Part shown: positions 1 through 64,000 of the stretch, one piece after another
Layout: each line of letters starts with the position of its first letter
Numbering within the stretch: the stretch's first letter is position 1
Origin: a virus
Lineage: Duplodnaviria; Caudoviricetes
IMG/VR virus record: IMGVR_UViG_3300028048_001497
Span: 96,001-160,000 of that record
Direction: 5' to 3' (one strand)
Length of the DNA stretch: 64,000 bases
Made by a program: the position numbers and the translations under genes
Notes under the pieces: generated by a model
The model's input: only the letters and a program-made list of their open reading frames with translations
What the model was told of the DNA's origin: nothing
Databases searched by the model: none

Positions 1-68
1 CTAAAATGGAAACATTTTGGAAATGCTTAAATTTTGAAGGTATTGTAGCTTTGAAATGAGGTAAAATT

Positions 69-1973
69 GTGAAGATAAAATATGCAGATATGTTTTGCGG
101 TATCGGCGGTTTTCGATTAGCATTAAATACTGTTCCTTCTGAATGTGTATTTAGTTCTGATTACGATAAAAATGCACAGATTTGTTACCAAGCATTACAC
201 GGAGAATTACCATATACAAAAGATATTCGTACTTATGATTACCACGATATTCCTGATATAGATTTGTTATGTGGCGGTTTTCCGTGCTTTACAGGAGATA
301 CTTTGGTAACTACAGACGACGGGTTGGTTGCAATAAAAGACATTAAAAATGGTGATAAGGTTCTTACACATGACGGAACATATAAAACAGTTTCCGCAAT
401 ATTAGAGCAAGGCGAAAAGGAAATTTGGGACGTTGATGCTATGGCTACTGCGGGGTTAAGGACTACAGAAAATCATCTTTTTTATGTTAGAAAAAAATAT
501 AGAGAAGGACATAAAAGTGTTCGTAAGTTTACGAATCCGACGTGGGTTGAATGTAAAAATTTAACAAAAGAACATTATATGGGGTTTCCCGTTAATGATA
601 AAAATAATGAACCATGTATTTCGGGATATACTAATATTGATTTGTCCGAAGAAACTATTTGGTATTTGGCAGGTAGATATTTGGGAGACGGTTGGATTAG
701 AGCACGCAAAGACCGTAGCACAGGTGTTGGTGGAGTAATTGTTTGCTGTGGTAAACACAAAGCTGACAAGTTTGAAACTATCATTGGGGAAAAATATCAT
801 TATACTAAAGTTGAAGAAAAAACTGTTAATAAATATATTTTCTCGAACGTTGAAATGGCTAATTTCTTTGCAAAAATGGGTAAAGGTGCAGAAAATAAAT
901 TTATACCACAAGAGTTTATTGATTTGAACCCTAAATATTTATCTAAAATTATTGAGGGGTATCTTGATAGTGACGGTTATTTTACAAAACAAAAAAAATA
1001 TCGTATTACTACAATTAGTCAAAAATTAGCGTATACTTTTTCGCAGGTTGTTGCGAAAGTTTATCGTCGTCCAACGTCTATTTATTTTAGAAACAATGCA
1101 AAAACCCGTGTTATTGAGGGTAGAACCGTTAATTGCCGTCCTTTTTATATTGTAGAATTTAAAAAAGAAACAAGTTCCCAAGACAAGGCTTTTTATGAAA
1201 ATGGATATATTTGGTTTCCAATAAAGAAAGTTGAAAAAGCCAATGTTCGAGAATTTGTTTATGATATTACTGTAGAAGAAAATCATTCTTTTGTTGCTAA
1301 TAATTGTATTGCTCATAATTGTGCCAAATTTTCTATGGCAGGAGATAGAACAGGTTTTGCTTCAAAAGACCCTAGAGCACAGATGTTTTGGGAGCTTGCT
1401 AAAATATTAGAAATTAAAAAACCAACGATGTTTTGGTTTGAAAATGTGAAAGGACTGTTGAGTCACGATGAAGGAAATTCCTTTAGAACAATATTGCGGA
1501 AGTTGGATGAATTGGGGTATGATGTCGAATGGTTTTGTCCAAACGCAAAAGATACAGGCTACCCCATCATCAGAGAAAGGGTATTCATTGTCGGACATTT
1601 TAGAGAAAAACCCACAGAAAAAGTTTTTCCTATCGAAACCAAGAGTTTCACATATGATAGAAACATTAAAGTCTACCAATATAGGAGAAAAAGATTTAGA
1701 ATTACTGAAGGATATGTACCAACTTTAACGGCTTCTATGGGGACAGGTGGCAATAATGTTCCTATGGTAATAACTGATAACCAGTTGAGAAAAATAACGC
1801 CTAGGGAGTGTTTTAGGCTACAAGGAATGAATGATTCTGATATAGATAAATTACTTAATACAGGATTATCAAATTCCGCTTTATATGAACGCGCAGGTAG
1901 AACAATTTTTCAACCAATAGCTAAAAAAATAGCACAAAATATTTATAATGTATTGAATATAAAACATAAATAA
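69..1973 (+). CDS. C5-cytosine DNA methyltransferase-family protein (possible carboxymethyltransferase) with intein
   Basis: Motif I DMFCGIGG, motif IV GFP[intein]CAKFS, motif VI ENVKGL, motif VIII IRERVF, motif IX TPRECFRLQG, motif X LYERAGRT. Spliced length 289 aa. Confidence 0.9.
   Translation: MKIKYADMFCGIGGFRLALNTVPSECVFSSDYDKNAQICYQALHGELPYTKDIRTYDYHDIPDIDLLCGGFPCFTGDTLVTTDDGLVAIKDIKNGDKVLTHDGTYKTVSAILEQGEKEIWDVDAMATAGLRTTENHLFYVRKKYREGHKSVRKFTNPTWVECKNLTKEHYMGFPVNDKNNEPCISGYTNIDLSEETIWYLAGRYLGDGWIRARKDRSTGVGGVIVCCGKHKADKFETIIGEKYHYTKVEEKTVNKYIFSNVEMANFFAKMGKGAENKFIPQEFIDLNPKYLSKIIEGYLDSDGYFTKQKKYRITTISQKLAYTFSQVVAKVYRRPTSIYFRNNAKTRVIEGRTVNCRPFYIVEFKKETSSQDKAFYENGYIWFPIKKVEKANVREFVYDITVEENHSFVANNCIAHNCAKFSMAGDRTGFASKDPRAQMFWELAKILEIKKPTMFWFENVKGLLSHDEGNSFRTILRKLDELGYDVEWFCPNAKDTGYPIIRERVFIVGHFREKPTEKVFPIETKSFTYDRNIKVYQYRRKRFRITEGYVPTLTASMGTGGNNVPMVITDNQLRKITPRECFRLQGMNDSDIDKLLNTGLSNSALYERAGRTIFQPIAKKIAQNIYNVLNIKHK
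285..1319 (+). mobile_element. Intein (345 aa) with LAGLIDADG homing endonuclease
   Basis: Starts CFTGDTLV, block B TTENHLF, LAGLIDADG-like motifs LAGRYLGDG and IEGYLDSDG, ends VYDITVEENHSFVANNCIAHN followed by Cys. Confidence 0.95.
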
Positions 1974-2037
1974 GAATATATTTTGTTATTGTAAAAAGAA
2001 AATTTTGTTAACTTTTTAGAAGGAATGATATATATAT

Positions 2038-2289
2038 ATGGCAACAGTTACAGTTACAAATGAAATGGACTTTGATGATTTAATGAATTTTTGTTGGAGA
2101 GGTGCAGTTGATACGCTTAAAGTTATCGAAGATAATGGTAAGCAGGAAGAATTTATGTCCATGCTTTCAGATTTGTTTAATGAGGGTGCTACTCTTACAG
2201 AAATTAATGAGTATCTTTGGCTCGATGATGATTCCATTTTTGCAGACCTAGGCATTTCAGATGATGAAGATGAGGGCGCAGAAGAATAA
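2038..2289 (+). CDS. Small, very acidic hypothetical protein
   Basis: 83 aa, SD GAAGGA, about 24 D/E versus 3 K/R, followed by a terminator. Confidence 0.8.
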   Translation: MATVTVTNEMDFDDLMNFCWRGAVDTLKVIEDNGKQEEFMSMLSDLFNEGATLTEINEYLWLDDDSIFADLGISDDEDEGAEE

Positions 2290-2298
2290 ATAAAATGA

Positions 2299-2326
2299 AG
2301 GAGTGGATAAAACCACTCCTATTTTT
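2299..2326 (+). terminator. Intrinsic terminator
   Basis: AGGAGTGG-ataaaa-CCACTCCT followed by ATTTTT. Confidence 0.75.
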
Positions 2327-2393
2327 ATATGGAGCGCCGTAAAACCCCGCCCTTTAGGGCTGGTGATATAAGGTGCGAGAACTGAATTAAGTA

Positions 2394-2422
2394 TTGACAA
2401 GTTTCAACATTTGTAGTATAAT
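2394..2422 (+). promoter_or_regulatory. Sigma70/SigA consensus promoter of tnpB
   Basis: TTGACA-17 bp-TATAAT. Confidence 0.85.
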
Positions 2423-2453
2423 ATAAACAAAACAACAAAAAGGAAGTGAGAAA

Positions 2454-3575
2454 ATGGAAAAATATATTAAGGGGTTTAAGTTTAGAATCTATCCTAACAA
2501 GACACAACAACAACTCATTAATAGTATTTTAGGCTGTTGCAGGTTTGTATATAATCATTTTCTCGACATCCGTAAAAATGAATGGAAAGCAAATCATAAC
2601 TCACTGACCTATGCTAAGACAAGTAAACTTCTCACAGACTTAAAAAAGCGAGAGGACACATCATGGCTAAAAGAAGCAGATAGTACTGCATTACAGCAGT
2701 CTTTGCGTGACCTTGACCGTGCCTATGAAAACTTCTTCAAAAAGAGAGCAGGCTATCCGCGTTTTAAGTCAAAGCATAGTAGCAGTCAGTCCTATCGTAC
2801 AATCAATCAAAAAGATGGTATTCGCATCGTAGATAAAAAGATAAAACTTCCTAAGATTGGTTTTGTGAAAATCAAGCAAAGCCGTACTTTTGAAGGTCGT
2901 ATCTTAAACGCTACGATAAGCCATATAGCTTCAGGAAAATACTTTATTTCTCTTTGTGTAGAGATGGATAAAGAAAAACTAATTTCAACTAACGATGGTA
3001 AACAGATTGGTATTGATGTTGGTTTGAAAGAATTCTATACTGATAGTAACGAAAACATCATTGCTAATCCTAGAGTTCTCAAAAAACTATCAAAAAAGTT
3101 AGCTAGAGAACAAAGGAGACTTTCTCATAAAATTCCTAAATCTAGGAATAGAGAAAAAGCTCGTATTCGTGTAGCTAAAGTTTACGAACGTATTACAAAC
3201 ATTCGCAAAGACTTTTTACACAAGTTGTCTACACGACTTGCTCGTGAAAACCAAACGATAGCCGTGGAGCACTTGAATATCAAAGGGATGTTAAAGAACC
3301 ATAGACTAGCAAAGTCTATTTCAGATGTAAGTTGGTCAGAGTTCTTCCGTCAGCTTGAGTACAAAACAGAATTACATGGTGGAGAACTACTCAAAATAGA
3401 TATGTTCTATCCATCAAGTCAAATTTGTTCTAATTGTGGTTATCAAAATGCAGAAATTAAAAATCTTAGCATCAGGGAGTGGGTTTGTCCTAAATGTGGA
3501 GCACACCATGATAGGGATATTAACGCAGCAAAGAATGTTTTGCGTAAAGCACTAGAAGAAAAACAAACAGCTTAA
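2454..3575 (+). CDS. tnpB: TnpB RNA-guided endonuclease
   Basis: N-terminal KFRIYPN...GCCRFVYN, RuvC residues GIDVG / VEHL / DRDINAA all intact, zinc finger CSNC...CPKC. Confidence 0.95.
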   Translation: MEKYIKGFKFRIYPNKTQQQLINSILGCCRFVYNHFLDIRKNEWKANHNSLTYAKTSKLLTDLKKREDTSWLKEADSTALQQSLRDLDRAYENFFKKRAGYPRFKSKHSSSQSYRTINQKDGIRIVDKKIKLPKIGFVKIKQSRTFEGRILNATISHIASGKYFISLCVEMDKEKLISTNDGKQIGIDVGLKEFYTDSNENIIANPRVLKKLSKKLAREQRRLSHKIPKSRNREKARIRVAKVYERITNIRKDFLHKLSTRLARENQTIAVEHLNIKGMLKNHRLAKSISDVSWSEFFRQLEYKTELHGGELLKIDMFYPSSQICSNCGYQNAEIKNLSIREWVCPKCGAHHDRDINAAKNVLRKALEEKQTA

Positions 3576-3721
3576 TGATATATAAATACCGTGGGGCACA
3601 CGGGAATCAACGCTTGGGGAGAGTGTGTAAGACACCAATTCTTTGGAGGCGGTGCAACGCTCAATGAACCAAGAATCCCCTACCTTTAGGCATGGGGAGT
3701 GTCAAATGGGGGTGAGTGTAT
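3540..3721 (+). ncRNA. Predicted TnpB omega-RNA (reRNA); guide begins at 3706 (ATGGGGGTGAGTGTAT)
   Basis: Right-end scaffold (taccgtggggcacacggg...tgtgtaagac...gaatcccc...gtcaa). The 5' boundary is approximate. Confidence 0.7.
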
Positions 3722-4034
3722 GGAAGATAATTTATTGACGTATGATAAATTAAAAGAAGATTATGGTGATATAAAAACAAAAGATGGAGAATTTATTATT
3801 ATAAATGAAGTTCCATATTATGATTCGATATATAAGGGGCATAATAAGCAAGAATATTATAAAGGTGTTGCTATTAAAATTGGTGATAAAATAGATAGTG
3901 ATGGTTTCGTTCCCGCCTATGAATTAAAATGGGATATTATAGATAAAAATCAAAATCCTCCTTGTGATTGGGATAAGCCAAAAGAAATAAATGAAAACGG
4001 ATATTATCAAGTAATTGAACAAATAATAGAATGA
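3720..4034 (+). CDS. Hypothetical protein
   Basis: ATG 3720 after SD GGGGGTGA. The ORF-track start at 3699 lies inside the IS end. Confidence 0.7.
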   Translation: MEDNLLTYDKLKEDYGDIKTKDGEFIIINEVPYYDSIYKGHNKQEYYKGVAIKIGDKIDSDGFVPAYELKWDIIDKNQNPPCDWDKPKEINENGYYQVIEQIIE

Positions 4035-4039
4035 TATAT

Positions 4040-4068
4040 AAGCTATAACAGATTTGTTATAGCTTTTT
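4040..4068 (+). terminator. Intrinsic terminator
   Basis: AAGCTATAACA / TGTTATAGCTT stem followed by a T-tract. Confidence 0.75.
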
Positions 4069-4154
4069 CTATATCTAAAAAGTAATGAAGGTGTTAGTAA
4101 GTTTTATTTTATTATTAGATAAAATTTGTGCGAAAGGTTTAGGTGTTCATAACT

Positions 4155-5132
4155 ATGGATGAAAAAGAGAAAAAAGATGAAGAATTAGAAAAAGAGAATA
4201 TTATATCTGACATTATTTTCAAAGGTTATGGAACAAAAGTAATTAATAAATTTGATAAAGAATGGGAATTTCGCACGTTAAGTTCGGAAGAATATAAAAA
4301 AGTCTGGTCAATTGCAAGTATTGAAGATGATGATGCTACAAATTATATGGTTTTAAAAAAGACAATGTTACAGTCTGCATTATTATCTATCAATCATGTA
4401 GAACCAACAAGTGATATGAAAGATAAAATATTTGAAAAGCTTCCACCAAAAGTTATTGACATATTATATCAAGAATATCAAAAATTGGAACAAATACAAA
4501 TGCAAGCAACCGCAGATGTTAATATAATTAAAAAAATATCTAAAAATCCGTATAGTAAGATTAAATTTAAAGTTATGTCTTACTTTAAAAAATTACCAAC
4601 GGATAAAGAGTTTTATAATTTAAATGACCATCAACTAATGTGGTTATATGAAAATATTTCTAACGAAGAAATAGAAGAAGAAAAAAAGAACAAGATGAAA
4701 ATGGATTATTTGGCCTATTATATTAATCCTGAAATGGCACAAGCAGTTCGTGACAATGAAAAAAATAGAGAAATGTTTACAAGTGAAAACGGAGATAATA
4801 TAACTAGAGTTAAAGAGCACGATGAACAAAATCCATATAATCCAAATGAAGTAATTCATTATGGTGATACGATTGTTGACGATGATTTTGACAAAAAAAT
4901 AAAAATGTTTGTGGATAAAGACGAGAAATTTACTGTATTGGACGATGATACGCATAAGGGTAATGCAACAGAAAGTAAAAACGATTTCTTGTCTCGTGTT
5001 ATTGGTGCGCAGAATATAATTAACGAAGAAAATGATAAAATTATGAAAAACTTAGAAAATGACGCAAAACAAGCAGGAGTAAAACCTGAAGATTTGGATG
5101 TCATAATGGTAAACGATGATGAAGAAAAATAA
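4155..5132 (+). CDS. Putative tail assembly chaperone, long (GT-like) form
   Basis: Directly precedes tape-measure-like genes. The N-terminal ~115 aa are paralogous to 17405..17815. Start ATG 4155 after AGGTG. Confidence 0.6.
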   Translation: MDEKEKKDEELEKENIISDIIFKGYGTKVINKFDKEWEFRTLSSEEYKKVWSIASIEDDDATNYMVLKKTMLQSALLSINHVEPTSDMKDKIFEKLPPKVIDILYQEYQKLEQIQMQATADVNIIKKISKNPYSKIKFKVMSYFKKLPTDKEFYNLNDHQLMWLYENISNEEIEEEKKNKMKMDYLAYYINPEMAQAVRDNEKNREMFTSENGDNITRVKEHDEQNPYNPNEVIHYGDTIVDDDFDKKIKMFVDKDEKFTVLDDDTHKGNATESKNDFLSRVIGAQNIINEENDKIMKNLENDAKQAGVKPEDLDVIMVNDDEEK

Positions 5133-5151
5133 AGAAAGGAGGATAATATAA

Positions 5152-8100
5152 ATGGCAGATAATGGTGTTGAAAATAGTAAAATTTTTGATGTAAGCGGTG
5201 TTAATAAAACGAATGAAACAGGAACATCTATAACCGAAGGTGCTACTCAAACAAAAATTAATATGCAGAGTGATTTTACTAGCATTGGCAACAGTATTAA
5301 TGGATTAAAAGATGCTTTAAAATCGGTTCAAAATGTAAGTAATCTGTATAGTATTGACGGAGCATTACAGACAATACAAAAGTTGTCACAACAAATAAAT
5401 GATTTGTCTAATTCAAACAATGTTACATTAGATGGTTCTAGCGAAATACAACATTTAACAAATATTATTCAACAAATACAACAAGAAGAAGCAAATGTTA
5501 AGAATGATTTGGAAACTGCTATAAATGTAGCAATTGATAATTCTGATACGCAAAGAGCAAATGAATATGAACAGGTTTTATCTAAAGCAGAAGATGCCGT
5601 TAGAGAAGTAACAGGCGCATTAACTCAATCTGTCAATAAAATGAGAGATGCTGGGGAGAAAAGCCAAGAAATTATTATACAACAAGCTGAACAATTAAAA
5701 CAATCAGGACATGTTGTATCAACTGCTATAAATGAAGTGGAACAGGCTACCAGCAAAGCGACAGAAAGCACACAAGGATTAGCAGAGCAGACTAAAAATC
5801 AAGTAGCAGATGTTAATGCTTTAATACAAGATTTGGAAAAATCTACAGGAACGACTAGACAATTAATCGATTCTATTTCTGATTTGTCAAAAACGTTCGT
5901 AGAACAAGGCGAAAATGGAATTGCACAAGGGTTAGAAGAATTAAAAACCCAATTAGAAGATACCCAAGCAAATCCTACTTTAGATAGTGTTTCAACTAGT
6001 GTATCTAATATAACAACGTCTGTAAATAATACATTAGCTAATTTGTCTGATTTACAAGCAACTGAAAATGGTTCTAATACAGAAATGTTGATTGGCAGAC
6101 AAAGACTATTAGAAAAAGTTAGAGATAGTTTTAACGATAAACTAGAACAAACGATAGCATTATTACAATTAAAGAACAACAATCATATTTTTGATAAAAA
6201 TATTGAAAATATGCAAAAAACTCTTAGTGAGTTAAATAGTAAATTATCTACTTCATTAGATAATAATCATAATGAATTTTTAAAAGCTATTGATAATGCT
6301 AAAACAAATTTTTTAAATATTCAAAAAAACGCAATAACTAGCGGAACAACTGAATATAATTCTATTAGTCAACAAATGGCTAAAGATAGCCTAGCTGGTA
6401 TTAAATTTAATGATTTAGCATCAGGTGCTAATGACGCTTTAATTTCACTTGAATATTCACAAGGGAAAAATACGCCTTGGTATCAGTATGTAACAACAGG
6501 AAATTTATTAGGAAATAAAACCACTTTAGCACATAATTTTAAAAATACGCAAAGAGAAGCCGTTGCAGCAGATGGTTCTTATCAATCATTAGTTAATGCA
6601 GTTATGAACGGAACGGTTGATAAAGATAATGATAATGCAAAAAAAGCAGAATTAATCGGTAATTTAGCAGGGGACACTTTATCCATGAGTGGTTCTGTCA
6701 GAAATACTGCACAAGGTATGCATTTGTTAGCTGGCGGTGGGAAAAATTTAACTGCTGAAGATAAAAAAGTCTTTGAAACTTTCCAAAAACAGATTGATAA
6801 TTCATTAGAAAATTTAACTAGAACAATTAATGCTATAGAAGATTTAGACCCTAAAAACAAGACATTAAAACAATTACGTGAAGAACAAAAAGCGTTAATT
6901 GATTTAAAGAATAAGGCAGATAAAGCGAAAGAAAGTTCTTCCGCTCTTTCAAACATATTTTCAGATATAGCAAAAGGTTTAGGAAAATTAAAGAGTTTAC
7001 TTGCAGGTGGATTGTCCTTCTTAGGATTAGGAGCATTATTGTCTCCTATGCAAATGATAAGAGGTGCTATTGGGCAAGAAGAAGCTGAAGGTAAACGTAG
7101 ATACCAAGTAGCAATTAATGACTTCTCTATGGGAGCAAATCTTAATGGTGGTCGTATTGCAGATATAGCTCGTTATAGAGCAAATGAATATTTTAAAATG
7201 ACTAACGGTATGGTTAAAGAAGATGATTATCTTAATCATTATAAAACTTTAACACAAACTGTTGGTGGACATTATAATTCTGACCCAAATTCTAATATGC
7301 AAGATATTGCTCAAATGACAGAGAATACTTTTGCATGGGGCTTAACAAATGGTGTAGATGGCTCTACCATTGGTGCTTTTTATAAAAATACATATAAAGA
7401 TTTAGGTATGTCTGCAAGTGAAGCTACACAGGCTTTGGTCAATGTAGGACAAGCTGCACAAGCAGCAGGAATACCTGTAAAACAATATGTATCAACAGTA
7501 AATCAGCTATCATCTAATTTAATTAATCATGGTGTAAGTGCACGTCAAGTTATGGCTACTATGGCACGTTTGACTGTTGGTAGAGGTATGCGTATAGAAG
7601 ATGCATCAGGATTAATTCAAAGTACTGCCAATGCTAATGAAAATATGGCAAAAGATATGAATAATAGTGCTTTTTATGGCATGATGGCAGGCCAAGGTGG
7701 TAATCCTTTTGAATTAATTTTACAAGGATTTAAGCCATATAACAAAGATGGTAGACCAAATGAGGATTATTATTCCATGATGGCTGACCGTGTATTTGCA
7801 CAGGCAGATTTAATGGGAGGTATTGGCGGTAATGGTGCTCTAGGTGGAGTTATGTATATTCAAAACCTTATGAGTCAAGGATATTCAAGAGCACAGGCTT
7901 CACAACTAGAAGATGCAAGAGCACATGGAGATAAAGGATTATTTAGAGATTTAATTAAAAAATTCGATGAAGAAAAAGACGGCGGAAAGACTGCTTATAC
8001 AGAAGCAATAGGAAAAGCAAAAGAACAATTAAAAGCTGCTGGTGACCAAGTTTCTATATTCCAAAAATTAGAAACAGATTTAGTAGAAGCCCAAAAGAAA

Positions 8101-11022
8101 TTAGGTTGGGCTATTAATAAATATTTGTCTGGGCCACTTTCAGAATTTCGTAAAGGATTCGCTAATGTTTTAGATAGATTAACTAAAACTGTTGGTGAAT
8201 TAATGAAAGCTATTGCAGATTTTGTAGGTAAACATGATATACCTGGTGCTATTAGTAATGTAGCTAATTTTGCAGAAGAAAATTCTGCACTTACTGCTAC
8301 TGCTGCGATTGGAGCACCATTAGCTTTAATTGGTGGTGGAGCAGTTGCTAAGAACTTTTTAACCAAATCTATGGCAAATTCTAACTCTAAAGTGGCACAA
8401 AACATATTAAAATATGGTTCAAAAGTGCCAGGAGCAGGAAAAATCGTAGCAGGTGGATTAGCATTAGCGGCTGGTGCAGCAGTACTTGGTTCAGGTGCAT
8501 TATCAGCATTAGTAGGAATGTTTAAAACAGGTGATGCTAAAGCACAAGCAACAAATCAAGGTTCAGAAGCAAATGATGGAATTGCAGAACAAGCGATTCA
8601 AAATTTAAATTCTAGTTTAGAATACAATGCTAATAGTGACGTTGCAAATTCTGAAGGTACTACACCTAGTTCTAGTTATAGTAGCGAGTATGCAAGTGAA
8701 CATGCTGGCGATGAAAACAGTTATTATTATGGTACAGGATGGTCAGAAGATTATAGTCAAATTGACTCTGCTTTAATAGATAAAAAAGGAGACTATAATG
8801 AAAGTCTAAGTAATGCAGAATTTTTAAATCAATCTATCAAAGAACGCTATGGCGATGAAATAGAGAATTATAAAATAGCAAATCCAAATGATGTTTATGT
8901 AAATGCAAATACAGGTGAAGCTGCAGAAGATTGGGAACAACGTGAAAAAAATCTTGACAAAACAACATTAATTAATAATGCAGGATTAATCGCAGGTGGA
9001 ACGATTGCAGTTCCTGGTGCAGCTGCATTGGCAGTTGCTAAAAAATATAATTTGATTAATAAAGATAGATGGGATGCATTAAATAATGTTGCAAAAAAAG
9101 GCAAATGGTGGTCAAGATTTGCCAAATTAGGTAAATTTGGCGGTCCTCTTGGAGCTGGGATTACTCTTGCAGACGAAATAATTAACGAATTTAGTGACGA
9201 AAATAGCGATAACTATAGTATGGGACAACACGTAGCAAGAGTTGCTTTTAGAGGTGGCGGTGCAATTGCAGGTGGTCTAGCAGGTGCAAAATTAGGAGCT
9301 TTAGCAGGTTCTTTGGTTGGCCCAGCTGGTACTATTGTTGGAGGATTTTTAGGTGGTACGGCAGGTGCTCTAATTGGTGGATTTGCAGGAGAAGGATTAC
9401 AAAATTCATCTGTTGGTGATGCATTAGGAATTTCAGATAAATCTGCCATTAAAACTGCCCATGATTCTTATGCTGCAAAAGTAAAACAATCAGCTAGTTT
9501 ATATGGTGATGCAACAAAGAGCATAGTTTCATCTAATGATAATAGACAAAAAGCAGCTGCGCGTGCTCTTTCTGAACATGGAATTAAATTGGAAGATTTA
9601 ACAAATGACCAAGAACAATACATTAATAATGTATATAATGATTTAAAGTCTCGTGGATTGGCAGATGAAGTTGCTGCGTTTGTTGCAGGATTAGCTGCAG
9701 GTACAGTAGCAGATAAGCAAAAAAATGATGCAGAATATGCTTTTAATAATGATGAAATATCAAAAGGCAAAGGAATGAAAAAAACGGCAGAGGTTGCAGC
9801 TAATGAGTGGATGACAGATGAACAAAAAGAACAAGGATTTGAAAGTTTAGACCCAAATGAATTATCAGGGCATGATACAACTTGGTCTTTGAAACTCGGA
9901 GGTATGTATTTAGAAGATGGTGGGAAAGATAATAATCTTTCTATAGAAGAAAAGAAACAACGCTTAAGTTTGTTAGGTCAAATTATGGGTGGAACGAATG
10001 CTGGTTCTGGTGAAGATAAAATTGCAAATGCTATTATGAATGATAGCGATTGGACAGATATAGCCGGTCATTTAGTTTCAGGTCCATTTAGAAACGGAGA
10101 TAGAGCAACAATAGCTAATATATTCCAAGATTCTAATTTAGAAAATTTTAGTGATGAAGATATTAATAAAGCATATAATATGGCTTATAATGAAGTTGCT
10201 TATGTTTCGTCTACACAAAATGAAGATGCCATAAAGAAAAATATGGAAAGCGTTGTCTCTACTACGCCTAATCCTAAAGATGTTGGAGACAAAATGCAAC
10301 TCAACAAGCCAAATCCTCCTGATAATCCAAATAAGGATAAGGATAAAGAACAACCTAAGAAAAATGAAAAACAAGGTGGAACTCTTGAAAGCAATATGGA
10401 TAATGCTATGAAAAACATAGAAAATATGCAAGGACAAATTGGTGAATTAGCAGGACTAAAAAATAGAGATTTGTTAAGAGATAAAATTGCTACAGGTCAA
10501 TTGCTTTTAGATGGTGCAACTGCTTTATCATCAAACGGCAAAATGTTATCTTTGCGTGGAGCTAGAGATTTGTTTAGAGCTTATTCTGGTGTAAGAGATA
10601 ATGATTTGTATGGTTCTAGCTTGCAAGGTGCATATGGTCCAAAAGGTGAAATTTTAGAAGGCGCTGGAGTATTTGATATTGGCAGAAAAATGGATGAAAA
10701 ACAACATGTAGCGTTTAAAAAATATACTGCTAGTTCTGAATATCGTAGAGACACAAGTGGACTAGATAGTGCTATGGAAGCCTTAAAACAATCCTATGAT
10801 AAAGTCCACGAACAAAATAGAGAAATTTATGATACAAAAAAAGAAGAACAAGCCAAAAAAGAAATGGAAAAGAATCAACAAATATATAAAAGTGCAGAAA
10901 TTAATATAATCAACAATAGAAAAGACGTTTATATTAATCAAGCAAAACCAATAGCAGAAACTTCTGAAGCTCAAAAAGTTGCTGAGGATAATGCAGCAAA
11001 GGCACAAGCAGGAGTTAGTTAA
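5152..11022 (+). CDS. Tape-measure-like protein 1 (1956 aa)
   Basis: Helical/coiled-coil N-terminus, Gly/Ala-rich hydrophobic glycine-zipper segments, position between chaperone and baseplate genes. Confidence 0.75.
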   Translation: MADNGVENSKIFDVSGVNKTNETGTSITEGATQTKINMQSDFTSIGNSINGLKDALKSVQNVSNLYSIDGALQTIQKLSQQINDLSNSNNVTLDGSSEIQHLTNIIQQIQQEEANVKNDLETAINVAIDNSDTQRANEYEQVLSKAEDAVREVTGALTQSVNKMRDAGEKSQEIIIQQAEQLKQSGHVVSTAINEVEQATSKATESTQGLAEQTKNQVADVNALIQDLEKSTGTTRQLIDSISDLSKTFVEQGENGIAQGLEELKTQLEDTQANPTLDSVSTSVSNITTSVNNTLANLSDLQATENGSNTEMLIGRQRLLEKVRDSFNDKLEQTIALLQLKNNNHIFDKNIENMQKTLSELNSKLSTSLDNNHNEFLKAIDNAKTNFLNIQKNAITSGTTEYNSISQQMAKDSLAGIKFNDLASGANDALISLEYSQGKNTPWYQYVTTGNLLGNKTTLAHNFKNTQREAVAADGSYQSLVNAVMNGTVDKDNDNAKKAELIGNLAGDTLSMSGSVRNTAQGMHLLAGGGKNLTAEDKKVFETFQKQIDNSLENLTRTINAIEDLDPKNKTLKQLREEQKALIDLKNKADKAKESSSALSNIFSDIAKGLGKLKSLLAGGLSFLGLGALLSPMQMIRGAIGQEEAEGKRRYQVAINDFSMGANLNGGRIADIARYRANEYFKMTNGMVKEDDYLNHYKTLTQTVGGHYNSDPNSNMQDIAQMTENTFAWGLTNGVDGSTIGAFYKNTYKDLGMSASEATQALVNVGQAAQAAGIPVKQYVSTVNQLSSNLINHGVSARQVMATMARLTVGRGMRIEDASGLIQSTANANENMAKDMNNSAFYGMMAGQGGNPFELILQGFKPYNKDGRPNEDYYSMMADRVFAQADLMGGIGGNGALGGVMYIQNLMSQGYSRAQASQLEDARAHGDKGLFRDLIKKFDEEKDGGKTAYTEAIGKAKEQLKAAGDQVSIFQKLETDLVEAQKKLGWAINKYLSGPLSEFRKGFANVLDRLTKTVGELMKAIADFVGKHDIPGAISNVANFAEENSALTATAAIGAPLALIGGGAVAKNFLTKSMANSNSKVAQNILKYGSKVPGAGKIVAGGLALAAGAAVLGSGALSALVGMFKTGDAKAQATNQGSEANDGIAEQAIQNLNSSLEYNANSDVANSEGTTPSSSYSSEYASEHAGDENSYYYGTGWSEDYSQIDSALIDKKGDYNESLSNAEFLNQSIKERYGDEIENYKIANPNDVYVNANTGEAAEDWEQREKNLDKTTLINNAGLIAGGTIAVPGAAALAVAKKYNLINKDRWDALNNVAKKGKWWSRFAKLGKFGGPLGAGITLADEIINEFSDENSDNYSMGQHVARVAFRGGGAIAGGLAGAKLGALAGSLVGPAGTIVGGFLGGTAGALIGGFAGEGLQNSSVGDALGISDKSAIKTAHDSYAAKVKQSASLYGDATKSIVSSNDNRQKAAARALSEHGIKLEDLTNDQEQYINNVYNDLKSRGLADEVAAFVAGLAAGTVADKQKNDAEYAFNNDEISKGKGMKKTAEVAANEWMTDEQKEQGFESLDPNELSGHDTTWSLKLGGMYLEDGGKDNNLSIEEKKQRLSLLGQIMGGTNAGSGEDKIANAIMNDSDWTDIAGHLVSGPFRNGDRATIANIFQDSNLENFSDEDINKAYNMAYNEVAYVSSTQNEDAIKKNMESVVSTTPNPKDVGDKMQLNKPNPPDNPNKDKDKEQPKKNEKQGGTLESNMDNAMKNIENMQGQIGELAGLKNRDLLRDKIATGQLLLDGATALSSNGKMLSLRGARDLFRAYSGVRDNDLYGSSLQGAYGPKGEILEGAGVFDIGRKMDEKQHVAFKKYTASSEYRRDTSGLDSAMEALKQSYDKVHEQNREIYDTKKEEQAKKEMEKNQQIYKSAEINIINNRKDVYINQAKPIAETSEAQKVAEDNAAKAQAGVS

Positions 11023-11043
11023 TAAAACAAGGGGTTATGTGAT

Positions 11044-14000
11044 ATGGATTACACCGAAAAATTACAACAAAAGACAAGCATTGACAAAAAAATAGCGGAA
11101 ATCTCTGACGGTGTAAGAATGGCACTTAACGAAAAACAAGCACTTGTAACAGAATTTCTTTCAAATGAAGATAATTTAGGCAAGAATGTCAAAAAAGAAT
11201 TTGAAGGTTTTGGAGACACTATTAATAAATTATCTACTATTTTAAATGTTTTTGCAAAATTACAACAATCTAGTCAATCAGGATTTATTGCAAACAATGT
11301 TAAAATGCAGGAAGATTTTTTATCGTCTTTAAGAACAATCCAAGATATGATTAAAAACGATGAAAATCTTAAACATACATTAATTAGTGTGCAAACTGGT
11401 GATGGTAAAAAAAGACAAGTATTTCGATTAATCAATAATTTTGGTAATATGATTGACGAGTTTCAAAACGAAACAGATATATCTAAATTACAATCATTAC
11501 CATTATTAAATAATTTTGATTTATCTACAATTGGTAGTGAAGATTTAAAACATATTTATGAAGCATATCAATCTCCGAATCAAATAGTTGATGTAAATGG
11601 TACAACAAAAACTTTATTTGATTTGGTTAATAATCAGTATGTAAATAAAATTTCAGATATTATTGAAAGAGCTACACATCAAGTAAAATACGCAAAAGAA
11701 GAAACACATAAAACATCAAATCAGATTTTACTAGAATTGGTCAATCAAGTAAAAGATGAAAAGTTTAGTGGTAAAACAGAAAAAGAACAAAAAGAAATAA
11801 TAAATCAACTGTTTCGTCTCAAATCATATGCAGATAAAGTAGTTGAAGAATATAGTCAAACTCCAATTGATACAAATCAAGGGAATTATGATAAAATTAA
11901 TCAATTTATTCGTTTGGCAAAAGATATTCAAAAAGAATTAGACGAACAACAAGAAGAAGAAGAAAATAAGAAAAAAACAGATGTAGATAAATTTAATAAT
12001 ATACAGGGGTTTATTGCCAATTTCTTTAGTACGATTTATGATGAAGAAACTAAAGGAACGGTAACTGATTTAAATGCATTGAATGAAGTATTAACACAAG
12101 GTTCATTTCGTGGTAAAATAAATAATCTTGCGGATGAAATGAATTATGCTAATACAAGTATAAATGATGATAATAAAGGAAAAAAAGAAAAATACGATGC
12201 AATTATTCAACAACAAAGAACACAGGTAGCTACAAAAACTTCTTTTGATAATAAAGCATTAACGGATATATCTTCTTATTTAAAAATTAATCCGACAGAC
12301 AATGATTTATTTGATGTAAGTAATGCACAGTTTGCTAATGTTGTTGATAATGTTCGTAGGAAAAACGTAGCTTTTAATAATTTAACAAAAGACTTTTTTG
12401 GTAATACTTCTTTAACTTTTAGAGCAAATGAAAATAGTAGTTTGCTAAAACCAATGATGGTTGGTGCTTATGATGTTACAAAAGCAAATAGAGAAATGCT
12501 TTCACAAGTAAGTACAAATCCAATTAGTTATGCTTTATTTACAAATGATGAAGATAAACAAAAATTACAAGAATTGTCTCAAACTGTCCATCAAACGGTA
12601 GATAAATTAAACAAAATATTGTTTGCTTATTCTAATTTGGAACAAAAACCGAATGAATATTATAAATTAAAAGATGAAAAAGAAGCACTCGAATTACAAT
12701 TACATCATATAGATGATTTACAACAATCTTTAAATGGGTTTGCAGATACATTAAGATATTTAAGAATATTTAAAGACAAGATGCTAGGTTTATTAGCAGG
12801 TGGTTTATCATTTCTAGGTATTGGTGCAATTTTACATCCATTACAGATGTTACACGATGTTACAGAACAGGCAAAACAAAATGGTCAAATGCGTTATAAT
12901 ATTGCTTTAACTGATACTGCATTTGGTGCAAATCCAAGTCAAAGCAATATTTATGATTTAAGCTATTACGCTCCGTCACATTATTTTATGGCTACTTATG
13001 GACAAATACCATATCAAACAGTAAGTGAAATGTATCGTGGATTTCAATCTTCTATTGGTGGACAATATGGTAACGGTCCTGAAGCTAACCGTAGAGATAT
13101 GGCATGGCTATCAAAAAATTTAGTCCCAGATAAAGTACTTTTAAATGTTGATAGTGGCAATTTACAAAGTTTTATGAAAACTTTTTATCGTGACATGAGA
13201 ATGTCTGCGCAAGATGCTACGATTAAATTAAGGTCTTTAGAAACATTTGCTCAAAATAACGGCATACCTGTAAATAATTTACTTCAAGCATTTAATTCAA
13301 GTAATGAAGCTATGCGCCAATTAGGTATGAACCAAGAAAAATATTTGGATGCTATGACTTCATTAATTGGAGTAAATAATATGCGTATGGAGGATGCAAA
13401 TGCATTAGTTCAACAAACTGCTCATAATACTGGTACATTCGCAGAAGATTGGTCCAGGAATATGTTTTGGGGATTATGGAAAAATCCTGAAAAATCATCA
13501 TTTGATGTGCTATTATCAGGATATAAATCGCATGATAGAAATGGTAAACCAATAGATTCATATTATGATAATTTAATTGATAGAATGTTCGCGGAACAAG
13601 ATTTCTTTGGTTCTCGTTTTGGTGGTATTCATACAACAATGGGACAAGTAAGTGCATTTAATAAAATCTTAGAACAAGGTTACACTATTAAACAAGCACA
13701 AGAGATTGTTCAATTAAAAGAAGAAGGTCGTAATGAGGAATTAAAAGAAAAATTAAAAGGTTGGGATAAATTAAAAAATGACCCTATGGCTTTACCACAT
13801 ACGACACAAGAATATACTGCTCAATTACATCAGGCAGGAGAACAATTAAGTGAATTTACAAAAATTCAAGCTACTTACAAACAATTTATTAATAACATTT
13901 CTTTCTTATTAGAAACTACCATGTCAAAAGAGTTGGAAATTGGATTAAAAGCATTAGAAAAAATTATTGATACATTTACTTCTGTTATGGTAGAAATAAT

Positions 14001-16935
14001 AAGACAGATTGGTGGGTTCTTTAATTCTCCATTGGGGAAAGCATATATGAACTCGTTTAAAAGTTCTCCATTTTTAACTATTGGCGGTACATTATTGGGT
14101 GCAGTTGCTTTAAGAAAAGGAGCAGGGTATCTTGTTAAGGGTGGTTTTAATGCGTTAAAAAATGTTGCTATGGGAAAACCATCAGGAATAAGTAAGGCAA
14201 AAGTTTTGGGTGGCGGTGCAGTAGCTCTATTAGGTGCAGGTGGTCTTGCATGGAATCAATATGAAGGATTGCAAGAACAAGCAAATAAATTAGGAGAAAA
14301 ACCACCACAAAACGAATTGGCAGAAATGTTTGCCAATGGTACTGCTAAAATGCAATTAATTATTAATCCTGATAAAAAAGATTATACAATTTTAAAGTAT
14401 GCAAGTTTGTTGGCTTTAGCAGGTGTTCCTATTTATTTGATTTCTCGATTGTTAAATAAAATGTCATTGAAAGGTAAAACAAAATATGCAAATGAATTAA
14501 AACTTTTAAGACATTTATCTAAAAATTCAAATAGACAATTAAAAGCATTTACAAATCCAAGAAAAACACGTAGATTTGCAAAATTAAGACAACAATTAAA
14601 AGAACATAAAAAACTAACTAGAAGAAAGTTTCAAAAATATCAAAGAGAACGTAAATTATATGTGCAACAAATAAAAAAAGCGAGAGCAATACAAAAGCAT
14701 AATCAAATAATTCGAGCAAGAATACAAGCTAAAAGAAAACTTGCTAGAGAAAAACTTGCACAACATTTGAAATGGTCAAAAAGATTTAAATATGCAAAAC
14801 GTAGTGGCTTGTTAGCAATTGGAGCTGCGTTTTTAACAAGTTTATTTGATAAAGATGTAAGAAATAGTACTATTGGTTCTATTGATGCAGGTTTAGCAGG
14901 TGCTTTTATTGGTGGTGCTTTAGGTGGTACAAAAGGAGCTATGCTTGGTGGTGCAATTGGAGCAGGTGCGTCTGAATTGTTACAGACAAATGATGAAAAA
15001 GCAAGTCAAGCATTGGCGAGTGAAATGAAACAAGAAGCAGAAATGCAGAAAGATGATAGTTTAGCAGGTCTAGTTCTTGATTCACCATCTAAAAAACAAA
15101 CAGAAACGCAACAATATAAAGCTAGTCATGCAGATGAACAATCTAAAAAACAATCAAAACAATTTAATCAATATGTTAATTACAAAAAAGCAGAAACAGA
15201 AGCATATAACAAAGAAAAAGAAATGGAAATACAACGTAAAACCATTGATGATTCATCTGAAATGATTAATGCGACAAATGATTTGTATACACAAGAAAAA
15301 CGTCAAAGTTTAGAATCTCATGGTATTCAATGGGGACAAGTTGCAACTCATGAAAAACAAATTTGGCAAACAACTTATGAAAATTTCTTAGCAGTTTATC
15401 AAGATAGAAAAATGGCATTGGAAATGGCTGCGAAAGCACTCATAGCTTGTAAGAGTATGGGTGGCGGTAGTGGAATAAATGGTGCTCCAACATCATTTGT
15501 TGAATATGGTAATAGAATGTTACAAAGTGCTCCACCAGAAATACGTCAAATGATAAAAAATGCGCATGATAAATATCCAAATGTTCCTGAGTTTGTTATT
15601 GCGGCAATTGCCGCACATGAAAGCGGATTTCAAAATGTAATGAATGGTCAAGGCTCTGGTGCAACAGGTATGATGCAAATAATGCCTGGTACAGCCGCAG
15701 GTGTTGGATATGGAGATACAGATAGATTACTTCATGACCCACAATATAATTTAATGGCAGGTACAGCATATGTAAGCACTTTAGCATCTAATTATGATTC
15801 ATGGGCAAAAACTATAGCTGCATATAGTTTAGGTGGTGGAGCGATTGATGGTTTAATTAAAAAATATGGAAATGATTGGTATAGACATTTGGAAGAAGCA
15901 GATGAAGCGTCAGGTGTACCTGGTCAAACAACAAATTATTTAAAAAGTTTGGGATTAATGGATGAAAATGGAAATTTAAAACCTGAAAATGCAAGTTCCG
16001 TATCTATATCTCCTAGTGTGTCTAGTCCTCCAGGCGCAGAATATAGTGGGGATTTAGGTGTTGATTTTTCTCATTTAAGATGGAGTGGATTCGTAGCAGA
16101 AAAAGGATGGGACCATAGTTATGATGCACATGCAAATTCTGCACAATATATTGCCATGGATATTGGTAGATTAACTCCAAAAGCGAAACAAAGATTAAAT
16201 GCATTAACACAATTATATGCAAAATATAGTAATGGTGGAACATTAGAATGGAACGTAGCTACATTAGGGCATGACCCTGGTACGGCACATACTACAGGAA
16301 GAAAAATTGATATTGCTAGTGGTGGAGTTAATGAAGAAGCACTAATTAAAGCAGGTAATGAAGCTCATGTTGGTGTAGATAGAGAAGACCCTTATCACTA
16401 TGATTTGTTATTAGAAGGTACAGGTTCAAATCATTTGGGACCAGTTATAACAGAAAGATTTTCTTGGGATGATGCAAATTCAAATGGTGATTCAGGAGCA
16501 AATCCAAAATTAAATCTTAATTTGAATCTTGAAGATATAAAACCAAAAACATTAAAAGAACAATGGGATGACAGTTGGAAAGCGTATAAAAAAGCAGTTC
16601 ATAATGGTAAAGCAAAGCATGGTGCTCTAGTTAATGGTGTTTATATTGATACATCAAAACCATATCAATCTATTGAAGCAATAGGAAAAGAAATAAGAGA
16701 AAAAAATAGAAAACAATGGGGTGGATTGGAGGATTATGTAAAAGAAAAAGATAAACAAAGTAATTTTAATGGAATAAAACAACAACAAGAAGTATTAGAC
16801 CATGAAGATATTCAAATGAAACTAACCAGAGAACAAATGGATTCAAATCAAATTGTTAATTTTGTTAAGGATGTTAAAGACGCTTTAAGTGCTTTGTATG
16901 AACCATCAGGCTTTAATGTAGCTTGTGTTGTATAA
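11044..16935 (+). CDS. Tape-measure-like protein 2 (1963 aa) with lytic transglycosylase and putative M15-like peptidase domains
   Basis: Core paralogous to protein 1. SLT motifs AIAAHESG, GMMQIMPGTA, AAYSLG. Hx6D (HTTGRKID) with a downstream HYD. Confidence 0.8.
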   Translation: MDYTEKLQQKTSIDKKIAEISDGVRMALNEKQALVTEFLSNEDNLGKNVKKEFEGFGDTINKLSTILNVFAKLQQSSQSGFIANNVKMQEDFLSSLRTIQDMIKNDENLKHTLISVQTGDGKKRQVFRLINNFGNMIDEFQNETDISKLQSLPLLNNFDLSTIGSEDLKHIYEAYQSPNQIVDVNGTTKTLFDLVNNQYVNKISDIIERATHQVKYAKEETHKTSNQILLELVNQVKDEKFSGKTEKEQKEIINQLFRLKSYADKVVEEYSQTPIDTNQGNYDKINQFIRLAKDIQKELDEQQEEEENKKKTDVDKFNNIQGFIANFFSTIYDEETKGTVTDLNALNEVLTQGSFRGKINNLADEMNYANTSINDDNKGKKEKYDAIIQQQRTQVATKTSFDNKALTDISSYLKINPTDNDLFDVSNAQFANVVDNVRRKNVAFNNLTKDFFGNTSLTFRANENSSLLKPMMVGAYDVTKANREMLSQVSTNPISYALFTNDEDKQKLQELSQTVHQTVDKLNKILFAYSNLEQKPNEYYKLKDEKEALELQLHHIDDLQQSLNGFADTLRYLRIFKDKMLGLLAGGLSFLGIGAILHPLQMLHDVTEQAKQNGQMRYNIALTDTAFGANPSQSNIYDLSYYAPSHYFMATYGQIPYQTVSEMYRGFQSSIGGQYGNGPEANRRDMAWLSKNLVPDKVLLNVDSGNLQSFMKTFYRDMRMSAQDATIKLRSLETFAQNNGIPVNNLLQAFNSSNEAMRQLGMNQEKYLDAMTSLIGVNNMRMEDANALVQQTAHNTGTFAEDWSRNMFWGLWKNPEKSSFDVLLSGYKSHDRNGKPIDSYYDNLIDRMFAEQDFFGSRFGGIHTTMGQVSAFNKILEQGYTIKQAQEIVQLKEEGRNEELKEKLKGWDKLKNDPMALPHTTQEYTAQLHQAGEQLSEFTKIQATYKQFINNISFLLETTMSKELEIGLKALEKIIDTFTSVMVEIIRQIGGFFNSPLGKAYMNSFKSSPFLTIGGTLLGAVALRKGAGYLVKGGFNALKNVAMGKPSGISKAKVLGGGAVALLGAGGLAWNQYEGLQEQANKLGEKPPQNELAEMFANGTAKMQLIINPDKKDYTILKYASLLALAGVPIYLISRLLNKMSLKGKTKYANELKLLRHLSKNSNRQLKAFTNPRKTRRFAKLRQQLKEHKKLTRRKFQKYQRERKLYVQQIKKARAIQKHNQIIRARIQAKRKLAREKLAQHLKWSKRFKYAKRSGLLAIGAAFLTSLFDKDVRNSTIGSIDAGLAGAFIGGALGGTKGAMLGGAIGAGASELLQTNDEKASQALASEMKQEAEMQKDDSLAGLVLDSPSKKQTETQQYKASHADEQSKKQSKQFNQYVNYKKAETEAYNKEKEMEIQRKTIDDSSEMINATNDLYTQEKRQSLESHGIQWGQVATHEKQIWQTTYENFLAVYQDRKMALEMAAKALIACKSMGGGSGINGAPTSFVEYGNRMLQSAPPEIRQMIKNAHDKYPNVPEFVIAAIAAHESGFQNVMNGQGSGATGMMQIMPGTAAGVGYGDTDRLLHDPQYNLMAGTAYVSTLASNYDSWAKTIAAYSLGGGAIDGLIKKYGNDWYRHLEEADEASGVPGQTTNYLKSLGLMDENGNLKPENASSVSISPSVSSPPGAEYSGDLGVDFSHLRWSGFVAEKGWDHSYDAHANSAQYIAMDIGRLTPKAKQRLNALTQLYAKYSNGGTLEWNVATLGHDPGTAHTTGRKIDIASGGVNEEALIKAGNEAHVGVDREDPYHYDLLLEGTGSNHLGPVITERFSWDDANSNGDSGANPKLNLNLNLEDIKPKTLKEQWDDSWKAYKKAVHNGKAKHGALVNGVYIDTSKPYQSIEAIGKEIREKNRKQWGGLEDYVKEKDKQSNFNGIKQQQEVLDHEDIQMKLTREQMDSNQIVNFVKDVKDALSALYEPSGFNVACVV

Positions 16936-16944
16936 AAATTTTAT

Positions 16945-17319
16945 CGTAAGATAAGACCCCCACTTCTAAGCTACGAGGTAGCCGTTAGGCTACCGAGTAA
17001 CGAAAGTGGGGGATGACTAATACTAACTCTTGACTATTTTTACAAATAGTGATACAATTAAATCAAAGGAGGTAAAACAAAATGCTAAAAGCGTACAAAT
17101 TCAAATATCTTGAATGAAGGTAAAAGGCTACTAAAAGTAGCCTAAACCATATAAAAACTGTACCGTAGGGCTTACGGAATCAGTATAAAACTAAGCCTAT
17201 GGAGATTGTGTAAGACGTAAAAATGTATGGCTACGCCATACCTCATGCGGTTTCACCGCATACGCTACGGTCTGAGAAGTAGGAATCCCCCCACCTCTTT
17301 AGGTGGGGGAGGATGTCAA
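16945..17319 (+). mobile_element. Non-autonomous IS200/IS605 mini-element copy A (tnpB deleted, omega-RNA retained)
   Basis: 375 bp, preceded by TTTAT, ends GTCAA. Terminal hairpins, internal promoter 17030-17058, tnpB remnants. Near-identical to 47544..47918. Confidence 0.9.
17082..17145 (+). pseudogene. tnpB: tnpB remnant: N-terminus MLKAYKF joined out of frame to C-terminus NILNEGKRLLKVA*
   Basis: SD AGGAGG. Both peptide fragments are typical TnpB termini. Confidence 0.8.
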
Positions 17320-17404
17320 TTGATATAATATTTCCAATAAAATTATCTATATTTTAATTAGATGATAAAAATTTTTCATAATAGGAAGGATTTGACATAA
17401 TATT

Positions 17405-17815
17405 ATGGCAACTAAAAATAAAAATGATAAATTGATTTCTGAAATGCTTGCAGATTTGATTGACCCCAGTGAGGAAACAGAAGTTGTAGAAAAGTATGGT
17501 AAGAAATGGGCTATGCGTCCGATTTCTTCACAGGAATATCTTGAAGCATTAAAGGAAAGTCAGAGTTATAATAAAGATGATTTAACTCGTATGTTCGGTA
17601 TGCAGATTAGTATTCTTAAACATGCTTTGGTTTCTGTAAACGATTTGGTTCTTACAGATGAACAAAAGACAAAGGTTCTAAATGCAATTAGTCCTGCCGT
17701 TCTTACAACATTGTATAATGAGTTTGAAGTTATTCGTCATAAGAATGATGATGAAATTTCAAAGATTGAAAATGCTTCAGCAGAAAAAACAAAAAATGAC
17801 ACAATTGATGCTTAA
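17405..17815 (+). CDS. Putative tail assembly chaperone, short (G-like) form
   Basis: KKWAMRPISSQEY...LKHALVSVN...PAVLTTLYNEF aligns with KEWEFRTLSSEEY...LQSALLSIN...PKVIDILYQEY of 4155..5132. Confidence 0.65.
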   Translation: MATKNKNDKLISEMLADLIDPSEETEVVEKYGKKWAMRPISSQEYLEALKESQSYNKDDLTRMFGMQISILKHALVSVNDLVLTDEQKTKVLNAISPAVLTTLYNEFEVIRHKNDDEISKIENASAEKTKNDTIDA

Positions 17816-17826
17816 CAATTTTTAAT

Positions 17827-17860
17827 AAAAAAGTGGTTCTACTTGAATAGAACCACTTTT
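17827..17860 (+). terminator. Intrinsic terminator
   Basis: AAAAGTGGTTCT...AGAACCACTTTT. Confidence 0.7.
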
Positions 17861-17917
17861 ATTTTGTATTTTTTTTATAGGTATTATACGAAAAATAGAA
17901 GTTGGTGAGATTAAATA

Positions 17918-20900
17918 ATGGCTGAACAGATTGTTACATTATCTGATACACAGATAGAACAAACAAAAGAAAAGTTTGAAAAACTTACAAAAGAAATTAA
18001 TCATTTTAATGAACAATTAAATACATTAGTACAAAAATCTTTTGATAACAATAAATTCCAAGAATTATCGGTTGTAATTGAAAAAGTAGCACAGATGAAA
18101 AACAATCAGCAGGAATTTATGGATTTGTTGATGTCTGATTTGTCAGATAAAAGTTTACAACCATTATATGATGGATTAATCAATCAACGTAATATAGCTT
18201 TAACTATTATTTCTAGGATTGGCAAAATTAATGAAAAATCATCAAAGAGTTTAGACGATTTTACAAAGAATGTTGTTGATACATTAACAAAAATTTCTGA
18301 TGATTTTGCTAAAAACGTTGAAGATACAACAGATGTAATTCAAAATTTATCTTCTAATTTTAAAACAAAAGAAGATAAAATTTTAATAGACAGAAAAGTT
18401 TTTTTGAATACAATGCTACAAATGTATTCAGATTTAAAACAAGTTGATATTGCAAAACTTGATGCTTTAACAAATCTTAATGAAGAAGCAGCTAATAAAG
18501 TTATTAATAGATATTCTGGTCAGTCAAAAGCTAAATTAACCAATTTAATTAAGCGTGTTACAGAAGAAGTTAATCAAACTGTTCGAGATAATACTGTTAC
18601 AGATGGTTCTTTAAGTTTACTTGCACAAATAAAAGAAATTCGAGAATTAAATATTAATAATTCAGGTGACGTTAGAGACGTAACTAGAATGAGTAATATT
18701 TTGACTCGTTTAGCAGATGTTAATAAAGACAATCTGGAACAAAGAAAAAATGGATTACTTAGTTCTGTTTCATCTGGTAATTTTTCTGATTTTGCAAAAA
18801 TAGATAAATTTGTTACATTATCTACAGAAAAAGCAACCAAAAATATGCAAGAAATTGTATCTATGAGTGAATCCATTAGTAATAGTAATCCTGATAATCC
18901 AACTGTTGCAAAAATAAATAATGATAAAATAGTACCACAAATTCAAACTTTGATAGAAGATGTTTATAAAGCAAATTCGGAAGTTTTAACCTCTGCTATA
19001 ACAGAATTTGGCAATCAATTTGACGAAGAAGCACATGGTAATGATGAAACTCATTATAATAATGTTCAAGCATTAAATTTGTCTAATGCTTTTACTATGT
19101 CAAGAACATCAAATTATAATAATTTCCGTTTTAATAATGCTTTCAATGGCATGTTTTCTTCTGATACAGAATTAAATCAATTATACAACAATTATAACAG
19201 AAGTACATATGTCTATAATAATGAGATTAAAAGTATATTAAGTAATGAAGAAAACACATCAAAAAAATATGGTATAGATAAAAATGATTTATTGTTGAAT
19301 GATATAAAATCAGGGAGATTATCTTACGGATTAGGGAGTAGCAATCAAAATCTAATACAATTATCTCACGAATTTAATCAACGTAAATTATCTGGAGCAA
19401 ATAAACATGATGAAGAAACTGCTAAAGACATGAGTAAGATGTTGGCAGAAGCTATTCATCAAACGTATCAACAGATATATGTTACTTCTCGTTTTGACCC
19501 AGATTCTAAATTATTAAAAACATTAAAAGAACAAGCAAAACAATTAGAAGAAGAAAAAAATGATTTAGACGAAAGTATCAAGAACAAAGAACTGCAAAAA
19601 CACCATAGTTTATTTAAAGATATAAAAAGTGTAGCAGGATTTTTTGGTAAAGCACTTGCTTTAATGGGGCTAGGTGGACTATTTTCTATTCATAGTTGGA
19701 TGGATAAGATTAAAAATAGAGCCAATGCTAATGGTGAAATGTTGTATAACAACTATTTAGCAAATGCTTCTATTGGTGCTCCCATGTCTCAAAATGCGAA
19801 TGAACTTGTATTTGGATTGGGACAAAATCTTTATACTGCTTCTTATGGACAAATAGATTTTGGTGTTCCATCAGCATTTTATAGAAGTTTAGCTGGTTCT
19901 ATATTAGGTGGTCAAGGTGGACAAAAAGCAAGTGATTTAATGAATTTTACACGTGCTTTTGTTGTACCGTCACAATTATATGGAATTGATGCAGGTACAT
20001 TTTCACAAGGGATAAATGCGTTTTATTACGAAAATCGCATGTCTGCAAAAGAAACGATTGGTATGATGTATCGTGTTATGGCAGACGCTAAAAAAGCACA
20101 AATACCAATTAATCAATACATGAATCTTATTTCGCAGATGGTAACTCAATATAGAACATTAGGTTATAACGGAAAACAAACTGTTGATAACATGAGTTAC
20201 ATGATTGCAGAAGGTTATCGTGCAGAAGATGCAAAATCTTTTATTGGACAGATGTATGATGCACAACAAAACTTTTCTGCAAATTTATATAATTCTGTCT
20301 ATTCTGTTATTGGCGGTGGCGCGGATAACATGTGGCAGGGTATGTATGCTAATTTAAAAACTGTAGATAGATTTGGTAATCCATATAAAGATAGACAAAA
20401 ATATGTTGGTTCTCAAATGTTAGCTAAATTGCATATGGTTACAGATATGTTTGACAATCCTATTATGAAACAATTTGGTGCATATCAGGTAACTAAAGGA
20501 ATGGGTTTGAATATGAAAAATTCAGATGCTATTCTATATGCGATAGAAGATGGTGATGAATCAAAACTTGAAACACTTTTTGAAGGAGCACAACAAGACG
20601 AATTAAGCAAAAATCAAGCTGCAACAGAAGCTACTAAAGGTTTCACGCAGGAATTACAACAAGCGTCTAGCTTATTGTCAGAAACACAAAAGAATAAAGC
20701 AGAAATGATGGCTTCTGCTAATAAATTATCTGATAATTTTGTTGGTCATGGACAAGCTATGCAACAATTTGAACAGATAGCAGAAGAAGGTATCAATAAA
20801 GTAGAGCAGGTAATGGAGCAATTAATTGCTTTGGTTGGACAAATACCTGATTTAATAAAAAAATCCCCATTATTATCACAAGCATTTATGTTTGTAGGCC

Positions 20901-23900
20901 AACATCCATTTTTAACATTGGCAGGTGGTTTGGTAGGATGGTCATTATTAAAAAATGGTGCTAAACACGTTTTTAATTTTGCAAAAGAAAAAGCATTTGG
21001 TCATTGGAATGATGTAAAACATAAAGATGTAACAGACGAAGTTAAAGAAACTACACCGTCTGAAACAAAAACATTAAAAGAAGAAACCCCAAAATTAAAC
21101 AATAATAAAGGTTTCTTTAATAATATGAAATCCAGATTAGCGGATTGGAAACCAAAGTCATTTAATAGTAAATCATTATCTAGTTTAACAAAGAAAATCC
21201 CACATAAGGGATTGATGGGTGTTGTTGGAACAGGTATGACATTAGGGGCTATGTTATTGGGAAGTTCTTCTAGTGCTTCTGCAAATCCTTCTGAACAGGG
21301 GGACGAGAATCAATCAGAAGAACAAGATGATGAACAAAGCATAAATTCTATGTATATTATGTTCAAAACTGGTAATTCAAAAGTTACTTTCTATAACAAA
21401 GACGGTAAATTAATTGATGTAACAGGAAGAACAGGCATTGAATCGTGGTTAATGCAAAATGGATTTAGTTTGTTTAGTGCATTAACTGTTGCTACTGCTG
21501 CAGGTGCTAGTGGAAAATTTGCATATGACAAACTTAAACAGTTTAAAGAAGCAAAATTTCCAAAATTTCCTAGTGTAAAAATGCCAAAAGAAATATCTGA
21601 AAAAGATATACAAAATACAGAAAAATTAGCTAATCCATCAACAAAACCATCAATGCTAGATGCAACTCTTACTTTTTTGGGTTTAAAACCGGGTTCTGAA
21701 AAAGGTAAACCAAAAGGAAAAGAAAAATTATCTGAAAAAGAAAAAGTACCAAAAGAAAGTAATTGGTCTAAATGGGGTGGAAGATTATTTAATTTCCTTA
21801 CTGTTGCTGGTTCAGTTGGTAGTGAATTATTATCTGATGATGATAGAACAACAGGACAAAAAGTTGTAGCAGGTGGAATAGAAGCAGGTACGGAATTAGC
21901 TACATATAAAGTTTTGGATAAAACAGTAGGTAGAATACCGTATATTGGCAAACCATTAGCTTTATTATTGCCTTTTGCTGATTCTTTATCAGGTACTAAT
22001 ATAATGTCTAAAATATCAGAAAAAGCAAAGGCATTTGCAGGTGTACAGGCTAAATATAAATCTGGTAATGAAATGTTCCTTGATGCAATGAATAATCAAA
22101 CAGGAATGACAGGTGCAAGTTTTGAGAAATTAATTCATTCTGAAACTGCGCAAGGTAATTATTTTAGAAGTTATTTATCTGCAAACGGTATTGAATATGA
22201 CAAATTAAATGAACAAGAAAAATTATTCTTTAAATTGCAGATGGATGAATTAGCATTTGTGCAACAAAGTGTTGCTAAAGTTCTTGCATTAGCTATTATT
22301 GCATTAAAAAATGCACAAATATCAGGTAATTTTAATTTAAATGATGATGACGATTCTATCTTTAAAAAAGATGGAAAGAAATTAAAAGATGATATTATTC
22401 AAAAAATAAAACAAGATGCTCAAGATTCATTTCCAGAAGGTGGTCATGATTTTGAGAATATTAATCAAGCTGCACATTTTGTAAAATATGGTCAACGTTT
22501 ATATGAAAAATTAAACGATGAAGGGTATGATTCTGAAAAATTAAATCAATTAGCAAGTGCGATTACTTATGCTAAATATAGCGTTTGGGCTATGAATGGT
22601 TTTCAAGATTATGATTTGGATTATTATGGAACAACATGGACAATTACGAACCCATATGAAGATGATTCTTCTGATAGAACTGAAAGCGAAGATATTGCAG
22701 ATACCACCTATTCTGGAGGTATAACACCGGTACTTAAAGAAATTTGGGATAGGTGTCATGGAAAATCTTCGGAAGAAATATCTCGTGAACAAGCTCAAAA
22801 AATTAAAGAAGATTTACAAGAACAGTATGGCGAAACAATTGCAGAACAAATATCAAGTGGATATAATAATTTAATTTTTGCTGGTTGGGTTGGTCCTGTA
22901 AAAAAACAATATATGACTGAATATGCACAAGAAAAAATGGAAAATCCTGATAATATGGAAGATGATACACAACAAAATTCAAATCAAGCTCCAGATTTTT
23001 CAAATGCGAATGCTGGAGCATATGCAAGTATGGTAGAACAAGCTAAAATGATTTCTCAATTAACTGGTTTACCAGCAGATATAATATTTGCGCAATTAGC
23101 ATTTGAAACAGGTCAAAATCCATCTGATATGGCATATTCTGATAAAATTCATAATTATGGTGGGACTACTGTTGATATGGGGCATGGAAAAAATGATAGT
23201 GGCTTTGGTATTTATGTAAACAATAAAGAGGGCGCAGAAGCATATGTAAAAGGTACAGTCCCAGTTAGAGACCAATTACCACAATTAAAGGAAGCAATCG
23301 CACAAGGCGATTTGAAAAAATATGTACATTTATTAAAATATGGTATGGAAGAGTCTGGTAAAGGAAATTATCAATATTTTACTGGCGATGAAAATGAATA
23401 TTTAAATGGTATAATGTCTTATTTATCATTAGCTCATAAATTAGGATTGAATGGTGTAACACCTAATGGTACATTTAATTTTTCAAATTATACTCCTAGA
23501 ACTTTAAAAGAACAAAGTGATAAAGCATGGGAAGATTATAGAAAAGCAGTTGGGAATGGAAAAAAAATAAGCGGTTATTTGGTCAATGGTATTTACATTG
23601 ATACAAGTAGGCAATATCAATCTGTTGAAGAACAAGGTAAAAAATTACGTGAAGCTATGAGGGATGGTTCTTATTATACAGACCCACAAAAAGTATATCA
23701 AGAATTAGACGAACTAAACAAGAAAAATGCAAAGAAAATTGTTGAAGATACTAATACTCAAATCAAAAAACAACAAGAAAGTCAAAAACAAATACAAGAA
23801 ATGGCAAAAAAAGAAGCAGATGCAAAAAAACAACAACAGGAACAAGAAAATAAAGATAAGACTGTTTGTAGTTTGTCTGTTATGGGTACATTAAAACAAG

Positions 23901-23992
23901 GAATAGAATTAGAACAAGTATTAGATGTTATTAAAGCTATTGCGCAAGCAGACGGATTTAATACTGATACGAAAATGGTTCAACAGGGGTAA
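17918..23992 (+). CDS. Tape-measure-like protein 3 (2024 aa) with GH73/glucosaminidase-like domain
   Basis: Core paralogous to proteins 1 and 2. IIFAQLAFETG...HNYGG...YFTG near the C-terminus. Confidence 0.75.
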   Translation: MAEQIVTLSDTQIEQTKEKFEKLTKEINHFNEQLNTLVQKSFDNNKFQELSVVIEKVAQMKNNQQEFMDLLMSDLSDKSLQPLYDGLINQRNIALTIISRIGKINEKSSKSLDDFTKNVVDTLTKISDDFAKNVEDTTDVIQNLSSNFKTKEDKILIDRKVFLNTMLQMYSDLKQVDIAKLDALTNLNEEAANKVINRYSGQSKAKLTNLIKRVTEEVNQTVRDNTVTDGSLSLLAQIKEIRELNINNSGDVRDVTRMSNILTRLADVNKDNLEQRKNGLLSSVSSGNFSDFAKIDKFVTLSTEKATKNMQEIVSMSESISNSNPDNPTVAKINNDKIVPQIQTLIEDVYKANSEVLTSAITEFGNQFDEEAHGNDETHYNNVQALNLSNAFTMSRTSNYNNFRFNNAFNGMFSSDTELNQLYNNYNRSTYVYNNEIKSILSNEENTSKKYGIDKNDLLLNDIKSGRLSYGLGSSNQNLIQLSHEFNQRKLSGANKHDEETAKDMSKMLAEAIHQTYQQIYVTSRFDPDSKLLKTLKEQAKQLEEEKNDLDESIKNKELQKHHSLFKDIKSVAGFFGKALALMGLGGLFSIHSWMDKIKNRANANGEMLYNNYLANASIGAPMSQNANELVFGLGQNLYTASYGQIDFGVPSAFYRSLAGSILGGQGGQKASDLMNFTRAFVVPSQLYGIDAGTFSQGINAFYYENRMSAKETIGMMYRVMADAKKAQIPINQYMNLISQMVTQYRTLGYNGKQTVDNMSYMIAEGYRAEDAKSFIGQMYDAQQNFSANLYNSVYSVIGGGADNMWQGMYANLKTVDRFGNPYKDRQKYVGSQMLAKLHMVTDMFDNPIMKQFGAYQVTKGMGLNMKNSDAILYAIEDGDESKLETLFEGAQQDELSKNQAATEATKGFTQELQQASSLLSETQKNKAEMMASANKLSDNFVGHGQAMQQFEQIAEEGINKVEQVMEQLIALVGQIPDLIKKSPLLSQAFMFVGQHPFLTLAGGLVGWSLLKNGAKHVFNFAKEKAFGHWNDVKHKDVTDEVKETTPSETKTLKEETPKLNNNKGFFNNMKSRLADWKPKSFNSKSLSSLTKKIPHKGLMGVVGTGMTLGAMLLGSSSSASANPSEQGDENQSEEQDDEQSINSMYIMFKTGNSKVTFYNKDGKLIDVTGRTGIESWLMQNGFSLFSALTVATAAGASGKFAYDKLKQFKEAKFPKFPSVKMPKEISEKDIQNTEKLANPSTKPSMLDATLTFLGLKPGSEKGKPKGKEKLSEKEKVPKESNWSKWGGRLFNFLTVAGSVGSELLSDDDRTTGQKVVAGGIEAGTELATYKVLDKTVGRIPYIGKPLALLLPFADSLSGTNIMSKISEKAKAFAGVQAKYKSGNEMFLDAMNNQTGMTGASFEKLIHSETAQGNYFRSYLSANGIEYDKLNEQEKLFFKLQMDELAFVQQSVAKVLALAIIALKNAQISGNFNLNDDDDSIFKKDGKKLKDDIIQKIKQDAQDSFPEGGHDFENINQAAHFVKYGQRLYEKLNDEGYDSEKLNQLASAITYAKYSVWAMNGFQDYDLDYYGTTWTITNPYEDDSSDRTESEDIADTTYSGGITPVLKEIWDRCHGKSSEEISREQAQKIKEDLQEQYGETIAEQISSGYNNLIFAGWVGPVKKQYMTEYAQEKMENPDNMEDDTQQNSNQAPDFSNANAGAYASMVEQAKMISQLTGLPADIIFAQLAFETGQNPSDMAYSDKIHNYGGTTVDMGHGKNDSGFGIYVNNKEGAEAYVKGTVPVRDQLPQLKEAIAQGDLKKYVHLLKYGMEESGKGNYQYFTGDENEYLNGIMSYLSLAHKLGLNGVTPNGTFNFSNYTPRTLKEQSDKAWEDYRKAVGNGKKISGYLVNGIYIDTSRQYQSVEEQGKKLREAMRDGSYYTDPQKVYQELDELNKKNAKKIVEDTNTQIKKQQESQKQIQEMAKKEADAKKQQQEQENKDKTVCSLSVMGTLKQGIELEQVLDVIKAIAQADGFNTDTKMVQQG

Positions 23993-24055
23993 TCATTATT
24001 TTAATAATGATTACTTTTATTTTTTTATTAGAGAAACTTTATGGTGGTGAATAAA

Positions 24056-26245
24056 ATGGCAATTATGGTTGGCGGAGGTTTTGGTGGTTTTCAATCGTCT
24101 AGTTCTGGTACTACATTTAGTGGTGGTAGTGGTTTGGGGCGAGATTTACAATCCCCAATAGATTCAATAGATTCTTCTACAACAGGGACTACATTTTCAG
24201 GAGGGGCTACATTTCCAAGTAAAAGTAATGATGGTACATCTACATCATCAACAGGAATAACAAGTCACCCTGGTAGTGAAAGAGTTTGGAAAACAGTAGG
24301 TACTGCGGTTTTAAGTGGTGTATTAGGTAAACAATTTAATAAAGTTATAGGAAAATTAACAGGCCAAAAACAACAAGACTATAGTATGGAAGGTGCGCCT
24401 ATTGATATACCAGGTACATTGATGGGTAATTTAAAAAATGTACAAGGTACAAAAACATATTTAAATAATTATGCTCGTTATAATAATTATTTAACATGTA
24501 ATTTGGGTATGGCACAAATGGCTTCTGATAGATATATGTCTATTAAAGAACGTATACCTATGTCTTTTGAATATTATGAAACTCCAAAAAAGAAAAAAGA
24601 AGTTGTTATGTATATTAACCCTGAAAACATGACAATTAGTACATCAAAAATAAAACAGAAAGTTATTACTCGTGGAGGAATATATTTTCATCATTACGGT
24701 GATGATGTATGGAGTATGAAATTGTCAGGTACAGTTGGTTATGCGCAAATGCGTGGTATAGAAGCGTTGGAAGAAATATATTTTCATTCAGGGGCATTAT
24801 TAAAATATAACCATATTGCGGTAGATACAGTACATACGAACAAAATTACATCTGCCACAAGCAGTTCTATTAGTGATAGATTAGAAGAATTAAGAAAAAC
24901 TGGGCCAATAGGTAATTATCTTGCAAAAGTAATTGGTACTGCTACAGATGCTTTAGGGTATACACAAGGTAAAGATGGGAAATCGGATAATAGCTTAGTT
25001 ACCAAATTAGGTAAGCATGGTGGTCTATTGGGTAAAATTTTCAATAATAAAAAATCTAGTGAACAAAGCGGTAAAGAATTATTTGCTTGTTTAGCTAATT
25101 CTAGTAAAAATTTACAAGATGGTATTAACAATAAAGCTAAACGTAAAAAAGCTGGTGGTATTTCTCGAAAAGAAGTACAAGAATTAATGGCAGTAGGCTC
25201 ATTAATTACAGGTAAACCAACACAACAAAAGGCTATGTTTAATAGTATTTTTGCTAATCTAAAAAATACTATGGGTAACTTTTGTAGTAAAAGTATATTA
25301 GGCGCAATAGCAGCAGATATGACCGAAACATTAAGTACAGGTAAATCTTCTAATCAAAAGATGATGGATTTAATGGGTTTATTAAATAGTGGAACAAAAG
25401 ATTTTTTCCAAAGCACATTAGATGTATTAACAGGACATGGTTCAGATACAGATACAGGTACTTCTATTGCTCCTTCATCTGCAATTAATGGTAATTATTA
25501 TTCATTTGATATAAATTCTCGTATGGATTTAAATAATGTGGTTAGAACAGTTGCTTCTTATGGCGCAGACCATACTATTGATAAAAAACAGGCATATGAA
25601 CAGTATAAAGATTTAGAGGGAGAATTGACAGACCGATATCGCCCACGTCAAATTATTATGTATTTTGATGATAGAGTATATATTGGTCATTTTGATAGTT
25701 TTAACTATAGCAGAAAAGCTACGACACCATTAATTTATTATGATATGACTTTTACTATTACGAGACAAATTAAAATTACACCAAAATCATTGTATAAGAA
25801 TAAGAATAAATCTTCTTTAGGCGATTTGCTAGGAATGATGGTAGCAGGACAAGTATTTGGCGGATTTGGTGATGGAACAGATACAGGTTCTTCATCGAAT
25901 AATAAAAAAGATAGAAAAAAAGACAATAGTAAAGGTTCTTCTTCTACTACTACTAAAACTGGAACAAAATCTTCTAGTGGAATAGATTATAAAGATTCTG
26001 CTTATGATAGTATTTATGAATATGAGAAAAATGCACAATATTATGAAGCACATGGCGAAACATCAAGAGCAGGGATTTATCATGAAATGGCACACCAACA
26101 AGCTATGTTAAAAGGTAATGGATTGAATTATTCTAGGTCAAATGTAAATACTGCTGAAAAATTGGTTGATGATGTAATGAGAGGACATGGTGAACCAAGA
26201 AGCTATGACTTAAAAATTAAAGAAAGTAAAATTCATGAAGATTAA
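24056..26245 (+). CDS. Baseplate/tail-tube-initiator-like virion protein
   Basis: MYINPENMTIS...ITRGG...LSGTVG and YIGHFDSFNYS...YDMTFTI resemble the tube-fold pattern. Start probably 24056 after GGTGGTGA. Confidence 0.55.
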   Translation: MAIMVGGGFGGFQSSSSGTTFSGGSGLGRDLQSPIDSIDSSTTGTTFSGGATFPSKSNDGTSTSSTGITSHPGSERVWKTVGTAVLSGVLGKQFNKVIGKLTGQKQQDYSMEGAPIDIPGTLMGNLKNVQGTKTYLNNYARYNNYLTCNLGMAQMASDRYMSIKERIPMSFEYYETPKKKKEVVMYINPENMTISTSKIKQKVITRGGIYFHHYGDDVWSMKLSGTVGYAQMRGIEALEEIYFHSGALLKYNHIAVDTVHTNKITSATSSSISDRLEELRKTGPIGNYLAKVIGTATDALGYTQGKDGKSDNSLVTKLGKHGGLLGKIFNNKKSSEQSGKELFACLANSSKNLQDGINNKAKRKKAGGISRKEVQELMAVGSLITGKPTQQKAMFNSIFANLKNTMGNFCSKSILGAIAADMTETLSTGKSSNQKMMDLMGLLNSGTKDFFQSTLDVLTGHGSDTDTGTSIAPSSAINGNYYSFDINSRMDLNNVVRTVASYGADHTIDKKQAYEQYKDLEGELTDRYRPRQIIMYFDDRVYIGHFDSFNYSRKATTPLIYYDMTFTITRQIKITPKSLYKNKNKSSLGDLLGMMVAGQVFGGFGDGTDTGSSSNNKKDRKKDNSKGSSSTTTKTGTKSSSGIDYKDSAYDSIYEYEKNAQYYEAHGETSRAGIYHEMAHQQAMLKGNGLNYSRSNVNTAEKLVDDVMRGHGEPRSYDLKIKESKIHED

Positions 26246-26339
26246 TAACAATATAGAAAGAAGTATATTATTAATGTTAAAAGTACATAATAATTTTTAT
26301 CAAAGCAAAATAATATTAGTTGGAAAGTGGTGAAAATAA

Positions 26340-29300
26340 TTGAGTTCTACAAATGACACACAAAATGCATCTGAAAATTCAAAACAAGAAGCTACGGCAA
26401 AACAAAAAGATGCTAACACACAATCATCAACACCTGATAGTACTGTAAAATCACAAACTAACGGTGATGGAGATTATAATGCTGCTAAAAATGGCGGTAC
26501 TCATTCTACAGGTAATTACTATTCTAATGGTAATTTAGAAATGAGTGTTGGTAGAGACATTTTAGATGGCTCTACATTTAAAAAATACGAACACCCTGAA
26601 CGTCTTGTTGGGACACAATTACAATATCGCAATAACGGTAATATGAAAGTTATCAACTTCAAGCAAGATTATGTTGTTTTAATAAGAAAAAAGTTGTATT
26701 ATGCTGCAAATTCTGTTATGAATATGAAAACAAATGCGCATGTGCAGGATGGATATTATGTTCGTAGTTATAAGTTGGATAATTGGATAAACCTTAGAAC
26801 CAATATTAGTATTAGTGGCACACCGGGAAATTGTCAAATTTCTCTAAAGGGTGGAGAAAAAGTGTTATGTTGGGAAGAAATGTCAGTAACAAATTATGGT
26901 GTACCTGTTGTAACACAAGATTATAATGGTATGGTAAGTGATGAATTTCCTGATAATACAGCTCAAATAAAAGATGTAGCTAATAATGTTGATATGACAT
27001 CAAAGGTTAAAGACAATTCAGAAAATATTCAAAATAAAGAAGATACAGGTAATAAAAATACACAAGCTACTACAAATGCAGAAAAGGCTAAATTAGCAGA
27101 AAAAGCAGTAGATGAAGCAAAAGGTAAAGCATATAATGTAGAAACTCCACAGAATTTAGATGATAATCACACATGGACTTCTGAACTATCCGAAGATGGT
27201 ACTTTTAGAACAATTTATATAAAAAGCAAAAAACCGAATGAACAAGGTAAATATGAAGAACAAACAATTGAATTACCTGTTGGTACGTCAAAAGAACCAA
27301 ATGGCTCAAATGGTGATGTAACATTAAATAACTTAGAGTCTGGTTATAAAATAGCAGAAAAATGTGACTGGGAACCAATGGATGAAGTCTGGATTTATGG
27401 TAAATCAAATTTTGAACGTGATGCTAGTGGTGATTTCAAAATGAACCAAATATTTTTTGGTTACATTGATACAGTTACAAAATCCCATCAAGCAGGTAAA
27501 ACGGCTGGTTGTACCATTGAAATTTCTGCTACAGACCAATTGAAATTATTAGATTTGTCTTATATGACAACAAATCCGTCTATGACACCTGGTGCTAGTG
27601 GTGCTACAGGTTTGGATTTGCGTTATTCAAATCAAGATGAAAAACATTTTGGTACATTTGAAATTTTTAATCCATTTGCAGTTACACAGTTAATGGGATT
27701 GAATTGTGACGCTTCTACGGCTTCAGAAGCACAAAAAGCAGTATTGCGTAGTGCATGGCGTTACTTTACATTAACAAATGTTTTTGCAGGTAAGCCTGTT
27801 TGTGAGATTATTAAAACGCTATGCCTAGATGCAGGTATACCACCCTGGTATTTACGTGATAGACTTGAACCAATTAAATTTCCTCCATTTACATATTCAT
27901 TTAAACAAGCAGATTCTAAGTCTTTATTTAATGGACAAATGATGAAACGTTTGAATGAATGTAATGCTGCTGCAAGAAAATTAATGTTGGAATTTTTCGC
28001 TGATGAAAAAGGTAATATTGTTTTAAAATGCCCGAACTATGCTTTAGGCGTTAATTCCAAGCCTGCAAATAATATGGGACTAGAAAGCTCTACTTTACTA
28101 ATTAACAAAATAGATGTTGATAAGATAGAACCATATTATGCAGTAACAACAGGAGATACTTATGCAACAGATAATTTAAATGGTTTAACTTCTGACCAAA
28201 AAGCTAGAATTAAATATTTAAAAGCAAATTGCAATAACGTGGAACAAGTAAAACAATATTACAGAATTAGTTCTTTGGAAAAATTAACTAATATTACAGG
28301 TGATACGAAAAAAGCATCTTCTGCTTTGTCAGCAATAGATAAAAAACTATCTACGAATGAAGCAAAAACGGAACTTGCTTTTGTTAATAGTACTACCTCC
28401 TATAATAACACATATGGTAAAGCACTAGGGACAAAATCTATAGTTACTTATACTGTAAAACCTGGTGATACCTTTACAACTATAGCAAAAGCTAATTTAG
28501 GTAATGAAGATGGATGGGCAGATATATATGAACAAGCGAAAGAACAATTTGCTAATGACCCAACAGTAAATATTAAAGATAAAGATGATTGTCAAGCTAT
28601 ATATGGAAAGGTATTAAAGATAGAACTAAATCGCAGATATGGAAATAATGGATATATTAGTAAGAGTGCGCAAAGTTTAAGTGAATCCTTATCTAAGAAA
28701 TATGGTAATGATACAACCACATGGATGAATCAAGCGCAGGAAGAAGATAAAAATAACCAAGAAGAAATGAATAAGATTATGAGTGGAAAATCTGCTCAAT
28801 ATACAGAGAAAGTTCGTAAGCAATATTCAGGTACATTATCTGAAATGACAGACGCTTTAATTCCCGAAATACCACAAGAGTTTATTACATCATTCTCCTT
28901 AACTGATACAGATAAGAATATTTATAACATGTATGAAGTCAATATAGAGGGGGATTTTGGTGTATTTGATAAAGGTGGTCCACTTCAAAAGATTTCACGT
29001 GTATTCCCTGATATAGCGTCTATGATACGATTTGGTTGCAGACCATCACCGAATGTATATACTGTTCCATATATGGGTAACAAAGAAAATGCTCATCTAT
29101 TAGGATTTATGTTATCTGCTCAATCATTAGCTAGAAGAAATTCAGGTTCTTTATCTATGATAGAAGATTCTTTTATTCATGTAGGCGACCCAATTCGTTT
29201 CTTTGCCTATGATGAACACCCTGACGTTCCATTACAAGAACAATTAGGTGACGCAGTAGTGGACAATTCCGTATTAAATGAAATGTCTATGAAGAAAGAT

Positions 29301-31814
29301 AAAGGATTAGTTTCTGAAAAATCATTAGAAGTAGTAGAGAGAGAACATTATGGTGAATTAAATCAAGAATTTGAGTCGGAGCAACAAAACGAAAAAGAAA
29401 TACAAAAGAATAAAAAAGCGACCGATGAAAAAAATAGTCATGATAATAGAAAACCAGAAGATTTGGCAAAAGAAGCAGATAAAGTACAAGGAACAGGAGT
29501 AAAGAAAGATACAAACAAAGACGATGGCAAAGTACATATTACCTTTGAAAAAGGTGATGCATTAAATCTATCTACAACTTCTACATCAACGAAAAAGACG
29601 TATGAATTTGCTCCAGCTTCAAAAGTAGCTATGAAAACGGATGCACAATCCATTTATTACGTAGAATCAGTATCTCGTAGTATAAGCGCACAAGGTTCTT
29701 CTACCATGACACTAAGTTTAAGTTGTGGTAGAATGATGGGTAAACCTAGTGTAATGGATTATATGTTACTGTTATATAAAACATATTTTGACCCCGCATT
29801 GGGTTTTTGTGCAGATATTACAGAGATTAATGATTTAAGATATAAGTACAATGGAAAAACCAAAACATATCAAATACAATCTTCTGATTCATTAATGACA
29901 ATTGCATATAAAGAATACGCATTAAAAGGTGAATATCAGGACGCTTATACGGCGCAACAATTAAACGATGCAACAAAAACAGTAGAAAATGATGAAAGTG
30001 CAGAATATCCTTATTCACTAAAAAATCTTTGTAATGAAGAAAAATGTAGTCAATTAAAAATAGATGGATTAACTCATTTTGAAAAAGAAGGAGTACAGTC
30101 TATTAATCTAATTGATTTCATTGATTTGTTTAAACGTATAAAAGATTATTCACAAGATAAATTCACAAATTTAACGAGTATTCAATATGGACGTTTTGTT
30201 GGTTCAAATCCTGACGATGCAAATGATTATACACTAATGTTTAATTTCATTGTATTTTATTTTGATGGTAATCCAACAGAGTGGTCTTGTGTAAGAACAG
30301 GGTTTAATGGATTAGTTGGTTCAAATGGTAAACCAGGTGAATGGTTATATCAGAAAAAAGATGATGTGCATGATATGTTCAAAGATACATATCATATGCT
30401 ACCAAACCATACATCTATATCAGGTGCAGAAGTTTTTGATTATTGGGTAGAAGCACAATGGTTGACGAATTTAAAAACGCAAGTATCACAACCGACAATA
30501 GGAGATAATAGAGATTTTTATATTACATCATGGAATAAAAATATAAGAGACGATATTATACAAGAAGCGGTAGCAATAAGTAAAGGCTCATTAGATATTA
30601 ACAATATAGAAGTTAAAAAAGCAACAGAAGGACAAAGAAAAATTGAAGAATTGCATCATGCTATTATTGCCTTAAATGTAGATAAATTTGGTAATACATT
30701 AAATATTAATTTAACACAATTTGATGGTACTTTAATGCAACACGTAGGTGAAACAATTGTTATTCCGAATGAAATTATATTAGATGGTGAATCGAAAAAA
30801 GAAATACCTGCGGAAAAAACAGAAACAGTATCAGATTCAGATATTACTGATGAAGAAAAAGCTAAATTTGGTGATGACGTTAAAAAATTCCATATGATAA
30901 GAAATGGTAAATATGTTACTAGATATGAAGGTAGCAAAATGATTGCGCAGTACACATTTGCGGATGATGGATATAATGATAAATTATGTGTAGAACCAAA
31001 ATGTCAAACAAATCTAGGCTTGTTAGATGCTTATGAAAAAGAACAAACTCCTAGAAGTAAAGATGGTAAAACTTGTTATCAGTCGCAATTGTCAAAACTT
31101 GTTACTATGAAAGATGGAAATCAATGTAGAGTTGTAGTAGTACAATATTGTTCTGATAAACAAGGACAAAATATTAATGAAGATTATAGTAAATGTTATT
31201 TCGGTATTAATGGTGTAGCAAAAGAATGTGAATTACAAGATAAAAGCACAGGAAAAGGTGTTACGTTTGGAAAGGTTGTAAGTACAGTTTCTACTTATGG
31301 TCAAGGTGGAAATAATAATATTGATAAACTGTTAAAAGAATCAACAGAATTTACTATAAAAGGAAATAATATATTAACGTTTACTGAAGATGGTAGTGGA
31401 AAAATAGATGATAATGTTGAAACAACATCGAATAATACAAAGAGCACTAAAAAAACAAAAAATAAAAAATCTAAGAAAGAAAAATCAGATAACAATAAAT
31501 CTACAAAAGGAAAAGAAAACACTATGCAGCCACTTTCTCAAAACAATGAAACTGCCAATGTAAATAATAAAAAAGAAGATTATAGAGAAGAAAGTAAAAA
31601 AGTATTAGGCGAAGCCGTAAAAGATAATCCCGATTTATTAAGTTCTCAAAAAGTAGGAACAAAAGCAAAAACATACAAAGAATTTAGTGCTAAACATTAT
31701 AAAGAATGTTATGAATCACAAAAGAAGAATTCACCAAATTCTCCAGATAGAATTATACAATATCATGCAGAACGTGCATGTAAAGTGATGTATTATAGTC
31801 AAAAGAAACGATAA
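26340..31814 (+). CDS. Baseplate hub-like protein with two LysM domains
   Basis: IFFGYIDTV...IEISATDQLKLL, EFFADEKGNIVLK, YYVESVSRS...MTLSL. LysM motifs YTVKPGDTFTTIA and YQIQSSDSLMTIA. Confidence 0.7.
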   Translation: MSSTNDTQNASENSKQEATAKQKDANTQSSTPDSTVKSQTNGDGDYNAAKNGGTHSTGNYYSNGNLEMSVGRDILDGSTFKKYEHPERLVGTQLQYRNNGNMKVINFKQDYVVLIRKKLYYAANSVMNMKTNAHVQDGYYVRSYKLDNWINLRTNISISGTPGNCQISLKGGEKVLCWEEMSVTNYGVPVVTQDYNGMVSDEFPDNTAQIKDVANNVDMTSKVKDNSENIQNKEDTGNKNTQATTNAEKAKLAEKAVDEAKGKAYNVETPQNLDDNHTWTSELSEDGTFRTIYIKSKKPNEQGKYEEQTIELPVGTSKEPNGSNGDVTLNNLESGYKIAEKCDWEPMDEVWIYGKSNFERDASGDFKMNQIFFGYIDTVTKSHQAGKTAGCTIEISATDQLKLLDLSYMTTNPSMTPGASGATGLDLRYSNQDEKHFGTFEIFNPFAVTQLMGLNCDASTASEAQKAVLRSAWRYFTLTNVFAGKPVCEIIKTLCLDAGIPPWYLRDRLEPIKFPPFTYSFKQADSKSLFNGQMMKRLNECNAAARKLMLEFFADEKGNIVLKCPNYALGVNSKPANNMGLESSTLLINKIDVDKIEPYYAVTTGDTYATDNLNGLTSDQKARIKYLKANCNNVEQVKQYYRISSLEKLTNITGDTKKASSALSAIDKKLSTNEAKTELAFVNSTTSYNNTYGKALGTKSIVTYTVKPGDTFTTIAKANLGNEDGWADIYEQAKEQFANDPTVNIKDKDDCQAIYGKVLKIELNRRYGNNGYISKSAQSLSESLSKKYGNDTTTWMNQAQEEDKNNQEEMNKIMSGKSAQYTEKVRKQYSGTLSEMTDALIPEIPQEFITSFSLTDTDKNIYNMYEVNIEGDFGVFDKGGPLQKISRVFPDIASMIRFGCRPSPNVYTVPYMGNKENAHLLGFMLSAQSLARRNSGSLSMIEDSFIHVGDPIRFFAYDEHPDVPLQEQLGDAVVDNSVLNEMSMKKDKGLVSEKSLEVVEREHYGELNQEFESEQQNEKEIQKNKKATDEKNSHDNRKPEDLAKEADKVQGTGVKKDTNKDDGKVHITFEKGDALNLSTTSTSTKKTYEFAPASKVAMKTDAQSIYYVESVSRSISAQGSSTMTLSLSCGRMMGKPSVMDYMLLLYKTYFDPALGFCADITEINDLRYKYNGKTKTYQIQSSDSLMTIAYKEYALKGEYQDAYTAQQLNDATKTVENDESAEYPYSLKNLCNEEKCSQLKIDGLTHFEKEGVQSINLIDFIDLFKRIKDYSQDKFTNLTSIQYGRFVGSNPDDANDYTLMFNFIVFYFDGNPTEWSCVRTGFNGLVGSNGKPGEWLYQKKDDVHDMFKDTYHMLPNHTSISGAEVFDYWVEAQWLTNLKTQVSQPTIGDNRDFYITSWNKNIRDDIIQEAVAISKGSLDINNIEVKKATEGQRKIEELHHAIIALNVDKFGNTLNINLTQFDGTLMQHVGETIVIPNEIILDGESKKEIPAEKTETVSDSDITDEEKAKFGDDVKKFHMIRNGKYVTRYEGSKMIAQYTFADDGYNDKLCVEPKCQTNLGLLDAYEKEQTPRSKDGKTCYQSQLSKLVTMKDGNQCRVVVVQYCSDKQGQNINEDYSKCYFGINGVAKECELQDKSTGKGVTFGKVVSTVSTYGQGGNNNIDKLLKESTEFTIKGNNILTFTEDGSGKIDDNVETTSNNTKSTKKTKNKKSKKEKSDNNKSTKGKENTMQPLSQNNETANVNNKKEDYREESKKVLGEAVKDNPDLLSSQKVGTKAKTYKEFSAKHYKECYESQKKNSPNSPDRIIQYHAERACKVMYYSQKKR

Positions 31815-31840
31815 AAATATATTTCATATGGTGATGTAAA

Positions 31841-32074
31841 TTGAATATATATGTAAGTTATTTTCAAAAAATGAAAAGTGGAAATCTTTCAGAAACATTA
31901 TCTACTGCAAAGAAAGCATTAAATGGAATAAAAAATGCTAAAGGGTTAATTTCTAATGCAAAGGGTGCATTAAAAGGAGCAGTAAAAAATAAAGTAAATG
32001 ATATGAAAAAGCAAAAAATAAATCAATTGAAAAGTGGTGCATTGAAAAAGATAAAATCGAAAACAAAGAGGTGA
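31841..32074 (+). CDS. Small Lys-rich hypothetical protein
   Basis: SD GGTGA before TTG, tight operon spacing. Confidence 0.55.
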   Translation: MNIYVSYFQKMKSGNLSETLSTAKKALNGIKNAKGLISNAKGALKGAVKNKVNDMKKQKINQLKSGALKKIKSKTKR

Positions 32075-32080
32075 TGTAAT

Positions 32081-33082
32081 ATGTCAACGTGGCAAAAAGA
32101 TGAAAATGGTCACGAATATAGGGTTAATGCAAATGGTACGTGGACGTATAATCCACGAACAACATCTGTAGATTATATCCATCAAAGAGCACAAAAGATA
32201 AGACAACAACAAAAAAGTTTAGCAACAATAATATCTGGAACAACAAATGGTACTGTAAAAAACACATCAAGTAATATTGGAACAACGGCAAAACAGGCAA
32301 CGCAAAAAGCAACACAAGTATCACAAACACTTCAAGGAGTTACAAGTAATGTTGGGAAGGTACGAGAAGAAGTAACCGATGCTGTTGCAGATGCTAATAA
32401 GAAAATAGACGGTGTAAAAGATAAAGCAGAGAAAGCAACAAATCAATTAAATAAATTAAAGAATAAAGCTGCTGGTCTAAAAGGTTTATCAGGGTTATCA
32501 GGATTATTCGGTGCAGTAGCAGGAAATTTGCTTATTTCTAAAATGATGGGCAAAATGGGTGAAATACCCGCAGGTAAATTGATTGGGCAAATTGCTAATA
32601 TTGCAACTTTAGCAAAAGCAATAAGTGAAGTAATTAAATTACAAAACAAAGCAACTACACCAAATAATACGAAAGCAGTAGATAAAGATGGTAATGAAAT
32701 AGAAAAGTCTAGCGGTGAAGGTTCAACAGATAGTAGTGATGAATCGAGTACTGGAGATAAAACATCTTCTATAAAAAACAAAGGCTATTTACCTACAAAA
32801 GAAATGATTGGTATTATGGGTAATCCTGAAAAAACAAAACAAATGGAACAAGCTGATATATATACAAAATGCGCTGAAAATTGTACAAAGGCAGGGCAAA
32901 TACATCAAGCGAATATATACAAAAAAATGGCTTTATCTTCATCTATGCTTGCCACTACTGGGAAATATTTATTTAATAAAGATACTGTATCAAATGCAGA
33001 ACAACGAATTACAGAATATAAAAAATATAAAGAAGATAAAGAACAAGCATGGAAAGAATTTCAAAAAGGATATGGCAAATAA
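32081..33082 (+). CDS. Hypothetical virion-module protein
   Basis: SD GAGGTGA. C-terminal helical domain similar to the C-terminus of 24056..26245. Confidence 0.75.
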   Translation: MSTWQKDENGHEYRVNANGTWTYNPRTTSVDYIHQRAQKIRQQQKSLATIISGTTNGTVKNTSSNIGTTAKQATQKATQVSQTLQGVTSNVGKVREEVTDAVADANKKIDGVKDKAEKATNQLNKLKNKAAGLKGLSGLSGLFGAVAGNLLISKMMGKMGEIPAGKLIGQIANIATLAKAISEVIKLQNKATTPNNTKAVDKDGNEIEKSSGEGSTDSSDESSTGDKTSSIKNKGYLPTKEMIGIMGNPEKTKQMEQADIYTKCAENCTKAGQIHQANIYKKMALSSSMLATTGKYLFNKDTVSNAEQRITEYKKYKEDKEQAWKEFQKGYGK

Positions 33083-33093
33083 GGTGATGATAA

Positions 33094-33813
33094 ATGTCGA
33101 GTGTAGTATCAAAAGCAAAAAATGTAAAGGATAAAGTTGATAATATAAAGGACAAAGCAAATGCAGTAAAGAATTTAAAAAATGGATTAAAAAATGGTAG
33201 TGCAATAAAAGGTGCTTTAGGTGGTGCTTTATCAAAAGCTACAGGTAGTTTGGGTGTAGTAACTGAATTATCAGATTATGCAAAAGGTGAAGCAACAAAT
33301 CCTGTCAATGCGTTAAAAAATAGTAGTTTGGTAAAACAAATGCAGAATAATAATGATGCTATTGTTCAACAATCTACAGGTGCTAGTACAAATTCTGACG
33401 TTTCTGGTGCAGGAAAATCTAGTTTAAAAGATAAATTACTTGGAAAAGTAAAGGGTGCTATTAAAAGTAAAGCAGATAGTATTGGTGGTAAATTAGCAAA
33501 TAAAATTGTTAATAAAGCCATAGGTAAAATAGCAGGTAAAAGTGGAATAGCAGGAATGGCTATTGGTGCTATTGCAGGTGGAGCAACAAAAAAATTAGGT
33601 AGTTCCATAAGCGGATTTATTAAAGGTGGAGGAAAAAAGATTAATACCAAACAACTTGCAAATACTTTAAAACAAACCAAAGGAATTGGTTCTAATAGTG
33701 CAAAATCTGTTGCTACAAAAGGTTTACAACAAATAGCTAAAAAAGTAAGTGGTGCTACAACAACAAGTAAAACGATACAGGATTATGTTAAAAATCATAC
33801 TAAATGCTATTAA
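33094..33813 (+). CDS. Lys/Gly/Ala-rich hypothetical protein
   Basis: SD AAGGTGA, low-complexity amphipathic/glycine-zipper sequence. Confidence 0.75.
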   Translation: MSSVVSKAKNVKDKVDNIKDKANAVKNLKNGLKNGSAIKGALGGALSKATGSLGVVTELSDYAKGEATNPVNALKNSSLVKQMQNNNDAIVQQSTGASTNSDVSGAGKSSLKDKLLGKVKGAIKSKADSIGGKLANKIVNKAIGKIAGKSGIAGMAIGAIAGGATKKLGSSISGFIKGGGKKINTKQLANTLKQTKGIGSNSAKSVATKGLQQIAKKVSGATTTSKTIQDYVKNHTKCY

Positions 33814-33890
33814 AATTTAATGTTAATATAAATATACCAACAAGTTTGGTATATTTTTTTATTAGATGAAAAAGAAGGGGGATTTTGTTA

Positions 33891-34850
33891 ATGGCGTTTC
33901 AATTAACAGATACAGATTTGCAAAATTATAGTGATAATCAAAATAATTTACAAATTCAAGATGTAGAAGCACCAAAGCCATATGCTACTTATGCAGTTTC
34001 AGCTTCAAAAAATCAGTTAGATAAATATTATGATATACAAATTCGTGTAGCTCAAATAGATTACCCAGGTAATGAAGTAATTAGTCCTTTTACACGTGAC
34101 CCAACAAATGTAACAGGTATTGTAAATGATATAGAGAAAAAAGTTTGTTTGAGAATTAATGATATAAATATGGGTGTTGCGGATTCTGTTGGTTCTACAG
34201 GAGTACAGGAACGAAAAACGAGTTATAATGTAACACAAAGAAATATTTCACAAGTTACGAATACAGATTCAATTCCGAATATACCATTAACATTTCCTTT
34301 TATTTTTACCAGTCCGTCTAATTGGTGTGGATTTAATTTTTTACCACCAGCAGGATGTAAAGTGTTAGTCGGATTTGGTAAACAGAATATGCCATATATA
34401 TTAGGTTATTTAGCAGAAAATGTAAAAGTAATATCACCTGTGTTATCTCCAGGTGAGATAATGATAAAAGGAATAGGGAATAATTACATTTATTGGAGTA
34501 GAGACGGTGTACTAACTCTTTATGCAGGTGCAGAAGAAGGAGAGTTAGATAAGAACGATTACACAAAAGAATTAACTAATAAAGAAACTGCTTCTTGTTC
34601 GATTGTATTAAATGCAAATCAAGGAGAAATTGTTTTTTCAACGAATAATTCACAAATGAGATTAAATTCACAAGGAATTAATATGGCTTATGCAAGTGGT
34701 AGTAATGTTTCATCGTTTAATATAGCTGAAGGTATTTCTTCTGATACGACAGGCAACATTTCTCGTACAAGTGCTAGTGCAACAACAAATACACCTAAAA
34801 ATTCTGATAATACTGGTGCAAAATCAAAGGTGAATGAATTATGTCGATAG
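33891..34850 (+). CDS. Baseplate spike / gpV-like protein
   Basis: OB-fold-type pattern GFNFLPPAGCKVLVGF...PYILGY, beta-rich C-terminus, position before wedge genes. Confidence 0.65.
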   Translation: MAFQLTDTDLQNYSDNQNNLQIQDVEAPKPYATYAVSASKNQLDKYYDIQIRVAQIDYPGNEVISPFTRDPTNVTGIVNDIEKKVCLRINDINMGVADSVGSTGVQERKTSYNVTQRNISQVTNTDSIPNIPLTFPFIFTSPSNWCGFNFLPPAGCKVLVGFGKQNMPYILGYLAENVKVISPVLSPGEIMIKGIGNNYIYWSRDGVLTLYAGAEEGELDKNDYTKELTNKETASCSIVLNANQGEIVFSTNNSQMRLNSQGINMAYASGSNVSSFNIAEGISSDTTGNISRTSASATTNTPKNSDNTGAKSKVNELCR

Positions 34851-35326
34851 ATGCGGAAATTTTTACAATGTGTGACCATTATACAGGAGGGAAACAATAT
34901 GCTCCTGAAAAATGTCCGAAATGTGGTGGTGTAGGGTATTATTATGATATATCCTACGATAATCAAGGACAAGCGAAATTGGTTACAGGAACGGTTAAAT
35001 TACAACAAGAAGTATTAAAAATTATTAATGATGAAAAAGGCAATAATATATTCTTTGAACGTTGGGGTTCGGAATTACATAATTTAATTGGTACGAAGAA
35101 AACAAAACTAACAAATTCAAAAGTACAAATGATGATTATCACTTCATTAGAATATTTACAATTGTTACAAAATCAAGAAAACAATTTATATAAAAATATG
35201 TCACAGGATGAAATTCTGTTAGGGATAAAAGATATAAATGTTGATGATTATACTGTTGGTTTTGATGTATCTGTAACAATAGAAAACCAATCGAATGAAA
35301 TACTGAATCAAACAGTCTTACTGTGA
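34841..35326 (+). CDS. Baseplate wedge protein, gp25/W-like, with N-terminal Cys motif
   Basis: KLQQEVLKII...GNNIFFERWGSELHNLIG; lies directly upstream of baseplate J. Confidence 0.7.
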   Translation: MSIDAEIFTMCDHYTGGKQYAPEKCPKCGGVGYYYDISYDNQGQAKLVTGTVKLQQEVLKIINDEKGNNIFFERWGSELHNLIGTKKTKLTNSKVQMMIITSLEYLQLLQNQENNLYKNMSQDEILLGIKDINVDDYTVGFDVSVTIENQSNEILNQTVLL

Positions 35327-35343
35327 AAGTTGGTGTAATATAA

Positions 35344-37320
35344 TTGATAAAACAAAGAACATTTGAAGAAATAGAACAATCTATTAGAAATAATATTAAC
35401 GATAGAGACGAAAGAGTGGATTCAAAACCAGGTACATTCGTATCTGATGTATTCGTACAACCTGAAGCAGATGAATTAGCATCTGCTTATATAGATATGA
35501 AAATTCTTGAAATAAATCAATCTATCAATACTGCATCGGGCTATAATTTAGACCGTTTAGGAATGAATTATTTTACATATCGTATGGCAGGAGAAAAAGC
35601 CCAAGCTCGTGTAAGATTTTATATTTCCAAATCGGATAAATTGAATTTAAAAGTAGATGATTTACCAGAAGAGATATATATTCCTTTAGGATTTCAAGTA
35701 GCCACGGAAGGTTCTTTAACAACAGACCAAATTGTTTTTACAACAACGGAATCTGCGTATATGACACAACAACAAATGTATGATAGTGCTTTAATTGATG
35801 AAGGAACTGGATATAAATATATTGAACTTCCTGTTACGTGTGAAGCAAAAGGTTCAGGTGGTAATGTAGAAGCTGGTGCCATTACCGCTATGTATGATGA
35901 TACAATAGATGGTATTGTCGCAGTTAGTAATCCATTATCTGCTACAGGTGGTAAAGACACAGAATCAGATGAATCCTTAAAAGTAAGAATAATGCTTGCA
36001 GTATTGGGAGCTTCTATTTGCACAAAAAATGGTTATTTAAAATGGGCGATACAAAAAGATAATGTGAATGACGTAACAGTAATTGGTGCAGGAGATAATT
36101 TAATGTTCCGTGATGGTGGATTTATCAATGCATCAGGCTCTTATTCTTATGGCAGGGGTGGCATGGTTGATATTTGGGTTCGTGGAGAAATGCCACAACA
36201 ATATGTATTGCAATACAGTATTACCGATAGTTATAAAACAGGTAAAGGTTTGTCAGGAGATTATGAAGGTATTGCTTGCCATGATATTGTTTTGCCAAAC
36301 CAGCCTGTATTAAATATTGTTTCTATAAAATCACTTAATACAGATTATGTGTTTGAAAACGCAGATAATTACGGAATAGAATATGGTTATGATAGTCATT
36401 CTATGCTAACAAGAACATATTATAAAGATATTTTGTGGGATTTTGGAGTAACGGAATCATTTACTGATACAGATTATTATCCAATGGATGTTATTGACGA
36501 AACAGAAGTCGCTATTTTAAAGAAACAAGTAAATCAAGCATTACTTGATTTAACTGATAAAATGGAAAATGTTAGAGAATCTTTAAATTGGTATCTCGCT
36601 GATTACGAAGATTTAAATTCTTATGATGTAACGCCAATGTTTCGTAAGGTAAGAATTAATAAAACGGTATATAAAGTGGTTGCCGTTGATAAACGATTAA
36701 ACGGTAGAACTTTTATTAAGAAAAAGAATAAAATATATCTTAGAGTGTATCAAGAACCTGATTATGTATTAGTTCCTACTCCATATTCCGAAGAAGATAA
36801 ATCAAAGTCTCAAATGGGTAAAGATATGGGCGGTTCTATATATGCAACGGATTGTATTCAATGGACAAATACAGGAAAGTCTAAATTACAATCAGGAGAT
36901 ACATTGATTATTACATATTCAACGAATAATCTAATTCGTTTTTTACAAGATGAAATGGATGGTATGAGAATATTAACGGCTGATATATTATTACGTCAAG
37001 CAAAGCGTGTAGATGTTCAAGTATCTATGAATGTTAATATTGATGGTACGTTTAATGCCAATATTGTTCGTAATATGGTATCTACTGCTATTAGTACATA
37101 TATTAATTCTATGCAACGAATGGGTTCTAGTATTGAAGATTCCGAGTTGGTTACACTAGCTCGTGGGTTGGAAGGTGTTACTCACATTGATATAGATAAT
37201 GTTACATTATGTAAAACAGGACAAGAAGATGTAAGTGAAATTGAATTAGAAGCAAATGAATATTTCAATTTGAAAGATTTGTTCTTGACAATAACAAGCA
37301 AAGGTTCGGTTGATTCTTAA
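35344..37320 (+). CDS. Baseplate J / gp47-like protein
   Basis: TASGYNLDRLG, GSGGNVEAGAI, NPLSATGGKDTESDESLKVR. Confidence 0.9.
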   Translation: MIKQRTFEEIEQSIRNNINDRDERVDSKPGTFVSDVFVQPEADELASAYIDMKILEINQSINTASGYNLDRLGMNYFTYRMAGEKAQARVRFYISKSDKLNLKVDDLPEEIYIPLGFQVATEGSLTTDQIVFTTTESAYMTQQQMYDSALIDEGTGYKYIELPVTCEAKGSGGNVEAGAITAMYDDTIDGIVAVSNPLSATGGKDTESDESLKVRIMLAVLGASICTKNGYLKWAIQKDNVNDVTVIGAGDNLMFRDGGFINASGSYSYGRGGMVDIWVRGEMPQQYVLQYSITDSYKTGKGLSGDYEGIACHDIVLPNQPVLNIVSIKSLNTDYVFENADNYGIEYGYDSHSMLTRTYYKDILWDFGVTESFTDTDYYPMDVIDETEVAILKKQVNQALLDLTDKMENVRESLNWYLADYEDLNSYDVTPMFRKVRINKTVYKVVAVDKRLNGRTFIKKKNKIYLRVYQEPDYVLVPTPYSEEDKSKSQMGKDMGGSIYATDCIQWTNTGKSKLQSGDTLIITYSTNNLIRFLQDEMDGMRILTADILLRQAKRVDVQVSMNVNIDGTFNANIVRNMVSTAISTYINSMQRMGSSIEDSELVTLARGLEGVTHIDIDNVTLCKTGQEDVSEIELEANEYFNLKDLFLTITSKGSVDS

Positions 37321-37341
37321 TTATGAAGGGTTGGGATTATA

Positions 37342-40300
37342 TTGAAAACAGGTATTAGATTTACTTGTTTGAAAAATGGAGATAATTTATTAGGTCAGAA
37401 TTGGGAATACAAAAATAAAACTGGCGTAGATGCAGTTAAAGAAAAACTCAACACTCTTTTTTATCTTACAGATGATTTAAGTGTTGACTATATTATTGAT
37501 ACATTACAATTAGGTAAAGGTTCTGCAAATGATTTATATTTACCGAATACAGGTATTAATGGCGATTTGTGGTCAATTACCGAAAGAATGGAACAATATG
37601 AAAAATTATCTTCACAGTATAACAAACAATTAGTTATTGAATTAGAGTTCCCAACTTATGTAACTGAATATAATTATCAACAGTATGCTCAATATGCAGT
37701 AGATGTTATTCATAAATTTTCATTTGTCAAATATTGGCAAATAATGACAACTCCTGAAGAAATTGATAAGGCAACAAATGCGTATAAATGTCCACCTGGT
37801 GTATATGTGCAATTGATAAAATATATTTATGAGATTGTACATACAAATGACCCAACAATGCATATTGGTGGCCCAGGTTGTTTTAGTGCAGTTGTTGACT
37901 ATATAAATAGTGCTTATAAAAATGCAGATAAGCAAGTGTTCCATACAGGATGGCTTGCAGAAGCAACAGGTGAATTATATGGTACAAATCCTGCTTATGA
38001 TAATACAGAAAAAGCAGGTTTCTTACCTTACATAGATTTCTTTGCTTTTCAGGGAGATATGAGTACAGGTAAGTTTACCTATGAAAATTTTTATTTTGAT
38101 GTACAGAAATTAAAAACAGGATTAGTTGCACAGGCAAATCGTTCAGGTATTACTTTTGATGTTCCATTTGTTTCAACAAAACAAGGTCATATGGCAGATG
38201 ATAAATCAAAACAAGACCTTGAATTACAGGCTTATCGTGATTTAAAAGAGTATATGATTGATTTCGTATCGGATGTTGTACCTTTTAAAGCACAATTAAT
38301 TGATGAATATTTCGATGAAAAAGATAAGAATACACAAAAAAATGTATATGGCATTTTATATTATTATGTAAATAATGCTTATAAACCTGCGTATCAACAA
38401 TTTCAATTTATTTTAAATAAATTAAAAGATTATCATACAATTTTAAAAGATGAAATAATGATAAAAGCAAAACGCCCTTATGATGATTTAGAGGGTGATG
38501 TGCAGAGTGTTATGTTCTTGAATGATAATAAGGATAAAGTACTTACAGTAATTTATCCGACAGTAGAACGTAATGTTAATATAGGCAATACAACTTTTTC
38601 AACGGTTACATTAACACCTGCGTTAAATCGAACGGTTTATTTACCGAATGGAAATTCTGTTAGTTTGGTAAATCCAACAGATGTTAATTTTAAAAATTAC
38701 GATTTTATTGTTGTTGAAGAAAACATTGTTGTTAGTACAATTAACAAAGAAGAACTCCAAGCGAATGTTGAACTAAAATTAAAATTTTATAATACATACA
38801 TTAAACGTTTATTGAAAATGGTCCCAGATGATTATAATAAGGAAGTATATGATACAAACTTTTATAATCTGCTAAGAGCGGTTGGTATTGAATTTGGTGA
38901 TATGCGATATGAAATGAAAATATTGCAAGATAACTATTATTTGTCTACTGCTCATGGGGATGCCATTTATAATAATTTTGGTGCATTAATCGGTGTTCGT
39001 TGGAAGAAAAAATGGTCAGAAGAACAATATAGAACTGCTGTATCAGGTATTATAGATGCTTTGTTGCATGGTTCAAATAAACCATCTATCCAAAAAGCAA
39101 TTAAGGCTTATACAGGATATGATGTAAAAATTTATGAATTGTTCGAGGATTATGACCATTATGGTATTCCAAAAGAAGAAAATTGGGATAATCAATATCG
39201 TTTTACGGTTGAAGTACAAAAAGATATTGATGATGATTTAGATGTTTCCGATGCATATGATGATGTTAAAGAAGTATTAGATTTAACAAAACCCGCTCAT
39301 ACATTACCAATTATTATGATTGTCTTAGTTGGTAAAGAAGATTATAGAGATTGGTATAAACAAAAATATGGCATAGATTTTAGTCAATCAGATAAATTCA
39401 ATAGTGAATTGATGAAATTCAATGAAAGTAATCGTTTTGGTTGGAAGTCTTTAGGTTATGATTGGGTATTAGAACATGATAGTTCTAATTTCAAAAAAGT
39501 AAATGGTGTATTCCCGATTGCTCCTAGATATACCATGTATGATAGGTATAAATTAGATTATACACAATGGTATAAACAAAAATATAAAAAACCTGTAGAT
39601 ATATTAGATGCAGAATTAATTTCATGGTATCAAGATAAATATGATAGAAAAACATTAGATACTATGAAATCTCTAATTGAATTAGAATTTTCTGAAGCTA
39701 AATTCGGTATAAAACCAACGGCAACAGAATGGATATTAAAAACAAATGGTGGATTTTTATATGATGATAAAGGACATATCATTGGTTCAGAATATCGTAA
39801 AACCATGTCACATAGATATGGATTTAAATTTGCATTAAAAGATGATATGTGGCTATTATATGAGTATTTTGGAAAAGAAAAATATAAAGAAGTTAAAGAG
39901 ACACAATTGTTCGCAGAATTAACAATTCATTTAAAAGAAAAGTATGCGAAACCTATAGAACAATATAACGCTCATTTGGAATCATCATATCAAGAATTAA
40001 AATTCGGATTAGTACCGAATTATAATAAAACTGCTATGACTTATCAAAAAAATCCACGAAATAGATTGAATCGGTTGGTTGACCATAGCAGATATGCGGT
40101 AAAAAATCGCTTATATGATGGAGATATTTCAGAATCCCTGACATTTAATGAAAATGTAAAAAATCCAAGTAGTAATTTAATAATTACAAATAGTAAAAAA
40201 TTTAAGGAAAAAATAAATAAGCCAACAGATAGTTTTTTTACTGTAAATCAAGAGCATACATATTCTGAAAATAAATTTAAATCTCCGACAGAAAGTGCAA

Positions 40301-40362
40301 CGATTGAAATGTTCAAATTTGTATCTGGTGTAAAAACAATAATTAGAACAGAAAGTGTGTGA
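37342..40362 (+). CDS. Baseplate wedge (gpI/gp7-like) protein with N-terminal degenerate GH-A glycoside hydrolase domain
   Basis: C-terminal half YLSTAHGD...FGALIGV...EEQYR...KPAHT. N-terminal half VKYWQIMTTPE...DPTMHIGGPG...YIDFFAF. Confidence 0.65.
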   Translation: MKTGIRFTCLKNGDNLLGQNWEYKNKTGVDAVKEKLNTLFYLTDDLSVDYIIDTLQLGKGSANDLYLPNTGINGDLWSITERMEQYEKLSSQYNKQLVIELEFPTYVTEYNYQQYAQYAVDVIHKFSFVKYWQIMTTPEEIDKATNAYKCPPGVYVQLIKYIYEIVHTNDPTMHIGGPGCFSAVVDYINSAYKNADKQVFHTGWLAEATGELYGTNPAYDNTEKAGFLPYIDFFAFQGDMSTGKFTYENFYFDVQKLKTGLVAQANRSGITFDVPFVSTKQGHMADDKSKQDLELQAYRDLKEYMIDFVSDVVPFKAQLIDEYFDEKDKNTQKNVYGILYYYVNNAYKPAYQQFQFILNKLKDYHTILKDEIMIKAKRPYDDLEGDVQSVMFLNDNKDKVLTVIYPTVERNVNIGNTTFSTVTLTPALNRTVYLPNGNSVSLVNPTDVNFKNYDFIVVEENIVVSTINKEELQANVELKLKFYNTYIKRLLKMVPDDYNKEVYDTNFYNLLRAVGIEFGDMRYEMKILQDNYYLSTAHGDAIYNNFGALIGVRWKKKWSEEQYRTAVSGIIDALLHGSNKPSIQKAIKAYTGYDVKIYELFEDYDHYGIPKEENWDNQYRFTVEVQKDIDDDLDVSDAYDDVKEVLDLTKPAHTLPIIMIVLVGKEDYRDWYKQKYGIDFSQSDKFNSELMKFNESNRFGWKSLGYDWVLEHDSSNFKKVNGVFPIAPRYTMYDRYKLDYTQWYKQKYKKPVDILDAELISWYQDKYDRKTLDTMKSLIELEFSEAKFGIKPTATEWILKTNGGFLYDDKGHIIGSEYRKTMSHRYGFKFALKDDMWLLYEYFGKEKYKEVKETQLFAELTIHLKEKYAKPIEQYNAHLESSYQELKFGLVPNYNKTAMTYQKNPRNRLNRLVDHSRYAVKNRLYDGDISESLTFNENVKNPSSNLIITNSKKFKEKINKPTDSFFTVNQEHTYSENKFKSPTESATIEMFKFVSGVKTIIRTESV

Positions 40363-40369
40363 TTATAGA

Positions 40370-41029
40370 ATGTACATTTTATTTGACATGGGTCAAGATT
40401 ATGCCAGTTCGTATTCTTCGGAAATAAAACCATTTACAACAGGAATTAAAATAGATGATATATCAGGTTTAACAAAAGAAATTGAGAAAACAAAATATAT
40501 TAATAAAACAAAAAACGGAAAACAATTATATGTTGATAAATTTGGTATGCCAACAACGGATAGTAGAGACGCAGAACCAATGCAAGAAAAAGTTGTTGCG
40601 AAGGAAACAATAGATTTTGCACATTATCCGAACGAATTTAATAAAATAGATGTAATGAAATATAAACAAAAATTCTTGATGGAAGAAAATAAAGCAGATA
40701 AAGTTTTGATGTATGAATTTGATATTTACAAATTTATTGATAAAGAAAAATCAGAAAACATACAACTTCTTCAAGACGATGTGGAATTATTTCAAAAAGG
40801 TTTTTTAAAAACAAATCCAATTTCTGTAGATGGATATAAAACATTTTCTATATTAGTCGATTCAGAAGATAAAGTAGAAAGTTATTATTCTTATGACGGA
40901 GAAAATTATGTAAAAGCGAAGAAATCAAATCCTATTGTGGATAATGTGAAAGAAATCTATATTGGATTTAAAAATAAATTAGAAAGTGACAATATGGTAT
41001 ATGGCTACCAAATTTTATTGAAGTGTTAA
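40370..41029 (+). CDS. Hypothetical protein in tail module
   Basis: ORF in operon. Start 40370 preferred over 40355. Confidence 0.7.
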   Translation: MYILFDMGQDYASSYSSEIKPFTTGIKIDDISGLTKEIEKTKYINKTKNGKQLYVDKFGMPTTDSRDAEPMQEKVVAKETIDFAHYPNEFNKIDVMKYKQKFLMEENKADKVLMYEFDIYKFIDKEKSENIQLLQDDVELFQKGFLKTNPISVDGYKTFSILVDSEDKVESYYSYDGENYVKAKKSNPIVDNVKEIYIGFKNKLESDNMVYGYQILLKC

Positions 41030-41096
41030 GCTATATTCCGTATAGTTTAAGTTATTATTTATTTAGAGAAATAAAACGAAAGGAATTGGTAGTTGT

Positions 41097-43085
41097 ATGG
41101 CAAACGGTCCTTTAGCAGATTATAATCCAACATTTGCGCAACCAATAAAAGGTTCATATCAAGATGATACACATTTTGTTGCATTAAATGTTGGAACAGA
41201 TGCGTATGTTACAGAACGCGAAGTAAATGAACTACAATGGATTCAAACAGAAAAAACTGCCGAGGCATTAAGACAAATTGCTTATAGTGGCGTACTTACA
41301 ATAGATGATGAAAGTAATTTAAAGAAATGTTTTAAAATTGTTAATAATGATAAAAATCATTTAAATGGATTTGAATTACCTCCATTTGATACCATTTGTA
41401 ATGGTTATTTAACACATCACGAATATTATGACGGAACAGGTAAAAAGAATATTCCTATTCGTTTACCTAATCCACCAATTACAGGATTTAGACACGATTT
41501 TGTTTATATTGAATTTTGGTTCGCAGAATTAAAAGAAAATGATAAAGTACCTAAATTTGGATATAACATGAATAATCCAATGAAGTACAATATTATTGAT
41601 GAACGTATTCAAGATGAAACGTCTCGCCGTATTCAGTTACAATGGACAATTTCACACTATGAAGATTACGATGATTTGTGCGATAAAGGATTTATTAAAC
41701 CAAATGGTCAACCAAATGAGAAAATTCATCCATTAGCACAGACAGGTTATTTAGATATGACATCTTATTATAAACCTGTTGATTATGACCCATATTTATA
41801 TCGTGCGGGTAATGGATTATCTGCAAATCAGAAAATCCATACAGTAGATGGATATATTTACGCCATTCCATTGTTTAATATTTTTAGACGTAATAATGAT
41901 ACATATTCTGCTGCGGTAAATCCTTATGGTGGCCCAGATTATGTAGCAGGTAAAACAATAGCAAATAATCGTCCTGATAAAAAATATTCTAATATTATTT
42001 ATACAGATGATATAAAAGATTTACGTCATTTATCTCCAATGAGTGAAAAACAATATAATAAGATTTATATTACACTTACAGAGCATTACAATAATATGAC
42101 AATTTTACGTAACAAACTCTTGAATATGACAGAACAGTATGTCAATGAAAGAGATATGTTACGTAATTATGACATTGATTTACCTTCTATTCATGATAAA
42201 GAAATTTATGGATTAGAAATGTATCATCAATGGGGATTAACAAATGGTGCAGGATTTGACCCATTAGACCAAGATAGAAAAATTGTTTATAAAAAGCACG
42301 TTAAATATTATGTAGGTCAAAGATTGAAAGGCAAGAATTATTGTGTTCTTCCTACATTGATTGATTATGATGCCGAAGATGCAGGTTCATTAGGTGATTA
42401 TTATATTCAAAAAACATCTAATAAATTTAGATTTTATAATACAGGTGCTAAAAACTTGCGCATGAATTTTGAAGCCCTTTTTGTTGATAATGATATGGTT
42501 AGAAGTGGCGTGGCAGAATTTAGCGGTATGGATGGCACTCCTATTAATATGCCATTTAAATTAGACCCTGATAGATATTTTGTGCAGATTACACCAATAG
42601 ATAATACTAATGGTAGAAATGGTGAAATTTTTGTTAAATTTGTTGAAAAGCAGATTTATGTATATAATACAGGGTTGACCACTAGCACAATAACAGGTTC
42701 AGTTACTTTTACAACAGGAAATAAATTCCAATGGGTAGTAATTGATATGCAACATAAAGGTTGGAAGAACATAGATAGAGTTTTGATTAACCTAAATGGA
42801 CATGATGGTGTTCAGGTCGCTTCTAATGAATATGGAGAAAAATATCGCTTAACATTAGGCACTCCAATTATTGATTCATCTATGTCAATTGAACAAGGTT
42901 CTATTGGTGAAACATTTGCAGATGTAGATGAAGATAATTTGTTTACTGTATATAATACAGGTACAACAGGCGCGCAAGTACAATGTTTAATCTTTGATGA
43001 TGTAGAATATGTTGACTTTTATGATACAATAAAAGTAACACAAGTTGTTGATGCAGACGATATTAGAAACATTGTTACAAAATAA
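41097..43085 (+). CDS. Baseplate/tail fibre-associated protein
   Basis: N-terminal domain paralogous to 43886..47521. Confidence 0.6.
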   Translation: MANGPLADYNPTFAQPIKGSYQDDTHFVALNVGTDAYVTEREVNELQWIQTEKTAEALRQIAYSGVLTIDDESNLKKCFKIVNNDKNHLNGFELPPFDTICNGYLTHHEYYDGTGKKNIPIRLPNPPITGFRHDFVYIEFWFAELKENDKVPKFGYNMNNPMKYNIIDERIQDETSRRIQLQWTISHYEDYDDLCDKGFIKPNGQPNEKIHPLAQTGYLDMTSYYKPVDYDPYLYRAGNGLSANQKIHTVDGYIYAIPLFNIFRRNNDTYSAAVNPYGGPDYVAGKTIANNRPDKKYSNIIYTDDIKDLRHLSPMSEKQYNKIYITLTEHYNNMTILRNKLLNMTEQYVNERDMLRNYDIDLPSIHDKEIYGLEMYHQWGLTNGAGFDPLDQDRKIVYKKHVKYYVGQRLKGKNYCVLPTLIDYDAEDAGSLGDYYIQKTSNKFRFYNTGAKNLRMNFEALFVDNDMVRSGVAEFSGMDGTPINMPFKLDPDRYFVQITPIDNTNGRNGEIFVKFVEKQIYVYNTGLTTSTITGSVTFTTGNKFQWVVIDMQHKGWKNIDRVLINLNGHDGVQVASNEYGEKYRLTLGTPIIDSSMSIEQGSIGETFADVDEDNLFTVYNTGTTGAQVQCLIFDDVEYVDFYDTIKVTQVVDADDIRNIVTK

Positions 43086-43100
43086 AAGGAGAATATAATA

Positions 43101-43751
43101 ATGAATCTTAATGAATTATATAGAAAGCCAATTAAAGGACAAATCAAGATGATTGCTCATAAGGGTGGTCATTTTGAACACGGTAAATTAGTTGGTGGAG
43201 AAATTGTTGATACAGAAACAATTCAGAATTTAATTGTTAATAGTGCTTCTGTTTTGATGGCAGAAAGAATGGCTCCAGGTGCTATTACAGGCAGTAACAA
43301 TCCTGCTTTCCAAGGTAACTTTGCTACAAAAGGTTTGCAGTATCTTGCTCTAGGCGTTGGTATTCTTAAAGATAGAACTAAACCTTATGATGAAAAGACA
43401 AACAATGTAGATAGAAATCAATGGGATTTACAAGACCCGCCAACAGAAACATTAACAGAAACTAAACTTGTTGGTGAATTTTATCGTAAGCGTTTTACAA
43501 ACTGGTGTTTTGTTGATTTAGCAGGAAATGAAACAAATAAAGCTACAAATATTCTTAAATTGACAACTACATTCTTAGAGAATGAAGCAAATGGTCCTAT
43601 CACAGAAATGGGTATTTATGGTGGAGACGCGCAAGAATGGAACGCTGGTAAAGGAAAAGATACAGGTATTCTTTTCAATCTAAAGAGACTGAAAGTATGG
43701 AATAAAACTAGTGAAAGTCGGCTCACAATAGTATGGACTATAACGTTCTAA
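43101..43751 (+). CDS. Baseplate/tail-collar fibre-like structural protein
   Basis: NLIVN...YLALGVG...LVGEFYRK...EANGPITEMGIYGG pattern. Confidence 0.6.
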   Translation: MNLNELYRKPIKGQIKMIAHKGGHFEHGKLVGGEIVDTETIQNLIVNSASVLMAERMAPGAITGSNNPAFQGNFATKGLQYLALGVGILKDRTKPYDEKTNNVDRNQWDLQDPPTETLTETKLVGEFYRKRFTNWCFVDLAGNETNKATNILKLTTTFLENEANGPITEMGIYGGDAQEWNAGKGKDTGILFNLKRLKVWNKTSESRLTIVWTITF

Positions 43752-43768
43752 TACAAAACAATATACAA

Positions 43769-43800
43769 AAAAGAGAGAATAACAAATTCTCTCTTTTTTT
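43769..43800 (+). terminator. Intrinsic terminator
   Basis: AAGAGAGAAT...ATTCTCTCTT followed by a T-tract. Confidence 0.75.
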
Positions 43801-43885
43801 AATTTTTTTGTTTTGCGATAAAAGAATTGTATATATCTATTTAAATATTAGATGATAAAATTTTTCTAAAAGGAGAGGAAATACT

Positions 43886-46800
43886 TTGGAAAATTTCGAG
43901 AAGTTCTCCAATTACGATAAACGTTCAAGTTATCAACAAGTTCGTTTTGGACATGATAAACCAATTCTTGAAACAGAACTCAATGAAATGCAACAAATCC
44001 AAGATAATATGCGTACAGAAGTCGTTCGTAGACATATTTTTAGTGGATTTACAGAATTGGTAAAAAAAGAATTTACAGGCGAACCGATTATATATAATCC
44101 AACAGAAAATGGTTTAACATTAGAGAATAAAATAGCTATTGCTCCATTTAAAGCCAATATACTAGGATATACTTTAAATGGTGAAGGTAATTTTACTTAT
44201 GATAAGCATGACAATTATATTCTAGTGGATTTAGGTGAATCAGCTAAAGATAGTGAAAAGGATTCATTAGTATATCTTGAAGTATGGTTTGAAGTCGTAA
44301 AAGGAACAGACTCTGCATTAAAATACGGTTATATTAACGGAGATACAATTGGAACTCCCGCAAAAGATAGTCGTGTTGGTGATGAAACTACACGCAGACT
44401 TTCTATGCTTTGGACGGTACGTGTAGCGAATGAAGTAGATTTTGATAAATATCCAGAAGGTTTAGGATATACAGATATATTTAATTTTTCTCACGTATTT
44501 GCAAAAGCGAATGGACAATTAAGCAAATTAGAAAATGTCAATATATCTTTCTGCGAAGCAACAAATGATATTTTTAGAAATGAAGATTTTCATAATGATA
44601 AAAATTTGTATGTAGCAGGTAGACCAACATATGAAATAAATTCTTCTACACTATATGGTAAATATATTTATGCGTTACCAATGTTCCGTATTAGAAGAAG
44701 AAATACAACATCATATTCTTTACGTAATTTTAATGGTTCTGTTTCTTATAATCAAATGGTAGTTAATAATAATAGTGCAGTAACAGGCGATTTGTTAGCA
44801 GGATATAGACCTGATAGACTAGCTTATGATGTTATTGATACATCAGATATTGTTGATATAAGAAAATCTGTTAGCTATTCAGATTATAATGAGAATAGTA
44901 TGGCAGATAATACAATTAAACAATTGTTTGATAGCACTTTACAAACAAAAGAACCAAAGAAAATGCGCCGTGTACAAATTGGTAATAAAACATTACCATA
45001 TAATGATGTAGAAAATGTAAGTTTCGTTGTTTTATTTGATAAAACATTAAAAGATATAAAACCGCAAAACTCTTTAGCTACGGATAATACTTCTATTCGT
45101 TATGAAGATTCTGTTTGCAATATGGGTGCAGTTATAGATGGTTCTAATTATGTGCTATATGATATACAAAATTCGTTGAATCAGAAAAACGGGACATTAG
45201 ATTTTTATTTTAAACCAAATTGGAACGGTTGTGACGAAGAAGTATATAATCAGATTGTTTGTATAAAAAATTCTAGCCAACAACCAATTATGCTATTAGA
45301 GAAAAAAGGCTTACAATTACTTTTAACAAAGGTATATGATTATGATGCAACGAAAAAAGTGGTAAAAGATGGTGCTACGGCAATCGTTGATTTGTCTAAT
45401 ACTTTGTTAAAGCAAAACCAAAATTATCATTTCCGTATTTCATGGACAGATAAAGCCATGCCTATTAATGGTATGATGTATTTGTATATCAATGGTAGAT
45501 TGGTAGCGAAAGTAGAAACATACAAGACAAAAGATGTAGCGAAATGGTTAATCATTGGTGGAGAAAAAAATTCTGCTAGAGGATTTGTTATAAGTGATTT
45601 GATTGGCTATAAAAAGAATTTTGAAATATTAGTTATGCAAGGTTCTTCTTATGGATATGCTAAAAACAATTTCTGGCCTATGTTACCAAAAGATTTTGTT
45701 TATGGCGATACCTTGTTATTACCTGGTTTTAATGGTTTAACAACAAATTTTGGTGATAATGCTTATACACAGAGACAAGTAACAATGGAATTATCTCCTA
45801 GTGCTAATTTAACCAATGGTAAGCATTTTAAATTCCATGTATCTTCTGATAAACGTATTCTTAGCATAGATAAAGTTTACAATTATGAAAATGAAAAACT
45901 TTATACTTATCAAACGAATTATACTGTATTTATTAATGGTATTGCTACAAATAATCAAGCGGGGCAAACAATTTATTATGGAAATGATGTAGATATAGTA
46001 TTCCAAACGGCTTATGCGTCTGTAAACAAAATTGTTGTTGAAGCTACAATACAGTTAAACACAGGTTGTGGCGGTCAAGATTGCCCGACAGAAATTTTAA
46101 GCGCAGGATTTATGGCTTATGATGATGAAGCAGACAATTTTGATTATAAATTAAATTGTATTAATGAAGTATCATTTAATGCAGAAGGAGCTATGCCTAG
46201 ACAAGTTCCGTGGTTGAAGCCTAGAAAAGTTAATGGTGAAGAAGATAAAGCGTATGATATTTCTAATAAAGTTAGAACGGAAAATCAATGCTATGCTAGA
46301 TTGATATATTATAATATGTCAGGTAATGGTACAACTGAATATCAGATTCCAATGTCTGTTTATGGATATGATGTAATTGGCGTTATCGGTTGTAGTTCTA
46401 TTGGTTCAATAGATTATGTATACAGAACGCCGTCTAGTATTCCTGATGAACCGGAAAAATATATTACAGTTGTTCTGAAAAAAGCATTGTTGGTTGGTGA
46501 AACAATTACATTTACCTTGGCTATGGCAGGATATTCCTTTGATTATGATTTAAATTCAAAAACTATTTGTACGAATATGTATCAATGCAAGAATTTGGTA
46601 TTCTTTGCAGATGGTAAAAAGTCTGTATTTACGAAACCATGTATGTCAAACACGAATGAAGTTATGCACGGTGGAATTTTGAAATCTGTATTTTCTGTAT
46701 TGGAATTAAAATCAGATGGAACAACAAAAAATGTATATCAATGTTATGAAGATAGTCAAGTGTTCTATGATGAAGATGGTGAACCAACAGACAAAAAGCG

Positions 46801-47521
46801 TTTGAATACACACACTATTTCTGTTTCAGGTTTCAATACACCATTTATTACAGTTAATACAGGAAATATATTACCAAAAGGAACCAGAATTGAAGTGCCG
46901 ATTATGACAACATATCAGCCATTACAGAGTGAAATTCTTTCTATTTGGTATAATTATATTCCATATCAAGGAACAATGGATAAAGGTATTCAGACAGTTA
47001 AACGTATTACTGATTGGCAATATTTTATTACAACATTAGGTACAGGTAAAAATAATACAGAAGAAATTAAAAAGAATATTATTAATAATCTTCCTGGTGG
47101 TTTAGTAAGAGGATATGAGATAGACAATAAAGATATTGTGTTGTCTAGCATTAATGCTCATATGAAAAATTCTTTATCTAATATTAATAAAAAAATGGTA
47201 TTTGTAAATCATGCTATGATAGATAAAAATAAAGAATTTTGTAATTTGGCAACAGAATATAAATTACATAAGAATTGTTCCAATTATCAAGATGGTAAAT
47301 TAGTATTTAAAAACGTTGATTTTAGTTTGTATTTTGATGAATGTGCAACGCCTATTTCTAAATATGTTGGTGCTTATTGTGTTGTTGTTACAAATACAGG
47401 CGAAATCATGGTATTGGTAATTGGTAATTTTGATGAAGCATCTACTGTTATTAATCATTTAACAAGTGTATATGGTGATTTGTATCGCATTGAAGGTAGA
47501 CCAACAACAGTTAGAAATTAA
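43886..47521 (+). CDS. Tail fibre/receptor-binding-like protein with LamG/ConA-like domain
   Basis: QVRFGHDKPILETELNEMQQI N-terminus; GTLDFYFKPNW...YHFRISW...YLYINGRLV. Confidence 0.65.
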   Translation: MENFEKFSNYDKRSSYQQVRFGHDKPILETELNEMQQIQDNMRTEVVRRHIFSGFTELVKKEFTGEPIIYNPTENGLTLENKIAIAPFKANILGYTLNGEGNFTYDKHDNYILVDLGESAKDSEKDSLVYLEVWFEVVKGTDSALKYGYINGDTIGTPAKDSRVGDETTRRLSMLWTVRVANEVDFDKYPEGLGYTDIFNFSHVFAKANGQLSKLENVNISFCEATNDIFRNEDFHNDKNLYVAGRPTYEINSSTLYGKYIYALPMFRIRRRNTTSYSLRNFNGSVSYNQMVVNNNSAVTGDLLAGYRPDRLAYDVIDTSDIVDIRKSVSYSDYNENSMADNTIKQLFDSTLQTKEPKKMRRVQIGNKTLPYNDVENVSFVVLFDKTLKDIKPQNSLATDNTSIRYEDSVCNMGAVIDGSNYVLYDIQNSLNQKNGTLDFYFKPNWNGCDEEVYNQIVCIKNSSQQPIMLLEKKGLQLLLTKVYDYDATKKVVKDGATAIVDLSNTLLKQNQNYHFRISWTDKAMPINGMMYLYINGRLVAKVETYKTKDVAKWLIIGGEKNSARGFVISDLIGYKKNFEILVMQGSSYGYAKNNFWPMLPKDFVYGDTLLLPGFNGLTTNFGDNAYTQRQVTMELSPSANLTNGKHFKFHVSSDKRILSIDKVYNYENEKLYTYQTNYTVFINGIATNNQAGQTIYYGNDVDIVFQTAYASVNKIVVEATIQLNTGCGGQDCPTEILSAGFMAYDDEADNFDYKLNCINEVSFNAEGAMPRQVPWLKPRKVNGEEDKAYDISNKVRTENQCYARLIYYNMSGNGTTEYQIPMSVYGYDVIGVIGCSSIGSIDYVYRTPSSIPDEPEKYITVVLKKALLVGETITFTLAMAGYSFDYDLNSKTICTNMYQCKNLVFFADGKKSVFTKPCMSNTNEVMHGGILKSVFSVLELKSDGTTKNVYQCYEDSQVFYDEDGEPTDKKRLNTHTISVSGFNTPFITVNTGNILPKGTRIEVPIMTTYQPLQSEILSIWYNYIPYQGTMDKGIQTVKRITDWQYFITTLGTGKNNTEEIKKNIINNLPGGLVRGYEIDNKDIVLSSINAHMKNSLSNINKKMVFVNHAMIDKNKEFCNLATEYKLHKNCSNYQDGKLVFKNVDFSLYFDECATPISKYVGAYCVVVTNTGEIMVLVIGNFDEASTVINHLTSVYGDLYRIEGRPTTVRN

Positions 47522-47543
47522 TTGTTGACAAAACAGTTTTTAT

Positions 47544-47918
47544 CGTAAGAGAATACCCCCCCACTTCTAAGCTACGAGGTAGCCGTTAGGCTACCGAGTA
47601 ACGAAAGTGGGGGATGACTAATACTAACTCTTGACTATTTTCGCAAATAGTGATACAATTAAATCAAAGGAGGTAAAACAAAATGCTAAAAGCATACAAA
47701 TTCAAATATCTTGAAAGAGGGTAAAAGGCTACTTTTGGTAGCCTAAACCATAAAAAACTGTACCGTAGGGCTTACGGAATCAGTATAAAACTAAGCCTAT
47801 GGAGATTGTGTAAGACGTAAAAAGGTATGGCTACGCCATACCTCATGCGGTTTCACCGCATACGCTACGGTCTGAGAAGTAGGAATCCCCCACCTCTTTA
47901 GGTGGGGGAGGATGTCAA
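47544..47918 (+). mobile_element. Non-autonomous IS200/IS605 mini-element copy B
   Basis: 375 bp, preceded by TTTAT, ends GTCAA, same tnpB deletion junction as copy A. Confidence 0.9.
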
Positions 47919-48059
47919 CCTATATAATAAAGATACTATAAAATGTATTATTCAGGACTAATCGTTAAACATCCAAAAACATACGCAAGTATGTTTAAAT
48001 GTGAATAAAATACACTTTTGTACACATTTGTATATGTTTTTAGAAGGAGGATAAGAATT

Positions 48060-48317
48060 ATGGCTTTTGCAGATAATAACAATTCACTCTATGAAAATTC
48101 AATGAAGCAGTCAGATGTCAAGGAAACAAAGTTTTCTCTCCTAGAAAACAAGAAAAGTGGTAAGCTAACTGCAAGTATTCGTGACTTCAAACATACAGAA
48201 GGGTATGATGGTCCTACTCGTAATGGTATGATGCTACAGATGAATACAGTAGAAGATGTAGAGAAATATCAGAAAGCATTTAATGACTTCTTTGAAAAAG
48301 TTAAAGAGTTTTTCTGA
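48060..48317 (+). CDS. PC4-like single-stranded DNA-binding protein
   Basis: SIRDF...GPTRNGMML resembles the PC4 DIREY...PTKKGISL motif. SD AGGAGG before ATG 48060. Confidence 0.6.
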   Translation: MAFADNNNSLYENSMKQSDVKETKFSLLENKKSGKLTASIRDFKHTEGYDGPTRNGMMLQMNTVEDVEKYQKAFNDFFEKVKEFF

Positions 48318-48373
48318 AATATTGAGGTCAAAGGCAATTTGCTTTTGACCTTTTCTATTTAAGGGGTTCTAAT

Positions 48374-48751
48374 ATGCCTAGACGTAAATTAACAGAAGAA
48401 GAAAAAAGACAAAAATGGAAAAAACAAATGTGTGAAAAAATCCTTAATAATGAAGAATTAACGATTACACAAGTTGCTAAATTAGTTCAAAAGAAATCTG
48501 TTACTATTCGCAAGTGGGAACAGTTAGGAATTGTGCATAAGCCTAGGATTGTAAATAAAGTCCGTAGATATAATGTAAAAGAATTATGCACTTTTATGCA
48601 TGATTTGTTGCAGTATAATTGGACATATAAAACAATAGATATGGAAATGATACAACAGATAGCGGATTATTTGGATTCCATTATTGCATTACAACCAAAG
48701 AAACGTATTATTAAAAAAGACCCATATTCTTTCGATGGGGATTTGTATTGA
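48374..48751 (+). CDS. MerR/excisionase-type HTH DNA-binding protein
   Basis: LTITQVAKLVQKKSVTIRKWEQLG...VRRY. Confidence 0.75.
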   Translation: MPRRKLTEEEKRQKWKKQMCEKILNNEELTITQVAKLVQKKSVTIRKWEQLGIVHKPRIVNKVRRYNVKELCTFMHDLLQYNWTYKTIDMEMIQQIADYLDSIIALQPKKRIIKKDPYSFDGDLY

Positions 48752-48761
48752 GGTGAATAAG

Positions 48762-50651
48762 GTGGTACAACTTGATTTAGATAATGTATATCTAAAAATC
48801 ACAGGATTGACAAAAGAACAAGAAATTAAATTATGGAATGAATTGTCGTTCGGTATTCAAATTTATGGTGTACCTGAAATCAGGTATCGTCATTTGTTCA
48901 ATCGTAAGACAAAAAAGACATACGCAGGATTATTTGATTATGTCAAAGACTTCTTTGATACGAACGAGATAGATTATAAATTAAATGATAATCGTGTAAA
49001 GCCTGAACAAAATGCTAATTTTCAATTGGTAGATTATATTGATAGTGATAAAAAAGTTCCTTTAAAATTAAGACCTTATCAACAGGATATTGTTGATAAG
49101 TGCAGAGAACGTGAGGTAATACAAGCCTGTACTGGAGCGGGAAAAACCTTAATGATGGCTGCTTGTATTGCTAAATTCAATGTAAAACCTGTATGTATTT
49201 TTGCAGATAAAATTGGATTATGTATGCAATTAAAACAAGAAATGGAAAAGTTTCTTGGAGTAGAAGTTGGTTTGGTTGGTGATGGGGTAGAAGATTATAA
49301 AGACATTACTGTAATTTCTACACAATCAGCAGATGATAACTATATCAAAGACGCAAAAATGTGTTTGTGGGATGAATGTTTGCCATATGATACAGAAATT
49401 TTGTTAGAAAATAGAACCTGTATGAAAATTGGTGACATTGTAAAACAAAAACAAATGGTAAATGTATGGACATATAATGTTTATACACATCAATTTGAAG
49501 TCAAACCAATTATTGACTTTGGCGTTACAGATATTGGAACAAAGAAAATATTAAAGTTAAATATTAAACGTAATGATGGAAAAAATATTGTTTTACATTG
49601 TACAGATAATCATAAAGTTTTTATTAAAAACAAAAATGATTATGTTCGAGCAGATTGTTTAAATATTGGCGATAAAGTTGTTGTTGGAACAGTTGAAGCA
49701 TTAATATTGAAACAATATGAAGGTACGATTGACAATATTGAAGTAGATAATTCTAATGCAGAGAATTATGTATATGATTTAACTGTTGCAGACAATCATA
49801 ATTTTATTGCTAACGGTGTATTGGTATCAAATTGTCACCATATACCTGCCCAGACAATTACTACAATTGCAAATAAATGTAAAAATGCTTATTATAGAAT
49901 TGGTGTATCGGCAACACCTTGGCGTGATGCAGGTGATGATTTGCTTATCGAAGCAGTTCTTAATAAGAAAAAAGACGCAGTTATTACCGCTTCTATGTTA
50001 ATTGAAAAGGGATATTTGGTAAAACCAGAAATTTATTTTGTTCCAATAAAGCAGGTTTTTAAAGGGAAAAATTATCAAGATATATACAATAAAGCTATCG
50101 TGGAAAATACAGATAGAAATAAAATTGTAGCTAAAATTGCTTACAATATGTATATACGTGATAAACACATCTTAGTTTTATATAAAAATATTAAGCACGG
50201 AGAAATTTTACGTGATAGAATTACTAAGAAGATTGGTGAAAAAGCTAAATCATTTACTGTTACAAATCCTAAAAATAATCAAGATGTAACCATTCGTGTA
50301 CATAATGTTGAAATGTTGTCTGGTAACGATGATACATTAAAACGTCTTGCGGTATTTAAAGCAGTTAAAGAAGGATTTTGCCGTTGTTTAATTGCATCAA
50401 CGATTGCAGATGAAGGATTAGATTTGCCAATTCTTGATACATTGATTTTGGCAGGTGGAGGAAAATCTTCTACTAGGGCTTTTCAACGTATCGGTCGTGT
50501 GATAAGATTATATAAAGGAAAAACAAAAGGAATAGTATTTGATTTTACGGATTATACGCCTATGTTGCGTAGACATTCTCGTAATCGTCAGAAATATTAT
50601 TCACAAGAACCGTTATGGGACATCCATAAATTCAATGTAAATCCTGATTAA
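48762..50651 (+). CDS. SF2 DExH helicase (UvsW/XPB-like) with intein
   Basis: LRPYQ, TGAGKT, DE[intein]CHH, SATP, EGLDLP, QRIGRVIR. GTG start after GAGGTGA. Confidence 0.9.
   Translation: MVQLDLDNVYLKITGLTKEQEIKLWNELSFGIQIYGVPEIRYRHLFNRKTKKTYAGLFDYVKDFFDTNEIDYKLNDNRVKPEQNANFQLVDYIDSDKKVPLKLRPYQQDIVDKCREREVIQACTGAGKTLMMAACIAKFNVKPVCIFADKIGLCMQLKQEMEKFLGVEVGLVGDGVEDYKDITVISTQSADDNYIKDAKMCLWDECLPYDTEILLENRTCMKIGDIVKQKQMVNVWTYNVYTHQFEVKPIIDFGVTDIGTKKILKLNIKRNDGKNIVLHCTDNHKVFIKNKNDYVRADCLNIGDKVVVGTVEALILKQYEGTIDNIEVDNSNAENYVYDLTVADNHNFIANGVLVSNCHHIPAQTITTIANKCKNAYYRIGVSATPWRDAGDDLLIEAVLNKKKDAVITASMLIEKGYLVKPEIYFVPIKQVFKGKNYQDIYNKAIVENTDRNKIVAKIAYNMYIRDKHILVLYKNIKHGEILRDRITKKIGEKAKSFTVTNPKNNQDVTIRVHNVEMLSGNDDTLKRLAVFKAVKEGFCRCLIASTIADEGLDLPILDTLILAGGGKSSTRAFQRIGRVIRLYKGKTKGIVFDFTDYTPMLRRHSRNRQKYYSQEPLWDIHKFNVNPD
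49377..49832 (+). mobile_element. Mini-intein (152 aa, no endonuclease)
   Basis: CLPYDTEI..., block B CTDNHKV, ends VYDLTVADNHNFIANGVLVSN followed by Cys. Confidence 0.93.
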
Positions 50652-50670
50652 GATTTGGAGTGAGAACGAT

Positions 50671-51921
50671 ATGACTCAGAATGATTCTGTTTGCTTGTTC
50701 TGTGGCAAACAATTCAAATCGGCAATAGCTATGAAGAATCATATTCAAAAGACAGAAGAACCTAAGCATCAACTTTTGTCTTTTGTGTACAACGAGTTAA
50801 AAATCAAATGTAAAGAATTAAATTTATATGTTGATAAATATCGTGATTTTTTTGATAAGGTGACAGAAGAAACTCTTTCGGTGAGTAAAGAGAAATTATT
50901 GAATAAAATCAAAGCAGATATTCAATTAGAAAAAGATAAAAAACTTGCAGAGAAGCAAAAAGAAAAAGAACAGAGAGTTTTGCAAAGACATTTAAATGAT
51001 ATGAAACGTCTTGCAGAATTAGAAGAAGAACGAAACATAAAAAAACGTTTGGAAAAAGACATGTTTAGTTCTATGCCAATAGAAGATAGACCAAAGTCTA
51101 TTGTAGAAGAATTTTATACCATGATACACAGTCGTTGTTATAATTATGCAATTGAGGTGCAATTAGTTAAATCTTTATATACAAAGCAAAAATTTGATGC
51201 TAAAATGGTTCATTTTATTATTGAATATTTGGCTAAAATTGGTTGTCAAAATTTGCGTGGTTTAAATTACAAACTTAATGAAGCAGTTGAATTTAAGCAC
51301 AATATGGATTTAATTAAAGTAGAGAATACAGTTCCACATTTGATTAAATATTTTTATAAACAATCTCATATGAGAATGAATGTAAAAACATTTATGAAAG
51401 AAGTAAATTGTATTCAATCTTCTATGATGGCAAATCAACTTTCTATTCAACAAGTAAAAAATGTTTTGGATGGAATGATTAAAAAAAAGGTTAAAGTTTT
51501 GATTTGGTTCGATAGTTATGTATCAGAGTTTTCTAATATTGAACAATCTATAGACCCGATTCATACTTGTACAAATGAACGCGAAATCAAAATGAACGTA
51601 AAAGAAGTCCTAAAAGGTAATTTGACAGTAGATAAAATTAGCAAACGCATTAAATCCGATTGTATCAAAAAAATTAATCAAATCTTTATGTCAGGGAAAT
51701 TTGATGATAAATATAACTATTTGGAATGGGCATATAAAATTCATCTTCCCTTAACAAAAGAAATGGTTGATTTTGCCAATGAACATAATAAAGAACGTTG
51801 CAGTCGTTTTGACATTTGGGGGCAAAAAATGCTTAGTTCCAATAGTGACGTAATGAAACGCAAATATGATAATGTGATTAACTCGTACAAAGAGTGGTTG
51901 TCAAAACTCCCGAATCTGTAA
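50671..51921 (+). CDS. Hypothetical replication-module protein with N-terminal C2H2-like zinc finger
   Basis: CLFCGKQFKS...NH...H; upstream of the helicase loader. Confidence 0.6.
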   Translation: MTQNDSVCLFCGKQFKSAIAMKNHIQKTEEPKHQLLSFVYNELKIKCKELNLYVDKYRDFFDKVTEETLSVSKEKLLNKIKADIQLEKDKKLAEKQKEKEQRVLQRHLNDMKRLAELEEERNIKKRLEKDMFSSMPIEDRPKSIVEEFYTMIHSRCYNYAIEVQLVKSLYTKQKFDAKMVHFIIEYLAKIGCQNLRGLNYKLNEAVEFKHNMDLIKVENTVPHLIKYFYKQSHMRMNVKTFMKEVNCIQSSMMANQLSIQQVKNVLDGMIKKKVKVLIWFDSYVSEFSNIEQSIDPIHTCTNEREIKMNVKEVLKGNLTVDKISKRIKSDCIKKINQIFMSGKFDDKYNYLEWAYKIHLPLTKEMVDFANEHNKERCSRFDIWGQKMLSSNSDVMKRKYDNVINSYKEWLSKLPNL

Positions 51922-51967
51922 TATAATAGATTCAAAACAATGTTAGATGTAAGGGAGATAAACAACC

Positions 51968-52741
51968 ATGTTACTTACAAAAGAAGAAAAAGACTTAGAA
52001 GAACAGAAAAACCGTAGACGCATTGTGGATAAATGTGAATTGTGTCATGGTACAGGGTTCATTTCTAAGGTAGATGAACATGGGTATGAACAATCATATC
52101 CATGTTCTTGTATTAAGAAAGTAAAACGTAATGTAAAATTACTAGATTGGGGTATTCCTAGAAAGTTCTTGTCTGATAAATGGGATTTGGAGTTTATCAA
52201 AGAAAAAAACTTTTATGAACCTGTGAAAAATTATATTGATAATTTTCAAGATAATTATGATGAAGGTCGGGGATTGTTTTTATATGGCCCACAAGGTAGA
52301 GGAAAAACAACGATTGAAAGTATTATTGCAAAACACGTTGTAGAAAAAATAAACCCTGATTCATTTAAAAAAAGAAGCACATTTAATGTGGCTTTCGCTA
52401 TGTATGATGATTTGGTAAAATGCCAGTTCGATAAAGCAAATCAAGACAAAATGAAAATTTTCATTTATAAGTCTGATTTACTTATTATTGACAATGTTGG
52501 TAACGAGGTTGGTAAGAATGATAATCAATTCTCTCAAAGATTCTTGGAAATGATTTTGAGAAAACGTGATAATGATTGCTTGCCAACGATTATTTCATCA
52601 AATTATACCATAGATGAAATGGGAAAAGAGTATAATAATGATATAAGAGATTTTCTCATTCAAAACAATGAAATTATTAGTGTTTTAGGAGATAACCATC
52701 GAACAGAAAATTATACTCAAAATGACGATTTCGACTTTTGA
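51968..52741 (+). CDS. DnaC/IstB-like AAA+ helicase loader
   Basis: CxxC...CxC, Walker A GPQGRGKT, Walker B LLIIDNVG, PTIISSN. Confidence 0.85.
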   Translation: MLLTKEEKDLEEQKNRRRIVDKCELCHGTGFISKVDEHGYEQSYPCSCIKKVKRNVKLLDWGIPRKFLSDKWDLEFIKEKNFYEPVKNYIDNFQDNYDEGRGLFLYGPQGRGKTTIESIIAKHVVEKINPDSFKKRSTFNVAFAMYDDLVKCQFDKANQDKMKIFIYKSDLLIIDNVGNEVGKNDNQFSQRFLEMILRKRDNDCLPTIISSNYTIDEMGKEYNNDIRDFLIQNNEIISVLGDNHRTENYTQNDDFDF

Positions 52742-52759
52742 TAAGAAGGAGCTTTTATA

Positions 52760-54121
52760 GTGGAAGATAATAAAACACTTGAATTGGAGAAAAAGTTCCT
52801 AGCATATGTTTTATCCGATAATGAATATATTGGAGAATCTATTGCTAGAATGGATAAAACATATTTTAAATATATTAATAATATTTATCGTATGATAATT
52901 GGTTATTATGATACGTATAAAAAACCAATAACAGAAGATGCAATTAATACAAAACTAAGTAGTATGAAAAAACTTAGTGAAGATGAACGCATTAAAATCA
53001 AAACTTTGATTGCGGAAAGTAAAGATTATCAGATTTCTGATATTGGCGAATTTAAATTTCTTGAAGATGAAATTATCGGTCAATATAAACGTAGGAAGTT
53101 TATTAAGATTGCAGATAAGGTTATTGGTAATAATCCAAACGAACTATCAGATGATGAATTAAAAGATTTAAATCATACAGTACAACAACTTTTGGTTGAT
53201 ATTAATAGCACAGACTATGATATAGAAAAAGAAGGTACTGTAGAAGATGATGCAGATGAACGTCTAAAAGACTATCTTCATATCAAAGAACATCCTGAAG
53301 ATATAAAATTAGTTAAAACTGGTTTCAAACATATAGATGAAGCCATTGTTGGTTGGGGATATGGTTCAGAAAACATTGTTTGTGGTCGTAAAGGTGACGG
53401 CAAATCAACAATGTTACTTAATTTAGGATATTATCTTTGGAAACAGAATAAAAATGTTTTATTTTATTCTTTGGAAATTGATAAGAAACAGTATGAGAGA
53501 CGTTGGGATGCTAGAGCTGCGCTTGTTTCTAGTAAAGGATTGAAAAGCGGACAATTAAATGAACAGGAAGAACAAACATATAAAGAATATATCCAAAATT
53601 TGAAAAACCATAAAGACATGTTTAACAATACTGTTGGTAGTGTATATATCGTTGATTGTCCTTCTAATGTAACACCTTCTTTCGTTTCTGCAAAAACAGA
53701 AGAAATTGAAAAGAAAGCAGGTGTTGTATATGATGTAGTCATTGTTGATTACATGGGGATTATGAATCCAAATAATCCAACAGGTGTTATTCGTGATGAT
53801 TTAGGTGCTATTGCACTTGATTTAAAACGCTTTGCACGCGAACAAAATAAAATTTTATTTACGGCGGTTCAAATGAACCGTAGTGGTAAGAAAGATTTAG
53901 AACAAAAGAACGGTCATGCAGATACGGATGCTATTGCTAATAGTGATGCTATAGCAGACCACGCAGACAATGTATTTATTGTTCGTTCGTTAGATTCTGA
54001 TACTGCTTTGGTTGAATCTGCAAAAACTCGTGATGGTAGTTCTTTTAGTTTTCATATTCAAAAGAAATATGATAAAATGCAAATGGTAGAGATTGATGAT
54101 AGTGAATGGGAAAATTTATAA
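52760..54121 (+). CDS. dnaB: Replicative DnaB-like helicase
   Basis: TGFKHID, GRKGDGKS, SLE, VIVDYM, QMNR, KTRDG. Confidence 0.9.
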   Translation: MEDNKTLELEKKFLAYVLSDNEYIGESIARMDKTYFKYINNIYRMIIGYYDTYKKPITEDAINTKLSSMKKLSEDERIKIKTLIAESKDYQISDIGEFKFLEDEIIGQYKRRKFIKIADKVIGNNPNELSDDELKDLNHTVQQLLVDINSTDYDIEKEGTVEDDADERLKDYLHIKEHPEDIKLVKTGFKHIDEAIVGWGYGSENIVCGRKGDGKSTMLLNLGYYLWKQNKNVLFYSLEIDKKQYERRWDARAALVSSKGLKSGQLNEQEEQTYKEYIQNLKNHKDMFNNTVGSVYIVDCPSNVTPSFVSAKTEEIEKKAGVVYDVVIVDYMGIMNPNNPTGVIRDDLGAIALDLKRFAREQNKILFTAVQMNRSGKKDLEQKNGHADTDAIANSDAIADHADNVFIVRSLDSDTALVESAKTRDGSSFSFHIQKKYDKMQMVEIDDSEWENL

Positions 54122-54167
54122 TTATGAGAAAAAATTTAACATTTTCCTTTTTCTATAGGTAAAAAAT

Positions 54168-54722
54168 ATGAGTATTGGAATTTATAAAATAGAAAACTTA
54201 GTAAATCATAAAATGTATATTGGACAAAGTATTAATATTGAACGAAGATTTCGTGAACACAGATATGCTTTAAAACATCACAAACATCATAATCCATTAT
54301 TGCAACAAGACTATAATAATGGACATAAATTTTCATATCAAATTGTAGAAATTTGCCACGTTCATGAATTAAACGAAAAAGAAAAAGTTTGGATAAGTTT
54401 TTATCGTTCTAATATTATTGGCTATAACTATGATAATGGTGGAATAGTAAATAAAAAGTATACAAATAAATTTAATGCTTGGTTTAAAAATCATGATAAT
54501 AATAGTAAAAAAATAGCAAAAACAAAAAGCAAATACAACGAGGAAATTATAAATAAGGCTAAACTAGCTTTGTTTATGGACATGAATAAACACGATATTG
54601 TAACTATGCTAAATGTTGAATATGATTATATTCGTAGACTAATTCATCGTAATATGAAATATGCAGATAGTATTTTGCCACAATTAAATGATTATATTAA
54701 AAATTATCGTAAAAAATTTTAA
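54168..54722 (+). CDS. Free-standing GIY-YIG homing endonuclease
   Basis: GIYKIENLVNHKMYIGQS...RFREH. Confidence 0.88.
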   Translation: MSIGIYKIENLVNHKMYIGQSINIERRFREHRYALKHHKHHNPLLQQDYNNGHKFSYQIVEICHVHELNEKEKVWISFYRSNIIGYNYDNGGIVNKKYTNKFNAWFKNHDNNSKKIAKTKSKYNEEIINKAKLALFMDMNKHDIVTMLNVEYDYIRRLIHRNMKYADSILPQLNDYIKNYRKKF

Positions 54723-54734
54723 CAGGTAAATAAT

Positions 54735-55388
54735 ATGAAAGATTTTACATGGGAAACAGATAAAGAAGATTTACAATTCAAAAGAGATTTCCTAGACAAA
54801 AAGATTGATGGAGTAAAATATATAAAATCACTTATAAAAGTAAAAAAAGTAGGTAATATATACACTGCCTTATGTCCTTTTCATAATGAAAAGACGGAAT
54901 CTTTGAGAATTTATCCTGAAGGATTTAAAAATTCGGATGGAAAAGCACAAGACCATACATCTTGGTTTTGTTTTGGTTGTAAAAAAGGTGGAGACGTTGT
55001 TAAATTTGAAGAATTGTTCTTTGATTTAGATAACGCAGAAGAAGCCTGTAGTTCATTATCTAGGAAATTTCATTTAGAATATTCGGGTGACAATGAGTTA
55101 TCCGAATTACAATCAAAACTAGATTCAATAAAAAGAACAAGTGAAAGTGTTATGTCTTTACAAGAGATAAATTTCATTTGTTCCATTACTTGTAGGAATT
55201 ATTTGCAATTTGTACTTAATAATTATCCTAATTTATTCGATGAAGAATATAATAAGATACAAAGTGTGTATCAAAAATTAGATGAACACCTTTTGAAAGT
55301 AAATGCCCATCAAGCGAAAAATTTTATTAAATTAACACAAAATACAATAAAAAATTACAAAAAACGCTTGACATCATTGAAATCATAG
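54735..55388 (+). CDS. Stand-alone primase CHC2 zinc-binding domain protein
   Basis: CPFHNEKTES...WFCFGCKKGGDV; no TOPRIM domain. Confidence 0.85.
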   Translation: MKDFTWETDKEDLQFKRDFLDKKIDGVKYIKSLIKVKKVGNIYTALCPFHNEKTESLRIYPEGFKNSDGKAQDHTSWFCFGCKKGGDVVKFEELFFDLDNAEEACSSLSRKFHLEYSGDNELSELQSKLDSIKRTSESVMSLQEINFICSITCRNYLQFVLNNYPNLFDEEYNKIQSVYQKLDEHLLKVNAHQAKNFIKLTQNTIKNYKKRLTSLKS

Positions 55389-55396
55389 GGTATAAT
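55368..55396 (+). promoter_or_regulatory. Sigma70/SigA promoter for HU
   Basis: TTGACA-17-TATAAT overlapping the end of the upstream gene. Confidence 0.85.
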
Positions 55397-55454
55397 CATA
55401 CATGTAAAAAAGAGAAATTCAATTCTCGTAAAAAAACAAAAGGAGTTATGTATT

Positions 55455-55730
55455 ATGACTAAGAATGATTTTGTAAACGCCGTTAAGGAAAAAGCTGATA
55501 TTACGAAGCAGTCTGCGGAGGATATTTCAAAGGCAGTATTCGATGTTATTAGCGAATCCGTTGCCAATGGTGAGAAGGTTGCTATCCCTGGTTTTGGTAC
55601 GTTCGAGGTTGTTGAGCGTGCAGCTCGTAAGGGTCGCAATCCAAAGACAGGCGAAGAAATTGATATTCCTGCTTCTAAGGCGGTTAAGTTCAAGGTCGCA
55701 AAGGCATTTAAGGAAACTGTTAATGCCTAA
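55455..55730 (+). CDS. hup: HU family DNA-binding protein 1
   Basis: GFGTFEVVERAARKGRNPKTGEEI. Confidence 0.95.
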   Translation: MTKNDFVNAVKEKADITKQSAEDISKAVFDVISESVANGEKVAIPGFGTFEVVERAARKGRNPKTGEEIDIPASKAVKFKVAKAFKETVNA

Positions 55731-55755
55731 AATTTAAAAGAACCTCTATTTAATT

Positions 55756-55793
55756 AAAGAGCCTCTACTTAATTTAAGTAGAGGCTCTTTTTT
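55756..55793 (+). terminator. Intrinsic terminator
   Basis: AAAGAGCCTCTACTTA / TAAGTAGAGGCTCTTT stem followed by a T-tract. Confidence 0.85.
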
Positions 55794-55824
55794 ATTGAAA
55801 ATTTCAAAATTTTATTTAAAACTG

Positions 55825-55853
55825 TTGACAAATAAGAATATATCTGCTATAAT
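55825..55853 (+). promoter_or_regulatory. Sigma70/SigA promoter
   Basis: TTGACA-17-TATAAT with extended TG. Confidence 0.85.
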
Positions 55854-55906
55854 GTAATTAAAGATAAAGAGATAAACGAAATAATTATAGAAGGGAATGT
55901 TTAAAA

Positions 55907-56686
55907 ATGGCAAGTTTGATTTTAATGGCTATTGGTGCAGTACTTGTTTTTATTGCACTTTTTGGTTTTTTCTCTTATGCTATTGGTATTATTGGTATGT
56001 TTCTTCTCGCAATTCTGCGTGTAGTGTGTGGCTCTTTGTATCATACGTTTAATAAGTCTCGTATTAGTTCTAACGTATTGGAATTGGATAGGGATAAACG
56101 TATTGCAAAAGAAAATGCAGAAAAAGCAAAGAAAGAAGCTAAAAAAGCTAAAAGTTTAAAAGAAGCTAATGACCGTTTGGTTTATTCTACGACAAAACAG
56201 GTAAACGACCTTAAAATTCGTTATCCGCTTGCTGATGCTTATCTGTTTGACGAGTTTGTTACTGCTTTTACTAGCAGAACGGTGAAAGAAGCAAATCAGA
56301 TTAAAGAACTTATCAAAGAACAACATAATGCACGTTTACAGGAAAATGTGTCGTACAACAAAGATAGCAAATATACTTTGGATGAAGTTGTATTTTTTGA
56401 TAAGATGGATGAAGATAGTGCTTATGATATTGTTTGCACCATTTATAAACATCAGTTGGATTATATTTTTCTTGCGAATAACAAACTTACAGACGTGAAA
56501 GTTATGTATACATCGAAGAATCCAGTCGTTGTAAAACAGATGATGCAAAATATGATTAGTAAAGCGAATGAAAACGCGAATAATAATCGTATTCAGAAAG
56601 AGCGTAAGAATAAGACTTTGAGTACGGTAGATATTAATGATATTATTGCTTATACGTTGAATGAAATGAATGGTAAAAAGGATTAA
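55907..56686 (+). CDS. Membrane-anchored hypothetical protein
   Basis: About 40-aa hydrophobic N-terminus followed by a coiled coil. Confidence 0.8.
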   Translation: MASLILMAIGAVLVFIALFGFFSYAIGIIGMFLLAILRVVCGSLYHTFNKSRISSNVLELDRDKRIAKENAEKAKKEAKKAKSLKEANDRLVYSTTKQVNDLKIRYPLADAYLFDEFVTAFTSRTVKEANQIKELIKEQHNARLQENVSYNKDSKYTLDEVVFFDKMDEDSAYDIVCTIYKHQLDYIFLANNKLTDVKVMYTSKNPVVVKQMMQNMISKANENANNNRIQKERKNKTLSTVDINDIIAYTLNEMNGKKD

Positions 56687-56827
56687 GCATACAGGAAAAT
56701 TTAATAAAAAGCTAGTGGTGTAAAGAACGAATAATACAGTAAACAAATATTATATACAGTTTACTGTATTATTTTTTTGATGAACGTTATTGTACTTTTT
56801 TAAAATTAATTATATTAGGTGATTAAT

Positions 56828-57106
56828 GTGAAGAAACATGAAATAGCAAAAAAGATTGCTAACCGTATGGACGGTTTAACATTACAACAGATTGAGGATT
56901 GTGTAGATTGCTTTTTTGAAGTATTAACAGAAGCACTTGCAGAGGGAGATTCCTTTAATCAGAAGAATTTTGGTACATTTAAATGCGTAGACCGCGCTCC
57001 ACGTAAAGGACGTAACCCACAGACACGTGAAGTAGTAGATATTCCTGCAACGAGAGCGTTAAAGGTTGTTGTATCAAAGAGCTTAAAAGATACGCTAAAC
57101 AAGTAA
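56828..57106 (+). CDS. HU/IHF family DNA-binding protein 2
   Basis: NFGTFKCVDRAPRKGRNPQT. GTG start after AGGTGA. Confidence 0.88.
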   Translation: MKKHEIAKKIANRMDGLTLQQIEDCVDCFFEVLTEALAEGDSFNQKNFGTFKCVDRAPRKGRNPQTREVVDIPATRALKVVVSKSLKDTLNK

Positions 57107-57264
57107 AATATTCAAAGACATATCATATAAATGGTATGTCTTTTTAGTTATGCAAATTGCAGATATGACAATAGAATAAATCTATGTTATTATTGAGAAA
57201 TAATAAAAATTACAGAATTGAGGTGAAAAAGGTAGGTGTGAAAACATAATTTTTATTATTTTGT

Positions 57265-57657
57265 ATGAGGAATGTTTTCCCCTACAAATTTAAAATGAAT
57301 AGTTCAAGATTTTTTGATGAAGAAGTGTTAGCTTGCCCGCATTGTGGTTGGCAACCAGATAATGGGATTAGTCGTAAATTATTAAGATTTTTAGATAAAT
57401 TACAAAAGCAAATAGATGAACCACTAAGCATAGCTTGTTGTGCTAGATGTGAAGAATACAATGATTTGGTTCATGGTTATGAAGATAGCTACCATATCAA
57501 GGGAAAAGCAGTTGATATTAATGTTCCTGATGATATGTATATAGATGAATTTGCCGATATTTGCGAAGAATGTGGTGCAGAAGGGATTGTTTTAAAGTAT
57601 GATGAAAATATTGTACACGTGGATATGCGTGGACAAAAGAAACGTTACGAAGAATAA
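57265..57657 (+). CDS. Peptidase M15A-like zinc peptidase
   Basis: ACPHCG, RCEEYN, SYHIKGKAVDI, VHVDMR. Start uncertain (57265 or 57295). Confidence 0.8.
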   Translation: MRNVFPYKFKMNSSRFFDEEVLACPHCGWQPDNGISRKLLRFLDKLQKQIDEPLSIACCARCEEYNDLVHGYEDSYHIKGKAVDINVPDDMYIDEFADICEECGAEGIVLKYDENIVHVDMRGQKKRYEE

Positions 57658-57764
57658 TCAATAGACCGTTATATCAATGCGATATGACGGTTTTTTGTTA
57701 TATTAAAATGATTTTGAAGTATAATATAGTTTAGATTGATAAAATTTGTTGGAGGAATTAAATT

Positions 57765-58100
57765 ATGAGCGTTCAGACATATTCAACAATGATAGTACCC
57801 AATTATAATGCAATTCAGTATTTTGATAATGTACCAAATAGTAAAAAATTCAAAATTTATACAGATAAAGAAAAAGAAGTACAAGGAAAATGTGTAACTT
57901 TTTTTGATGATAACAAAGGCGATGCACAAGAAATTATAAAAAATGCCAGTCAAATTTTAGATGCATTAGATAAAAAAGAAAACATTAATATTTTTAATGA
58001 ACAAGGCGTAGAATATACATTTGAAACAGAAAGAAAATTATATTTCTATGCAAAAAATGTAGAACATCCATTTAAAATTTATGTTGACATTGAAATTTAA
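57765..58100 (+). CDS. Hypothetical protein
   Basis: SD GGAGG, 111 aa. Confidence 0.7.
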   Translation: MSVQTYSTMIVPNYNAIQYFDNVPNSKKFKIYTDKEKEVQGKCVTFFDDNKGDAQEIIKNASQILDALDKKENINIFNEQGVEYTFETERKLYFYAKNVEHPFKIYVDIEI

Positions 58101-58101
58101 T

Positions 58102-58130
58102 TTGACTATTTTTTAAAAATGGGATATGAT
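58102..58130 (+). promoter_or_regulatory. Sigma70/SigA-like promoter of the gyrB locus
   Basis: TTGACT-17-TATGAT. Confidence 0.65.
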
Positions 58131-58161
58131 ATAGATATAAATATTGGAAGGAGAAAACCAT

Positions 58162-58227
58162 ATGAGTGATACCTTAAAAGTAAATAATGATTATGGTGTA
58201 AATAATGATTATGAGGTTGTAATATGA
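58162..58227 (+). pseudogene. Orphaned gyrB 5' end (21-codon mini-ORF)
   Basis: MSDTLKVNNDYGVN aligns with the GyrB start MSNKELQVNNRYGVN. SD GAAGGAG. ATGA overlap with the next gene. Confidence 0.7.
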
Positions 58228-59225
58228 TAATCACTAAAATTGTAACAAAAAGCTGGAATCCAAAAAACAAAAATTATTTTATTGATAAAGGCTATTCGTT
58301 TACAAAGATGTTTGATAAAATTAAAGTTAAAGTAAATGATTTGCCAAATAGTGATAAAAGTATAGTTGATTGTGAATGTAACCAATGCCATAAACATTTT
58401 ATAACTAAATATTATCGAGTTTATAATAATTGTTTATGTCAACAATGTAAAACAAAGATAACATATCAAAAAAAGTATGGTACAGACCATCCTATGAAGA
58501 ATAAACAATTTAAGAAAAAATTTGATAAATGTATTAAAGATAAATATGGTGTTGAAAATGTTTTTCAATTAGATTGTGTTAAAGAAAAAATTACAAAAAC
58601 GCTAATTAACAAATATGGTGTAGAACATCCATTACAAAACAAAAATATTTTAGAAAAAGAAAAGCAAACTAATCAGAAAAAATATGGTGTTGATTTTATA
58701 ATGCAAAATTCTGAAATGTTTAATAAATCTAAATCAACGTGTAAAAAACATTATAATGTTGATTCTCCATTAAAAAATAAAGATATTTTAAATAAACAAA
58801 GAAATACTATAAAAAATGGTTCTAAATATCAAAAATTAATTTGTCAATGGACAAATGGATTGTTTGATTATAAATTTTATCAGTATAAATTAGATATTGC
58901 TTTACTAGAAACAAAAACTGATATTGAATATGATGGTGGTGGGCATGATTTAGAAATTCAATTAAAGGGAAGTAGTTTACATGAATTTAAAATTAAAGAA
59001 AATGAACGCAATACTTTTTTAAACAAACACGGATGGAATGTTATTAGAATTGTATCTAAACATGACCGCTACATTAATAAAAACGATTTGCTTTTTTTAA
59101 TTCATATTTTAATTAACAAAAATATTAAATTAAGTATAATTAATATTGACAATGAAACTGTTGAATTTAATAATAAAACATTTTCATTTAACGATGTGTT
59201 GTTTAAAGGAGATAACAATGTCTAA
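58224..59225 (+). CDS. Free-standing endonuclease, Vsr/DUF559-like (EDxHD-type) with KYG repeats
   Basis: CxxC motifs, five KYGV/HYNV repeats, LDIAL...IEYDGGGHD...GWNVIRI. Confidence 0.8.
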   Translation: MIITKIVTKSWNPKNKNYFIDKGYSFTKMFDKIKVKVNDLPNSDKSIVDCECNQCHKHFITKYYRVYNNCLCQQCKTKITYQKKYGTDHPMKNKQFKKKFDKCIKDKYGVENVFQLDCVKEKITKTLINKYGVEHPLQNKNILEKEKQTNQKKYGVDFIMQNSEMFNKSKSTCKKHYNVDSPLKNKDILNKQRNTIKNGSKYQKLICQWTNGLFDYKFYQYKLDIALLETKTDIEYDGGGHDLEIQLKGSSLHEFKIKENERNTFLNKHGWNVIRIVSKHDRYINKNDLLFLIHILINKNIKLSIINIDNETVEFNNKTFSFNDVLFKGDNNV

Positions 59226-60979
59226 TAAAGAGTTACAAGTAAATAACAGATATGGTGTAAACCAAATTAAAATGTTGAAAGGTCTTGAAGCTGTAAGATG
59301 TAGAGCTTCTATGTACATTGGTTCTACGTCACAGTCAGGCATTGACCAACTTGTATATGAAATCATTGATAACTCTATTGATGAATTTGTAGCAGGTTGG
59401 GGTAATGAAGTAGATGTACACGTATATAAAGATTGTTCTGTAAAAGTTGTAGACCACGGCAGAGGTATTCCTGTTGGTAAAAGTGAAACGTTTAAAGACG
59501 AAGATGGTAATCCGATTGATACTTTGACAGGTATTCTTACAAATCTTCATGCAGGTGGTAAGTTTACATCTGATGGATACAAATGTTCATCGGGATTGCA
59601 CGGCGTTGGAAGTACATGTGTCAATGCATTATCTGATTCGTTTGACGTAATTGTTAAACGTGATGGATATACATGGCATCAACATTTTAGCGAAGGTAAT
59701 CCAACAACGGAAGTTGAAAAACTTGAACCAACTAAAGAAACAGGAACAATAATTAAATATCATCCTGATAAAAAGATTTTTAAATTAACATTACAACCTA
59801 GTGAACACATTAAACATCGTTTAAGTGAATTAGCTTCACTTAATGCAGGATTGAAAATTAATTATATTAATGAATTAACAGGAGATAATATTTCCTATCA
59901 TTTTGAAGATGGCATTACAGGATATACACTTCATATGATAGGTGATAAACAGAGATTGTATGATACTCCTTTTTCATTTGAAGATACATATGAAGAAGAA
60001 AATGGTCATGCAATTATGTGTGATATTTCATTTATCCACGATGATGAAACAGAACCTAATTCAAAACTAAAAAGTTTTGCAAATAACATTAATACTTATG
60101 AAGGTGGTTATCATCTTCAAGGTTTTAAAAACGGTTATAAAGATTGCATTAATAATTATGGCATCGAACGAAAACTTATTAAAGAACCTATTGAAATGCA
60201 ATATTTAATGGATGGTTTATATGCAACTATTTCTATTAAACTTTATCAACCGGAATTTGAAGGCCAAACAAAAACTAAATTAGGAAATAAAGAAGCCCAA
60301 GATGCAGTTGATTTTGTTATTCATAAATACTTTGAAAAAATTACAAAGCAAAAAAGCAAAAAAGAAATTCTTGATGCTATTGTAAATAGAGCAATCAAAG
60401 TAAAAGAAGCAGAATTAAATGCAAGAAAAGCTAGAGCAATTAGTCGAAAGTCTAAAAAACTTATGAAAACTAGTTTACCTGGTAAACTAGCAGATTGTTC
60501 TAATAAAAATGGATATACAGAATTGTGGATGTGCGAAGGTGATTCCGCAGCAGGAAGTATGAAAGAAGGACGAGAACGTTCATATCAAGCAGTATTAGGA
60601 TTAAGAGGTAAAATTCTTAATGTTAATAAGGCAGATATGAGTAAAATACTTGCTTCTGATACAATCAAAGGTATCGTTGCTTCTATTGGAGGTGGAATTG
60701 GGAAAACATTTAATTTGGATGATGTACGATATGATAAGATAATTATTGGCACAGATGCGGATGTGGACGGTGAGCATATAAGAACTCTAGTTCTTACATT
60801 GTTCTATTATTATATGCCAAAACTTATCGAATCGGGTCGTGTATATTCTGCACAACCACCACTTTATAGAATTATTAAAAAGAATAACGAATCTGTATAT
60901 TTATTAAGTGATTCAGAACTAAAAGAATATCGTAAAAAACATAAAGGTGAATCATATCAAGTAAACCGATTCAAAGGGT
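59218..60979 (+). CDS. gyrB: Type IIA topoisomerase subunit B, exon 1
   Basis: LKGLEAVR, EIIDNSIDE, DHGRGIP, GLHGVG, PGKLADC, EGDSA, LRGKILN, TDADVDG, ends RFKG. Start 59218 after AAGGAG. Confidence 0.95.
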
Positions 60980-61982
60980 GAGCGAAAAACTTGGCCCTCA
61001 CAGATTTTTCTATTTATCAGCAGGGTACACAATATAATGGTTGTGTGCTAACGGAACGAGCCTGACCGTGTAATGACGAAGGTAAGCCCGTGGGAACGAT
61101 TATATTTTTTCATTTTCACTTTATTTTACTTTTGAAGGTGGGGTGAAGTGAAATGAAAACAGGTGTATATAAAATAACAAACATTATAAATAAACAGTGC
61201 TATGTTGGAATTTCGTTAAATATTTTTAAACGTTGGAATACACATATTAATAATGTATATAATGATAATTGTCCTGAAAGTGACAAAGCATTGTATAAAG
61301 CCATGAGAAAATATGGTATTGAAAATTTTACTTTCCAAATTATTGAATTTTGTTCTGAAAATGAATTGCAACAAAAAGAAATTCAATGGATAAATCACTT
61401 CAATTCTTACAAAGATGGTTATAATGAAACTGTTGGTGGAGACATTGGTGGTTTTGAGAGGGGTGGAGATTTACATCCCAATCACAAATTAACTATTGAA
61501 GATGTTGTTGATATTCGTATGCGCTATGGCAAACTTGAACGAAAAAAAACGGTATATGAATTATATAGGAATAAAATTGGTAAAAGTGGTTTTGATAAAA
61601 TTTGGAATGGCGAAACTTGGAAAAATGTTATGATGGAAGTTTATACTAAAGAAAACAAACAACATCATAAAATTAATACAGGAAATTTGGGAGCTACAAA
61701 TGGTAGAGCCTTGCTGACTGTAGAACAAGTAAAAGATATTAGACAGCGAAAACGAAATGGTGAGAGTATCAAAACGGTGTTACACGACTACAAAGATGTT
61801 GTATCACAAAAATATTTATATAATGTTTGGAATGAATATACTTGGAAAGAAATATAATTGACCTGTATCGACTATCCCTCGGAAGGGGAGTAGGGGTGCT
61901 ATTGATACGTACCTCGAAAAGGTCTGACGGCTAGTAGCCGTTAAGAGATAGTCAGTGCTTATAGAAATATAAGGTAAACACG
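60980..61982 (+). ncRNA. Group I self-splicing intron (1003 nt)
   Basis: 5' exon ends in U and pairs AGGGU/GCCCU (P1). P7 is GACUA/UAGUC (R tatcgacta, S aagagatagtc). Terminal G. Removal restores RFKG-LGEMNP. Confidence 0.92.
61153..61857 (+). CDS. Intron-encoded GIY-YIG homing endonuclease
   Basis: GVYKITN...YVGIS...RW..H, GYNET, two C-terminal repeats (KLT..V.DIR...W). Confidence 0.9.
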   Translation: MKTGVYKITNIINKQCYVGISLNIFKRWNTHINNVYNDNCPESDKALYKAMRKYGIENFTFQIIEFCSENELQQKEIQWINHFNSYKDGYNETVGGDIGGFERGGDLHPNHKLTIEDVVDIRMRYGKLERKKTVYELYRNKIGKSGFDKIWNGETWKNVMMEVYTKENKQHHKINTGNLGATNGRALLTVEQVKDIRQRKRNGESIKTVLHDYKDVVSQKYLYNVWNEYTWKEI

Positions 61983-62173
61983 TAGGTGAAATGAATCCTG
62001 AACAATTAAAAGAAACAACAATGGATATTCATAATAGAACATTACGTAGAATTACACTTGAAGATGCCAAAGAAGTAGCAGAACTTTTTGAGACATTGAT
62101 GGGTAAAGATGTAACAAAACGCAAACAATTTATTGAAGCAAATTCTGATATGGTGGATTTGGAAGCACTATAA
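61983..62173 (+). CDS. gyrB: Type IIA topoisomerase subunit B, exon 2
   Basis: (L)GEMNPEQLKETTMD...LMG...RKQFI. Spliced CDS is 1953 nt, 650 aa. Confidence 0.93.
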
Positions 62174-62177
62174 AACT

Positions 62178-62211
62178 AAGGATAAGAGTAAAAATTACTC
62201 TTATCCTTTTT
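62178..62211 (+). terminator. Intrinsic terminator
   Basis: AAGGATAAGAGTAA / TTACTCTTATCCTT followed by a T-tract. Confidence 0.8.
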
Positions 62212-62289
62212 ATACAATAAATTAAGTGTTATTTTAAGATGTTTTAATTATTTTATATATAGAATAATAAATAAGGACGGTAGTAACAA

Positions 62290-62823
62290 ATGGCTGAGTT
62301 ATGGATTGCTATGGATATAGATGATGAATATGCAAAAAATCAATTAGCTTATTATCAAACTGTTTTAAAGGGTTATACTCATGGAGATTGGTGTGACCCT
62401 AATGATTTTCATATTACATTAGATTATATCGGTGAAAACGAAGATGATTTTGAAAAAGTAGTAGATGCTATGAAAATCTATGAAAAAGAAACGGATTTAT
62501 ATAATCAATATGTTTTTGGTAATAATGTTGGTCGTTTTGATGGCGGTGCTATGTGGATAGGTGTAGATGATAGTTTTAAATTATATCAGATACATTATCG
62601 TATAGAGGAATTATTAAAACAGGTTGGTTATCAAAAAGCTCCTAGCAAATTTCCTAATTATACACCACATATTACTATGGCTTTTAATACACCTAAAATG
62701 GATTTTTCTGTAAAAATGAGTAAAGTGCCGATTCCTGTTACGAATATTACTTTATGGAACTCATTTAAAGTAAATGGACAATATGTAGATAATTTTTTAT
62801 ATAAAATTAATTTGACGAAATGA
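62290..62823 (+). CDS. 2H phosphoesterase (ThpR/LigT-like)
   Basis: Two HxT motifs: FHITL and PHITM. Confidence 0.88.
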   Translation: MAELWIAMDIDDEYAKNQLAYYQTVLKGYTHGDWCDPNDFHITLDYIGENEDDFEKVVDAMKIYEKETDLYNQYVFGNNVGRFDGGAMWIGVDDSFKLYQIHYRIEELLKQVGYQKAPSKFPNYTPHITMAFNTPKMDFSVKMSKVPIPVTNITLWNSFKVNGQYVDNFLYKINLTK

Positions 62824-62836
62824 AAGAAGATTTATT

Positions 62837-63037
62837 ATGAATCAAGAATTGACTAGAAGTAAACATAAGCATGAGTATAGTAATGCAGGATTATACAATT
62901 GTCCTCATTGTCAACATATGTTTGAAGGAGAACAAGCATTACATGATATTTGTGCTAATTGTATGGGTGGAGACAAATATTTGGAGAAACCATTAACGGA
63001 TTTTGAAAAATTATTTAATCGTTTACAACGGAATTAA
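62837..63037 (+). CDS. Small zinc-ribbon protein
   Basis: CPHC...CANC. Confidence 0.6.
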   Translation: MNQELTRSKHKHEYSNAGLYNCPHCQHMFEGEQALHDICANCMGGDKYLEKPLTDFEKLFNRLQRN

Positions 63038-63080
63038 AAGGAAGTTATAGCACTTCCTTTTTTTCACAAATAATTTTTAG

Positions 63081-63110
63081 TTGACGATTTTATTCTTTTT
63101 GTGCTACAAT
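63081..63110 (+). promoter_or_regulatory. Sigma70/SigA-like promoter of gyrA
   Basis: TTGACG-18-TACAAT with extended TG, just after a terminator at ~63036-63064. Confidence 0.6.
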
Positions 63111-63144
63111 ATTGCTAAACAAAGAATGGAGGATAATATAGATT

Positions 63145-64000
63145 ATGGCAAAAAAACAAAAAGAAGATATAGAATCTTTGGTCGCAGAAGAAAATATTAT
63201 TGATTGTGATTTAAGAGACGAATTGCCACGTTCATACATGGATTATACTATGTTATCTATTATTGGACGTGCTTTGCCTGATATTCGTGATGGATTAAAA
63301 CCTGTTCAACGTAGAATTTTATATTGTTGCAAAGAAAAAGGCTATGATAGCAATAAGCAATATATTAAGAACGCTAAAATTAGTGGTGACGTAATGGGTA
63401 ATTATCATCCACACAGTTCTTGTTATGGTACAGTTGCTAATATGGCTCAACCGTGGGTATATCGTTATCCACTTATTGACTTTCATGGGAACGTTGGTTC
63501 AATTGATGGTGATTCACCTGCAAGTGAACGTTATACCGAAGGACGTTTAGCTAAAACGTCTTATGCAATTTTAGAAGATGTGTTAGATAAGCATTGTGTA
63601 GAATTTAGGGATAATTATTCTGAAACATTAAAAGAACCAGTTATTTTACCAGGTCTATTTCCTAATTTTTTAGCAAACGGTTGTCCAAATGCTATTGCAG
63701 TAGGTTATACATCTTGTGTTCCATCACATAATCTAAATGAAGTATGTGACGGTATCATTTATGCAATTAAGCATAAAGATTTTACGCTAGATGATATTTT
63801 AAAGATTATTAAAGGACCAGATTTCCCTTATGGTGGTATGATGCTTAAAAAAGGTATCAAATCACTTTATGAAACAGGCGAAGGTTCTTTATCTTTTAGA
63901 GCTAATTACAAAATTGAAAATAATGCAGAAAATGGTAATCCACAGATTGTATTTACAGATATGCCACCGTTTTCTGATAAACCAAAACTGATTGAAAAAA
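63145..64000 (+). CDS. gyrA: Type IIA topoisomerase subunit A (runs off the window; absent from the ORF track)
   Basis: Manual translation from ATG 63145 (SD GGAGG): RALPDIRDGLKPVQRRIL, YHPH, GNVGSIDGD, catalytic ERYTE, GPDFP. Confidence 0.93.
   Translation, partial: MAKKQKEDIESLVAEENIIDCDLRDELPRSYMDYTMLSIIGRALPDIRDGLKPVQRRILYCCKEKGYDSNKQYIKNAKISGDVMGNYHPHSSCYGTVANMAQPWVYRYPLIDFHGNVGSIDGDSPASERYTEGRLAKTSYAILEDVLDKHCVEFRDNYSETLKEPVILPGLFPNFLANGCPNAIAVGYTSCVPSHNLNEVCDGIIYAIKHKDFTLDDILKIIKGPDFPYGGMMLKKGIKSLYETGEGSLSFRANYKIENNAENGNPQIVFTDMPPFSDKPKLIEK

Follow-up and report, generated by a model that had tools for sequence, protein, structure and literature searches.

A phage gene pair predicted to carboxymethylate cytosine, with an intein at the catalytic cysteine of its methyltransferase

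The DNA analysed here (the window, 64,000 nt) is the stretch 96001-160000 of IMGVR_UViG_3300028048_001497, a virus record of 174.5 kb in IMG/VR, which is an incomplete fragment of a phage genome and has a G+C content of 29%. At its left end lies a homologue of C5-cytosine methyltransferases (C5-MTases) that is split by an intein, and 9 nt before the start codon of this gene, with no other gene between, is the stop codon of a gene for a CmoA-like protein, most of which lies upstream of the window (Table 1). No terminator-like site was found between the two genes; the first one 3' of the methyltransferase is the hairpin that follows a small acidic ORF. The CmoA-like and methyltransferase genes are probably co-transcribed, in an operon that possibly ends with the acidic ORF. 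A promoter scan returned promoter-like sites no more often than in shuffled sequence. No tRNA genes were found within the 64-kb window, and the C5-MTase gene has no second copy: there is a single one in the source record and a single one in G001, a 281-kb relative that is 98% complete. The closest relatives of the TnpB protein come from Mitsuokella, Selenomonadaceae and Veillonellaceae (74–78% amino acid identity), but given the 29% G+C of the phage this is no more than a weak hint at its host.

Table 1. Features of the CmoA-methyltransferase locus. Positions are those of the window except where a handle precedes them.
Feature	Position	Strand	Remarks
CmoA-like gene, whole	G000:C1:95325-96059 (= L001:1453-2187)	+	244 aa; begins 675 nt before the window
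CmoA-like gene, 3' end	1..59	+	TGA stop at 57-59; TIGR00740 and phrog_4752 matches
RBS-like GAGGT	58..62	+	read from the letters; overlaps the cmoA stop, 6 nt 5' of the GTG (69)
Methyltransferase ORF	69..1973	+	GTG start, 634 aa; C5-cytosine methyltransferase homologue split by intein
N-extein, 72 aa	69..284	+	motif I FCGIGGF, motifs II-III, GGFP end; PF00145 positions 2-70, E 1.4e-18
Intein, 345 aa	285..1319	+	class-1, LAGLIDADG homing endonuclease domain; PF14890, PF13403, PF14528
C-extein, 217 aa + stop	1320..1973	+	PF00145 E 2.6e-39; TIGR00675 144 bits; catalytic Cys 1320-1322, Ala 1323-1325, ENV 1440-1448, YPIIRER 1560-1580
Motif X Arg codon AGA	1899..1901	+	residue 611 of the precursor, 266 of the spliced protein
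Acidic small ORF, 83 aa	2038..2289	+	phrog_5149 (unknown function), E 4.7e-11
Terminator-like hairpin AGGAGTGG...CCACTCCT	2299..2320	.	T runs flank both sides (L179 2480-2501)

5-Carboxymethylcytosine (5cxmC) has been known as a naturally occurring base of phage DNA only since December 2025, when it was demonstrated for one enzyme lineage (PMC12783734). In the CmoA-CmoX(-CmoY) system of Synechococcus phage S-B43 (Yang et al., Nat Commun 2025, PMC12783734), R350 of the CmoX enzyme (SpCmoX, PDB 8YF3) contacts the carboxymethyl group of carboxy-SAM (Cx-SAM); the wild-type enzyme accepts only Cx-SAM and modifies GC, and the R350N mutant is dead (PMC12783734). In M.MpeI, too, exchanging the motif X Asn for a basic residue (N374K) switches the enzyme to Cx-SAM (PMC12783734). 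A preliminary description of the window had picked out the methyltransferase as a candidate DNA carboxymethyltransferase from its altered motifs IV (PCAKFS) and VIII (PIIRER) and its motif X Arg (AGA, 1899-1901), alongside an intact catalytic Cys, ENV and motif I. All of these features are present after in-silico splicing, which yields a protein of 289 aa with motifs I FCGIGGF, IV GFPCAKFS, ENV, VIII YPIIRER and X YERAGRT; the C-extein also holds a short target-recognition region, followed by motifs IX-X. The hallmarks of C5-MTases are kept (catalytic Cys, ENV Glu, motif VIII Arg). Those of canonical SAM-dependent 5mC enzymes, the Gln of PCQ and the Asn of motif X G-N, are absent, with PCA and G-R in their place, and the Gln of motif VIII is lost (YPIIRER).

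Two alignments of the intein-free protein agree on where the Arg stands. HMMER aligned 'yeragrtifqp' to 'ykqfgnsvvin' of M.HhaI (73 bits), pairing G-R-T with G-N-S, so that the motif X Arg stands at N304, and MAFFT aligned the same Arg with R350 of SpCmoX (TERVGRM). On the strength of these alignments and of PMC12783734, M.MpeI N374, M.HhaI N304 and SpCmoX R350 would be equivalent positions. The Ala that follows the catalytic Cys occupies the position of M.HhaI Gln82. In an alignment of 23 sequences (A1), G265 and R266 are invariant, as are the catalytic Cys, ENV and RER. A structure model made for a 91%-identical intein-less homologue (P0001; pLDDT 90) has the C5-MTase fold, with M.HhaI as the best match (TMq 0.82) and SpCmoX 8YF3 at TMq 0.72. 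In M.HhaI, the pocket that receives the group to be transferred is lined by Gln82 together with Asn304. Larger groups can enter once these residues are replaced, the Q82A change specifically lowers methyl transfer, and Lukinavicius et al. 2012 engineered these two positions so as to alter which group is transferred (PMC3526304).

A CmoA-like Cx-SAM synthase had been suggested as something to look for upstream of the window, and one was indeed found there: searching the whole record with TIGR00740 gave a single match, the gene directly upstream (G000:C1:95325-96059). The match spans positions 12-239 of 239 with 149 bits (runner-up family, 45 bits), to be read against a curated cut-off of 193 bits and a score of 116 bits for the experimentally active SpCmoA. 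The protein also matches phrog_4752 with 237 bits, and its alignments to E. coli CmoA (4GEK) and to H. influenzae YecO (1IM8) run from end to end. The cofactor contacts of E. coli CmoA are Y39, D62, G64, S66, D89, F137, E164 and R199 (PMC3663124), and all of them are kept except R199, which is replaced by Lys. This position is Glu in SpCmoA and in 36 of the 47 aligned CmoA sequences (mostly phage-encoded), and R199 was rejected as a test of CmoA membership since the validated SpCmoA itself carries Glu. No CmoB was found in the source record or in G001, so the cofactor does not go into tRNA cmo5U. Searches with PF00733 and with a clade-1 CmoY protein likewise returned no CmoY, either in the source record, a fragment, or in the 98%-complete G001. 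The closest CmoA from a cultured phage (42% identity) is that of Erwinia jumbo phages, where it is paired with an Asn synthase and an oxygenase and has no adjacent C5-MTase; these phages were rejected as a model for the locus. Finally, the preliminary description had spoken of a host lineage not known to make Cx-SAM, a point that is immaterial because the phage brings its own synthase.

The intein interrupts motif IV after its Pro, directly before the catalytic Cys (GFP/C). It begins with Cys1 in CFTGDTLV, carries TTENH as its TxxH block, ends in IAHN and is followed by a +1 Cys; two LAGLIDADG-like motifs lie inside it, with a match to LAGLIDADG_3 (Pfam). Cys1, TxxH, the terminal His-Asn and the +1 Cys, together with an in-frame insertion that is exact when set beside an empty allele, identify it as a class-1 intein. 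The catalytic Cys of the methyltransferase doubles as the +1 residue, so that the PC motif is interrupted in the precursor and is restored, as GGFP-CAKFS, by splicing. The empty allele is that of G001 (locus L002), from which exactly 1035 nt are absent between flanks that are 87–90% identical at the nucleotide level (87% for the N-extein). Compared with this intein-less allele, the exteins have a dN/dS of 0.11 and are under purifying selection.

A search with the intein alone returned 640 longer proteins, and the best 120 of them are all C5-MTases. The same intein family sits at GFP/C in more than 100 C5-MTase clusters, wherever the motif scan read the junction. Alleles of the intein with 93–97% identity are found on several contigs (up to 333 kb read, 404 kb listed). 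The two close alleles, with inteins in this identity range, aside, the hosts in which motif X could be read are almost all enzymes with a motif X Asn (Asn-type, as opposed to the Arg-type with G-R), and the next nearest inteins, 56% identical, also reside in Asn-type enzymes. With hosts that are mostly Asn-type and a common GFP/C site, the intein is thus a homing element that moved into a CmoX-like gene, and it plays no part in the carboxymethyl chemistry. A literature search on inteins in C5-MTases gave nothing specific.

Relatives of the methyltransferase were collected with the C-extein protein. They include a tight clade of 29 intein-less clusters (59–92% identity), 28 of them full-length (262–316 aa) and one a 169-aa fragment, a second Arg-type clade (~35% identity, ~360 aa) and ordinary relatives (40–46% identity). 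All 28 full-length close homologues have G-R together with Ala (in a few cases Cys or Phe) after the catalytic Cys, and as G-R is kept throughout, the motif X change is no chance oddity. The two positions vary together: among the best 120 homologues, PCQ always occurs with YKQxGN, and PC followed by Ala (few Cys/Phe) always with YERxGR. Each of 80 IMG/VR viral loci with relatives was then scored for a CmoA homologue. CmoA lies next to the methyltransferase in 41 of 43 Arg-type loci versus none of 37 Asn-type loci, and in the two Arg-type loci without it the contig stops 101 and 171 nt from the gene. Fisher's test on this difference gives p 8.6e-21; the loci are related and not phylogenetically independent, and for that reason the linkage is a clade-level association. 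The close intein-bearing alleles stand in neighbourhoods of CmoA, methyltransferase and ardA, on contigs of up to 333 kb, and in relatives this anti-restriction gene adjoins the CmoA-methyltransferase pair. At the level of sequence, the upstream CmoA-like gene and the linkage both support the earlier proposal of a candidate Cx-SAM-dependent DNA carboxymethyltransferase.

The locus resembles the S-B43 system in having a phage CmoA homologue beside a C5-MTase homologue. The window enzyme shares with SpCmoX the motif X change from Asn to Arg (ER.GR in both), a small side chain in place of the motif IV Gln (Ala in the window enzyme, Ser in SpCmoX) and the retained catalytic Cys, ENV and RER. Moreover, the full CmoA-CmoY-CmoX order of phage S-B43 is found in members of the window enzyme's own clade (P0011 and P0024), as CmoA, an Asn-synthase-like gene and the methyltransferase. 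In other respects the two differ: the enzymes are only 22% identical (E 2e-9), motif IV is GFPC in one and SPPC in the other, the window enzyme has 289 aa and a very short target-recognition region where SpCmoX has 372 aa, it has an intein in its catalytic motif and has lost the motif VIII Gln, and, unlike in S-B43, CmoY was not found in the source record or G001. The best match in both sequence and structure is M.HhaI, with the same motif order and the same GFPC catalytic loop, but with Gln82 and Asn304 where the window enzyme has Ala and Arg. Similarly, small phage 5mC methyltransferases (e.g. Streptococcus phage enzymes) of the GFPCQ...GN kind are 40–46% identical to it; its Asn-type relatives, in the 37 loci scored, never have CmoA beside them. 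M.MpeI N374K, in turn, is a laboratory point mutant with Lys, a CpG target and dependence on the CmoA of its host, whereas the Arg of the window enzyme is natural and comes with a second pocket change and a dedicated phage CmoA.

The published survey of CmoX enzymes listed 5,615 candidates, defined by the SPPC motif plus R350 (PMC12783734). The SPPC signature (S95 P96 P97 C98) is absent from the window enzyme, whose motif IV reads GGFPC. To sample SPPC enzymes, 1.84 billion representatives were searched with a 97%-identical homologue of SpCmoX. SPPC is found in 139 of the best 150, in Arg-type (PC-A/S/C, ER.GR) and Asn-type (PCQ, G-N) enzymes alike, and since it is common to both it marks a lineage, not an activity. 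The two-residue switch occurs inside the SPPC lineage as well. A viral scan with SpCmoX returned only cyanophage copies of 86–97% identity. The first two trees were unresolved, and SpCmoX formed a single very long branch in them. In a joint tree built after removal of the trait columns (quick search, LG+G4), which held only six SPPC Asn-type rows, a branch with SH-aLRT 100 unites all SPPC sequences and separates them from every GFPC sequence. The AU test rejects the grouping of all Arg-type enzymes in one clade (delta lnL 470, p 2e-7), a grouping that was chosen with the first trees already in view. The Arg-type enzymes of the GFPC lineage may still share one origin. Overall, we lean slightly towards the view that Cx-SAM-dependent cytosine carboxymethylation evolved at least two times by the same switch, in which the motif IV Gln gave way to a small residue and the motif X Asn to Arg, once among SPPC enzymes (SpCmoX) and once among HhaI-like GFPC enzymes. 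The supplement text of PMC12783734 has no match to IMGVR, to the IMG/VR contig number of the relative (3300028886), to GFPC or to intein.

Altogether, the sequence evidence makes it very likely that the locus is a two-gene module of the CmoA-CmoX type, predicted to write 5cxmC into the phage DNA. As judged from its homology, the CmoA-like enzyme would convert SAM and prephenate to Cx-SAM. The intact splicing blocks suggest that the precursor would first splice out the intein, joining GGFP to the +1 Cys and rebuilding the PC motif. In the spliced enzyme, the Cys would attack C6 of cytosine and the carboxymethyl group of Cx-SAM would be transferred to C5, giving 5cxmC, as the pocket change and the gene linkage indicate; the motif X Arg would bind the carboxylate of Cx-SAM while the motif IV change from Gln to Ala would make room for it. 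Since the Gln82 and Asn304 positions are both changed, and likewise in SpCmoX (SPPC-S, G-R), we infer this course of Cx-SAM synthesis, splicing and carboxymethylation. The module likely serves to shield the phage DNA from host restriction.

How far the modification goes is a separate question, as the preliminary description had also envisaged a further hypermodified cytosine. This part found no support, searches for a CmoY or other asparagine-synthetase-like ligase having returned nothing in the source record or G001. With no CmoY-type ligase found, 5cxmC itself would be the end product unless an unrelated ligase acts, and it is probably the final product. It is improbable that 5cxmC is an intermediate only, to be turned into an amide or another hypermodified base, be it by a ligase with no kinship to CmoY or by one whose gene lies outside the recorded part of the genome. 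The Asn-synthase-like gene between CmoA and methyltransferase in P0011 and P0024, members of the same clade, speaks for such a step, and the source record is incomplete, leaving room for a ligase elsewhere in the genome; yet the PF00733 and clade-1 CmoY searches gave nothing even in the 98%-complete relative, and here the CmoA-like and methyltransferase genes are directly coupled.

The remaining readings deny carboxymethylation altogether. In one, the enzyme is an ordinary SAM-dependent 5mC methyltransferase with an odd motif X, and the CmoA-like gene serves another end, for example draining the host's SAM. The enzyme is indeed closest to M.HhaI overall in sequence and fold, and depletion of SAM by CmoA was raised as a possibility in PMC12783734. 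Against this, neither of the two pocket residues favouring methyl transfer has been kept, CmoA accompanies Arg-type enzymes and in no case an Asn-type one, and SAM is not used by SpCmoX (PMC12783734), which makes the idea of a plain 5mC enzyme very hard to sustain. We give equally little credence to the gene being a dead remnant that the intein or the changed motifs have put out of action. Although the catalytic PC motif is split and the motif VIII Gln is gone, all splicing blocks examined are intact and the frame is open across 634 codons. Moreover, the extein dN/dS relative to the intein-less allele is low, the whole clade has the catalytic Cys, ENV and RER without exception, and intein-bearing alleles are found on several contigs.

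A DNA carboxymethyltransferase as such is no longer a new idea, having been published in December 2025 (PMC12783734). The locus is still of interest for the difference at the level of lineages, with its evidence that the cofactor switch happened more than once, and for an intein placed at the catalytic cysteine. Our results suggest that a second lineage, much closer to M.HhaI, made the same cofactor switch, and did so with the two pocket positions that had earlier been singled out in protein engineering. If there were indeed two origins, the published SPPC filter would miss a whole CmoA-linked branch, and the compact 289-aa enzymes of this branch would stand close to the best-studied bacterial methyltransferase. 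In the intein-bearing allele, activity would then also depend on the intein leaving the catalytic cysteine. If confirmed, the finding would provide a rule for recognizing such enzymes, namely a residue other than Gln after the catalytic Cys, a motif X G-R and a CmoA neighbour. It would also widen the estimate of how frequent this camouflage is in gut-type jumbo phages, and would offer small enzymes for carboxymethyl labelling of DNA.

The intein of the C5-methyltransferase (C5-MTase) is one of several mobile elements at this locus. An HNH homing endonuclease gene lies upstream of the window, two genes 5' of cmoA, and with the intein and an IS element it makes three kinds of mobile element that bracket the module. 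The IS element is inserted directly past the module and is missing from the syntenic region of the 281-kb relative G001. The top relatives of its TnpB come from Mitsuokella, Selenomonadaceae and Veillonellaceae genomes (74–78% at the amino-acid level), and a perfect TTGACA-N17-TATAAT (window 2394–2422) is located ahead of tnpB.

Mobile-element genes around the module and CmoA/C5-MTase pairs of Staphylococcus phages
Feature	Location	Remarks
IS200/IS605-type TnpB element	window 2332–3719	OrfB_IS605, Cas12f1-like TNB
tnpB ORF	window 2454–3575	within the IS200/IS605-type element
Free-standing HNH homing endonuclease	L001:3–1028 = G000:C1:93875–94900	phrog_374, E 1.5e-90
CmoA homologue and C5-MTase, phage vB-SscS-F1	L087:3989–6507	
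CmoA homologue and C5-MTase, phage PhiSepi-HH3	L088:3983–5682	

The site between GFP and the catalytic Cys of motif IV holds one intein family in >100 C5-MTase clusters (proteins P0123–P0240); these intein-bearing enzymes are mostly ordinary Asn-type, and some are up to 1,200 aa long. Past the CmoA/intein-methyltransferase pair, close relatives carry an ArdA anti-restriction gene on the opposite strand (L090:11923–12633, L091, L092), whereas the window has a small acidic ORF (2038–2289) there instead.

Among cultured phages, the nearest CmoA (42% identity) is that of Erwinia phage vB_EamM_Y3 (L086, 12641–15232 of KY984068.1), where its neighbours are an asparagine synthase and an oxygenase, and no C5-MTase lies next to it. 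The CmoA homologues of the cultured Gram-positive phages vB-SscS-F1 and PhiSepi-HH3 (34–35% identity) are paired with C5-MTases that retain GSPCQ and whose motif X (YDVVGGV) has Gly in place of either Arg or Asn. In vB-SscS-F1 a CmoY-like gene (35% identity to SpCmoY) sits between the two. These Staphylococcus phage pairs could represent a third, arginine-less solution. Finally, some clade members have an extra C5-MTase gene nearby (L173:7001–10092, L175:4319–6187), in one case immediately 3' of the CmoA-like gene, and such phages may write two cytosine marks.

Follow-up and report, generated by a model that had tools for sequence, protein, structure and literature searches.

The uncultured cattle-gut giant phage analysed here, kin of Bacillus phage G, encodes three tape-measure protein (TMP) paralogues, referred to in the following as A, B and C. 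For the hypothesis that these three proteins share one tail tube as a mixed three-chain ruler, we consider the chances to be about even. To our knowledge, the tape measure in every solved tail is a homotrimer from one gene. The window, i.e. the whole stretch of DNA that was analysed, comprises 64,000 nucleotides, and in it the three open reading frames have exactly the coordinates and lengths that an earlier note on this DNA had given (Table 1).

Table 1. Features of the tail module, by nucleotide position in the window or by residue in the protein.
Feature	Position	Strand	Length or remark
Long tail-assembly-chaperone form, G-T fusion	4143..5132	+	329 aa, single ORF without frameshift
TMP paralogue A	5152..11022	+	1956 aa
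Core in A	residues 551-1046
Second block in A	residues ~1445-1500
TMP paralogue B	11044..16935	+	1963 aa
Core in B	residues 518-1010
Second block in B	residues ~1395-1450
LAS/M15-like domain in B	residues ~1672-1812
IS200/IS605-type mini element, between B and short chaperone gene	16945..17339	+
Short tail-assembly-chaperone form, G-like, separate gene	17405..17815	+	136 aa
Intrinsic-terminator-like hairpin, after G-like gene	17829..17860	+	13-bp stem + T-run
TMP paralogue C	17918..23992	+	2024 aa
Core in C	residues 512-998
Second block in C	residues ~1392-1450
gp184-like, tube-initiator-like protein	24041..26245	+	734 aa; directly after TMPs
gp185-like large hub/baseplate protein	26340..31814	+	1824 aa
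Sheath-initiator-like and baseplate wedge genes	34841..37320	+	phrog_2669, phrog_6 (4e-43), Pfam Sheath_initiator

The short motifs that the note had listed as shared were found, within significant colinear alignments. BLASTP aligned A with B over 620 aa (E=7e-63, 28% identity), B with C over 639 aa (E=1e-32, 24% identity) and A with C over 523 aa (E=5e-18, 22% identity), and a C-terminal motif of 75 aa is common to B and C (E=6e-18, 52% identity). The shared blocks are thus highly significant in pairwise alignment. They include a core of ~490 aa that starts at residue 512-551 and, ~880 aa downstream of it, a second homologous block at about residues 1390-1500, recovered by profile-profile comparison with a probability of 91-97%. 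In the first ~500 residues the same comparison detected no homology among A, B and C, so that no interaction shared by the three N-termini is apparent. In the case of the C-terminal ~500 residues, a match was obtained between B and C only (99.4%). Judged by their sequences, A, B and C are old paralogues, all of them intact.

That the three are true members of the TMP family is borne out by core homology and by synteny, their position being that of the TMP in a contractile-tail module. The core matches gp183 of phage G (tblastn, 4e-16), as do all orthologues of A, B and C (BLASTP, 1e-11 to 3e-32), and phrog_6700, the family of gp183, matches B at 1.9e-15. This gp183 has been found in the virion by LC-MS/MS (PMC12484599). 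In the AF2 model (pLDDT 85) the core forms a compact, all-helical domain of ~350 residues, for which Foldseek returned 52 matches in BFVD at E<=1e-3. The best of these was gp183 (8.9e-10), and nearly all named ones are tape-measure or minor tail proteins. Against the PDB the core model gave no match, because the solved TMP chains lack the core region. Pfam TMP_3 scored 16.5 bits on residues 560-1110 of B (cutoff 41, E=0.007), and P0053, distantly related within the family, is weakly matched by PhageMin_Tail. By homology and fold, the shared core is the canonical TMP core.

Regarding the neighbourhood, the gene order is sheath, two tube paralogues, chaperones, TMPs, gp184-like, gp185-like and baseplate genes, in synteny with the tail module of phage G. 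Because this order matches, the trio fills a slot for which both phage G and the relative L031 have just one gene. The sheath protein (721 aa) is 50% identical to that of phage G. The gp184-like product matches gp184 (1e-28) and a 578-aa protein of L031 (3e-30) and has a hit below threshold to Pfam Phage_tail_tube_init (22.4 bits), while the gp185-like product matches gp185 (3e-43) and phrog_14367 (9e-99). The sheath-initiator-like and wedge genes end the tail/baseplate module and so anchor its context.

The long chaperone form, which precedes A in every relative at a length of 323-330 aa, is paralogous to the short form at residues 20-113 (E=3e-14), matches a 115-aa G-like protein of L031 at residues 21-115, and matches T-like proteins of L031 (174 aa) and L016 (289 aa) at residues 145-287. 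The short form has a counterpart of 137-145 aa between B and C in every relative. Like the long form, it is a homologue of gp181, which in phage G bears the annotation ‘tail assembly chaperone’ (E~1e-7 for the short form); homologues of the short form in L016 (127 aa) and L019 (126 aa) match gp181 at 1e-24 to 1e-30. Like Lambda gpG/gpGT, short and long forms have their N-terminal domain in common and a TMP next to them. Unlike in Lambda, each form comes from a gene of its own; the two genes are paralogous, lie ~12 kb from each other and flank A and B. A programmed -1 frameshift is absent, the long form being an uninterrupted ORF and the short gene having no extended overlapping frame, whereas in phage G the long form arises by programmed frameshift (joined CDS). 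From these features, the two forms are predicted to work like G/GT, encoded differently. The mini element contains GC-rich stem-loops and a TTGACT-N17-TACAAT promoter-like site. The relative L005 lacks it and has a gap of ~100 nt at this place; the element is an insertion outside the TMP system.

All related contigs that span the locus retain the triplet; they represent at least four distinct further genomes. The order GT-A-B-G-C is found in L005/L007, L006/L009, L010, L013 and L014, as far as the contigs reach, and the TMP ORFs of the relatives are all intact; in a record with a rated completeness of 98%, the TMP copies number exactly three. A, B and C are each monophyletic with 99-100% support and have matching internal topologies, thus the triplication is old. 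Besides the lengths in Table 1, those of A/B/C are 1940/1952/2012, 2028/1900/1949, 2071/1957/2055 and 2027/1917/1961 aa. The near-equal length seen in one genome by the earlier note is therefore kept across relatives, despite a core identity of 22-28% and an N-terminal third with no detectable homology. Free variation of length was not seen: the spread within a genome is 1-8%, in a family that ranges from ~1600 to 4423 aa.

A sister group of the same TMP family, with the same G and GT chaperone genes, has duplicated its TMP independently. There, two copies are present and the proteins are twice as long (4266 and 3948 aa in L015/L017, 4423 and 4393 aa in the IMG/VR record G001). Like the trio, the two are adjacent, length-matched and equipped with different enzymes (SLT vs Peptidase_M23); they are only ~30% identical to each other, and orthologues of one member in other genomes have 2386-2424 aa. 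The paralogue counts seen per genome are only 1, 2 or 3, which is consistent with a trimer. The copies could in principle be redundant or decaying duplicates without a joint function, a reading that accounts for the duplication itself and for nothing more. Against it, at least five distinct genomes, diverged to ~30% identity, retain every copy intact at ~2000 aa, the paralogue clades are topologically congruent, and independent duplications are retained in the sister lineage. This conservation effectively refutes it, and we regard it as hardly credible.

The paralogues are colinear, as had been proposed, and their landmarks lie at matching offsets, with a core start at residue 501-569 in every copy. 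The spacing from core to second block is 894/877/880, 886/883/882, 846/860/854, 849/848/842, 833/852/862 and 858/859. Between paralogues this spacing correlates with r=0.79-0.92, equalled in 106/14400 permutations (5-6 genomes, corresponding to about 3-4 independent lineages, phylogeny uncorrected). The total length of A, by comparison, does not co-vary with that of B or C (r=-0.37, -0.04). The suggestion of the earlier note that one genome might build alternative tail types was not supported, as the tail length predicted from A, B and C is one and the same.

Two other arrangements have to be weighed against these landmarks. In the first, only one copy would be the ruler, for example C, whose gene directly follows that of the G-like chaperone, or else B jointly with C. 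The rest would be TMP-derived ejection or tail-lysin proteins that ride in the lumen or hub, with TMP architecture retained and no length measuring. The independently varying length of A and its C-terminus, which is unlike that of B and C, are in line with this, and in Staphylococcus jumbo phages one of two copies is annotated as tail lysin (PMC10638138). However, A keeps the core offset and the core-to-block spacing of B and C and is conserved as strictly as they are. A lumen passenger would moreover count as one of the chains of a mixed bundle, and this decidedly unlikely reading therefore merges to a large extent with the mixed ruler. In the second arrangement, A, B and C would stand end to end, as a ruler of ~5900 aa in a tail of roughly 0.9 micrometres. 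The summed lengths are indeed fairly constant (5943, 5904, 5877, 6083 and 5905 aa), but in a series neither the lengths nor the core offsets nor the spacing would have to agree. Each copy also comes with a separate N-terminal region and a separate C-terminal hub-type module, and the ~4400-aa pairs would imply tails of >1.3 micrometres. We therefore consider a serial ruler very improbable.

The paralogues differ in their muralytic domains, as the note had observed: B combines an SLT with a LAS/M15-like domain, the domain of C is GH73-like, and A lacks any in this genome. The SLT of B (residues 1509-1609) was confirmed by Pfam (PF01464, 8e-19, 67.7 bits vs a cutoff of 21.3). It resembles Slt70-type structures in the PDB (about 5e-5) and the SLT of the solved TMP chain 9b45 gp41 (E=7e-5). 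In the case of the LAS/M15-like region, Pfam found no match and Atlas gave a lead to Peptidase_M15_4 (0.75). Its H-x6-D and H-x-D motifs (AHTTGRKID, YHYD) are invariant in four orthologues. The AF2 model of this domain (pLDDT 70) had nothing at E<=1e-3 in Foldseek. Its top VIA-align matches all have the LAS fold, with middling Z values: 5.4-6.0 for the Hedgehog N-domain and 3.9-4.4 for VanY-like LdcB, Zn DD-peptidase (1lbu), Ply500, MepA and VanX. The GH73-like domain of C (residues ~1708-1809) is plausible from its sequence and lies below the Pfam threshold (PF01832, 25.2 bits vs a cutoff of 30.2, E=2.8e-5 for the sub-region; 20.4 bits in C of L010). The stretch FAQLAFETGQ in C resembles the catalytic Glu motif of GH73.

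In A of this genome no recognisable hydrolase domain was found; A carries NlpC/P60 in several relatives and lacks it in others, and in L010 the SLT is located in C. Going by these domain assignments, the enzymes move between paralogues among relatives, and the set belongs to the trio. The glycine zipper of A is real (residues ~1369-1411), as the note had described; it is not a cargo specific to A, since B has a homologous stretch (second A/B HSP).

Exchangeable cargo could also mean that each paralogue forms its own homotrimer, or that trimers form at random, giving tails of the same length with different muralytic cargo in each burst. This would amount to bet-hedging against varied cell-wall states or hosts. 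Such a scheme needs equal length only, as every version must fit the same tube. It agrees with the differing cargo of the copies and its reshuffling among them, and the conserved hairpin and the promoter-like sites between B, G and C would permit separate regulation of C. It leaves unexplained, however, why the spacing between landmarks co-varies among paralogues to within ~2%, why B and C have a homogenised C-terminal module while that of A is different, and why no copy was lost in any lineage. On balance we find it unlikely.

The C-terminal module just mentioned is of a docking type and is common to B (~1830-1963) and C (~1850-2024). That of A (ATGQLxLDG...) is distinct and conserved, and is unrelated to the B/C module (hhalign probability 20%). 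At the hub end, A consequently differs from the other two chains, and it may differ in role. The B/C module clusters by genome rather than by paralogue, and the AU test rejects monophyly of C (p=0.0006). Its identity is 54-76% within a genome vs 27-48% between distant orthologues, with a third-codon identity of only 46-67%. This clustering would fit a docking of both ends on one co-evolving partner. A stricter form of the mixed ruler is that of an obligate 1:1:1 heterotrimer, in register over ~300 nm, in which B and C dock via the co-evolving module and A docks differently. The same arrangement would have arisen convergently in the sister-lineage pairs, Staphylococcus jumbo phages and T4-like phages. 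We put this forward tentatively, with slightly less than even confidence. If true, it would be the first hetero-oligomeric tape measure, and a single injection device with up to four different peptidoglycan hydrolases.

As to how a mixed ruler might work, A, B and C would lie as a parallel, in-register bundle inside the lumen of the same tail tube, in the simplest form as a 1:1:1 heterotrimer in place of the usual homotrimer. The bundle would form on the hub, aided by the GT-like and G-like chaperones of 329 and 136 aa. At ~0.15 nm per residue, the usual conversion from TMP length to tail length, the common length of ~2000 aa would fix the tail at some 300 nm. During infection, by analogy with other TMPs, the sheath would contract and the bundle would be expelled. 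The glycine-rich hydrophobic segments would then help to build a conduit across the membrane, and the C-terminal halves would deliver complementary, putative peptidoglycan hydrolases: a lytic transglycosylase and a LAS/M15-like peptidase from B, a GH73-like glucosaminidase from C and, in several relatives, an NlpC/P60 endopeptidase from A. The lumen of a tail tube measures ~4 nm. Three modelled cores of ~350 residues abreast may be a poor fit to it, which counts against a mixed bundle.

A ruler and a cell-wall hydrolase in one polypeptide are familiar from single TMPs with embedded muralytic domains, namely T5 Pb2, mycobacteriophage TM4 Tmp and SPbeta YomI, which are one-gene products and homotrimers, unlike the trio. 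Phage G gp183 (2893 aa, ‘tail protein with lysin activity’, in the tail module gp178-gp189) likewise has a muralytic domain built into a TMP with a homologous core. There the core lies at residue ~1000, vs ~500-570 here, and one TMP gene stands in place of three TMP genes with two separate chaperone genes. A single TMP gene per phage, taken as the norm by the earlier note, is the rule but not absolute, given tandem TMP-like pairs of equal length in Staphylococcus jumbo phages. ‘Two potential tape measure proteins’ are described for these phages, among them MarsHill, Madawaska, Machias and vB_SauM-UFV_DC4, the last with ORFs 259/260 of 1962 and 1990 aa (bioRxiv 10.1101/2020.12.14.422802; PMC10638138). 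As in the trio, the genes are adjacent and the TMP-like products are near-equal at ~2000 aa with different peptidoglycan hydrolases. The copies are two instead of three, in another lineage (AR9/BpSp-like), and the likeness is one of description. A literature search found no analysis of co-variation or co-assembly for these pairs; being cultivable, these phages are a system suited to testing the principle.

A three-chain ruler, if true, would revise the understanding of how tail length is determined and how the tail lumen is packed. Gene triplication would have made a hetero-oligomer, with a division of labour among its chains, out of a homo-oligomer. Such a ruler would also account for the way in which giant phages bring several wall-degrading enzymes through a single narrow tube. 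In annotation pipelines, extra TMP copies should not be called ‘endolysin’ or ‘tail fibre’.

Finally, stretches identical to parts of A, B, C and the G-like gene were present among the contigs of three metatranscriptome libraries, an observation of presence only. The stem of the hairpin after the G-like gene is conserved in L005. Contigs from RNA libraries of three studies stop just upstream of this hairpin and a DNA contig continues, which we take as a weak hint of termination.

The 174.5-kb virus record carries exactly three copies of the tape-measure protein (TMP) gene, here called A, B and C. Their positions agree exactly with those of the earlier note, which had described the three as colinear paralogues. 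The window covers bases 96001-160000 of this record and has a G+C content of about 30%, with nearly all genes on the plus strand. BLASTP gave one long colinear match per pair: A/B with E=7e-63 (28% identity across 620 aa), B/C with E=1e-32 (24% across 639 aa) and A/C with E=5e-18 (22% across 523 aa). All the motifs that had been quoted as shared blocks fall inside these alignments. B and C gave a second match close to the C-terminus (52%, 75 aa, E=6e-18). Paralogy of A, B and C is confirmed, far beyond chance. Profile-profile comparison on orthologue alignments resolved it into blocks: a core of ~490 aa with strong homology among all three, a second common block at about residues 1390-1500 (probability 91-97%), and a C-terminal module shared by B and C only (probability 99.4%). 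In the first ~500 residues, this comparison detected no homology.

Features in and around the tape-measure region (positions in the window)
Feature	Position	Size	Location or match
Large DNA methyltransferase	69-1973
IS-type transposase	2454-3575		phrog_506, 2e-133
GT-like chaperone	4143-5132	329 aa	upstream of A; N-terminal domain matches the G-like ORF, E=3e-14
A, TMP paralogue	5152-11022	1956 aa
B, TMP paralogue	11044-16935	1963 aa
GC-rich structured insert	16945-17339	~395 nt	between B and the G-like gene
G-like chaperone	17405-17815	136 aa	between B and C; homologous to phage G gp181 ('tail assembly chaperone')
C, TMP paralogue	17918-23992	2024 aa
gp184-like		734 aa	directly 3' of C; phage G gp184, 1e-28
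gp185-like		1824 aa	after gp184-like; phage G gp185, 3e-43
Sheath-initiator and wedge genes			after gp185-like

All three cores match gp183 of Bacillus phage G (tblastn, 4e-16), a 2893-aa tape measure 'with lysin activity' that LC-MS/MS found in virions of phage G (PMC12484599). The core also matched phrog_6700, and orthologues reached gp183 with BLASTP values as low as 3e-32. Pfam TMP models matched the core only below threshold (TMP_3, 16.5 bits), and it was therefore folded, using a 60-sequence alignment. The resulting model was confident (mean pLDDT 85; >90 across ~350 residues) and predicts a compact, all-helical, repeat-like domain. Foldseek found no significant match for it in the PDB, just weak helical-repeat resemblances. 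A library of predicted viral structures gave 52 matches (E<=1e-3), the best being gp183; among the named ones, nearly every entry was a tape-measure or minor tail protein, from a wide range of sipho- and myoviruses, and one was a 'TP901 family core region' entry.

Outside the window, a few kb upstream, lie a sheath gene (721 aa; 50% identity to that of phage G) and two paralogous tube genes. Judged by the gene order around them, A, B and C together occupy the slot of a single TMP gene; in phage G and in a more distant 322-kb contig (L031), this slot holds one TMP gene. A, B and C are genuine TMP paralogues.

The tube genes (genome 89879-91210) encode proteins of 212 and 225 aa, each ~42% identical to orthologues of the other. 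Two paralogous tube genes are also found in phage G, where both products are virion proteins, and the tube itself may be built from two proteins. Between the sheath/tube cluster (genome 87668-91210) and the genes for the chaperone and the TMPs lies a ~9-kb block with the transposase and the methyltransferase; in the relative L006, the chaperone is directly downstream of the tube genes. Rfam and tRNA scans across the window found none.

Few homologues of these TMPs exist: 1.8 billion proteins yielded 117 representative clusters. All are very long (1.6-4.3 kaa), with a core that nearly always starts at ~480-690 regardless of total length. The related contigs come mostly from bovine-gut samples. 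In every one that reaches far enough, the order is GT-A-B-G-C, where GT and G are the long and short tail-assembly-chaperone forms, named after lambda gpGT and gpG; the triplet is thus conserved in relatives. Exactly three copies are present in a record with a completeness rating of 98%. Maximum-likelihood analysis of the core places A, B and C in three monophyletic groups of their own (99-100%) whose internal branching is congruent; the three join in one clade (99%) apart from a second, sister group. The triplication is ancient and the three copies are strictly retained. Beside this retention, the idea of decaying duplicates is hardly credible.

The sister group had its own independent duplication, with paralogues adjacent and in pairs: 4266 aa (SLT) and 3948 aa (Peptidase_M23) in L015/L017, and 4423 and 4393 aa in G001 (L029/L030). 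Within pairs, the core and one additional block align at only ~30% identity. Residues 2536 and 2538 mark the start of the second shared block in the 4400-aa pair. In other genomes, the first member's orthologues have 2386-2424 aa, and one of these genomes (L019) has a younger paralogue of its own adjacent to it. Across the family, genomes carry 1, 2 or 3 TMP genes. The earlier note had seen conserved length despite strong divergence, and this holds among relatives: multi-copy genomes match within 1-8%, in a family whose range is almost threefold. A TMP ruler extends ~0.15 nm per residue, and the two sister-group pairs would imply contractile tails about 600-700 nm long. In a more distant relative (L012:3-9803), orthologues of A and B and a G-like gene of 116 aa come first, and RNA-repair-like genes on the opposite strand (Hen1, PNKP ligase) then stand where C is expected.

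Lengths of A, B and C, and spacing from core start to second conserved block, in the window and in related contigs
Locus	Length A (aa)	Length B (aa)	Length C (aa)	Spacing A	Spacing B	Spacing C
Window	1956	1963	2024	894	877	880
L005/L007	1940	1952	2012	886	883	882
L006/L009	2028	1900	1949	846	860	854
L010	2071	1957	2055	849	848	842
L013	2027	1917	1961	833	852	862
L014	2054	1932	cut by contig end	858	859

The spacing correlates between paralogues (r=0.79-0.92), and a within-genome variance this low was obtained in 106 of 14400 label permutations; both statistics ignore phylogeny and cover ~3-4 independent lineages. The best-supported mechanism, to which we give about an even chance on these sequence comparisons, would be a mixed ruler of three chains: A, B and C would be aligned in register, and separately encoded G and GT chaperones would service them. 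A serial ruler is, next to such matched spacing, highly improbable. Total length also correlates for B vs C (r=0.93), and A tracks neither of them (r=-0.37 and -0.04).

A is in fact the odd one, and its independent length and unrelated C-terminal module count against a mixed ruler. The same is valid for the N-terminal thirds, which are unrelated in sequence. In addition, if the predicted core is as compact as modelled, three of them may be hard to pack in one tube lumen. Homotrimers of each paralogue, or randomly mixed alternatives, are to be weighed here; set against spacing that co-varies, we consider them rather unlikely.

The C-terminal modules give more detail. In the 54-aa centre of the B/C module, identity is 54-76% between B and C of one genome vs 27-48% among distant orthologues. 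The module tree groups by genome lineage, a history that differs from that of the core, and an AU test rejected C monophyly (p=0.0006). Recent gene conversion as the sole cause of the likeness was rejected, as third-codon identity is near background (46-67%); this points to old homogenisation or protein-level co-evolution. Under either origin, selection keeps the ends of B and C matched, in line with the two docking on a common partner. The C-terminal module of A is conserved and distinct, with no homology to that of B/C (hhalign, probability 20%). Complex prediction for these C-terminal modules (B, C and A) gave an ipSAE of 0.02 with an uncertain partner fold and counts neither way. For A and C, searching PDB sequences with the C-terminal half was uninformative.

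Concerning the chaperones, the G-like protein also matches 126-128-aa proteins of relatives, and these match gp181 at 1e-24 to 1e-30. After its N-terminal domain, the GT-like ORF continues with a region that in L016 and L031 has homologues encoded separately, the 'T-like' proteins. In lambda, G and GT forms arise via a frameshift, as does, by annotation, the long form in phage G, whereas here they are two separate paralogous genes. This arrangement is kept in all relatives, and the sister group likewise has separate G and GT genes (128 and 591 aa; 126 and 540 aa). A conserved terminator-like hairpin lies 3' of the G-like gene, in a region ending at 17860. Three studies provided three metatranscriptome libraries, in which the depth of the G-like contigs was ~10x that of A, B or C pieces. 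The G-like contigs of the RNA libraries end just ahead of the hairpin; a DNA contig reads through into C. This hints, weakly, at an abundant short transcript and overproduction of the short chaperone form. Pieces of A, B and C that match exactly also occur in the same libraries, where the Logan contig depths indicate their presence only and do not rank their expression.

The insert upstream of the G-like gene has its own promoter-like site (TTGACT-N17-TACAAT) and an 11-codon ORF. It is missing from L005 and is therefore an insertion, consistent with an IS200/IS605-type mini element.

As to enzymatic cargo, the earlier note had assigned SLT and an M15-like peptidase to B and a GH73-like domain to C. 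SLT in B was recovered; B also has a putative LAS/M15-like domain and C a putative GH73-like one. A of the window has no muralytic domain; for residues 1500-1745, neither the Atlas nor Pfam gave a usable match to an enzyme. A does carry one, NlpC/P60, in L006, L013, L014 and L010. C of L010 (L010:14776-20943) combines SLT with the GH73-like domain, and Pfam detects no SLT in B of the same contig (L010:8339-14212). In L014 and L012, B has a papain-like domain (Peptidase_C39_2) in place of SLT. Muralytic domains have moved between paralogues, and the enzymes behave as if they belonged to all three copies jointly. One ruler accompanied by TMP-derived passengers is another reading of such proteins; set beside the shared spacing, we regard it as unlikely. 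A, B and C combine a matched architecture with different, exchangeable muralytic domains, and a hetero-oligomeric tape measure becomes directly testable.

Megablast of the 19-kb region against 50,697 GenBank phage records gave no match, and tblastn of the cores of A, B and one sister-group protein against these records found only phage G, in single copy; there is accordingly no cultured close relative. Full-text literature searches found no description of a hetero-oligomeric (heterotrimeric) tape measure. Phage Shady was rejected as a precedent, since 'two tape measure' refers there to chaperones. The gene arrangement is not unprecedented: Staphylococcus jumbo phages have tandem, near-equal TMP-like genes, compared with three here. 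A pair of putative tape measure proteins was reported for the MarsHill group (bioRxiv 10.1101/2020.12.14.422802), and in DC4 a 'tail lysozyme' of 1962 aa plus a 'tail tape measure protein' of 1990 aa are annotated (PMC10638138).

Follow-up and report, generated by a model that had tools for sequence, protein, structure and literature searches.

Two tnpB-deleted IS200/IS605 mini-elements retaining a promoter and an omega-RNA scaffold in a large rumen phage

Introduction

IS608 of Helicobacter pylori, the paradigm for Y1 TnpA transposition, carries both tnpA and tnpB, and a 4-nt AAAG in this element pairs with TTAC. The two mini-elements described here, referred to as copy A and copy B, resemble IS608 in being inserted 3' of a tetra- or pentanucleotide without target duplication, and in having a right end that closes with TCAA and carries GAAT just before its hairpin. 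As in IS608, the fourth base of the target covaries with the tetranucleotide that precedes the left hairpin, and the combinations AAGA/TTAT and AAGT/TTAA found here follow the Watson-Crick rule. Unlike IS608, the mini-elements contain neither tnpA nor tnpB.

A second point of reference is ISDra2 (PDB 8EXA, 8BF8 and 8H1J; PMC10097598), which shares with the family described here a TnpB of ~370-410 aa, a scaffold 3' of the gene that reaches the right end, and a transposon-adjacent motif (TAM) of 5 nt. The ISDra2 TAM is TTGAT, whereas TTTAT or TTTAA is found here; the TAM-contact residues also differ, and the present scaffold lies almost wholly 3' of the tnpB stop codon.

Protein-less derivatives of such elements have been described in two settings. 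PATEs often encode omega RNAs that would depend on proteins acting on them in trans (Meers et al., 10.1101/2023.03.14.532601). The PATE-like elements of Geobacillus stearothermophilus from that work are, like copies A and B, protein-less, share their ends with tnpB elements of the same genome, and carry an omega RNA that would need a TnpB from elsewhere, with TnpA likewise supplied in trans. The present mini-elements differ in residing in a large rumen phage, in keeping the tnpB promoter, SD and start codons, in lying inside promoters in both copies, and in that the TAM of the nearest resident TnpB is apparently a different one. Additionally, mobilised stand-alone omega RNAs work in trans with compatible effectors according to Altae-Tran et al. 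2021, as described in PMC10691335, where they are also proposed to add target sites without duplication of the nuclease. These stand-alone omega RNAs match the present mini-elements in having no effector or transposase and effector loci elsewhere in the genome, while the present mini-elements belong to another TnpB lineage, are found in a phage and are known from sequence alone. Published work already covers omega RNAs that stand alone and PATEs whose omega RNA acts in trans, and the present element is a further example of this kind of element.

Results

Anatomy of copy A

The window, the whole stretch of DNA analysed here, comprises 64,000 nt and corresponds to bases 96001-160000 of a 174,540-bp IMG/VR record with a CheckV completeness of 35%. 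Near-identical DNA was present in cattle-gut metagenomes from at least 12 studies. The genes around the mini-elements are phage-like, with a 1963-aa protein containing tail-fibre and lytic domains that stops 9 nt 5' of copy A, and a helicase module 3' of copy B. The initial annotation had described a 375-bp mini-element with a left-end hairpin, a TTGACT-17-TACAAT promoter, an SD and a TCAA end, and this element was confirmed at 16945-17319. Its features are as follows, with scaffold scores taken from R1, a covariance model of the scaffold.

16940-16944, plus strand: TTTAT target and TAM, adjoining the left end of copy A on its 5' side, with the border set by the empty site in relatives
16945-17319, plus strand: copy A, a tnpB-deleted IS200/IS605 mini-element of 375 bp that starts with CGTAAGA and ends with GATGTCAA
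16957-17012, plus strand: left-end subterminal hairpin (DNA fold -18.2 kcal/mol, z -5.6)
17030-17058, plus strand: tnpB promoter TTGACT-17-TACAAT with TG before the -10 (10/12 matches), the best promoter-like site in the region
17065-17117, plus strand: SD AAAGGAGGT at 17065-17073 and a remnant ORF of 11 codons with its ATG at 17082
17126-17145, plus strand: GGCTACT-loop-AGTAGCC TAA, a hairpin that spans the final tnpB codons with their stop
17157-17319, plus strand: omega-RNA scaffold core (R1, 151.7 bits), including the right-end hairpin
17320-17335, plus strand: TTGATATAATATTTCC, the predicted copy A guide of 16 nt, placed solely by its position immediately beyond the right end

The left-end hairpin was identical across copy A, copy B and a full-length element, T2, described below. 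In copy A it is preceded by the 12-nt spacer CGTAAGATAAGA, and the final 4 nt of this spacer, AAGA, are presumed to be the DNA guide for TTAT. Both promoter hexamers were kept in copy B and T2, with variation in the spacer between them. At the other end, GAAT (17283-17286) precedes the right-end hairpin at 17288-17308 (z -2.6), the element terminates in TCAA (17316-17319), and the structured stretch that closes with GATGTCAA extends over ~195 nt. The two ends of copy A are subterminal imperfect palindromes and not inverted repeats of each other.

The tnpB gene had been reported as reduced to its first 7 and last 13 codons. The codon counts were correct, as codons 1-7 (MLKAYKF) run at junction 17101/17103 into the final 13 codons and the stop; the 3' stub, however, is read out of frame, which yields a remnant ORF of 11 codons in copy A and 13 codons in copy B. 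No ORF of 34 aa or more was found on either strand of copy A, and the longest ORFs of the two copies (24-33 aa) were unconserved between them. The hairpin over the old stop codon has a constant stem and a loop that is different in each of copy A, copy B and T2. When read on the minus strand, the hairpin at 17126-17142 is followed by a T-rich run and receives a terminator-like score, as do two other scaffold stems, and the three stems together could block antisense transcription into the element.

Copy B, the parent-type element T2 and the common deletion

A second mini-element and two full-length elements of the same family were identified. The features of copy B, and of the full-length element within the window, T1, are listed below.

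47539-47543, plus strand: TTTAT 5' of copy B
47544-47918, plus strand: copy B, a mini-element of 375 bp, 95% identical to copy A (E 1e-178) and with the same deletion junction
47919-47934, plus strand: predicted guide of copy B, CCTATATAATAAAGAT, by position
2329-3705, plus strand: T1, a full-length tnpB-only element behind TTTAT, comprising tnpB (2454-3575, 373 aa) and its omega scaffold (3583-3705)

Searching the whole record with the mini-element recovered its two halves 1030 bp apart on the minus strand. This locus is T2 (G000:C1, about 91929-93352, minus strand, 2.6 kb before the window start; also L006:1468-2577). T2 and the mini-elements are 90% identical at the left end and 93% at the right end, and have the promoter, SD, start codons, scaffold and TCAA end in common. 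The T2 TnpB is 370 aa long, contains the Pfam domains OrfB_IS605, Cas12f1-like_TNB and HTH_OrfB_IS605, has intact RuvC motifs as read from the translation (IDLG, IENL and DRDINA), and matched the ISDra2 TnpB structures over residues 3-363 (E 1e-84).

Copies A and B both differ from T2 by one identical 1050-bp deletion, which stripped a T2/L017-lineage element of almost its entire tnpB and left the ends, promoter, SD and scaffold. The occurrence of the same junction at two loci indicates that the deletion happened once and that its product then reached another site. Loose ends at 17103 in four sequencing runs continue into full-length tnpB sequence on both sides, which confirmed the deletion junction; they also reveal other full-length siblings in the same samples. 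The parent had been proposed to be a different element from the TnpB at 2454 with the same TTTAT motif. It is indeed not the 2454 element, and an element of the parent type, T2, is present just outside the window; T2 lies behind TTTAA.

Copy B contains two extra C before the left-end hairpin (47544-47562), giving 7 C versus 5 G in the opposite arm. The extra CC displaces the presumed 4-nt DNA guide by 2 nt from the hairpin foot, so that TnpA may have lost the ability to act on copy B.

Sequence on either side of T2 is 98-99.6% identical to the related phage G002 (L067 2204-3363 compared with G000:C1:91700-93856). At the T2 site, G002 instead carries a 425-bp stretch of an HNH-like gene with TTTTTAA repeats at its borders. 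Either 425 bp were deleted in connection with the insertion of T2, or the alleles of the two phages differ; precise excision of T2 alone would not regenerate the G002 sequence.

Insertion borders, empty sites and mobility

Both copies and three related elements are bordered by TTTAT immediately 5' and end with TCAA, and TTTAT lies 5' of L017, L019 and a protein-less mini-element in G002. Site A was present without the insert in two related phages (L009/L010) as AAAAATTATT/TCATATAATAATATC, and site B was present in a further relative, G001 (L074, G001:64741-64900), as an uninterrupted TTGACA-17-TATAAT promoter with TTTAT at the insertion point. Borders of TTTAT and TCAA, with no target duplication at these empty sites, are the signature of IS200/IS605 insertion. 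Junction contigs with zero differences were recovered from DNA run X1 for the left and right ends of copy A and from run X2 for the left end, demonstrating that the insertion of copy A is real and stable. With differing flanks and matching junction contigs, an assembly duplication of the two copies is unlikely. An element-free relative co-occurs in the same rumen samples (joint 16721>17381, runs X1 and X2). Two loci with one junction, both empty in relatives, show that the element was mobile after the deletion, in agreement with the mobility originally attributed to the cassettes.

A search for tnpA and the parent tnpB yielded a parent-type tnpB, in T2, and no Y1 tnpA (PF01797) in the 174.5-kb record, which is a fragment. 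Y1 TnpA is encoded in the relatives G002 (98% complete) and G006, and the G002 gene belongs to an IS605 with ends unrelated to those of T1 and T2. This IS605 (L067 1-2200; G002:C1:22007-24206) is apparently autonomous, with a 159-aa Y1 TnpA next to a 506-aa ORF and with a left-end hairpin of a different kind, and is located directly beside the locus that carries T2 in the present genome.

Structure and constraint of the omega-RNA scaffold

The element had been said to end in a full omega-RNA scaffold clearly homologous to that of T1. Homology of the copy A scaffold to the T1 scaffold at 3583-3705 was established by R1 and by an alignment of nine sequences (copy A, copy B, T2, T1, four elements of other phages and the G002 mini-element). 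The consensus comprises 30 pairs, with 94.8% of cells paired. Compensatory change was observed at 14 pairs, compared to 3.9 +/- 1.6 in shuffled alignments (0/500 reached 14); slid controls reached no more than 5. The mini-elements (CCGTA/TACGG) and T2 (CCGCA/TGCGG) are distinguished by one compensatory pair. The RNA fold of the mini-elements gave a z of -4.06, and R1 scored both of them as high as the full-length parent-type element. Copies A and B differ at 2/164 columns inside the scaffold core and at 14/214 outside it (Fisher p=0.010), whereas the comparison of the mini-elements with T2 (11/164 in the scaffold, 15/214 in the rest) showed no contrast.

Census and source

Four tnpB genes were counted in the 174.5-kb record. 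R1 detected exactly four omega RNAs, those of copy A, copy B, T2 and T1, in the record; since copies A and B lack tnpB, 2 of the 4 omega RNAs are stand-alone. The two further tnpB genes (G000:C1:1388-2880 and 39593-40816) are unrelated and lie outside the window; one encodes 415 aa and the other 408 aa, and upstream of the 415-aa gene is the end of an ORF that is truncated at the edge of the contig and is similar to the C-terminus of an IS607-type serine recombinase.

No Rfam 15 family matched anywhere in the window; as this omega lineage has no curated model, the result says nothing against the omega reading. Distant blastn with the element against the GenBank phage collection returned one partial match of 64 nt. 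The deletion junction specific to the mini-elements was absent from IMG/VR, and three matches to it in JGI metagenome contigs were rejected as chance matches in unrelated coding DNA, so that this phage lineage and Logan contigs from cattle-gut runs were the only places where the junction was detected. Among bacterial genomes, the best full-length relatives of the T2 TnpB were ~50% identical and all from Bacillota, and short T2 TnpB-like fragments (63-71%) were found at contig ends in Kandleria vitulina. The bacterial genomes searched with the T2 TnpB held only weak DNA similarity to the scaffold, and no host or bacterial source was identified.

Other tnpB-less derivatives

The mini-element of G002 (L016 1676-1985, minus strand; G002:C1:238175-238484) is protein-less and lies behind TTTAT. 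It combines a T1-type left end and promoter with a deletion from just 5' of the SD to three codons before the stop, and its scaffold is chimeric, being T2-like in the 5' and middle parts and T1-like in the 3' hairpin. No TnpB of this family was found in G002, which is 98% complete. Plainly decaying fragments also occur in that genome, one consisting of a left end and promoter only and one of a right end only. In RNA-library run X14, a contig joins 17077>17137 with GGCTACTTTCG between and retains the promoter and scaffold; this joint is a third independent tnpB deletion.

In G004 (L069, G004:C1:58250-59150, minus strand), an omega scaffold of the T1 type lies immediately next to a TTGACA-17-TATAAT promoter, and this locus may be an immobilised, promoter-driven stand-alone guide RNA. 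No recognisable left end was seen upstream of it, and a tRNA-like sequence lies ~130 nt downstream. A second scaffold of the same sort, more degraded, is present at L070.

Resident TnpB proteins and the guides

The two nucleases of this family in the record, both intact and from related clades, match the mini-elements in different respects. The T1 TnpB, which is 48% identical to the T2 TnpB, contains OrfB_IS605, Cas12f1-like_TNB and HTH_OrfB_IS605 and carries TTTAT-type TAM residues, which makes T1 a possible TAM-matched nuclease for the mini-elements. Its omega RNA scored 111.5 bits with R1, ~40 bits below the mini-elements, and its scaffold is diverged and ~40 nt shorter.

T2 sits behind TTTAA and not TTTAT, and the 4 nt before its left hairpin are AAGT, compared to AAGA, AATA or AAAA in elements at TTTAT/TTAT. 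At the DNA level, the T2 and L017 tnpB genes are 50-68% identical over codons 41-120 and 87-93% identical elsewhere. The TAM-contact residues of ISDra2 are Y52, S56, K76, F77, Q80, T123 and N124 (PMC10097598), and T2 codons 41-120 contain the equivalents of every one of them. T1 and L020, although distant, retain the helix LQQSLRDLD, which is replaced by LFWSAKRLQ in T2. This pattern suggests that codons 41-120 of T2 are a recombined module, and T2 looks retargeted to TTTAA. With both its motif changed and its TAM-reading segment diverged, T2 may not cut the TTTAT sites of the mini-elements. Mixed elements, L018 and the G002 mini-element, suggest that scaffold modules are exchangeable. Taken together, we put the use of the guide RNA by a TnpB in trans at slightly less than an even chance.

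Promoter siting, guide targets and RNA-library coverage

Each mini-element is followed at a distance of 4 nt by a TATAAT box, and ATATAATA occupies positions 4-11 of each predicted guide. Copy A precedes the extended -10 TGATATAAT of the promoter of the downstream gene, a sequence contained in its predicted guide, and copy B interrupts the spacer of a perfect TTGACA-17-TATAAT promoter, of which G001 has an intact version. Candidate readings of this siting are target choice, tolerance in short intergenic regions, or compensation by the promoter of the element.

The guide of copy B matched the G001 empty site at 13/16 nt, with mismatches at positions 2, 12 and 15, and site A in relatives has a guide mismatch at position 3 and ATTAT as its TAM. 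An exact TAM-plus-guide empty site of copy A or copy B was not found in IMG/VR. A self-target search of the phage genome for the TAM with near-guide sequence returned no site behind TTTAT; guide A was seed-perfect at two promoter-like sites, behind CTTTT and TATTC.

Contigs of RNA libraries from two studies tile 16975-17520, although they give no strand, ends or level and may reflect DNA carry-over. RNA-library contigs also span 17290-17520, across the right end and into the downstream gene, and the right end of copy B was crossed as well, while the left flank at 16808-16909 was without cover. The RNA-library cover is a weak hint of expression. A ~4x RNA-library depth of the scaffold relative to the left end (~1x in DNA runs) is a per-contig figure that sums multiple copies, and it was not counted towards expression.

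Discussion

Copies A and B are almost certainly non-autonomous IS200/IS605 mini-elements, that is, omega-RNA-bearing PATEs or stand-alone omega RNAs. An intron or IStron, a riboswitch and a small-protein gene were considered and rejected, as neither a ribozyme or Rfam match nor a conserved ORF was found and homology to tnpB elements was clear.

The explanation preferred here adds a working mechanism to this identity and, taken as a whole, is judged to be reasonably probable. Y1 TnpA supplied in trans would excise the mini-element and insert it behind TTTAT. Transcription from the retained promoter would proceed through a leader of ~90 nt and the scaffold, then past TCAA into the flank, and the resulting omega RNA would bear a 16-nt guide matching the element-free allele of its own site. 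A compatible TnpB, if loaded, would cut TTTAT plus guide in insert-less genomes (an excised sister copy or a co-infecting relative), and recombinational repair after cutting would restore or spread the element. Outward transcription would probably also replace the native promoters interrupted by both copies. Several points count against this mechanism: Y1 TnpA is absent from the record and the G002 TnpA is linked to unrelated ends; the scaffold-matched nuclease, T2, probably reads another motif; the TTTAT-type nuclease, T1, has a different scaffold; and G002 retains a promoter-plus-omega mini-element without a TnpB of this family.

Some of these points would equally suit a passive relic, a MITE/PATE moved by TnpA in which the scaffold survives since the deletion and the A-to-B duplication are recent, and in which the RNA is unused by any TnpB in the infected cell. 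The apparent retargeting of the one resident nuclease with a matching scaffold to TTTAA, the persistence of a similar mini-element in G002 without any TnpB of this family, the decaying fragments in that genome, and the equal divergence of scaffold and non-scaffold sequence between the mini-elements and T2 are all in its favour. We nevertheless consider a passive relic unlikely. The terminal hairpin region suffices for transposition, yet ~195 nt are kept upstream of TCAA, and at least three independent deletions end just 5' of the scaffold and just 3' of the promoter. The scaffold is also under-diverged between copies A and B (p=0.010), RNA libraries cover the element and not its left flank, and other full-length siblings are present in the same samples.

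Alternatively, selection might keep the outward promoter for the gene at 17405 and for the replication module behind 48018, with the scaffold serving as a structured leader. Copy B does split a promoter that is intact in G001, copy A stands 4 nt before an extended -10, RNA-library contigs bridge 17290-17520, and the plus strand has no terminator-like site from the scaffold to the next gene. However, the native -10 boxes are intact 3' of both copies and the extended -10 at copy A may need no -35. This account is very improbable, and it leaves the conservation of the scaffold and the transposon ends unexplained. Although both copies are co-oriented with their flanking genes, as promoter retention would have it, such co-orientation with neighbour genes is already known for IS200/IS605 elements, and has been reported for iscB elements (Meers et al., 10.1101/2023.03.14.532601). 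It is about as doubtful that the dispersed cassettes supply a phage TnpB with several guides against the promoter alleles of competitors, to the benefit of the phage and not of the element. Element-free relatives do share the rumen samples, both guides cover conserved promoter sequence, and half of the omega RNAs of the record (2/4) are stand-alone, but there are two guides only, and relatives mismatch them near the TAM (position 3 at site A, where the TAM is ATTAT, and position 2 at site B). An exact TAM-plus-guide site was not found in IMG/VR, and the TAM and scaffold mismatches of the resident nucleases apply here as well. The multi-guide repertoire benefiting the phage that the initial annotation had envisaged was without support beyond the model of selfish retention and homing.

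In T4-like phages, free-standing homing endonucleases convert or exclude neighbouring genes. By analogy, a phage-to-phage gene drive can be imagined in which a TnpB in trans cuts element-free promoter alleles of related jumbo phages at several loci during co-infection, converting or excluding neighbour genes, with specificity evolving by module swaps. This extension of the homing model is improbable on present evidence, although T2 looks like one such module swap, its TAM, left-end DNA guide and TnpB TAM-reading segment having changed together.

The current picture of OMEGA systems is unchanged by the present findings. The locus offers a clean natural example of a TnpB transposon that sheds its nuclease and keeps its promoter and guide-RNA scaffold. 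With a parent-type element, two derivatives and both empty sites in hand, it is a compact test bed for the use of stand-alone omega RNAs in trans, for the mixing of scaffolds and TAMs across TnpB lineages, and for homing between co-infecting phages. T2 may represent a natural joint retargeting of the transposase DNA guide and the nuclease protein readout, which would be of practical interest for changing the TAMs of TnpB.

Follow-up and report, generated by a model that had tools for sequence, protein, structure and literature searches.

A 375-bp derivative of an IS605-family transposon, which we call copy B, inserted into an ancestral consensus promoter of the sigma-70/SigA type in a phage genome, as comparison with a related phage shows, and the family to which it belongs is over-represented in strong promoters across related phages, a bias that has statistical support. 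The stretch of DNA that we analysed, the window, is 64,000 nucleotides long and corresponds to bases 96001-160000 of a 174,540-bp IMG/VR virus record (G000). CheckV puts the completeness of the record at 35%, and its ends are of the linear class; G+C in the window is about 31%. Coordinates below are window positions on the plus strand unless another source is named. Our explanation as a whole has three parts: a PATE-like mini-element split the ancestral promoter, its guide RNA would be made for a TnpB system that works in trans, and the promoter excess arose by targeting or by selection. Taken together, we consider these likely to be right.

The split promoter lies directly 3′ of the stop codon of a gene for a 1211-aa protein and ahead of a replication module. 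Its -35 hexamer, TTGACA (47525-47530), is followed by aaacagtttttat (47531-47543), the final five bases of which are TTTAT (47539-47543). Comparison of flanks identifies this pentamer, which abuts the left end of the element, as the target or transposon-adjacent motif (TAM). Copy B occupies 47544-47918, has the termini CGTAAGAG...GGATGTCAA and is 96% identical to a second mini-element in the window, copy A. To its right come ccta (47919-47922) and the -10 hexamer TATAAT (47923-47928). Deleting 47544-47918 in silico joins TTGACAAAACAGTTTTTAT to CCTATATAATAAAG and leaves TTGACA, a 17-nt spacer and TATAAT. The initial annotation had pointed out that removal of the element would restore a perfect promoter. 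This can be read directly from the sequence, and the uninterrupted promoter turns up in a relative.

That relative is G004 (IMGVR_UViG_3300032007_001757), which we located through an 85%-identical homologue of the 1211-aa protein. Between homologues of the same two genes it carries TTGACA-aattttgatttatctta-TATAAT (L053 6144-6172). The order there is the stop codon of the 1211-aa homologue, aaaatatg, TTGACA, aattttgatttatctta, TATAAT, 44 nt and the ATG of a homologue of the 85-aa ORF that opens the replication module. The spacer is again 17 nt, with TTTAT at the same offset as at the copy B site. The two phages agree in every base of both hexamers but not in the spacer, which has diverged; this is the mark of a functional promoter. 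Since G004 carries the locus uninterrupted and with a perfect promoter, copy B truly inserted into a promoter that existed before it. Neither the A nor the B site shows a target duplication relative to the empty alleles of G004, which fits integration of the IS200/IS605 kind. An exact search of IMG/VR for the reconstructed copy B empty junction gave no match.

Copy A (16945-17319, 375 bp) lies between two tape-measure-like genes. Its TAM is at 16940-16944, TGATATAAT lies to its right at 17321-17329, and its flanks are TTTAT on the left and TTGATATAAT on the right, which fits the form TGnTATAAT. The homologous site in G004 is empty (L054, about 1400-1430) and reads aattat/ttcatataataat, the slash here and below marking the insertion point; TATAAT is kept, TG is not. 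Copy A had been described as sitting at an extended -10 box. The TTTAT and the TGnTATAAT are indeed present, but as evidence for a promoter the box alone is weak. TGnTATAAT occurs 22 times on the plus strand of the record and 18 times on the minus strand, with no strand bias, so we treat copy A and a similar insertion in a relative (L028) as the weaker promoter cases. The claim that the predicted guides of both copies contain ATATAATA at positions 4-11 is borne out by their right flanks. We rejected the idea that ATATAATA belongs to the right end of the element, as it is absent from copy C (the full-length copy described below) and from all relatives. We also rejected ectopic homing from copy A to copy B, as the only stretch that the two guides have in common is positions 4-11, and positions 1-3, beside the TAM, differ.

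Two side observations concern the surroundings of these sites. The motif TTAGATGATAAAA(A)TTTTT, at 17358-17370 and at 43848-43860, precedes two gene starts by some 35-45 nt, and G004 has almost the same stretch at each of the two corresponding positions. A regulatory or late-promoter role specific to the phage is possible; a pair of matches alone is not significant, as 17 of 100 shuffles reach two. G004 also holds a lone perfect palindrome with an 18-bp stem, TTGACATCCTCCCCCACC-tcttta-GGTGGGGGAGGATGTCAA (L005 4733-4779, G004 about 61026-67), built from the right-end hairpin of the element and perhaps a right-end relic. At the corresponding place in the window, around 43765-43800 and ahead of the 1211-aa gene, stands a hairpin of the common terminator-like sort. 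We had considered this solo hairpin as the homologue of the copy A site and discarded the idea: it lies upstream of the homologue of the 1211-aa gene instead.

What kind of element is this? The halves of the minis match the two ends of a full-length copy of 1424 bp with 94-97% identity, and the 375-bp blocks are thus internal-deletion derivatives of an IS605-family element that carries tnpB only. On this comparison copy B is a non-autonomous, tnpB-deleted derivative of a tnpB-only, IS1341-like element, and is PATE-like. From left to right, it consists of an imperfect palindrome, CCCCCCCACTT...AAGTGGGGG (47556-47613), conserved in relatives; a promoter found by promoter scan, TTGACT, a 17-nt spacer and TACAAT with an upstream TG (47631-47659); a residual ORF of 13 codons, MLKAYKFKYLERG* (47683-47724), in which comparison with full-length tnpB shows the start of the gene fused to its 3′ end; the retained tnpB 3′ end with the omegaRNA scaffold and the right end (47720-47918); and, within that last part, the right-end hairpin (47887-47908). 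The element finishes in a terminal GTCAA. The minis contain no complete protein gene, only the 13-codon stub, ahead of which the ribosome-binding site is also retained. No inverted-repeat pairs were reported at the ends of the element; both ends have subterminal imperfect palindromes. On the plus strand we found no terminator between 47659 and 47918.

An RNAalifold consensus of the retained 3′ part, built from 16 copies, has 55 pairs, of which 13 show compensatory double changes. Such covariation fits an omegaRNA scaffold. The minimal region common to every mini lineage starts at 47752. An Rfam search at the gathering threshold returned no family for the element, and searches of INPHARED phages with the element and with the locus gave nothing useful. 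An exact scan of genome contigs with a conserved 22-mer found copies in Thermoanaerobacterium only.

The full-length copy, copy C (L003), is 1424 bp long and came from a search of the whole record. It lies on the minus strand at G000 91929-93352, 2.6-4.1 kb before the window. It encodes an intact TnpB of 370 aa with the domains PF01385 (OrfB_IS605), PF07282 (Cas12f1-like TNB) and PF12323 (HTH_OrfB_IS605), which matches the TnpB of ISDra2 (PDB 8bf8) with E = 9e-84. The residues aligned to D191, E278 and D361 of ISDra2 TnpB are D, E and D, and the CxxC...CxxC zinc finger is conserved. The TAM of copy C is TTAAA, not TTTAT, and the copy stands antisense to phage genes and not at a promoter, where two tandem, paralogous Cys-rich genes meet. 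With the element in place the upstream ORF there runs 44 codons into it; with the element removed the ORF ends ...EEF* two codons past the junction, and so we dropped the idea that copy C interrupts a gene in frame.

No Y1 TnpA (PF01797) is encoded in the 174.5-kb record, which is 35% complete by CheckV. G004 and a second relative, the 281-kb phage G006, do have TnpA genes, which lie inside a different IS605-type element with other hairpins. That element is GC-richer and comprises a Y1 TnpA of 159 aa and, behind it, an ORF longer than 500 aa (L056 1150-3363, with G004 15120-15482; L057, with G006 23507-23869). Its left end holds a perfect TTGACA-17-TATAAT of its own.

We recovered at least 16 further distinct insertions of the copy A-C family in viral and metagenome contigs, by scanning for exact words (the 22-mer plus two more conserved blocks), by a protein search with TnpB and by searching complete virus records. 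TTTAT adjoins the left end in 10 of 13 readable sites (A, B, L006, L008, L017, L018, L020, L022, L028 and L052); the exceptions are GTTAT (L019), ATTAT (L007) and the TTAAA of copy C. The minis fall into three independent deletions. One junction, at 47702/47703 in copy B, is common to A, B, L018 and L022, which occupy four different genomic sites; a second is found in L020 and L028, and a third in L017. The identical junction at four different sites tells us that the minis are themselves mobile. All three deletions keep the promoter and the scaffold.

How the deletions arose can be glimpsed from their edges. Short direct repeats flank them (window 47690-47710 compared with tnpB codons 4-7 and the 3′ end in L003): AAGCATA(C)AAAT... 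in the first lineage and AAAG(G/A)AGGTAAAA in the second. This points to slippage or microhomology deletion. On the left flank of the L020 mini is a 17-nt direct duplication, AATGAATAATTTTATCG twice, which takes in the TAM together with the element's first two bases and could have been left by an earlier imprecise event. G006 holds three decay states of the family in one phage (L050, L051 and L052): a mini, its ends of the L007 type, that lies upstream of a tRNA gene; a fossil (L050) with left end and promoter only, located after a tRNA gene and a terminator and in front of a gene; and a fossil with the right end only, which abuts a ribosome-binding site. That L050 keeps just the left end and the promoter before a gene suggests that the promoter of the element may be useful to the phage.

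The case for a promoter bias begins with the promoters of G000. Apart from the restored B site, the record has eight perfect TTGACA-N17-TATAAT sites, all on the plus strand and none on the minus strand; the restored site makes nine. Hexamer counts predict about 0.09 perfect sites per strand by chance, so the eight are real promoters. For a null we removed the three elements, called genes with a crude model of our own making (148 genes, 85% coding) and classified every TTTAT by one fixed rule, with the promoter window running from the start of the -35 box to 10 nt past the -10 box. In this element-free genome one TTTAT lies in a perfect promoter window, whether we count all sites (1/1950), non-coding sites (1/357) or co-oriented sites, meaning those within 150 nt upstream of a plus-strand gene (1/61). 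It is the copy B site. When strong promoters are admitted alongside perfect ones, the counts become 16/1950, 6/357 and 3/61, two of the last three being the A and B sites. In 127 kb of DNA from the relatives, 14 of 1296 TTTAT sites fall in promoter windows.

Set against this, four insertions in four different phages (B, L008, L019 and L020) restore a perfect TTGACA-17-TATAAT when they are removed. The empty site of L020 reads T/TGACA-17-TATAAT, cut inside the -35 box. That of L019, which is a full-length element, reads TTGACA-17-TAT/AAT, cut inside the -10 box, and in L008 a perfect promoter is followed by 8 nt and then the element, at about +2. L028 (TTTAT/TTATAATATGGTATAAT) lies 11 nt upstream of an extended -10 box (TGGTATAAT). 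Leaving out A and B, promoter cases thus number 4 of 16 among the relatives, three perfect and one with a TG-extended -10. Under the most conservative null the binomial probability of at least four in 16 is 0.007; for perfect promoters only, that of at least three in 16 is 0.002, falling to 0.0001 with the looser TAM TTAT. These figures come from 18 sites in total, a home-made gene model and a null drawn mainly from one genome. The initial annotation had staked its promoter bias on what additional copies would show, and in the relatives the bias does replicate.

The plainest rival is that nothing but chance and survivorship is at work: insertion at TTTAT is random, only intergenic insertions survive in a phage so densely packed with genes, intergenic DNA is largely promoter, and no bias for promoters exists. 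Twelve of the 18 sites do lie outside core promoters, intergenic regions are short (median 80 nt), and the promoter observation was picked post hoc. The TTTAT counts tell against it. Only 3 of 61 co-oriented upstream TTTATs lie in promoter windows, two of them the occupied A and B sites. The independent set has 3 of 16 in perfect promoters against 1.6% expected (p = 0.002). And the G000 non-coding segments that contain a perfect promoter offer ten co-oriented TTTATs, of which one, the occupied copy B site, is in the core window. We regard chance as unlikely. In the literature that we searched we found no report of an over-representation of PATE-like insertions at consensus promoters.

Two leading candidates could account for the excess. 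By the first, RNA polymerase on consensus promoters would stall replication forks, and TnpA would integrate there into the lagging-strand template. By the second, selection would do the sorting: the strong outward promoter that the element has to fire for its guide may be harmless only where a strong promoter of like orientation already existed. Both predict that element and promoter point the same way, as they do in all six promoter cases, and the concentration in the core window mildly favours integration preference. IS608 offers the precedent for the first candidate (Ton-Hoang 2010; Lavatine 2016, PMC5027513). Where Tus/Ter or arrays of LacI or TetR stall a fork, it goes into the lagging-strand template; it is also enriched in rrn operons, and the beta clamp is bound by its TnpA. 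RNA polymerase on a consensus promoter would be a plausible roadblock of this kind. Plus-strand GC skew is positive throughout the window which, given the plus orientation of A and B, fits the plus strand being the lagging-strand template.

The initial annotation preferred a different route, in which insertion favours melted promoters, both copies having TATAAT 4 bp downstream. In its full form, TnpA would integrate into the bubble of the RNA polymerase open complex at a fixed 4 bp upstream of TATAAT, and the guides would read -10 boxes. A and B do share the offset TTTAT-N4-TATAAT, integration of IS200/IS605 elements requires single-stranded DNA (PMC5027513), and L019 (TAT/AAT) and L008 (about +2) fall within -11 to +2. 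The TAM and cut site of A and B, though, are at about -21 to -16, outside the -11 to +2 bubble, and L028, 11 nt upstream of the -10, and L020, in the -35 box, are farther away still. A check for TATAAT at +5 found it in none of the 16 other insertions, so the spacing is a property of A and B and not a rule. What survives of the melted-promoter proposal is the excess in strong promoters. The insertion points, which run from the -35 box to about +2, do not fit a melted open complex, and we consider that mechanism very improbable. Stalled-fork targeting or promoter-for-promoter selection fits the range better.

What has the insertion done to the genes downstream? Behind the promoter a Pfam scan shows a replication module (48060-52741) with the 85-aa ORF, a MerR-like HTH protein, an intein-containing ResIII/DEAD helicase, a 416-aa ORF and an IstB/DnaC-like AAA ATPase. 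The intein splicing domain is at residues 240-383 of the helicase (48684-50651). The leader from the -10 box to the first ATG of the module is about 130 nt in the window (47929-48059) as against 44 nt in G004 (L053 6173-6216), and the extra part includes a hairpin, AAACATAC-GCAA-GTATGTTT. The native -35 box has been displaced by 375 bp, and AGGTGG, a poor match, now stands at the -35 position for the displaced -10. With the native -35 so far away, the replication genes are probably driven by the promoter of the element, by read-through from the 1211-aa gene, after which we found no terminator, or by both. The element had been proposed to substitute its own promoter for the one that it broke. 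The promoter is there, TTGACT-17-TACAAT with TG, and nothing on the plus strand terminates it within the element; these two features make the replacement itself plausible.

Our account of how the element is kept follows from the known mechanism of its family. The mini integrated 3′ of the TTTAT located in the 17-nt spacer of the ancestral promoter, and it seems to retain the parts needed to make a guide: left end, tnpB promoter, omegaRNA scaffold and right end. Transcripts from the element promoter (47631-47659) would run through the right end into the flank, TnpB from copy C would load the scaffold of the mini in trans, and the 16-20 nt after 47918 (CCTATATAATAAAGATAC...) would become the guide. 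TnpB takes its guide from the sequence that lies 3′ of the right end (PMC10055086), and on this basis we predict CCTATATAATAAAGATACTA (47919-47938) as both the omegaRNA guide and the empty-site target. The TAM TTTAT and the sequence of the copy B guide would occur together only at the element-free allele. Such an allele, in an excised sister genome or a co-infecting relative, could then be cut and re-converted by homologous recombination, which in a phage corresponds to the "non-restorative homing" of a recent review (PMC13565253). The G004 allele mismatches the copy B guide at positions 2, 12, 15 and 19, and with four mismatches it may escape cutting.

The same parts could in principle make a regulatory device, one in which reversible excision toggles the replication promoter or TnpB and its omegaRNA repress -10 boxes in the manner of a TldR. 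A perfect promoter would indeed re-form upon precise excision, and the guides do contain ATATAATA. TnpB targeting requires a seed match next to the TAM. The A and B guides share an 8-nt core at positions 4-11 and differ at positions 1-3, beside the TAM, so they could not direct binding to other promoters or to -10 boxes in general; the -10 box is in the guide because the element landed there, a by-product of the landing site. Against the switch, no Y1 TnpA is present in the record, 35% complete by CheckV, and an intact TnpB would cut the vacated site and drive re-copying, so that the empty form would not persist as a stable "on" state. Nor does repression fit a TnpB that retains the residues aligned to D191, E278 and D361, since such a TnpB would cleave a restored site and not repress it. 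The family, moreover, behaves as an ordinary proliferating transposon with many sites outside promoters. We give hardly any credence to either form of the device, both of which the initial annotation had floated. Our preferred reading is still guide-directed maintenance of a mini that split a promoter, with targeting or selection behind the excess.

Taken by itself the element is unremarkable, a PATE-like mini with an omegaRNA that derives from a TnpB transposon. The comparative result is the part worth keeping: the empty alleles of G004 and the promoter-restoring insertions in four phages. A bolder reading is that the IS605-family TnpB elements of these gut phages, which are large and AT-rich, are directed to, or uniquely retained at, consensus promoters occupied by RNA polymerase, and bring a replacement promoter with them. 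We hold this tentatively and lean against it. Were it true, single-stranded "peel-and-paste" transposition would have a preference at the level of promoters, plausibly by way of RNA polymerase-stalled forks, the element would drive the downstream operon, and its guide RNA would police the intact promoter allele in competing phages. Should integration preference be the cause of the excess, stalled-fork targeting by IS200/IS605 TnpA would extend to promoters, which would account for the persistence of such elements in phage genomes with little room to spare. Should selection be the cause, the outward guide-RNA promoter of a transposon would dictate where the transposon can live. Under either cause, phage TnpB guides would aim at conserved promoter DNA of rival phages, of relevance to phage-phage competition and to the reading of phage promoters in metagenomes.

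How does all this compare with systems that are already known? We know of no IS200/IS605 member for which targeting by RNA polymerase at the level of promoters has been shown, and what sets the present case apart from the stalled-fork targeting of IS608 is that the targeting proposed here comes from site statistics. TldRs are TnpB-like, nuclease-dead repressors that have lost their nuclease residues and their mobility (PMC10705468). They share with our system a guide RNA complementary to promoter DNA and differ in that the TnpB of copy C has intact catalytic residues, belongs to a multi-copy mobile element and would be served by a guide that matches only its own empty site. The TnpBs of ISDra2 and ISGst2 are RNA-guided homing nucleases of IS605-family elements. 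Copy C TnpB shares the RuvC triad and zinc-finger cysteines with ISDra2 TnpB, from which we predict nuclease activity. TTTAT is the experimentally defined TAM of GstTnpB2 from Geobacillus stearothermophilus (PMC10055086), identical to the motif here, and the right end likewise finishes in a TCAA-type sequence. The full-length copy differs from both ISGst2 and ISDra2 in that it carries tnpB only, and we found no cognate tnpA in the record. PATE were first named in Haloquadratum walsbyi (PMC3119063), and PATE-like elements encode omegaRNAs that TnpB uses in trans (Meers et al. 2023, PMC10055086). Like the PATE-like ISGst elements, the minis have no gene, have subterminal palindromes at both ends, keep the omegaRNA and occur in several copies per genome, and like PATE-like elements they would depend on TnpB and TnpA in trans. 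They stand apart from the ISGst elements in being carried by phages, in three deletion lineages that all keep the tnpB promoter, and in their excess at consensus promoters.

Follow-up and report, generated by a model that had tools for sequence, protein, structure and literature searches.

Two systems already exemplify the principle of settling within a gene by replacing part of it: the MobA/gene 60 cassette of T4-type phages and the mitochondrial mobile ORFs located at 3' gene ends. In the former (Bonocora et al. 2011, according to bioRxiv 10.1101/2022.08.31.505936; also PMC2988022), a free-standing HNH endonuclease gene, with neither intron nor intein, interrupts the coding sequence of the GyrB-type large subunit of a phage topoisomerase II, splits it within Toprim into two working polypeptides, deletes the replaced stretch, and gives the downstream part a new start together with a diverged stretch in place of the coding sequence of the target site. 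Between the new start and the MobA ORF there is an out-of-frame overlap of 8-32 nt, and the MobA HomR, the diverged stretch, is given as 67-81% identical at the DNA level (bioRxiv 10.1101/2022.08.31.505936). The endonuclease gene has often become a pseudogene in a cassette that otherwise persists, 'hit and run' alleles are known, and for T4 it was shown that the bypass insert is needed to protect against self-cleavage. The mitochondrial mobile ORFs, found in atp6 of Allomyces macrogynus and in atp6, atp9, cox2 and nad3 of Glomus (PMC3630166), encode LAGLIDADG or GIY-YIG enzymes and replace the C-terminal end of a gene: the foreign, diverged end, located upstream of the endonuclease ORF with which it travels, is expressed, and the native end remains as an unused duplicate next to it. 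Intronless homing by free-standing endonucleases is represented by T4 SegF, SegG and MobE (PMC2988022, PMC2790892), whose genes adjoin a conserved essential gene and spread with flanking markers, but lie between genes and cut the neighbouring gene, neither sitting inside a coding sequence nor duplicating a gene end. Finally, the EDxHD enzymes (I-Bth0305I, 3R3P; PMC3239194; Dassa et al., PMC2677866) are phage-borne, intron- or intein-borne endonucleases in which a multi-module DNA-binding part precedes a C-terminal Vsr-like domain with E, D, H and D residues.

The locus described here lies in a 64,000-nt stretch of viral DNA (the window), and probably represents a composite homing cassette in the first codons of gyrB, a type II topoisomerase gene of a gut phage, with no intron or intein. 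The cassette consists of the gyrB promoter and leader, the first 14 native codons turned into a dead-end mini-ORF, a gene for a Vsr-like (DUF7487) endonuclease and, in and after the 3' end of this gene, a new Shine-Dalgarno sequence (SD), a new ATG and diverged GyrB codons 1 to ~28 (Table 1). With MobA/gene 60 the gyrB cassette shares the free-standing gene inside a topoisomerase coding sequence, the new start with its diverged stretch, the out-of-frame overlap (8 nt here), the frequent decay of the endonuclease gene alone and the existence of 'hit and run' alleles; it differs in the nuclease, which is Vsr-like with DUF7487 repeats, in its position at codon 14, where the 21-codon ORF left upstream is functionless, in keeping the replaced stretch as a duplicate, in the lack of a bypass element, and in the protection from self-cleavage, which is only inferred here. 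Relative to the mitochondrial mobile ORFs the cassette is a mirror image residing in a phage instead of an organelle: the N-terminal end is replaced, and the cassette therefore must bring translation-initiation signals. As in these systems, a diverged copy is predicted to be the expressed one; here it has its own SD and ATG, and the native copy stops after 21 codons. The resemblance to both systems is one of analogy, not of common descent, since the nuclease family, the gene end and the insertion site differ. A phage version acting at the 5' end of a gene was not found in the literature searched.

Table 1. Features of the gyrB region in the window.
Feature	Position	Strand	Details
Upstream gene, 111 aa, DUF2812-like	57765..58100	+	Pfam PF11193, 3.7e-07
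Promoter-like site TTGACT-17-TATGAT	58102..58130	+	before mini-ORF; 10/12 consensus matches
Mini-ORF, 21 codons, MSDTLKVNNDYGVNNDYEVVI and stop	58162..58227	+	ATG 58162, TGA 58227; SD AAGGAG 58148-53
Imperfect 18-nt tandem duplication	58180..58213	+	left junction of cassette; includes the perfect 16-nt repeat
Endonuclease SD GAGG	58213-16	+	within left-junction region
Free-standing homing-endonuclease gene, 333 aa	58224..59225	+	ORF, domain and fold matches
Two promoter-like sites in endonuclease 3' end	59113..59174	+	TTAACA-16-TATAAT and TTGACA-17-AATAAT; 11/12 consensus matches each
Replacement gyrB start	59207..59300	+	SD AGGAG, ATG 59218, codons MSNKELQVNNRYGVN..., substitution patch vs L009-type to ~59300
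gyrB exon 1 (ATPase, transducer, Toprim)	59218..60979	+	Pfam HATPase_c, DNA_gyraseB, Toprim; 5' splice site after GGGT, 60979
Group I intron, gyrB C-terminal region	60980..61982	+	GIY-YIG endonuclease ORF 61153-61857 (Pfam GIY-YIG)
gyrB exon 2 (GyrB C-terminal domain)	61983..62173	+	Pfam DNA_gyraseB_C 1.5e-18

The initial annotation had listed a mini-ORF, a 16-bp repeat, an ATGA overlap, an SD and an ATG at 59218, and all of these features are present where it placed them. On the left, the stop of the mini-ORF shares nucleotides with the endonuclease start (ATGA, 58224-58227), an arrangement similar to the UAAUGA of mobE, which has been read as expression-limiting translational coupling. On the right, the gyrB ATG precedes the endonuclease stop (TAA, 59223-25) in an overlap of 8 nt, with its SD at 59207-11 inside the last endonuclease codons (the ORF ends in ...AAAGGAGATAACAATGTCTAA), and the two genes are read in different frames. 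The perfect 16-nt direct repeat, GTAAATAATGATTATG, occupies 58180-58195 and 58198-58213, and a 29-nt direct repeat (58174-58202 and 59233-59261, 83% identical) lies on either side of the endonuclease gene. Promoter-like hexamers are not in excess over the region (34 observed, 33.6 expected from shuffles); the promoter call at 58102 consequently relies not on the scan but on the retention of TTGACT-17-TAnnAT before gyrB in endonuclease-free relatives, where TTGACT-17-TAAAAT is found in L003 and L009 at the matching position. The sites within the endonuclease 3' end, which are consensus matches only, could drive gyrB independently. An SD-masking hairpin was considered and dropped, as RNA folds at both overlaps showed no excess structure (z 0.15 and -0.57). 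The junction lies at the centre of a pseudo-palindrome, TGGT-GTAA-ACCA; a 4+4 match of this kind arises by chance in roughly one of five stretches by a rough estimate, and was given no weight.

The origin of the mini-ORF is apparent from relatives in which the endonuclease gene is absent from the locus (L001, L002, L003/L005/L006, L007, L009 and L010). Nucleotides 7-41 of the mini-ORF (58168-58202) are identical at 35/35 positions to the gyrB 5' end of endonuclease-free L009, so the likeness to a GyrB start, already proposed in the initial annotation, is not due to chance. The annotation had also predicted how an uninterrupted GyrB should begin, and the prediction held exactly or nearly so: the gyrB product begins with MSDTLKVNNDYGVNQ in L009 and P0135 and with MSDTLKVNNRYGVNQ in L003/L005/L006. 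Endonuclease-free relatives with 96-97% identical GyrB start with MSDTLKVNN(D/R)YGVNQ, and in none of them did we find MSNKELQ, the start encoded in the window, or a lack of similarity to the mini-ORF. The first 41 nt (14 codons) of the mini-ORF thus are a stranded native gyrB start, and the comparison shows that the start predicted to be functional is a foreign one, which leads into a GyrB that is otherwise 97% identical. Wherever a carrier sequence reaches sufficiently far to the left, the mini-ORF is in frame and ends in ATGA; four sequence variants occur among the carriers, with amino acid changes L to T and Y to C, and the conservation of the frame rests on a single indel of +3 nt.

The MSNKELQ start was found at 27 loci (the window and 26 others; 19 distinct sequences), and in all of them the endonuclease gene is located directly upstream, with the same 8-nt endonuclease/gyrB overlap in 27/27. 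No contig with an MSNKELQ fragment and without the endonuclease gene was found among the contigs searched, and by this comparison the foreign start occurs only together with the endonuclease gene. As the assembly behind the window is of the metagenome type, the duplicated gyrB start might be suspected to be the product of a chimeric contig; the carriers are metagenome contigs that several studies and assemblers produced independently (ENA, Logan, JGI), and the recurrence of the same junctions at 27 loci with small sequence variants refutes such an artefact, leaving it a negligible probability. In many carriers the endonuclease gene is frameshifted or stopped, and both the cassette arrangement and the new start are kept, the gene thus decaying as the start persists; being known from metagenome contigs, these carriers are assumed to be viable. 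IMG/VR searches with the endonuclease protein and with the MSNKELQ 5' sequence returned no match, nor did a megablast comparison of the region with phage records, and the nearest named GyrB is that of Bacillus phage G (52%).

Comparison of the window with L011, L012, L019 and L020 revealed 63-89% identity in the left flank, up to ~58050, and 98-100% over 58116-59587, with a sharp boundary at ~58100, adjoining the cassette. The upstream gene, whose protein is only ~60% identical to its counterpart in other carriers and whose DNA shows 63-81% identity as far as ~58100, ends at the left edge of this exchanged block. Because near-identity is found between genomes with such diverged left flanks, the segment from the promoter to the gyrB 5' end must have moved as a unit, and downstream of it the window is nearer to endonuclease-free L003 (98%) than to L011 (92%). 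The initial annotation had proposed that an endonuclease invaded the 5' end of gyrB, and this is supported. In the window genome the mini-ORF is no remnant of the resident gene; it arrived with the cassette, as identity to the other carriers jumps just upstream of the promoter. The phage group is highly mosaic, and inteins and introns come and go in its gyrB genes. No donor that combines the MSNKELQ start with the absence of a remnant came to light in our searches, which revealed no remnant-free carrier above 50% identity.

The 333-aa protein combines a CxxC...CxxC zinc ribbon (C52, C55, C72 and C75 in the AF2 model and the family alignment) with some five helical repeats of 23 aa (DUF7487) and, at its C-terminus, a Vsr-like nuclease domain (residues ~196-317) that contains E235, D237, H241 and D242. 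Pfam detects DUF7487 (1.5e-21) and, weakly, DUF559, and the matching PHROGs, 12131 (2.4e-32) and 3339, are labelled 'homing endonuclease'. Across an alignment of 34 family members D237 and H241 do not vary, and E235 is present in at least 90%; in the window protein D242 follows H241 (motif IEYDGGGHD). A fold search with the AF2 model (pLDDT 90) retrieved Vsr (Z 11.3, rmsd 2.9, 118 aligned residues), 3hrl (Z 9.2) and I-Bth0305I (3R3P; Z 8.5, rmsd 3.0, 90 aligned residues), and phmmer against all PDB chains, 3R3P included, gave no relevant match at E up to 1, so that the relation to the I-Bth0305I family is one of predicted fold only. The protein resembles the EDxHD enzymes in its phage origin, its multi-module N-terminal part and its C-terminal domain, but Pfam found no NUMOD in the N-terminal part, which unlike the NUMOD/HTH modules of I-Bth0305I is made up of the zinc ribbon and the DUF7487 repeats, and the gene is free-standing. 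DUF7487 proteins as a family are encoded by free-standing phage genes, and both their annotation and their distribution are those of free-standing homing endonucleases; no characterised member was found in the literature searched. In L004/L008 the same two genes have a free-standing homologue of 50% identity between them and no remnant. No gene-end duplications were found flanking five further members of the family (L038, L040, L042, L008 and the in-genome paralogue L037); the duplication is therefore peculiar to the gyrB cassette, not a habit of the endonuclease family.

Joining 58202 to 59262 gives exactly the L009-type N-terminus, which raises the alternative that the endonuclease gene belongs to a self-splicing intron, or to some other element that is spliced out or bypassed, GyrB being made from the mini-ORF start and codon 15 onward (MSDTLKVNNDYGVN/QIKML...). 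This is very unlikely judging from the layout: the endonuclease ORF leaves just 21 nt on its upstream side and 0 nt on its downstream side, it is collinear over its full length with free-standing homologues, including that of L008 between genes, the downstream copy has its own SD, ATG and distinct N-terminus conserved at 27 loci, and, as noted above, the RNA around the overlaps is not structured in excess. In group I introns the 5' exon ends in U and the intron ends in G. A splice junction inside the shared TATGGTGTAAA is excluded by this rule, since exon and intron would then share their last base. The claim of the initial annotation that the N-terminus is replaced without splicing accordingly agrees with the short flanks, the collinear homologues and the lack of splice signals.

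A genuine group I intron does interrupt gyrB further downstream (60980-61982) and represents a second, independent invasion. Its 5' exon ends in U and the intron in G, P1 is AGGGU/GCCCU, the core is conserved in ORF-less versions (L002, L003, L007, L008 and L009), and splicing at 60979/61983 restores KGLGEMNP as in L001, which lacks the intron and reads AAAGGGT/TAGGTGAA at the insertion point. A ribozyme core and frame-restoring U...G boundaries are thus found in this element and not in the 5' cassette. Rfam reported no intron family at E up to 1 in 57000-64000 of the window or in L009/L005; as it missed the genuine intron, its silence on the 5' cassette carries little weight.

From these results, a hypothesis on the spread of the cassette may be put forward. 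The enzyme would cut L009-type endonuclease-free alleles near ...AATGATTATGGTGTAAA/CCAAAT (GGTGTAAA/CC), and repair of the cut would copy the cassette in; cleavage beside the insertion site is known from I-Bth0305I, the prototype of the Vsr-like homing endonucleases (PMC3239194). The MSNKELQ start travels with the endonuclease gene together with a patch of 11 substitutions relative to L009, all at offsets -4 to +49 from TATGGTG and followed by identity up to +64, a pattern of co-conversion. L003, which has no endonuclease gene, has the patch from -14 rightward without the MSNKELQ codons, being L009-like to the left of GTAAATAA, with the crossover at the junction. Such alleles may be endonuclease-free products of the same repair, co-converted without the gene, or may have lost the gene later between two copies of AAGTAAATAA. 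Ordinary illegitimate recombination or duplication, with the nuclease gene a passenger or domesticated and neither targeting gyrB nor driving the spread, would fit the many carriers that keep the layout with a broken gene, and the mosaic character of the group with its gain and loss of inteins and introns in gyrB. We regard it as quite unlikely, considering the strict linkage of the nuclease gene to the foreign start, the homologue at the same intergenic position in another lineage, the identity boundary beside the cassette, the patch centred on the junction where the endonuclease-free chimera also crosses over, and the distribution of the family; moreover, a homing endonuclease gene is expected to decay once it has become fixed.

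Under homing, carriers would be immune: the remnant lacks the right half of the predicted site, and the functional copy has AACAGA for AATGAT and further substitutions, a cluster from which we infer cleavage resistance. The functional copy retains TATGGTGTAAACCAAAT unaltered, however, and immunity would therefore have to come from changes at least 9-12 nt from the presumed cut, against which counts the concentration of I-Bth0305I specificity in the central 14 bp (PMC3239194).

GyrB would be translated from its own SD, and the mini-ORF probably sets a low, coupled translation of the endonuclease, the ATGA overlap making such coupling plausible. According to the initial annotation, gyrB survives through translational coupling to the endonuclease; this is not required, since many relatives have a broken endonuclease gene. 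I-TevI represses its own promoter through a look-alike of its homing site. By analogy, the stranded start, which lies after the shared promoter and before the endonuclease ATG and retains the left half of the predicted target, might be translated as a leader terminating on this ATG. Acting as leader and operator, it might allow the endonuclease to restrict its own production, and perhaps GyrB production as well, a suggestion we consider doubtful. If it were true, an insertion scar would have become a control region, which would explain why the mini-ORF travels in frame with the cassette.

For annotation, the arrangement means that gene callers report a normal gyrB, miss its foreign first codons and may annotate the remnant as a small protein. 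Besides introns and inteins, the cassette points to a third way of living inside an essential gene, by replacing its start and bringing the translation signals along. The relatives offer a natural series of states, from free sensitive-type and free chimeric alleles to intact and decaying carriers, and the widespread DUF7487/Vsr-like endonuclease family gains a predicted target site that is open to direct test.

The window forms part of a 174.5-kb single-contig assembly that is phage-genome-like (29% G+C), and reading of the sequence, its ORFs and its repeats located all the elements listed in the initial annotation, which had proposed a homing cassette at the 5' end of gyrB. The endonuclease TAA follows the gyrB ATG by 3 nt.

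Features of the gyrB region; window coordinates unless a related locus (L number) is named
Feature	Position	Strand	Remark
Promoter-like site TTGACT-17-TATGAT	from 58102	+	consensus match
SD AAGGAG of mini-ORF	8 nt before ATG 58162	+	
Mini-ORF, 21 codons	ATG at 58162	+	MSDTLKVNNDYGVNNDYEVVI
29-nt direct repeat	58174-58202 and 59233-59261		83% identity; flanks the 333-codon ORF
Perfect 16-nt repeat	58180 and 58198		
Endonuclease ORF, 333 codons	58224-59225	+	ATGA common to mini-ORF TGA and endonuclease start
gyrB SD AGGAG and ATG	ATG at 59218	+	inside final 20 nt of endonuclease ORF
Group I intron	60980-61982		gyrB C-terminal region
GIY-YIG endonuclease ORF	61153-61857		inside loop of the intron
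GyrB C-terminal domain	61991-62173		separate piece (Pfam)
2H-phosphoesterase, 177 aa	62290-62823		between gyrB and gyrA
GyrA-type gene	63145		downstream of gyrB
GYKC intein-like inserts	L009:480-960; L011:6360-7880; L008:4490-6000		
A7 for A6 in run CCAAAAAAC	L012:2416-2480		also L013-L016, L028-L032

Relatives collected with GyrB and with the endonuclease as queries occur in three states. In the first, the endonuclease is absent, and GyrB starts with MSDTLKVNNDYGVNQIKML (L009, 96% identical GyrB, and P0135), MSDTLKVNNRYGVNQIKML (L003, L005 and L006, 97%) or, in more distant relatives (76-77%), MASTKVTDDYGVKQ. The expectation that uninterrupted relatives start like the mini-ORF was borne out closely, not exactly: nt 7-41 of the mini-ORF match the 5' end of L009 gyrB, GATACCTTAAAAGTAAATAATGATTATGGTGTAAA, without a difference. 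In the second state (L004 and L008, 88% GyrB), a 50% identical endonuclease homologue stands free between the upstream gene and gyrB, and neither a remnant nor a flanking duplication is present at the locus. The third, with GyrB starting MSNKELQ as in the window, comprises 27 loci, with 19 distinct sequences among them, which come from several assemblies made independently. The endonuclease gene abuts this start with an identical ATGTCTAA overlap in 27/27, the mini-ORF is found in every such locus that reaches far enough left, and look-ups with an MSNKELQ-type GyrB fragment returned no contig without the endonuclease gene.

The segment had also been predicted not to be spliced, and this agrees with our results. 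An intron is hard to reconcile with the layout: on the upstream side of the endonuclease ORF 21 nt remain, on the downstream side none, and the ORF can be aligned over its full length with homologues that are free-standing. A splice restoring ...TATGGTGTAAACC would have to cut two copies of one sequence at the same position, exon and intron ending alike; since group I introns require U at the exon end and G at the intron end, a common final base conflicts with this requirement. RNA folding gave no unusual structure. The Rfam scan found no intron at the 5' cassette, which weighs little because it also missed the intron at 60980-61982, a genuine group I intron (5' exon end GGGU, intron end G, P1 AGGGU/GCCCU); with Rfam 15 neither this intron nor its ORF-less forms in relatives (below) were found, even at E up to 1.

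Up to about 58050 the window is 63-89% identical to four other carriers, and from 58116, in the promoter, through the mini-ORF, the endonuclease and the first ~370 nt of gyrB it is 98-100% identical to the same four. Deeper in gyrB, it is nearer to endonuclease-free L003 (98%) than to the carrier L011 (92%), and the same cassette precedes gyrB genes that differ in whether they contain inteins and in whether they contain the C-terminal intron. The remnant is therefore not what is left of the window genome's own gene; judging from these alignments, it came in with the rest of the cassette, which was transferred as a unit.

Carriers show 11 substitutions against the L009 allele, all within offsets -4 to +49 around TATGGTG, after which the alleles converge; the patch consists of AAT GAT to AAC AGA, five synonymous changes, and ACT to TGT. 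Endonuclease-free L003 has this patch from offset -14 rightward and is L009-like left of GTAAATAA, which marks it as a chimera with a crossover in the short repeat common to the remnant and the functional copy. A cut could have been repaired from the donor gyrB copy only, or the endonuclease gene could have been lost between two repeats; the crossover position would fit double-strand-break repair. At the left junction, the remnant ends in ...GGTGTAAA and the cassette opens with a second GTAAATAATGATTATG. Speculatively, a broken L009-type end may have been joined through 5 nt (GTAAA) to a donor in which a remnant, shorter and of greater age, was already present; slippage is another speculative route. 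A separate 25-nt similarity (84%) between 58603-58627 (endonuclease repeat unit ..NKYGVEH..) and 59240-59264 (gyrB start ..NRYGVNQ..) may have arisen by chance, the DNA being AT-rich, or may be microhomology that aided the original illegitimate insertion.

Transcription would start from the gyrB promoter, captured along with the remnant, and might be supplemented from two promoter-like sites (11/12 matches each) near the 3' end of the endonuclease gene. The mini-ORF has the strongest SD, and that of the endonuclease is weak (GAGG, 7 nt before ATG). In T4, a start overlapping the preceding stop has been interpreted as coupling by which synthesis of the endonuclease is kept in check (PMC2988022). 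Among four mini-ORF variants the peptide varies freely, the sole indel is of 3 nt, and the ATGA overlap is thereby retained, which is suggestive, although it is a single event. In the commonest carrier variant (L012 type, at least 17 contigs), one A has been added to the A-run at codon 14 of the endonuclease gene, with a stop at codon 21 as the result, and the enzyme is either dead or restored at a low level by slippage on the run. In other carriers the gene is disrupted by two frameshifts or by a stop in frame, and all the broken variants retain the MSNKELQ start. The proposal that gyrB is expressed through translational coupling to the endonuclease is thus not borne out, and gyrB translation appears independent of it.

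Each GyrB subunit extends an N-terminal arm, which bears Tyr5 in E. coli, to its partner's ATP site. Judged by its distance from the IKxLxGLEAVR motif, Y12 of the window GyrB is the equivalent of Tyr5, and YG(V/T)xQI is conserved in the family; hence, the insertion point removes a needed segment, for which the cassette supplies a replacement. Immunity, including the putative cleavage resistance of the rebuilt 5' end, would arise from a remnant without the right half of the presumed target site and a functional copy that differs at AACAGA and beyond.

The 333-aa endonuclease matches Pfam DUF7487 (1.5e-21), DUF559 weakly, and PHROG families that carry the label homing endonuclease; phage records describe its relatives as putative homing endonucleases, e.g. 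F-LimIII of Dickeya LIMEstone phages and a Lactococcus phage AM1 protein. In an AlphaFold model built from 34 homologues (mean pLDDT 90), 23-aa helical repeats make up the middle, and residues 196-317 superpose on Vsr endonuclease (Z 11.3, rmsd 2.9 Å, 118 aligned residues), DUF559 protein 3HRL (Z 9.2, 2.1 Å, 84) and the I-Bth0305I catalytic domain (Z 8.5, 3.0 Å, 90), the next unrelated rows having Z <= 5.9. All family members share D237, H241 and four zinc-ribbon cysteines, and E235 is present in at least 90%. The family gave 332 hits, in sampled contexts free-standing genes between phage genes; the literature search found no paper on DUF7487. A second DUF7487/Vsr-like gene of the same genome (G000:C1:35751-36638, or L037:2252-3139; 295 aa, 31% identical) directly follows a 281-aa ORF (L037:1356-2201) and overlaps the start of a 338-aa ORF with a CxxC..H..H motif; this locus has no flanking gene-end duplication.

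Pfam assigns HATPase_c, DNA_gyraseB and Toprim domains to the product of the gyrB ORF, a phage GyrB/ParE-type topoisomerase subunit, and the gene is a hot spot for mobile elements. L003, L009, L008, L002 and L007 have the C-terminal intron in an ORF-less form of about 230-270 nt, and L001 has no intron in this region. An intein-like insert, split into two ORFs, interrupts the ATPase domain of gyrB in relatives, following ...GYKC. Between the halves, L011 and L008 have a further ORF of 349-352 aa with a Vsr/DUF559-looking C-terminus (..VIEVMGDYWH..), resembling the 'fractured gene' layout of split intein and Vsr-like endonuclease (PMC2677866). The Toprim region of L011 contains a second intein, which includes an HNH domain, and in L009 an insert that lacks an ORF lies at GTDAD|VDGEH. 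A 414-aa ORF of L003 (4297-5541, starting MVYVLSKTGQPVMPT), IscB-like in appearance with RRxRR-like and HNH motifs, abuts a DUF2812-like gene on its upstream side; this ORF is absent from that place in the window. The phosphoesterase (Pfam 2_5_RNA_ligase2, LigT_PEase), kept in all relatives, matches anti-CBASS Acb1 below threshold (24.3 bits, cut-off 27), and is possibly a cyclic-nucleotide-degrading counter-defence protein.

Taken together, sequence comparison supports a homing cassette, corrected in three respects: the imported unit, the coupling-independent gyrB and a cleavage resistance that is putative. The nearest case is the MobA element of T4-type phages, which (bioRxiv 10.1101/2022.08.31.505936) invades a gene of this type, again with neither intron nor intein, overlaps a new downstream start, replaces target-site coding sequence by a 67-81% identical 'HomR' stretch, and shows endonuclease decay and hit-and-run alleles. 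Mitochondrial mobile ORFs (PMC3630166) are the mirror image of the window cassette: they bring a foreign C-terminal end, beside which the native end persists as a duplicate out of use. Peculiar to the window cassette are its extreme 5' position, where initiation signals must be imported, a native start apparently kept as a translated leader, and a different nuclease family; the literature searched gave no case of phage 5'-end replacement. The gyrB cassette is a variation on the principle known from MobA and the mitochondrial mobile ORFs.
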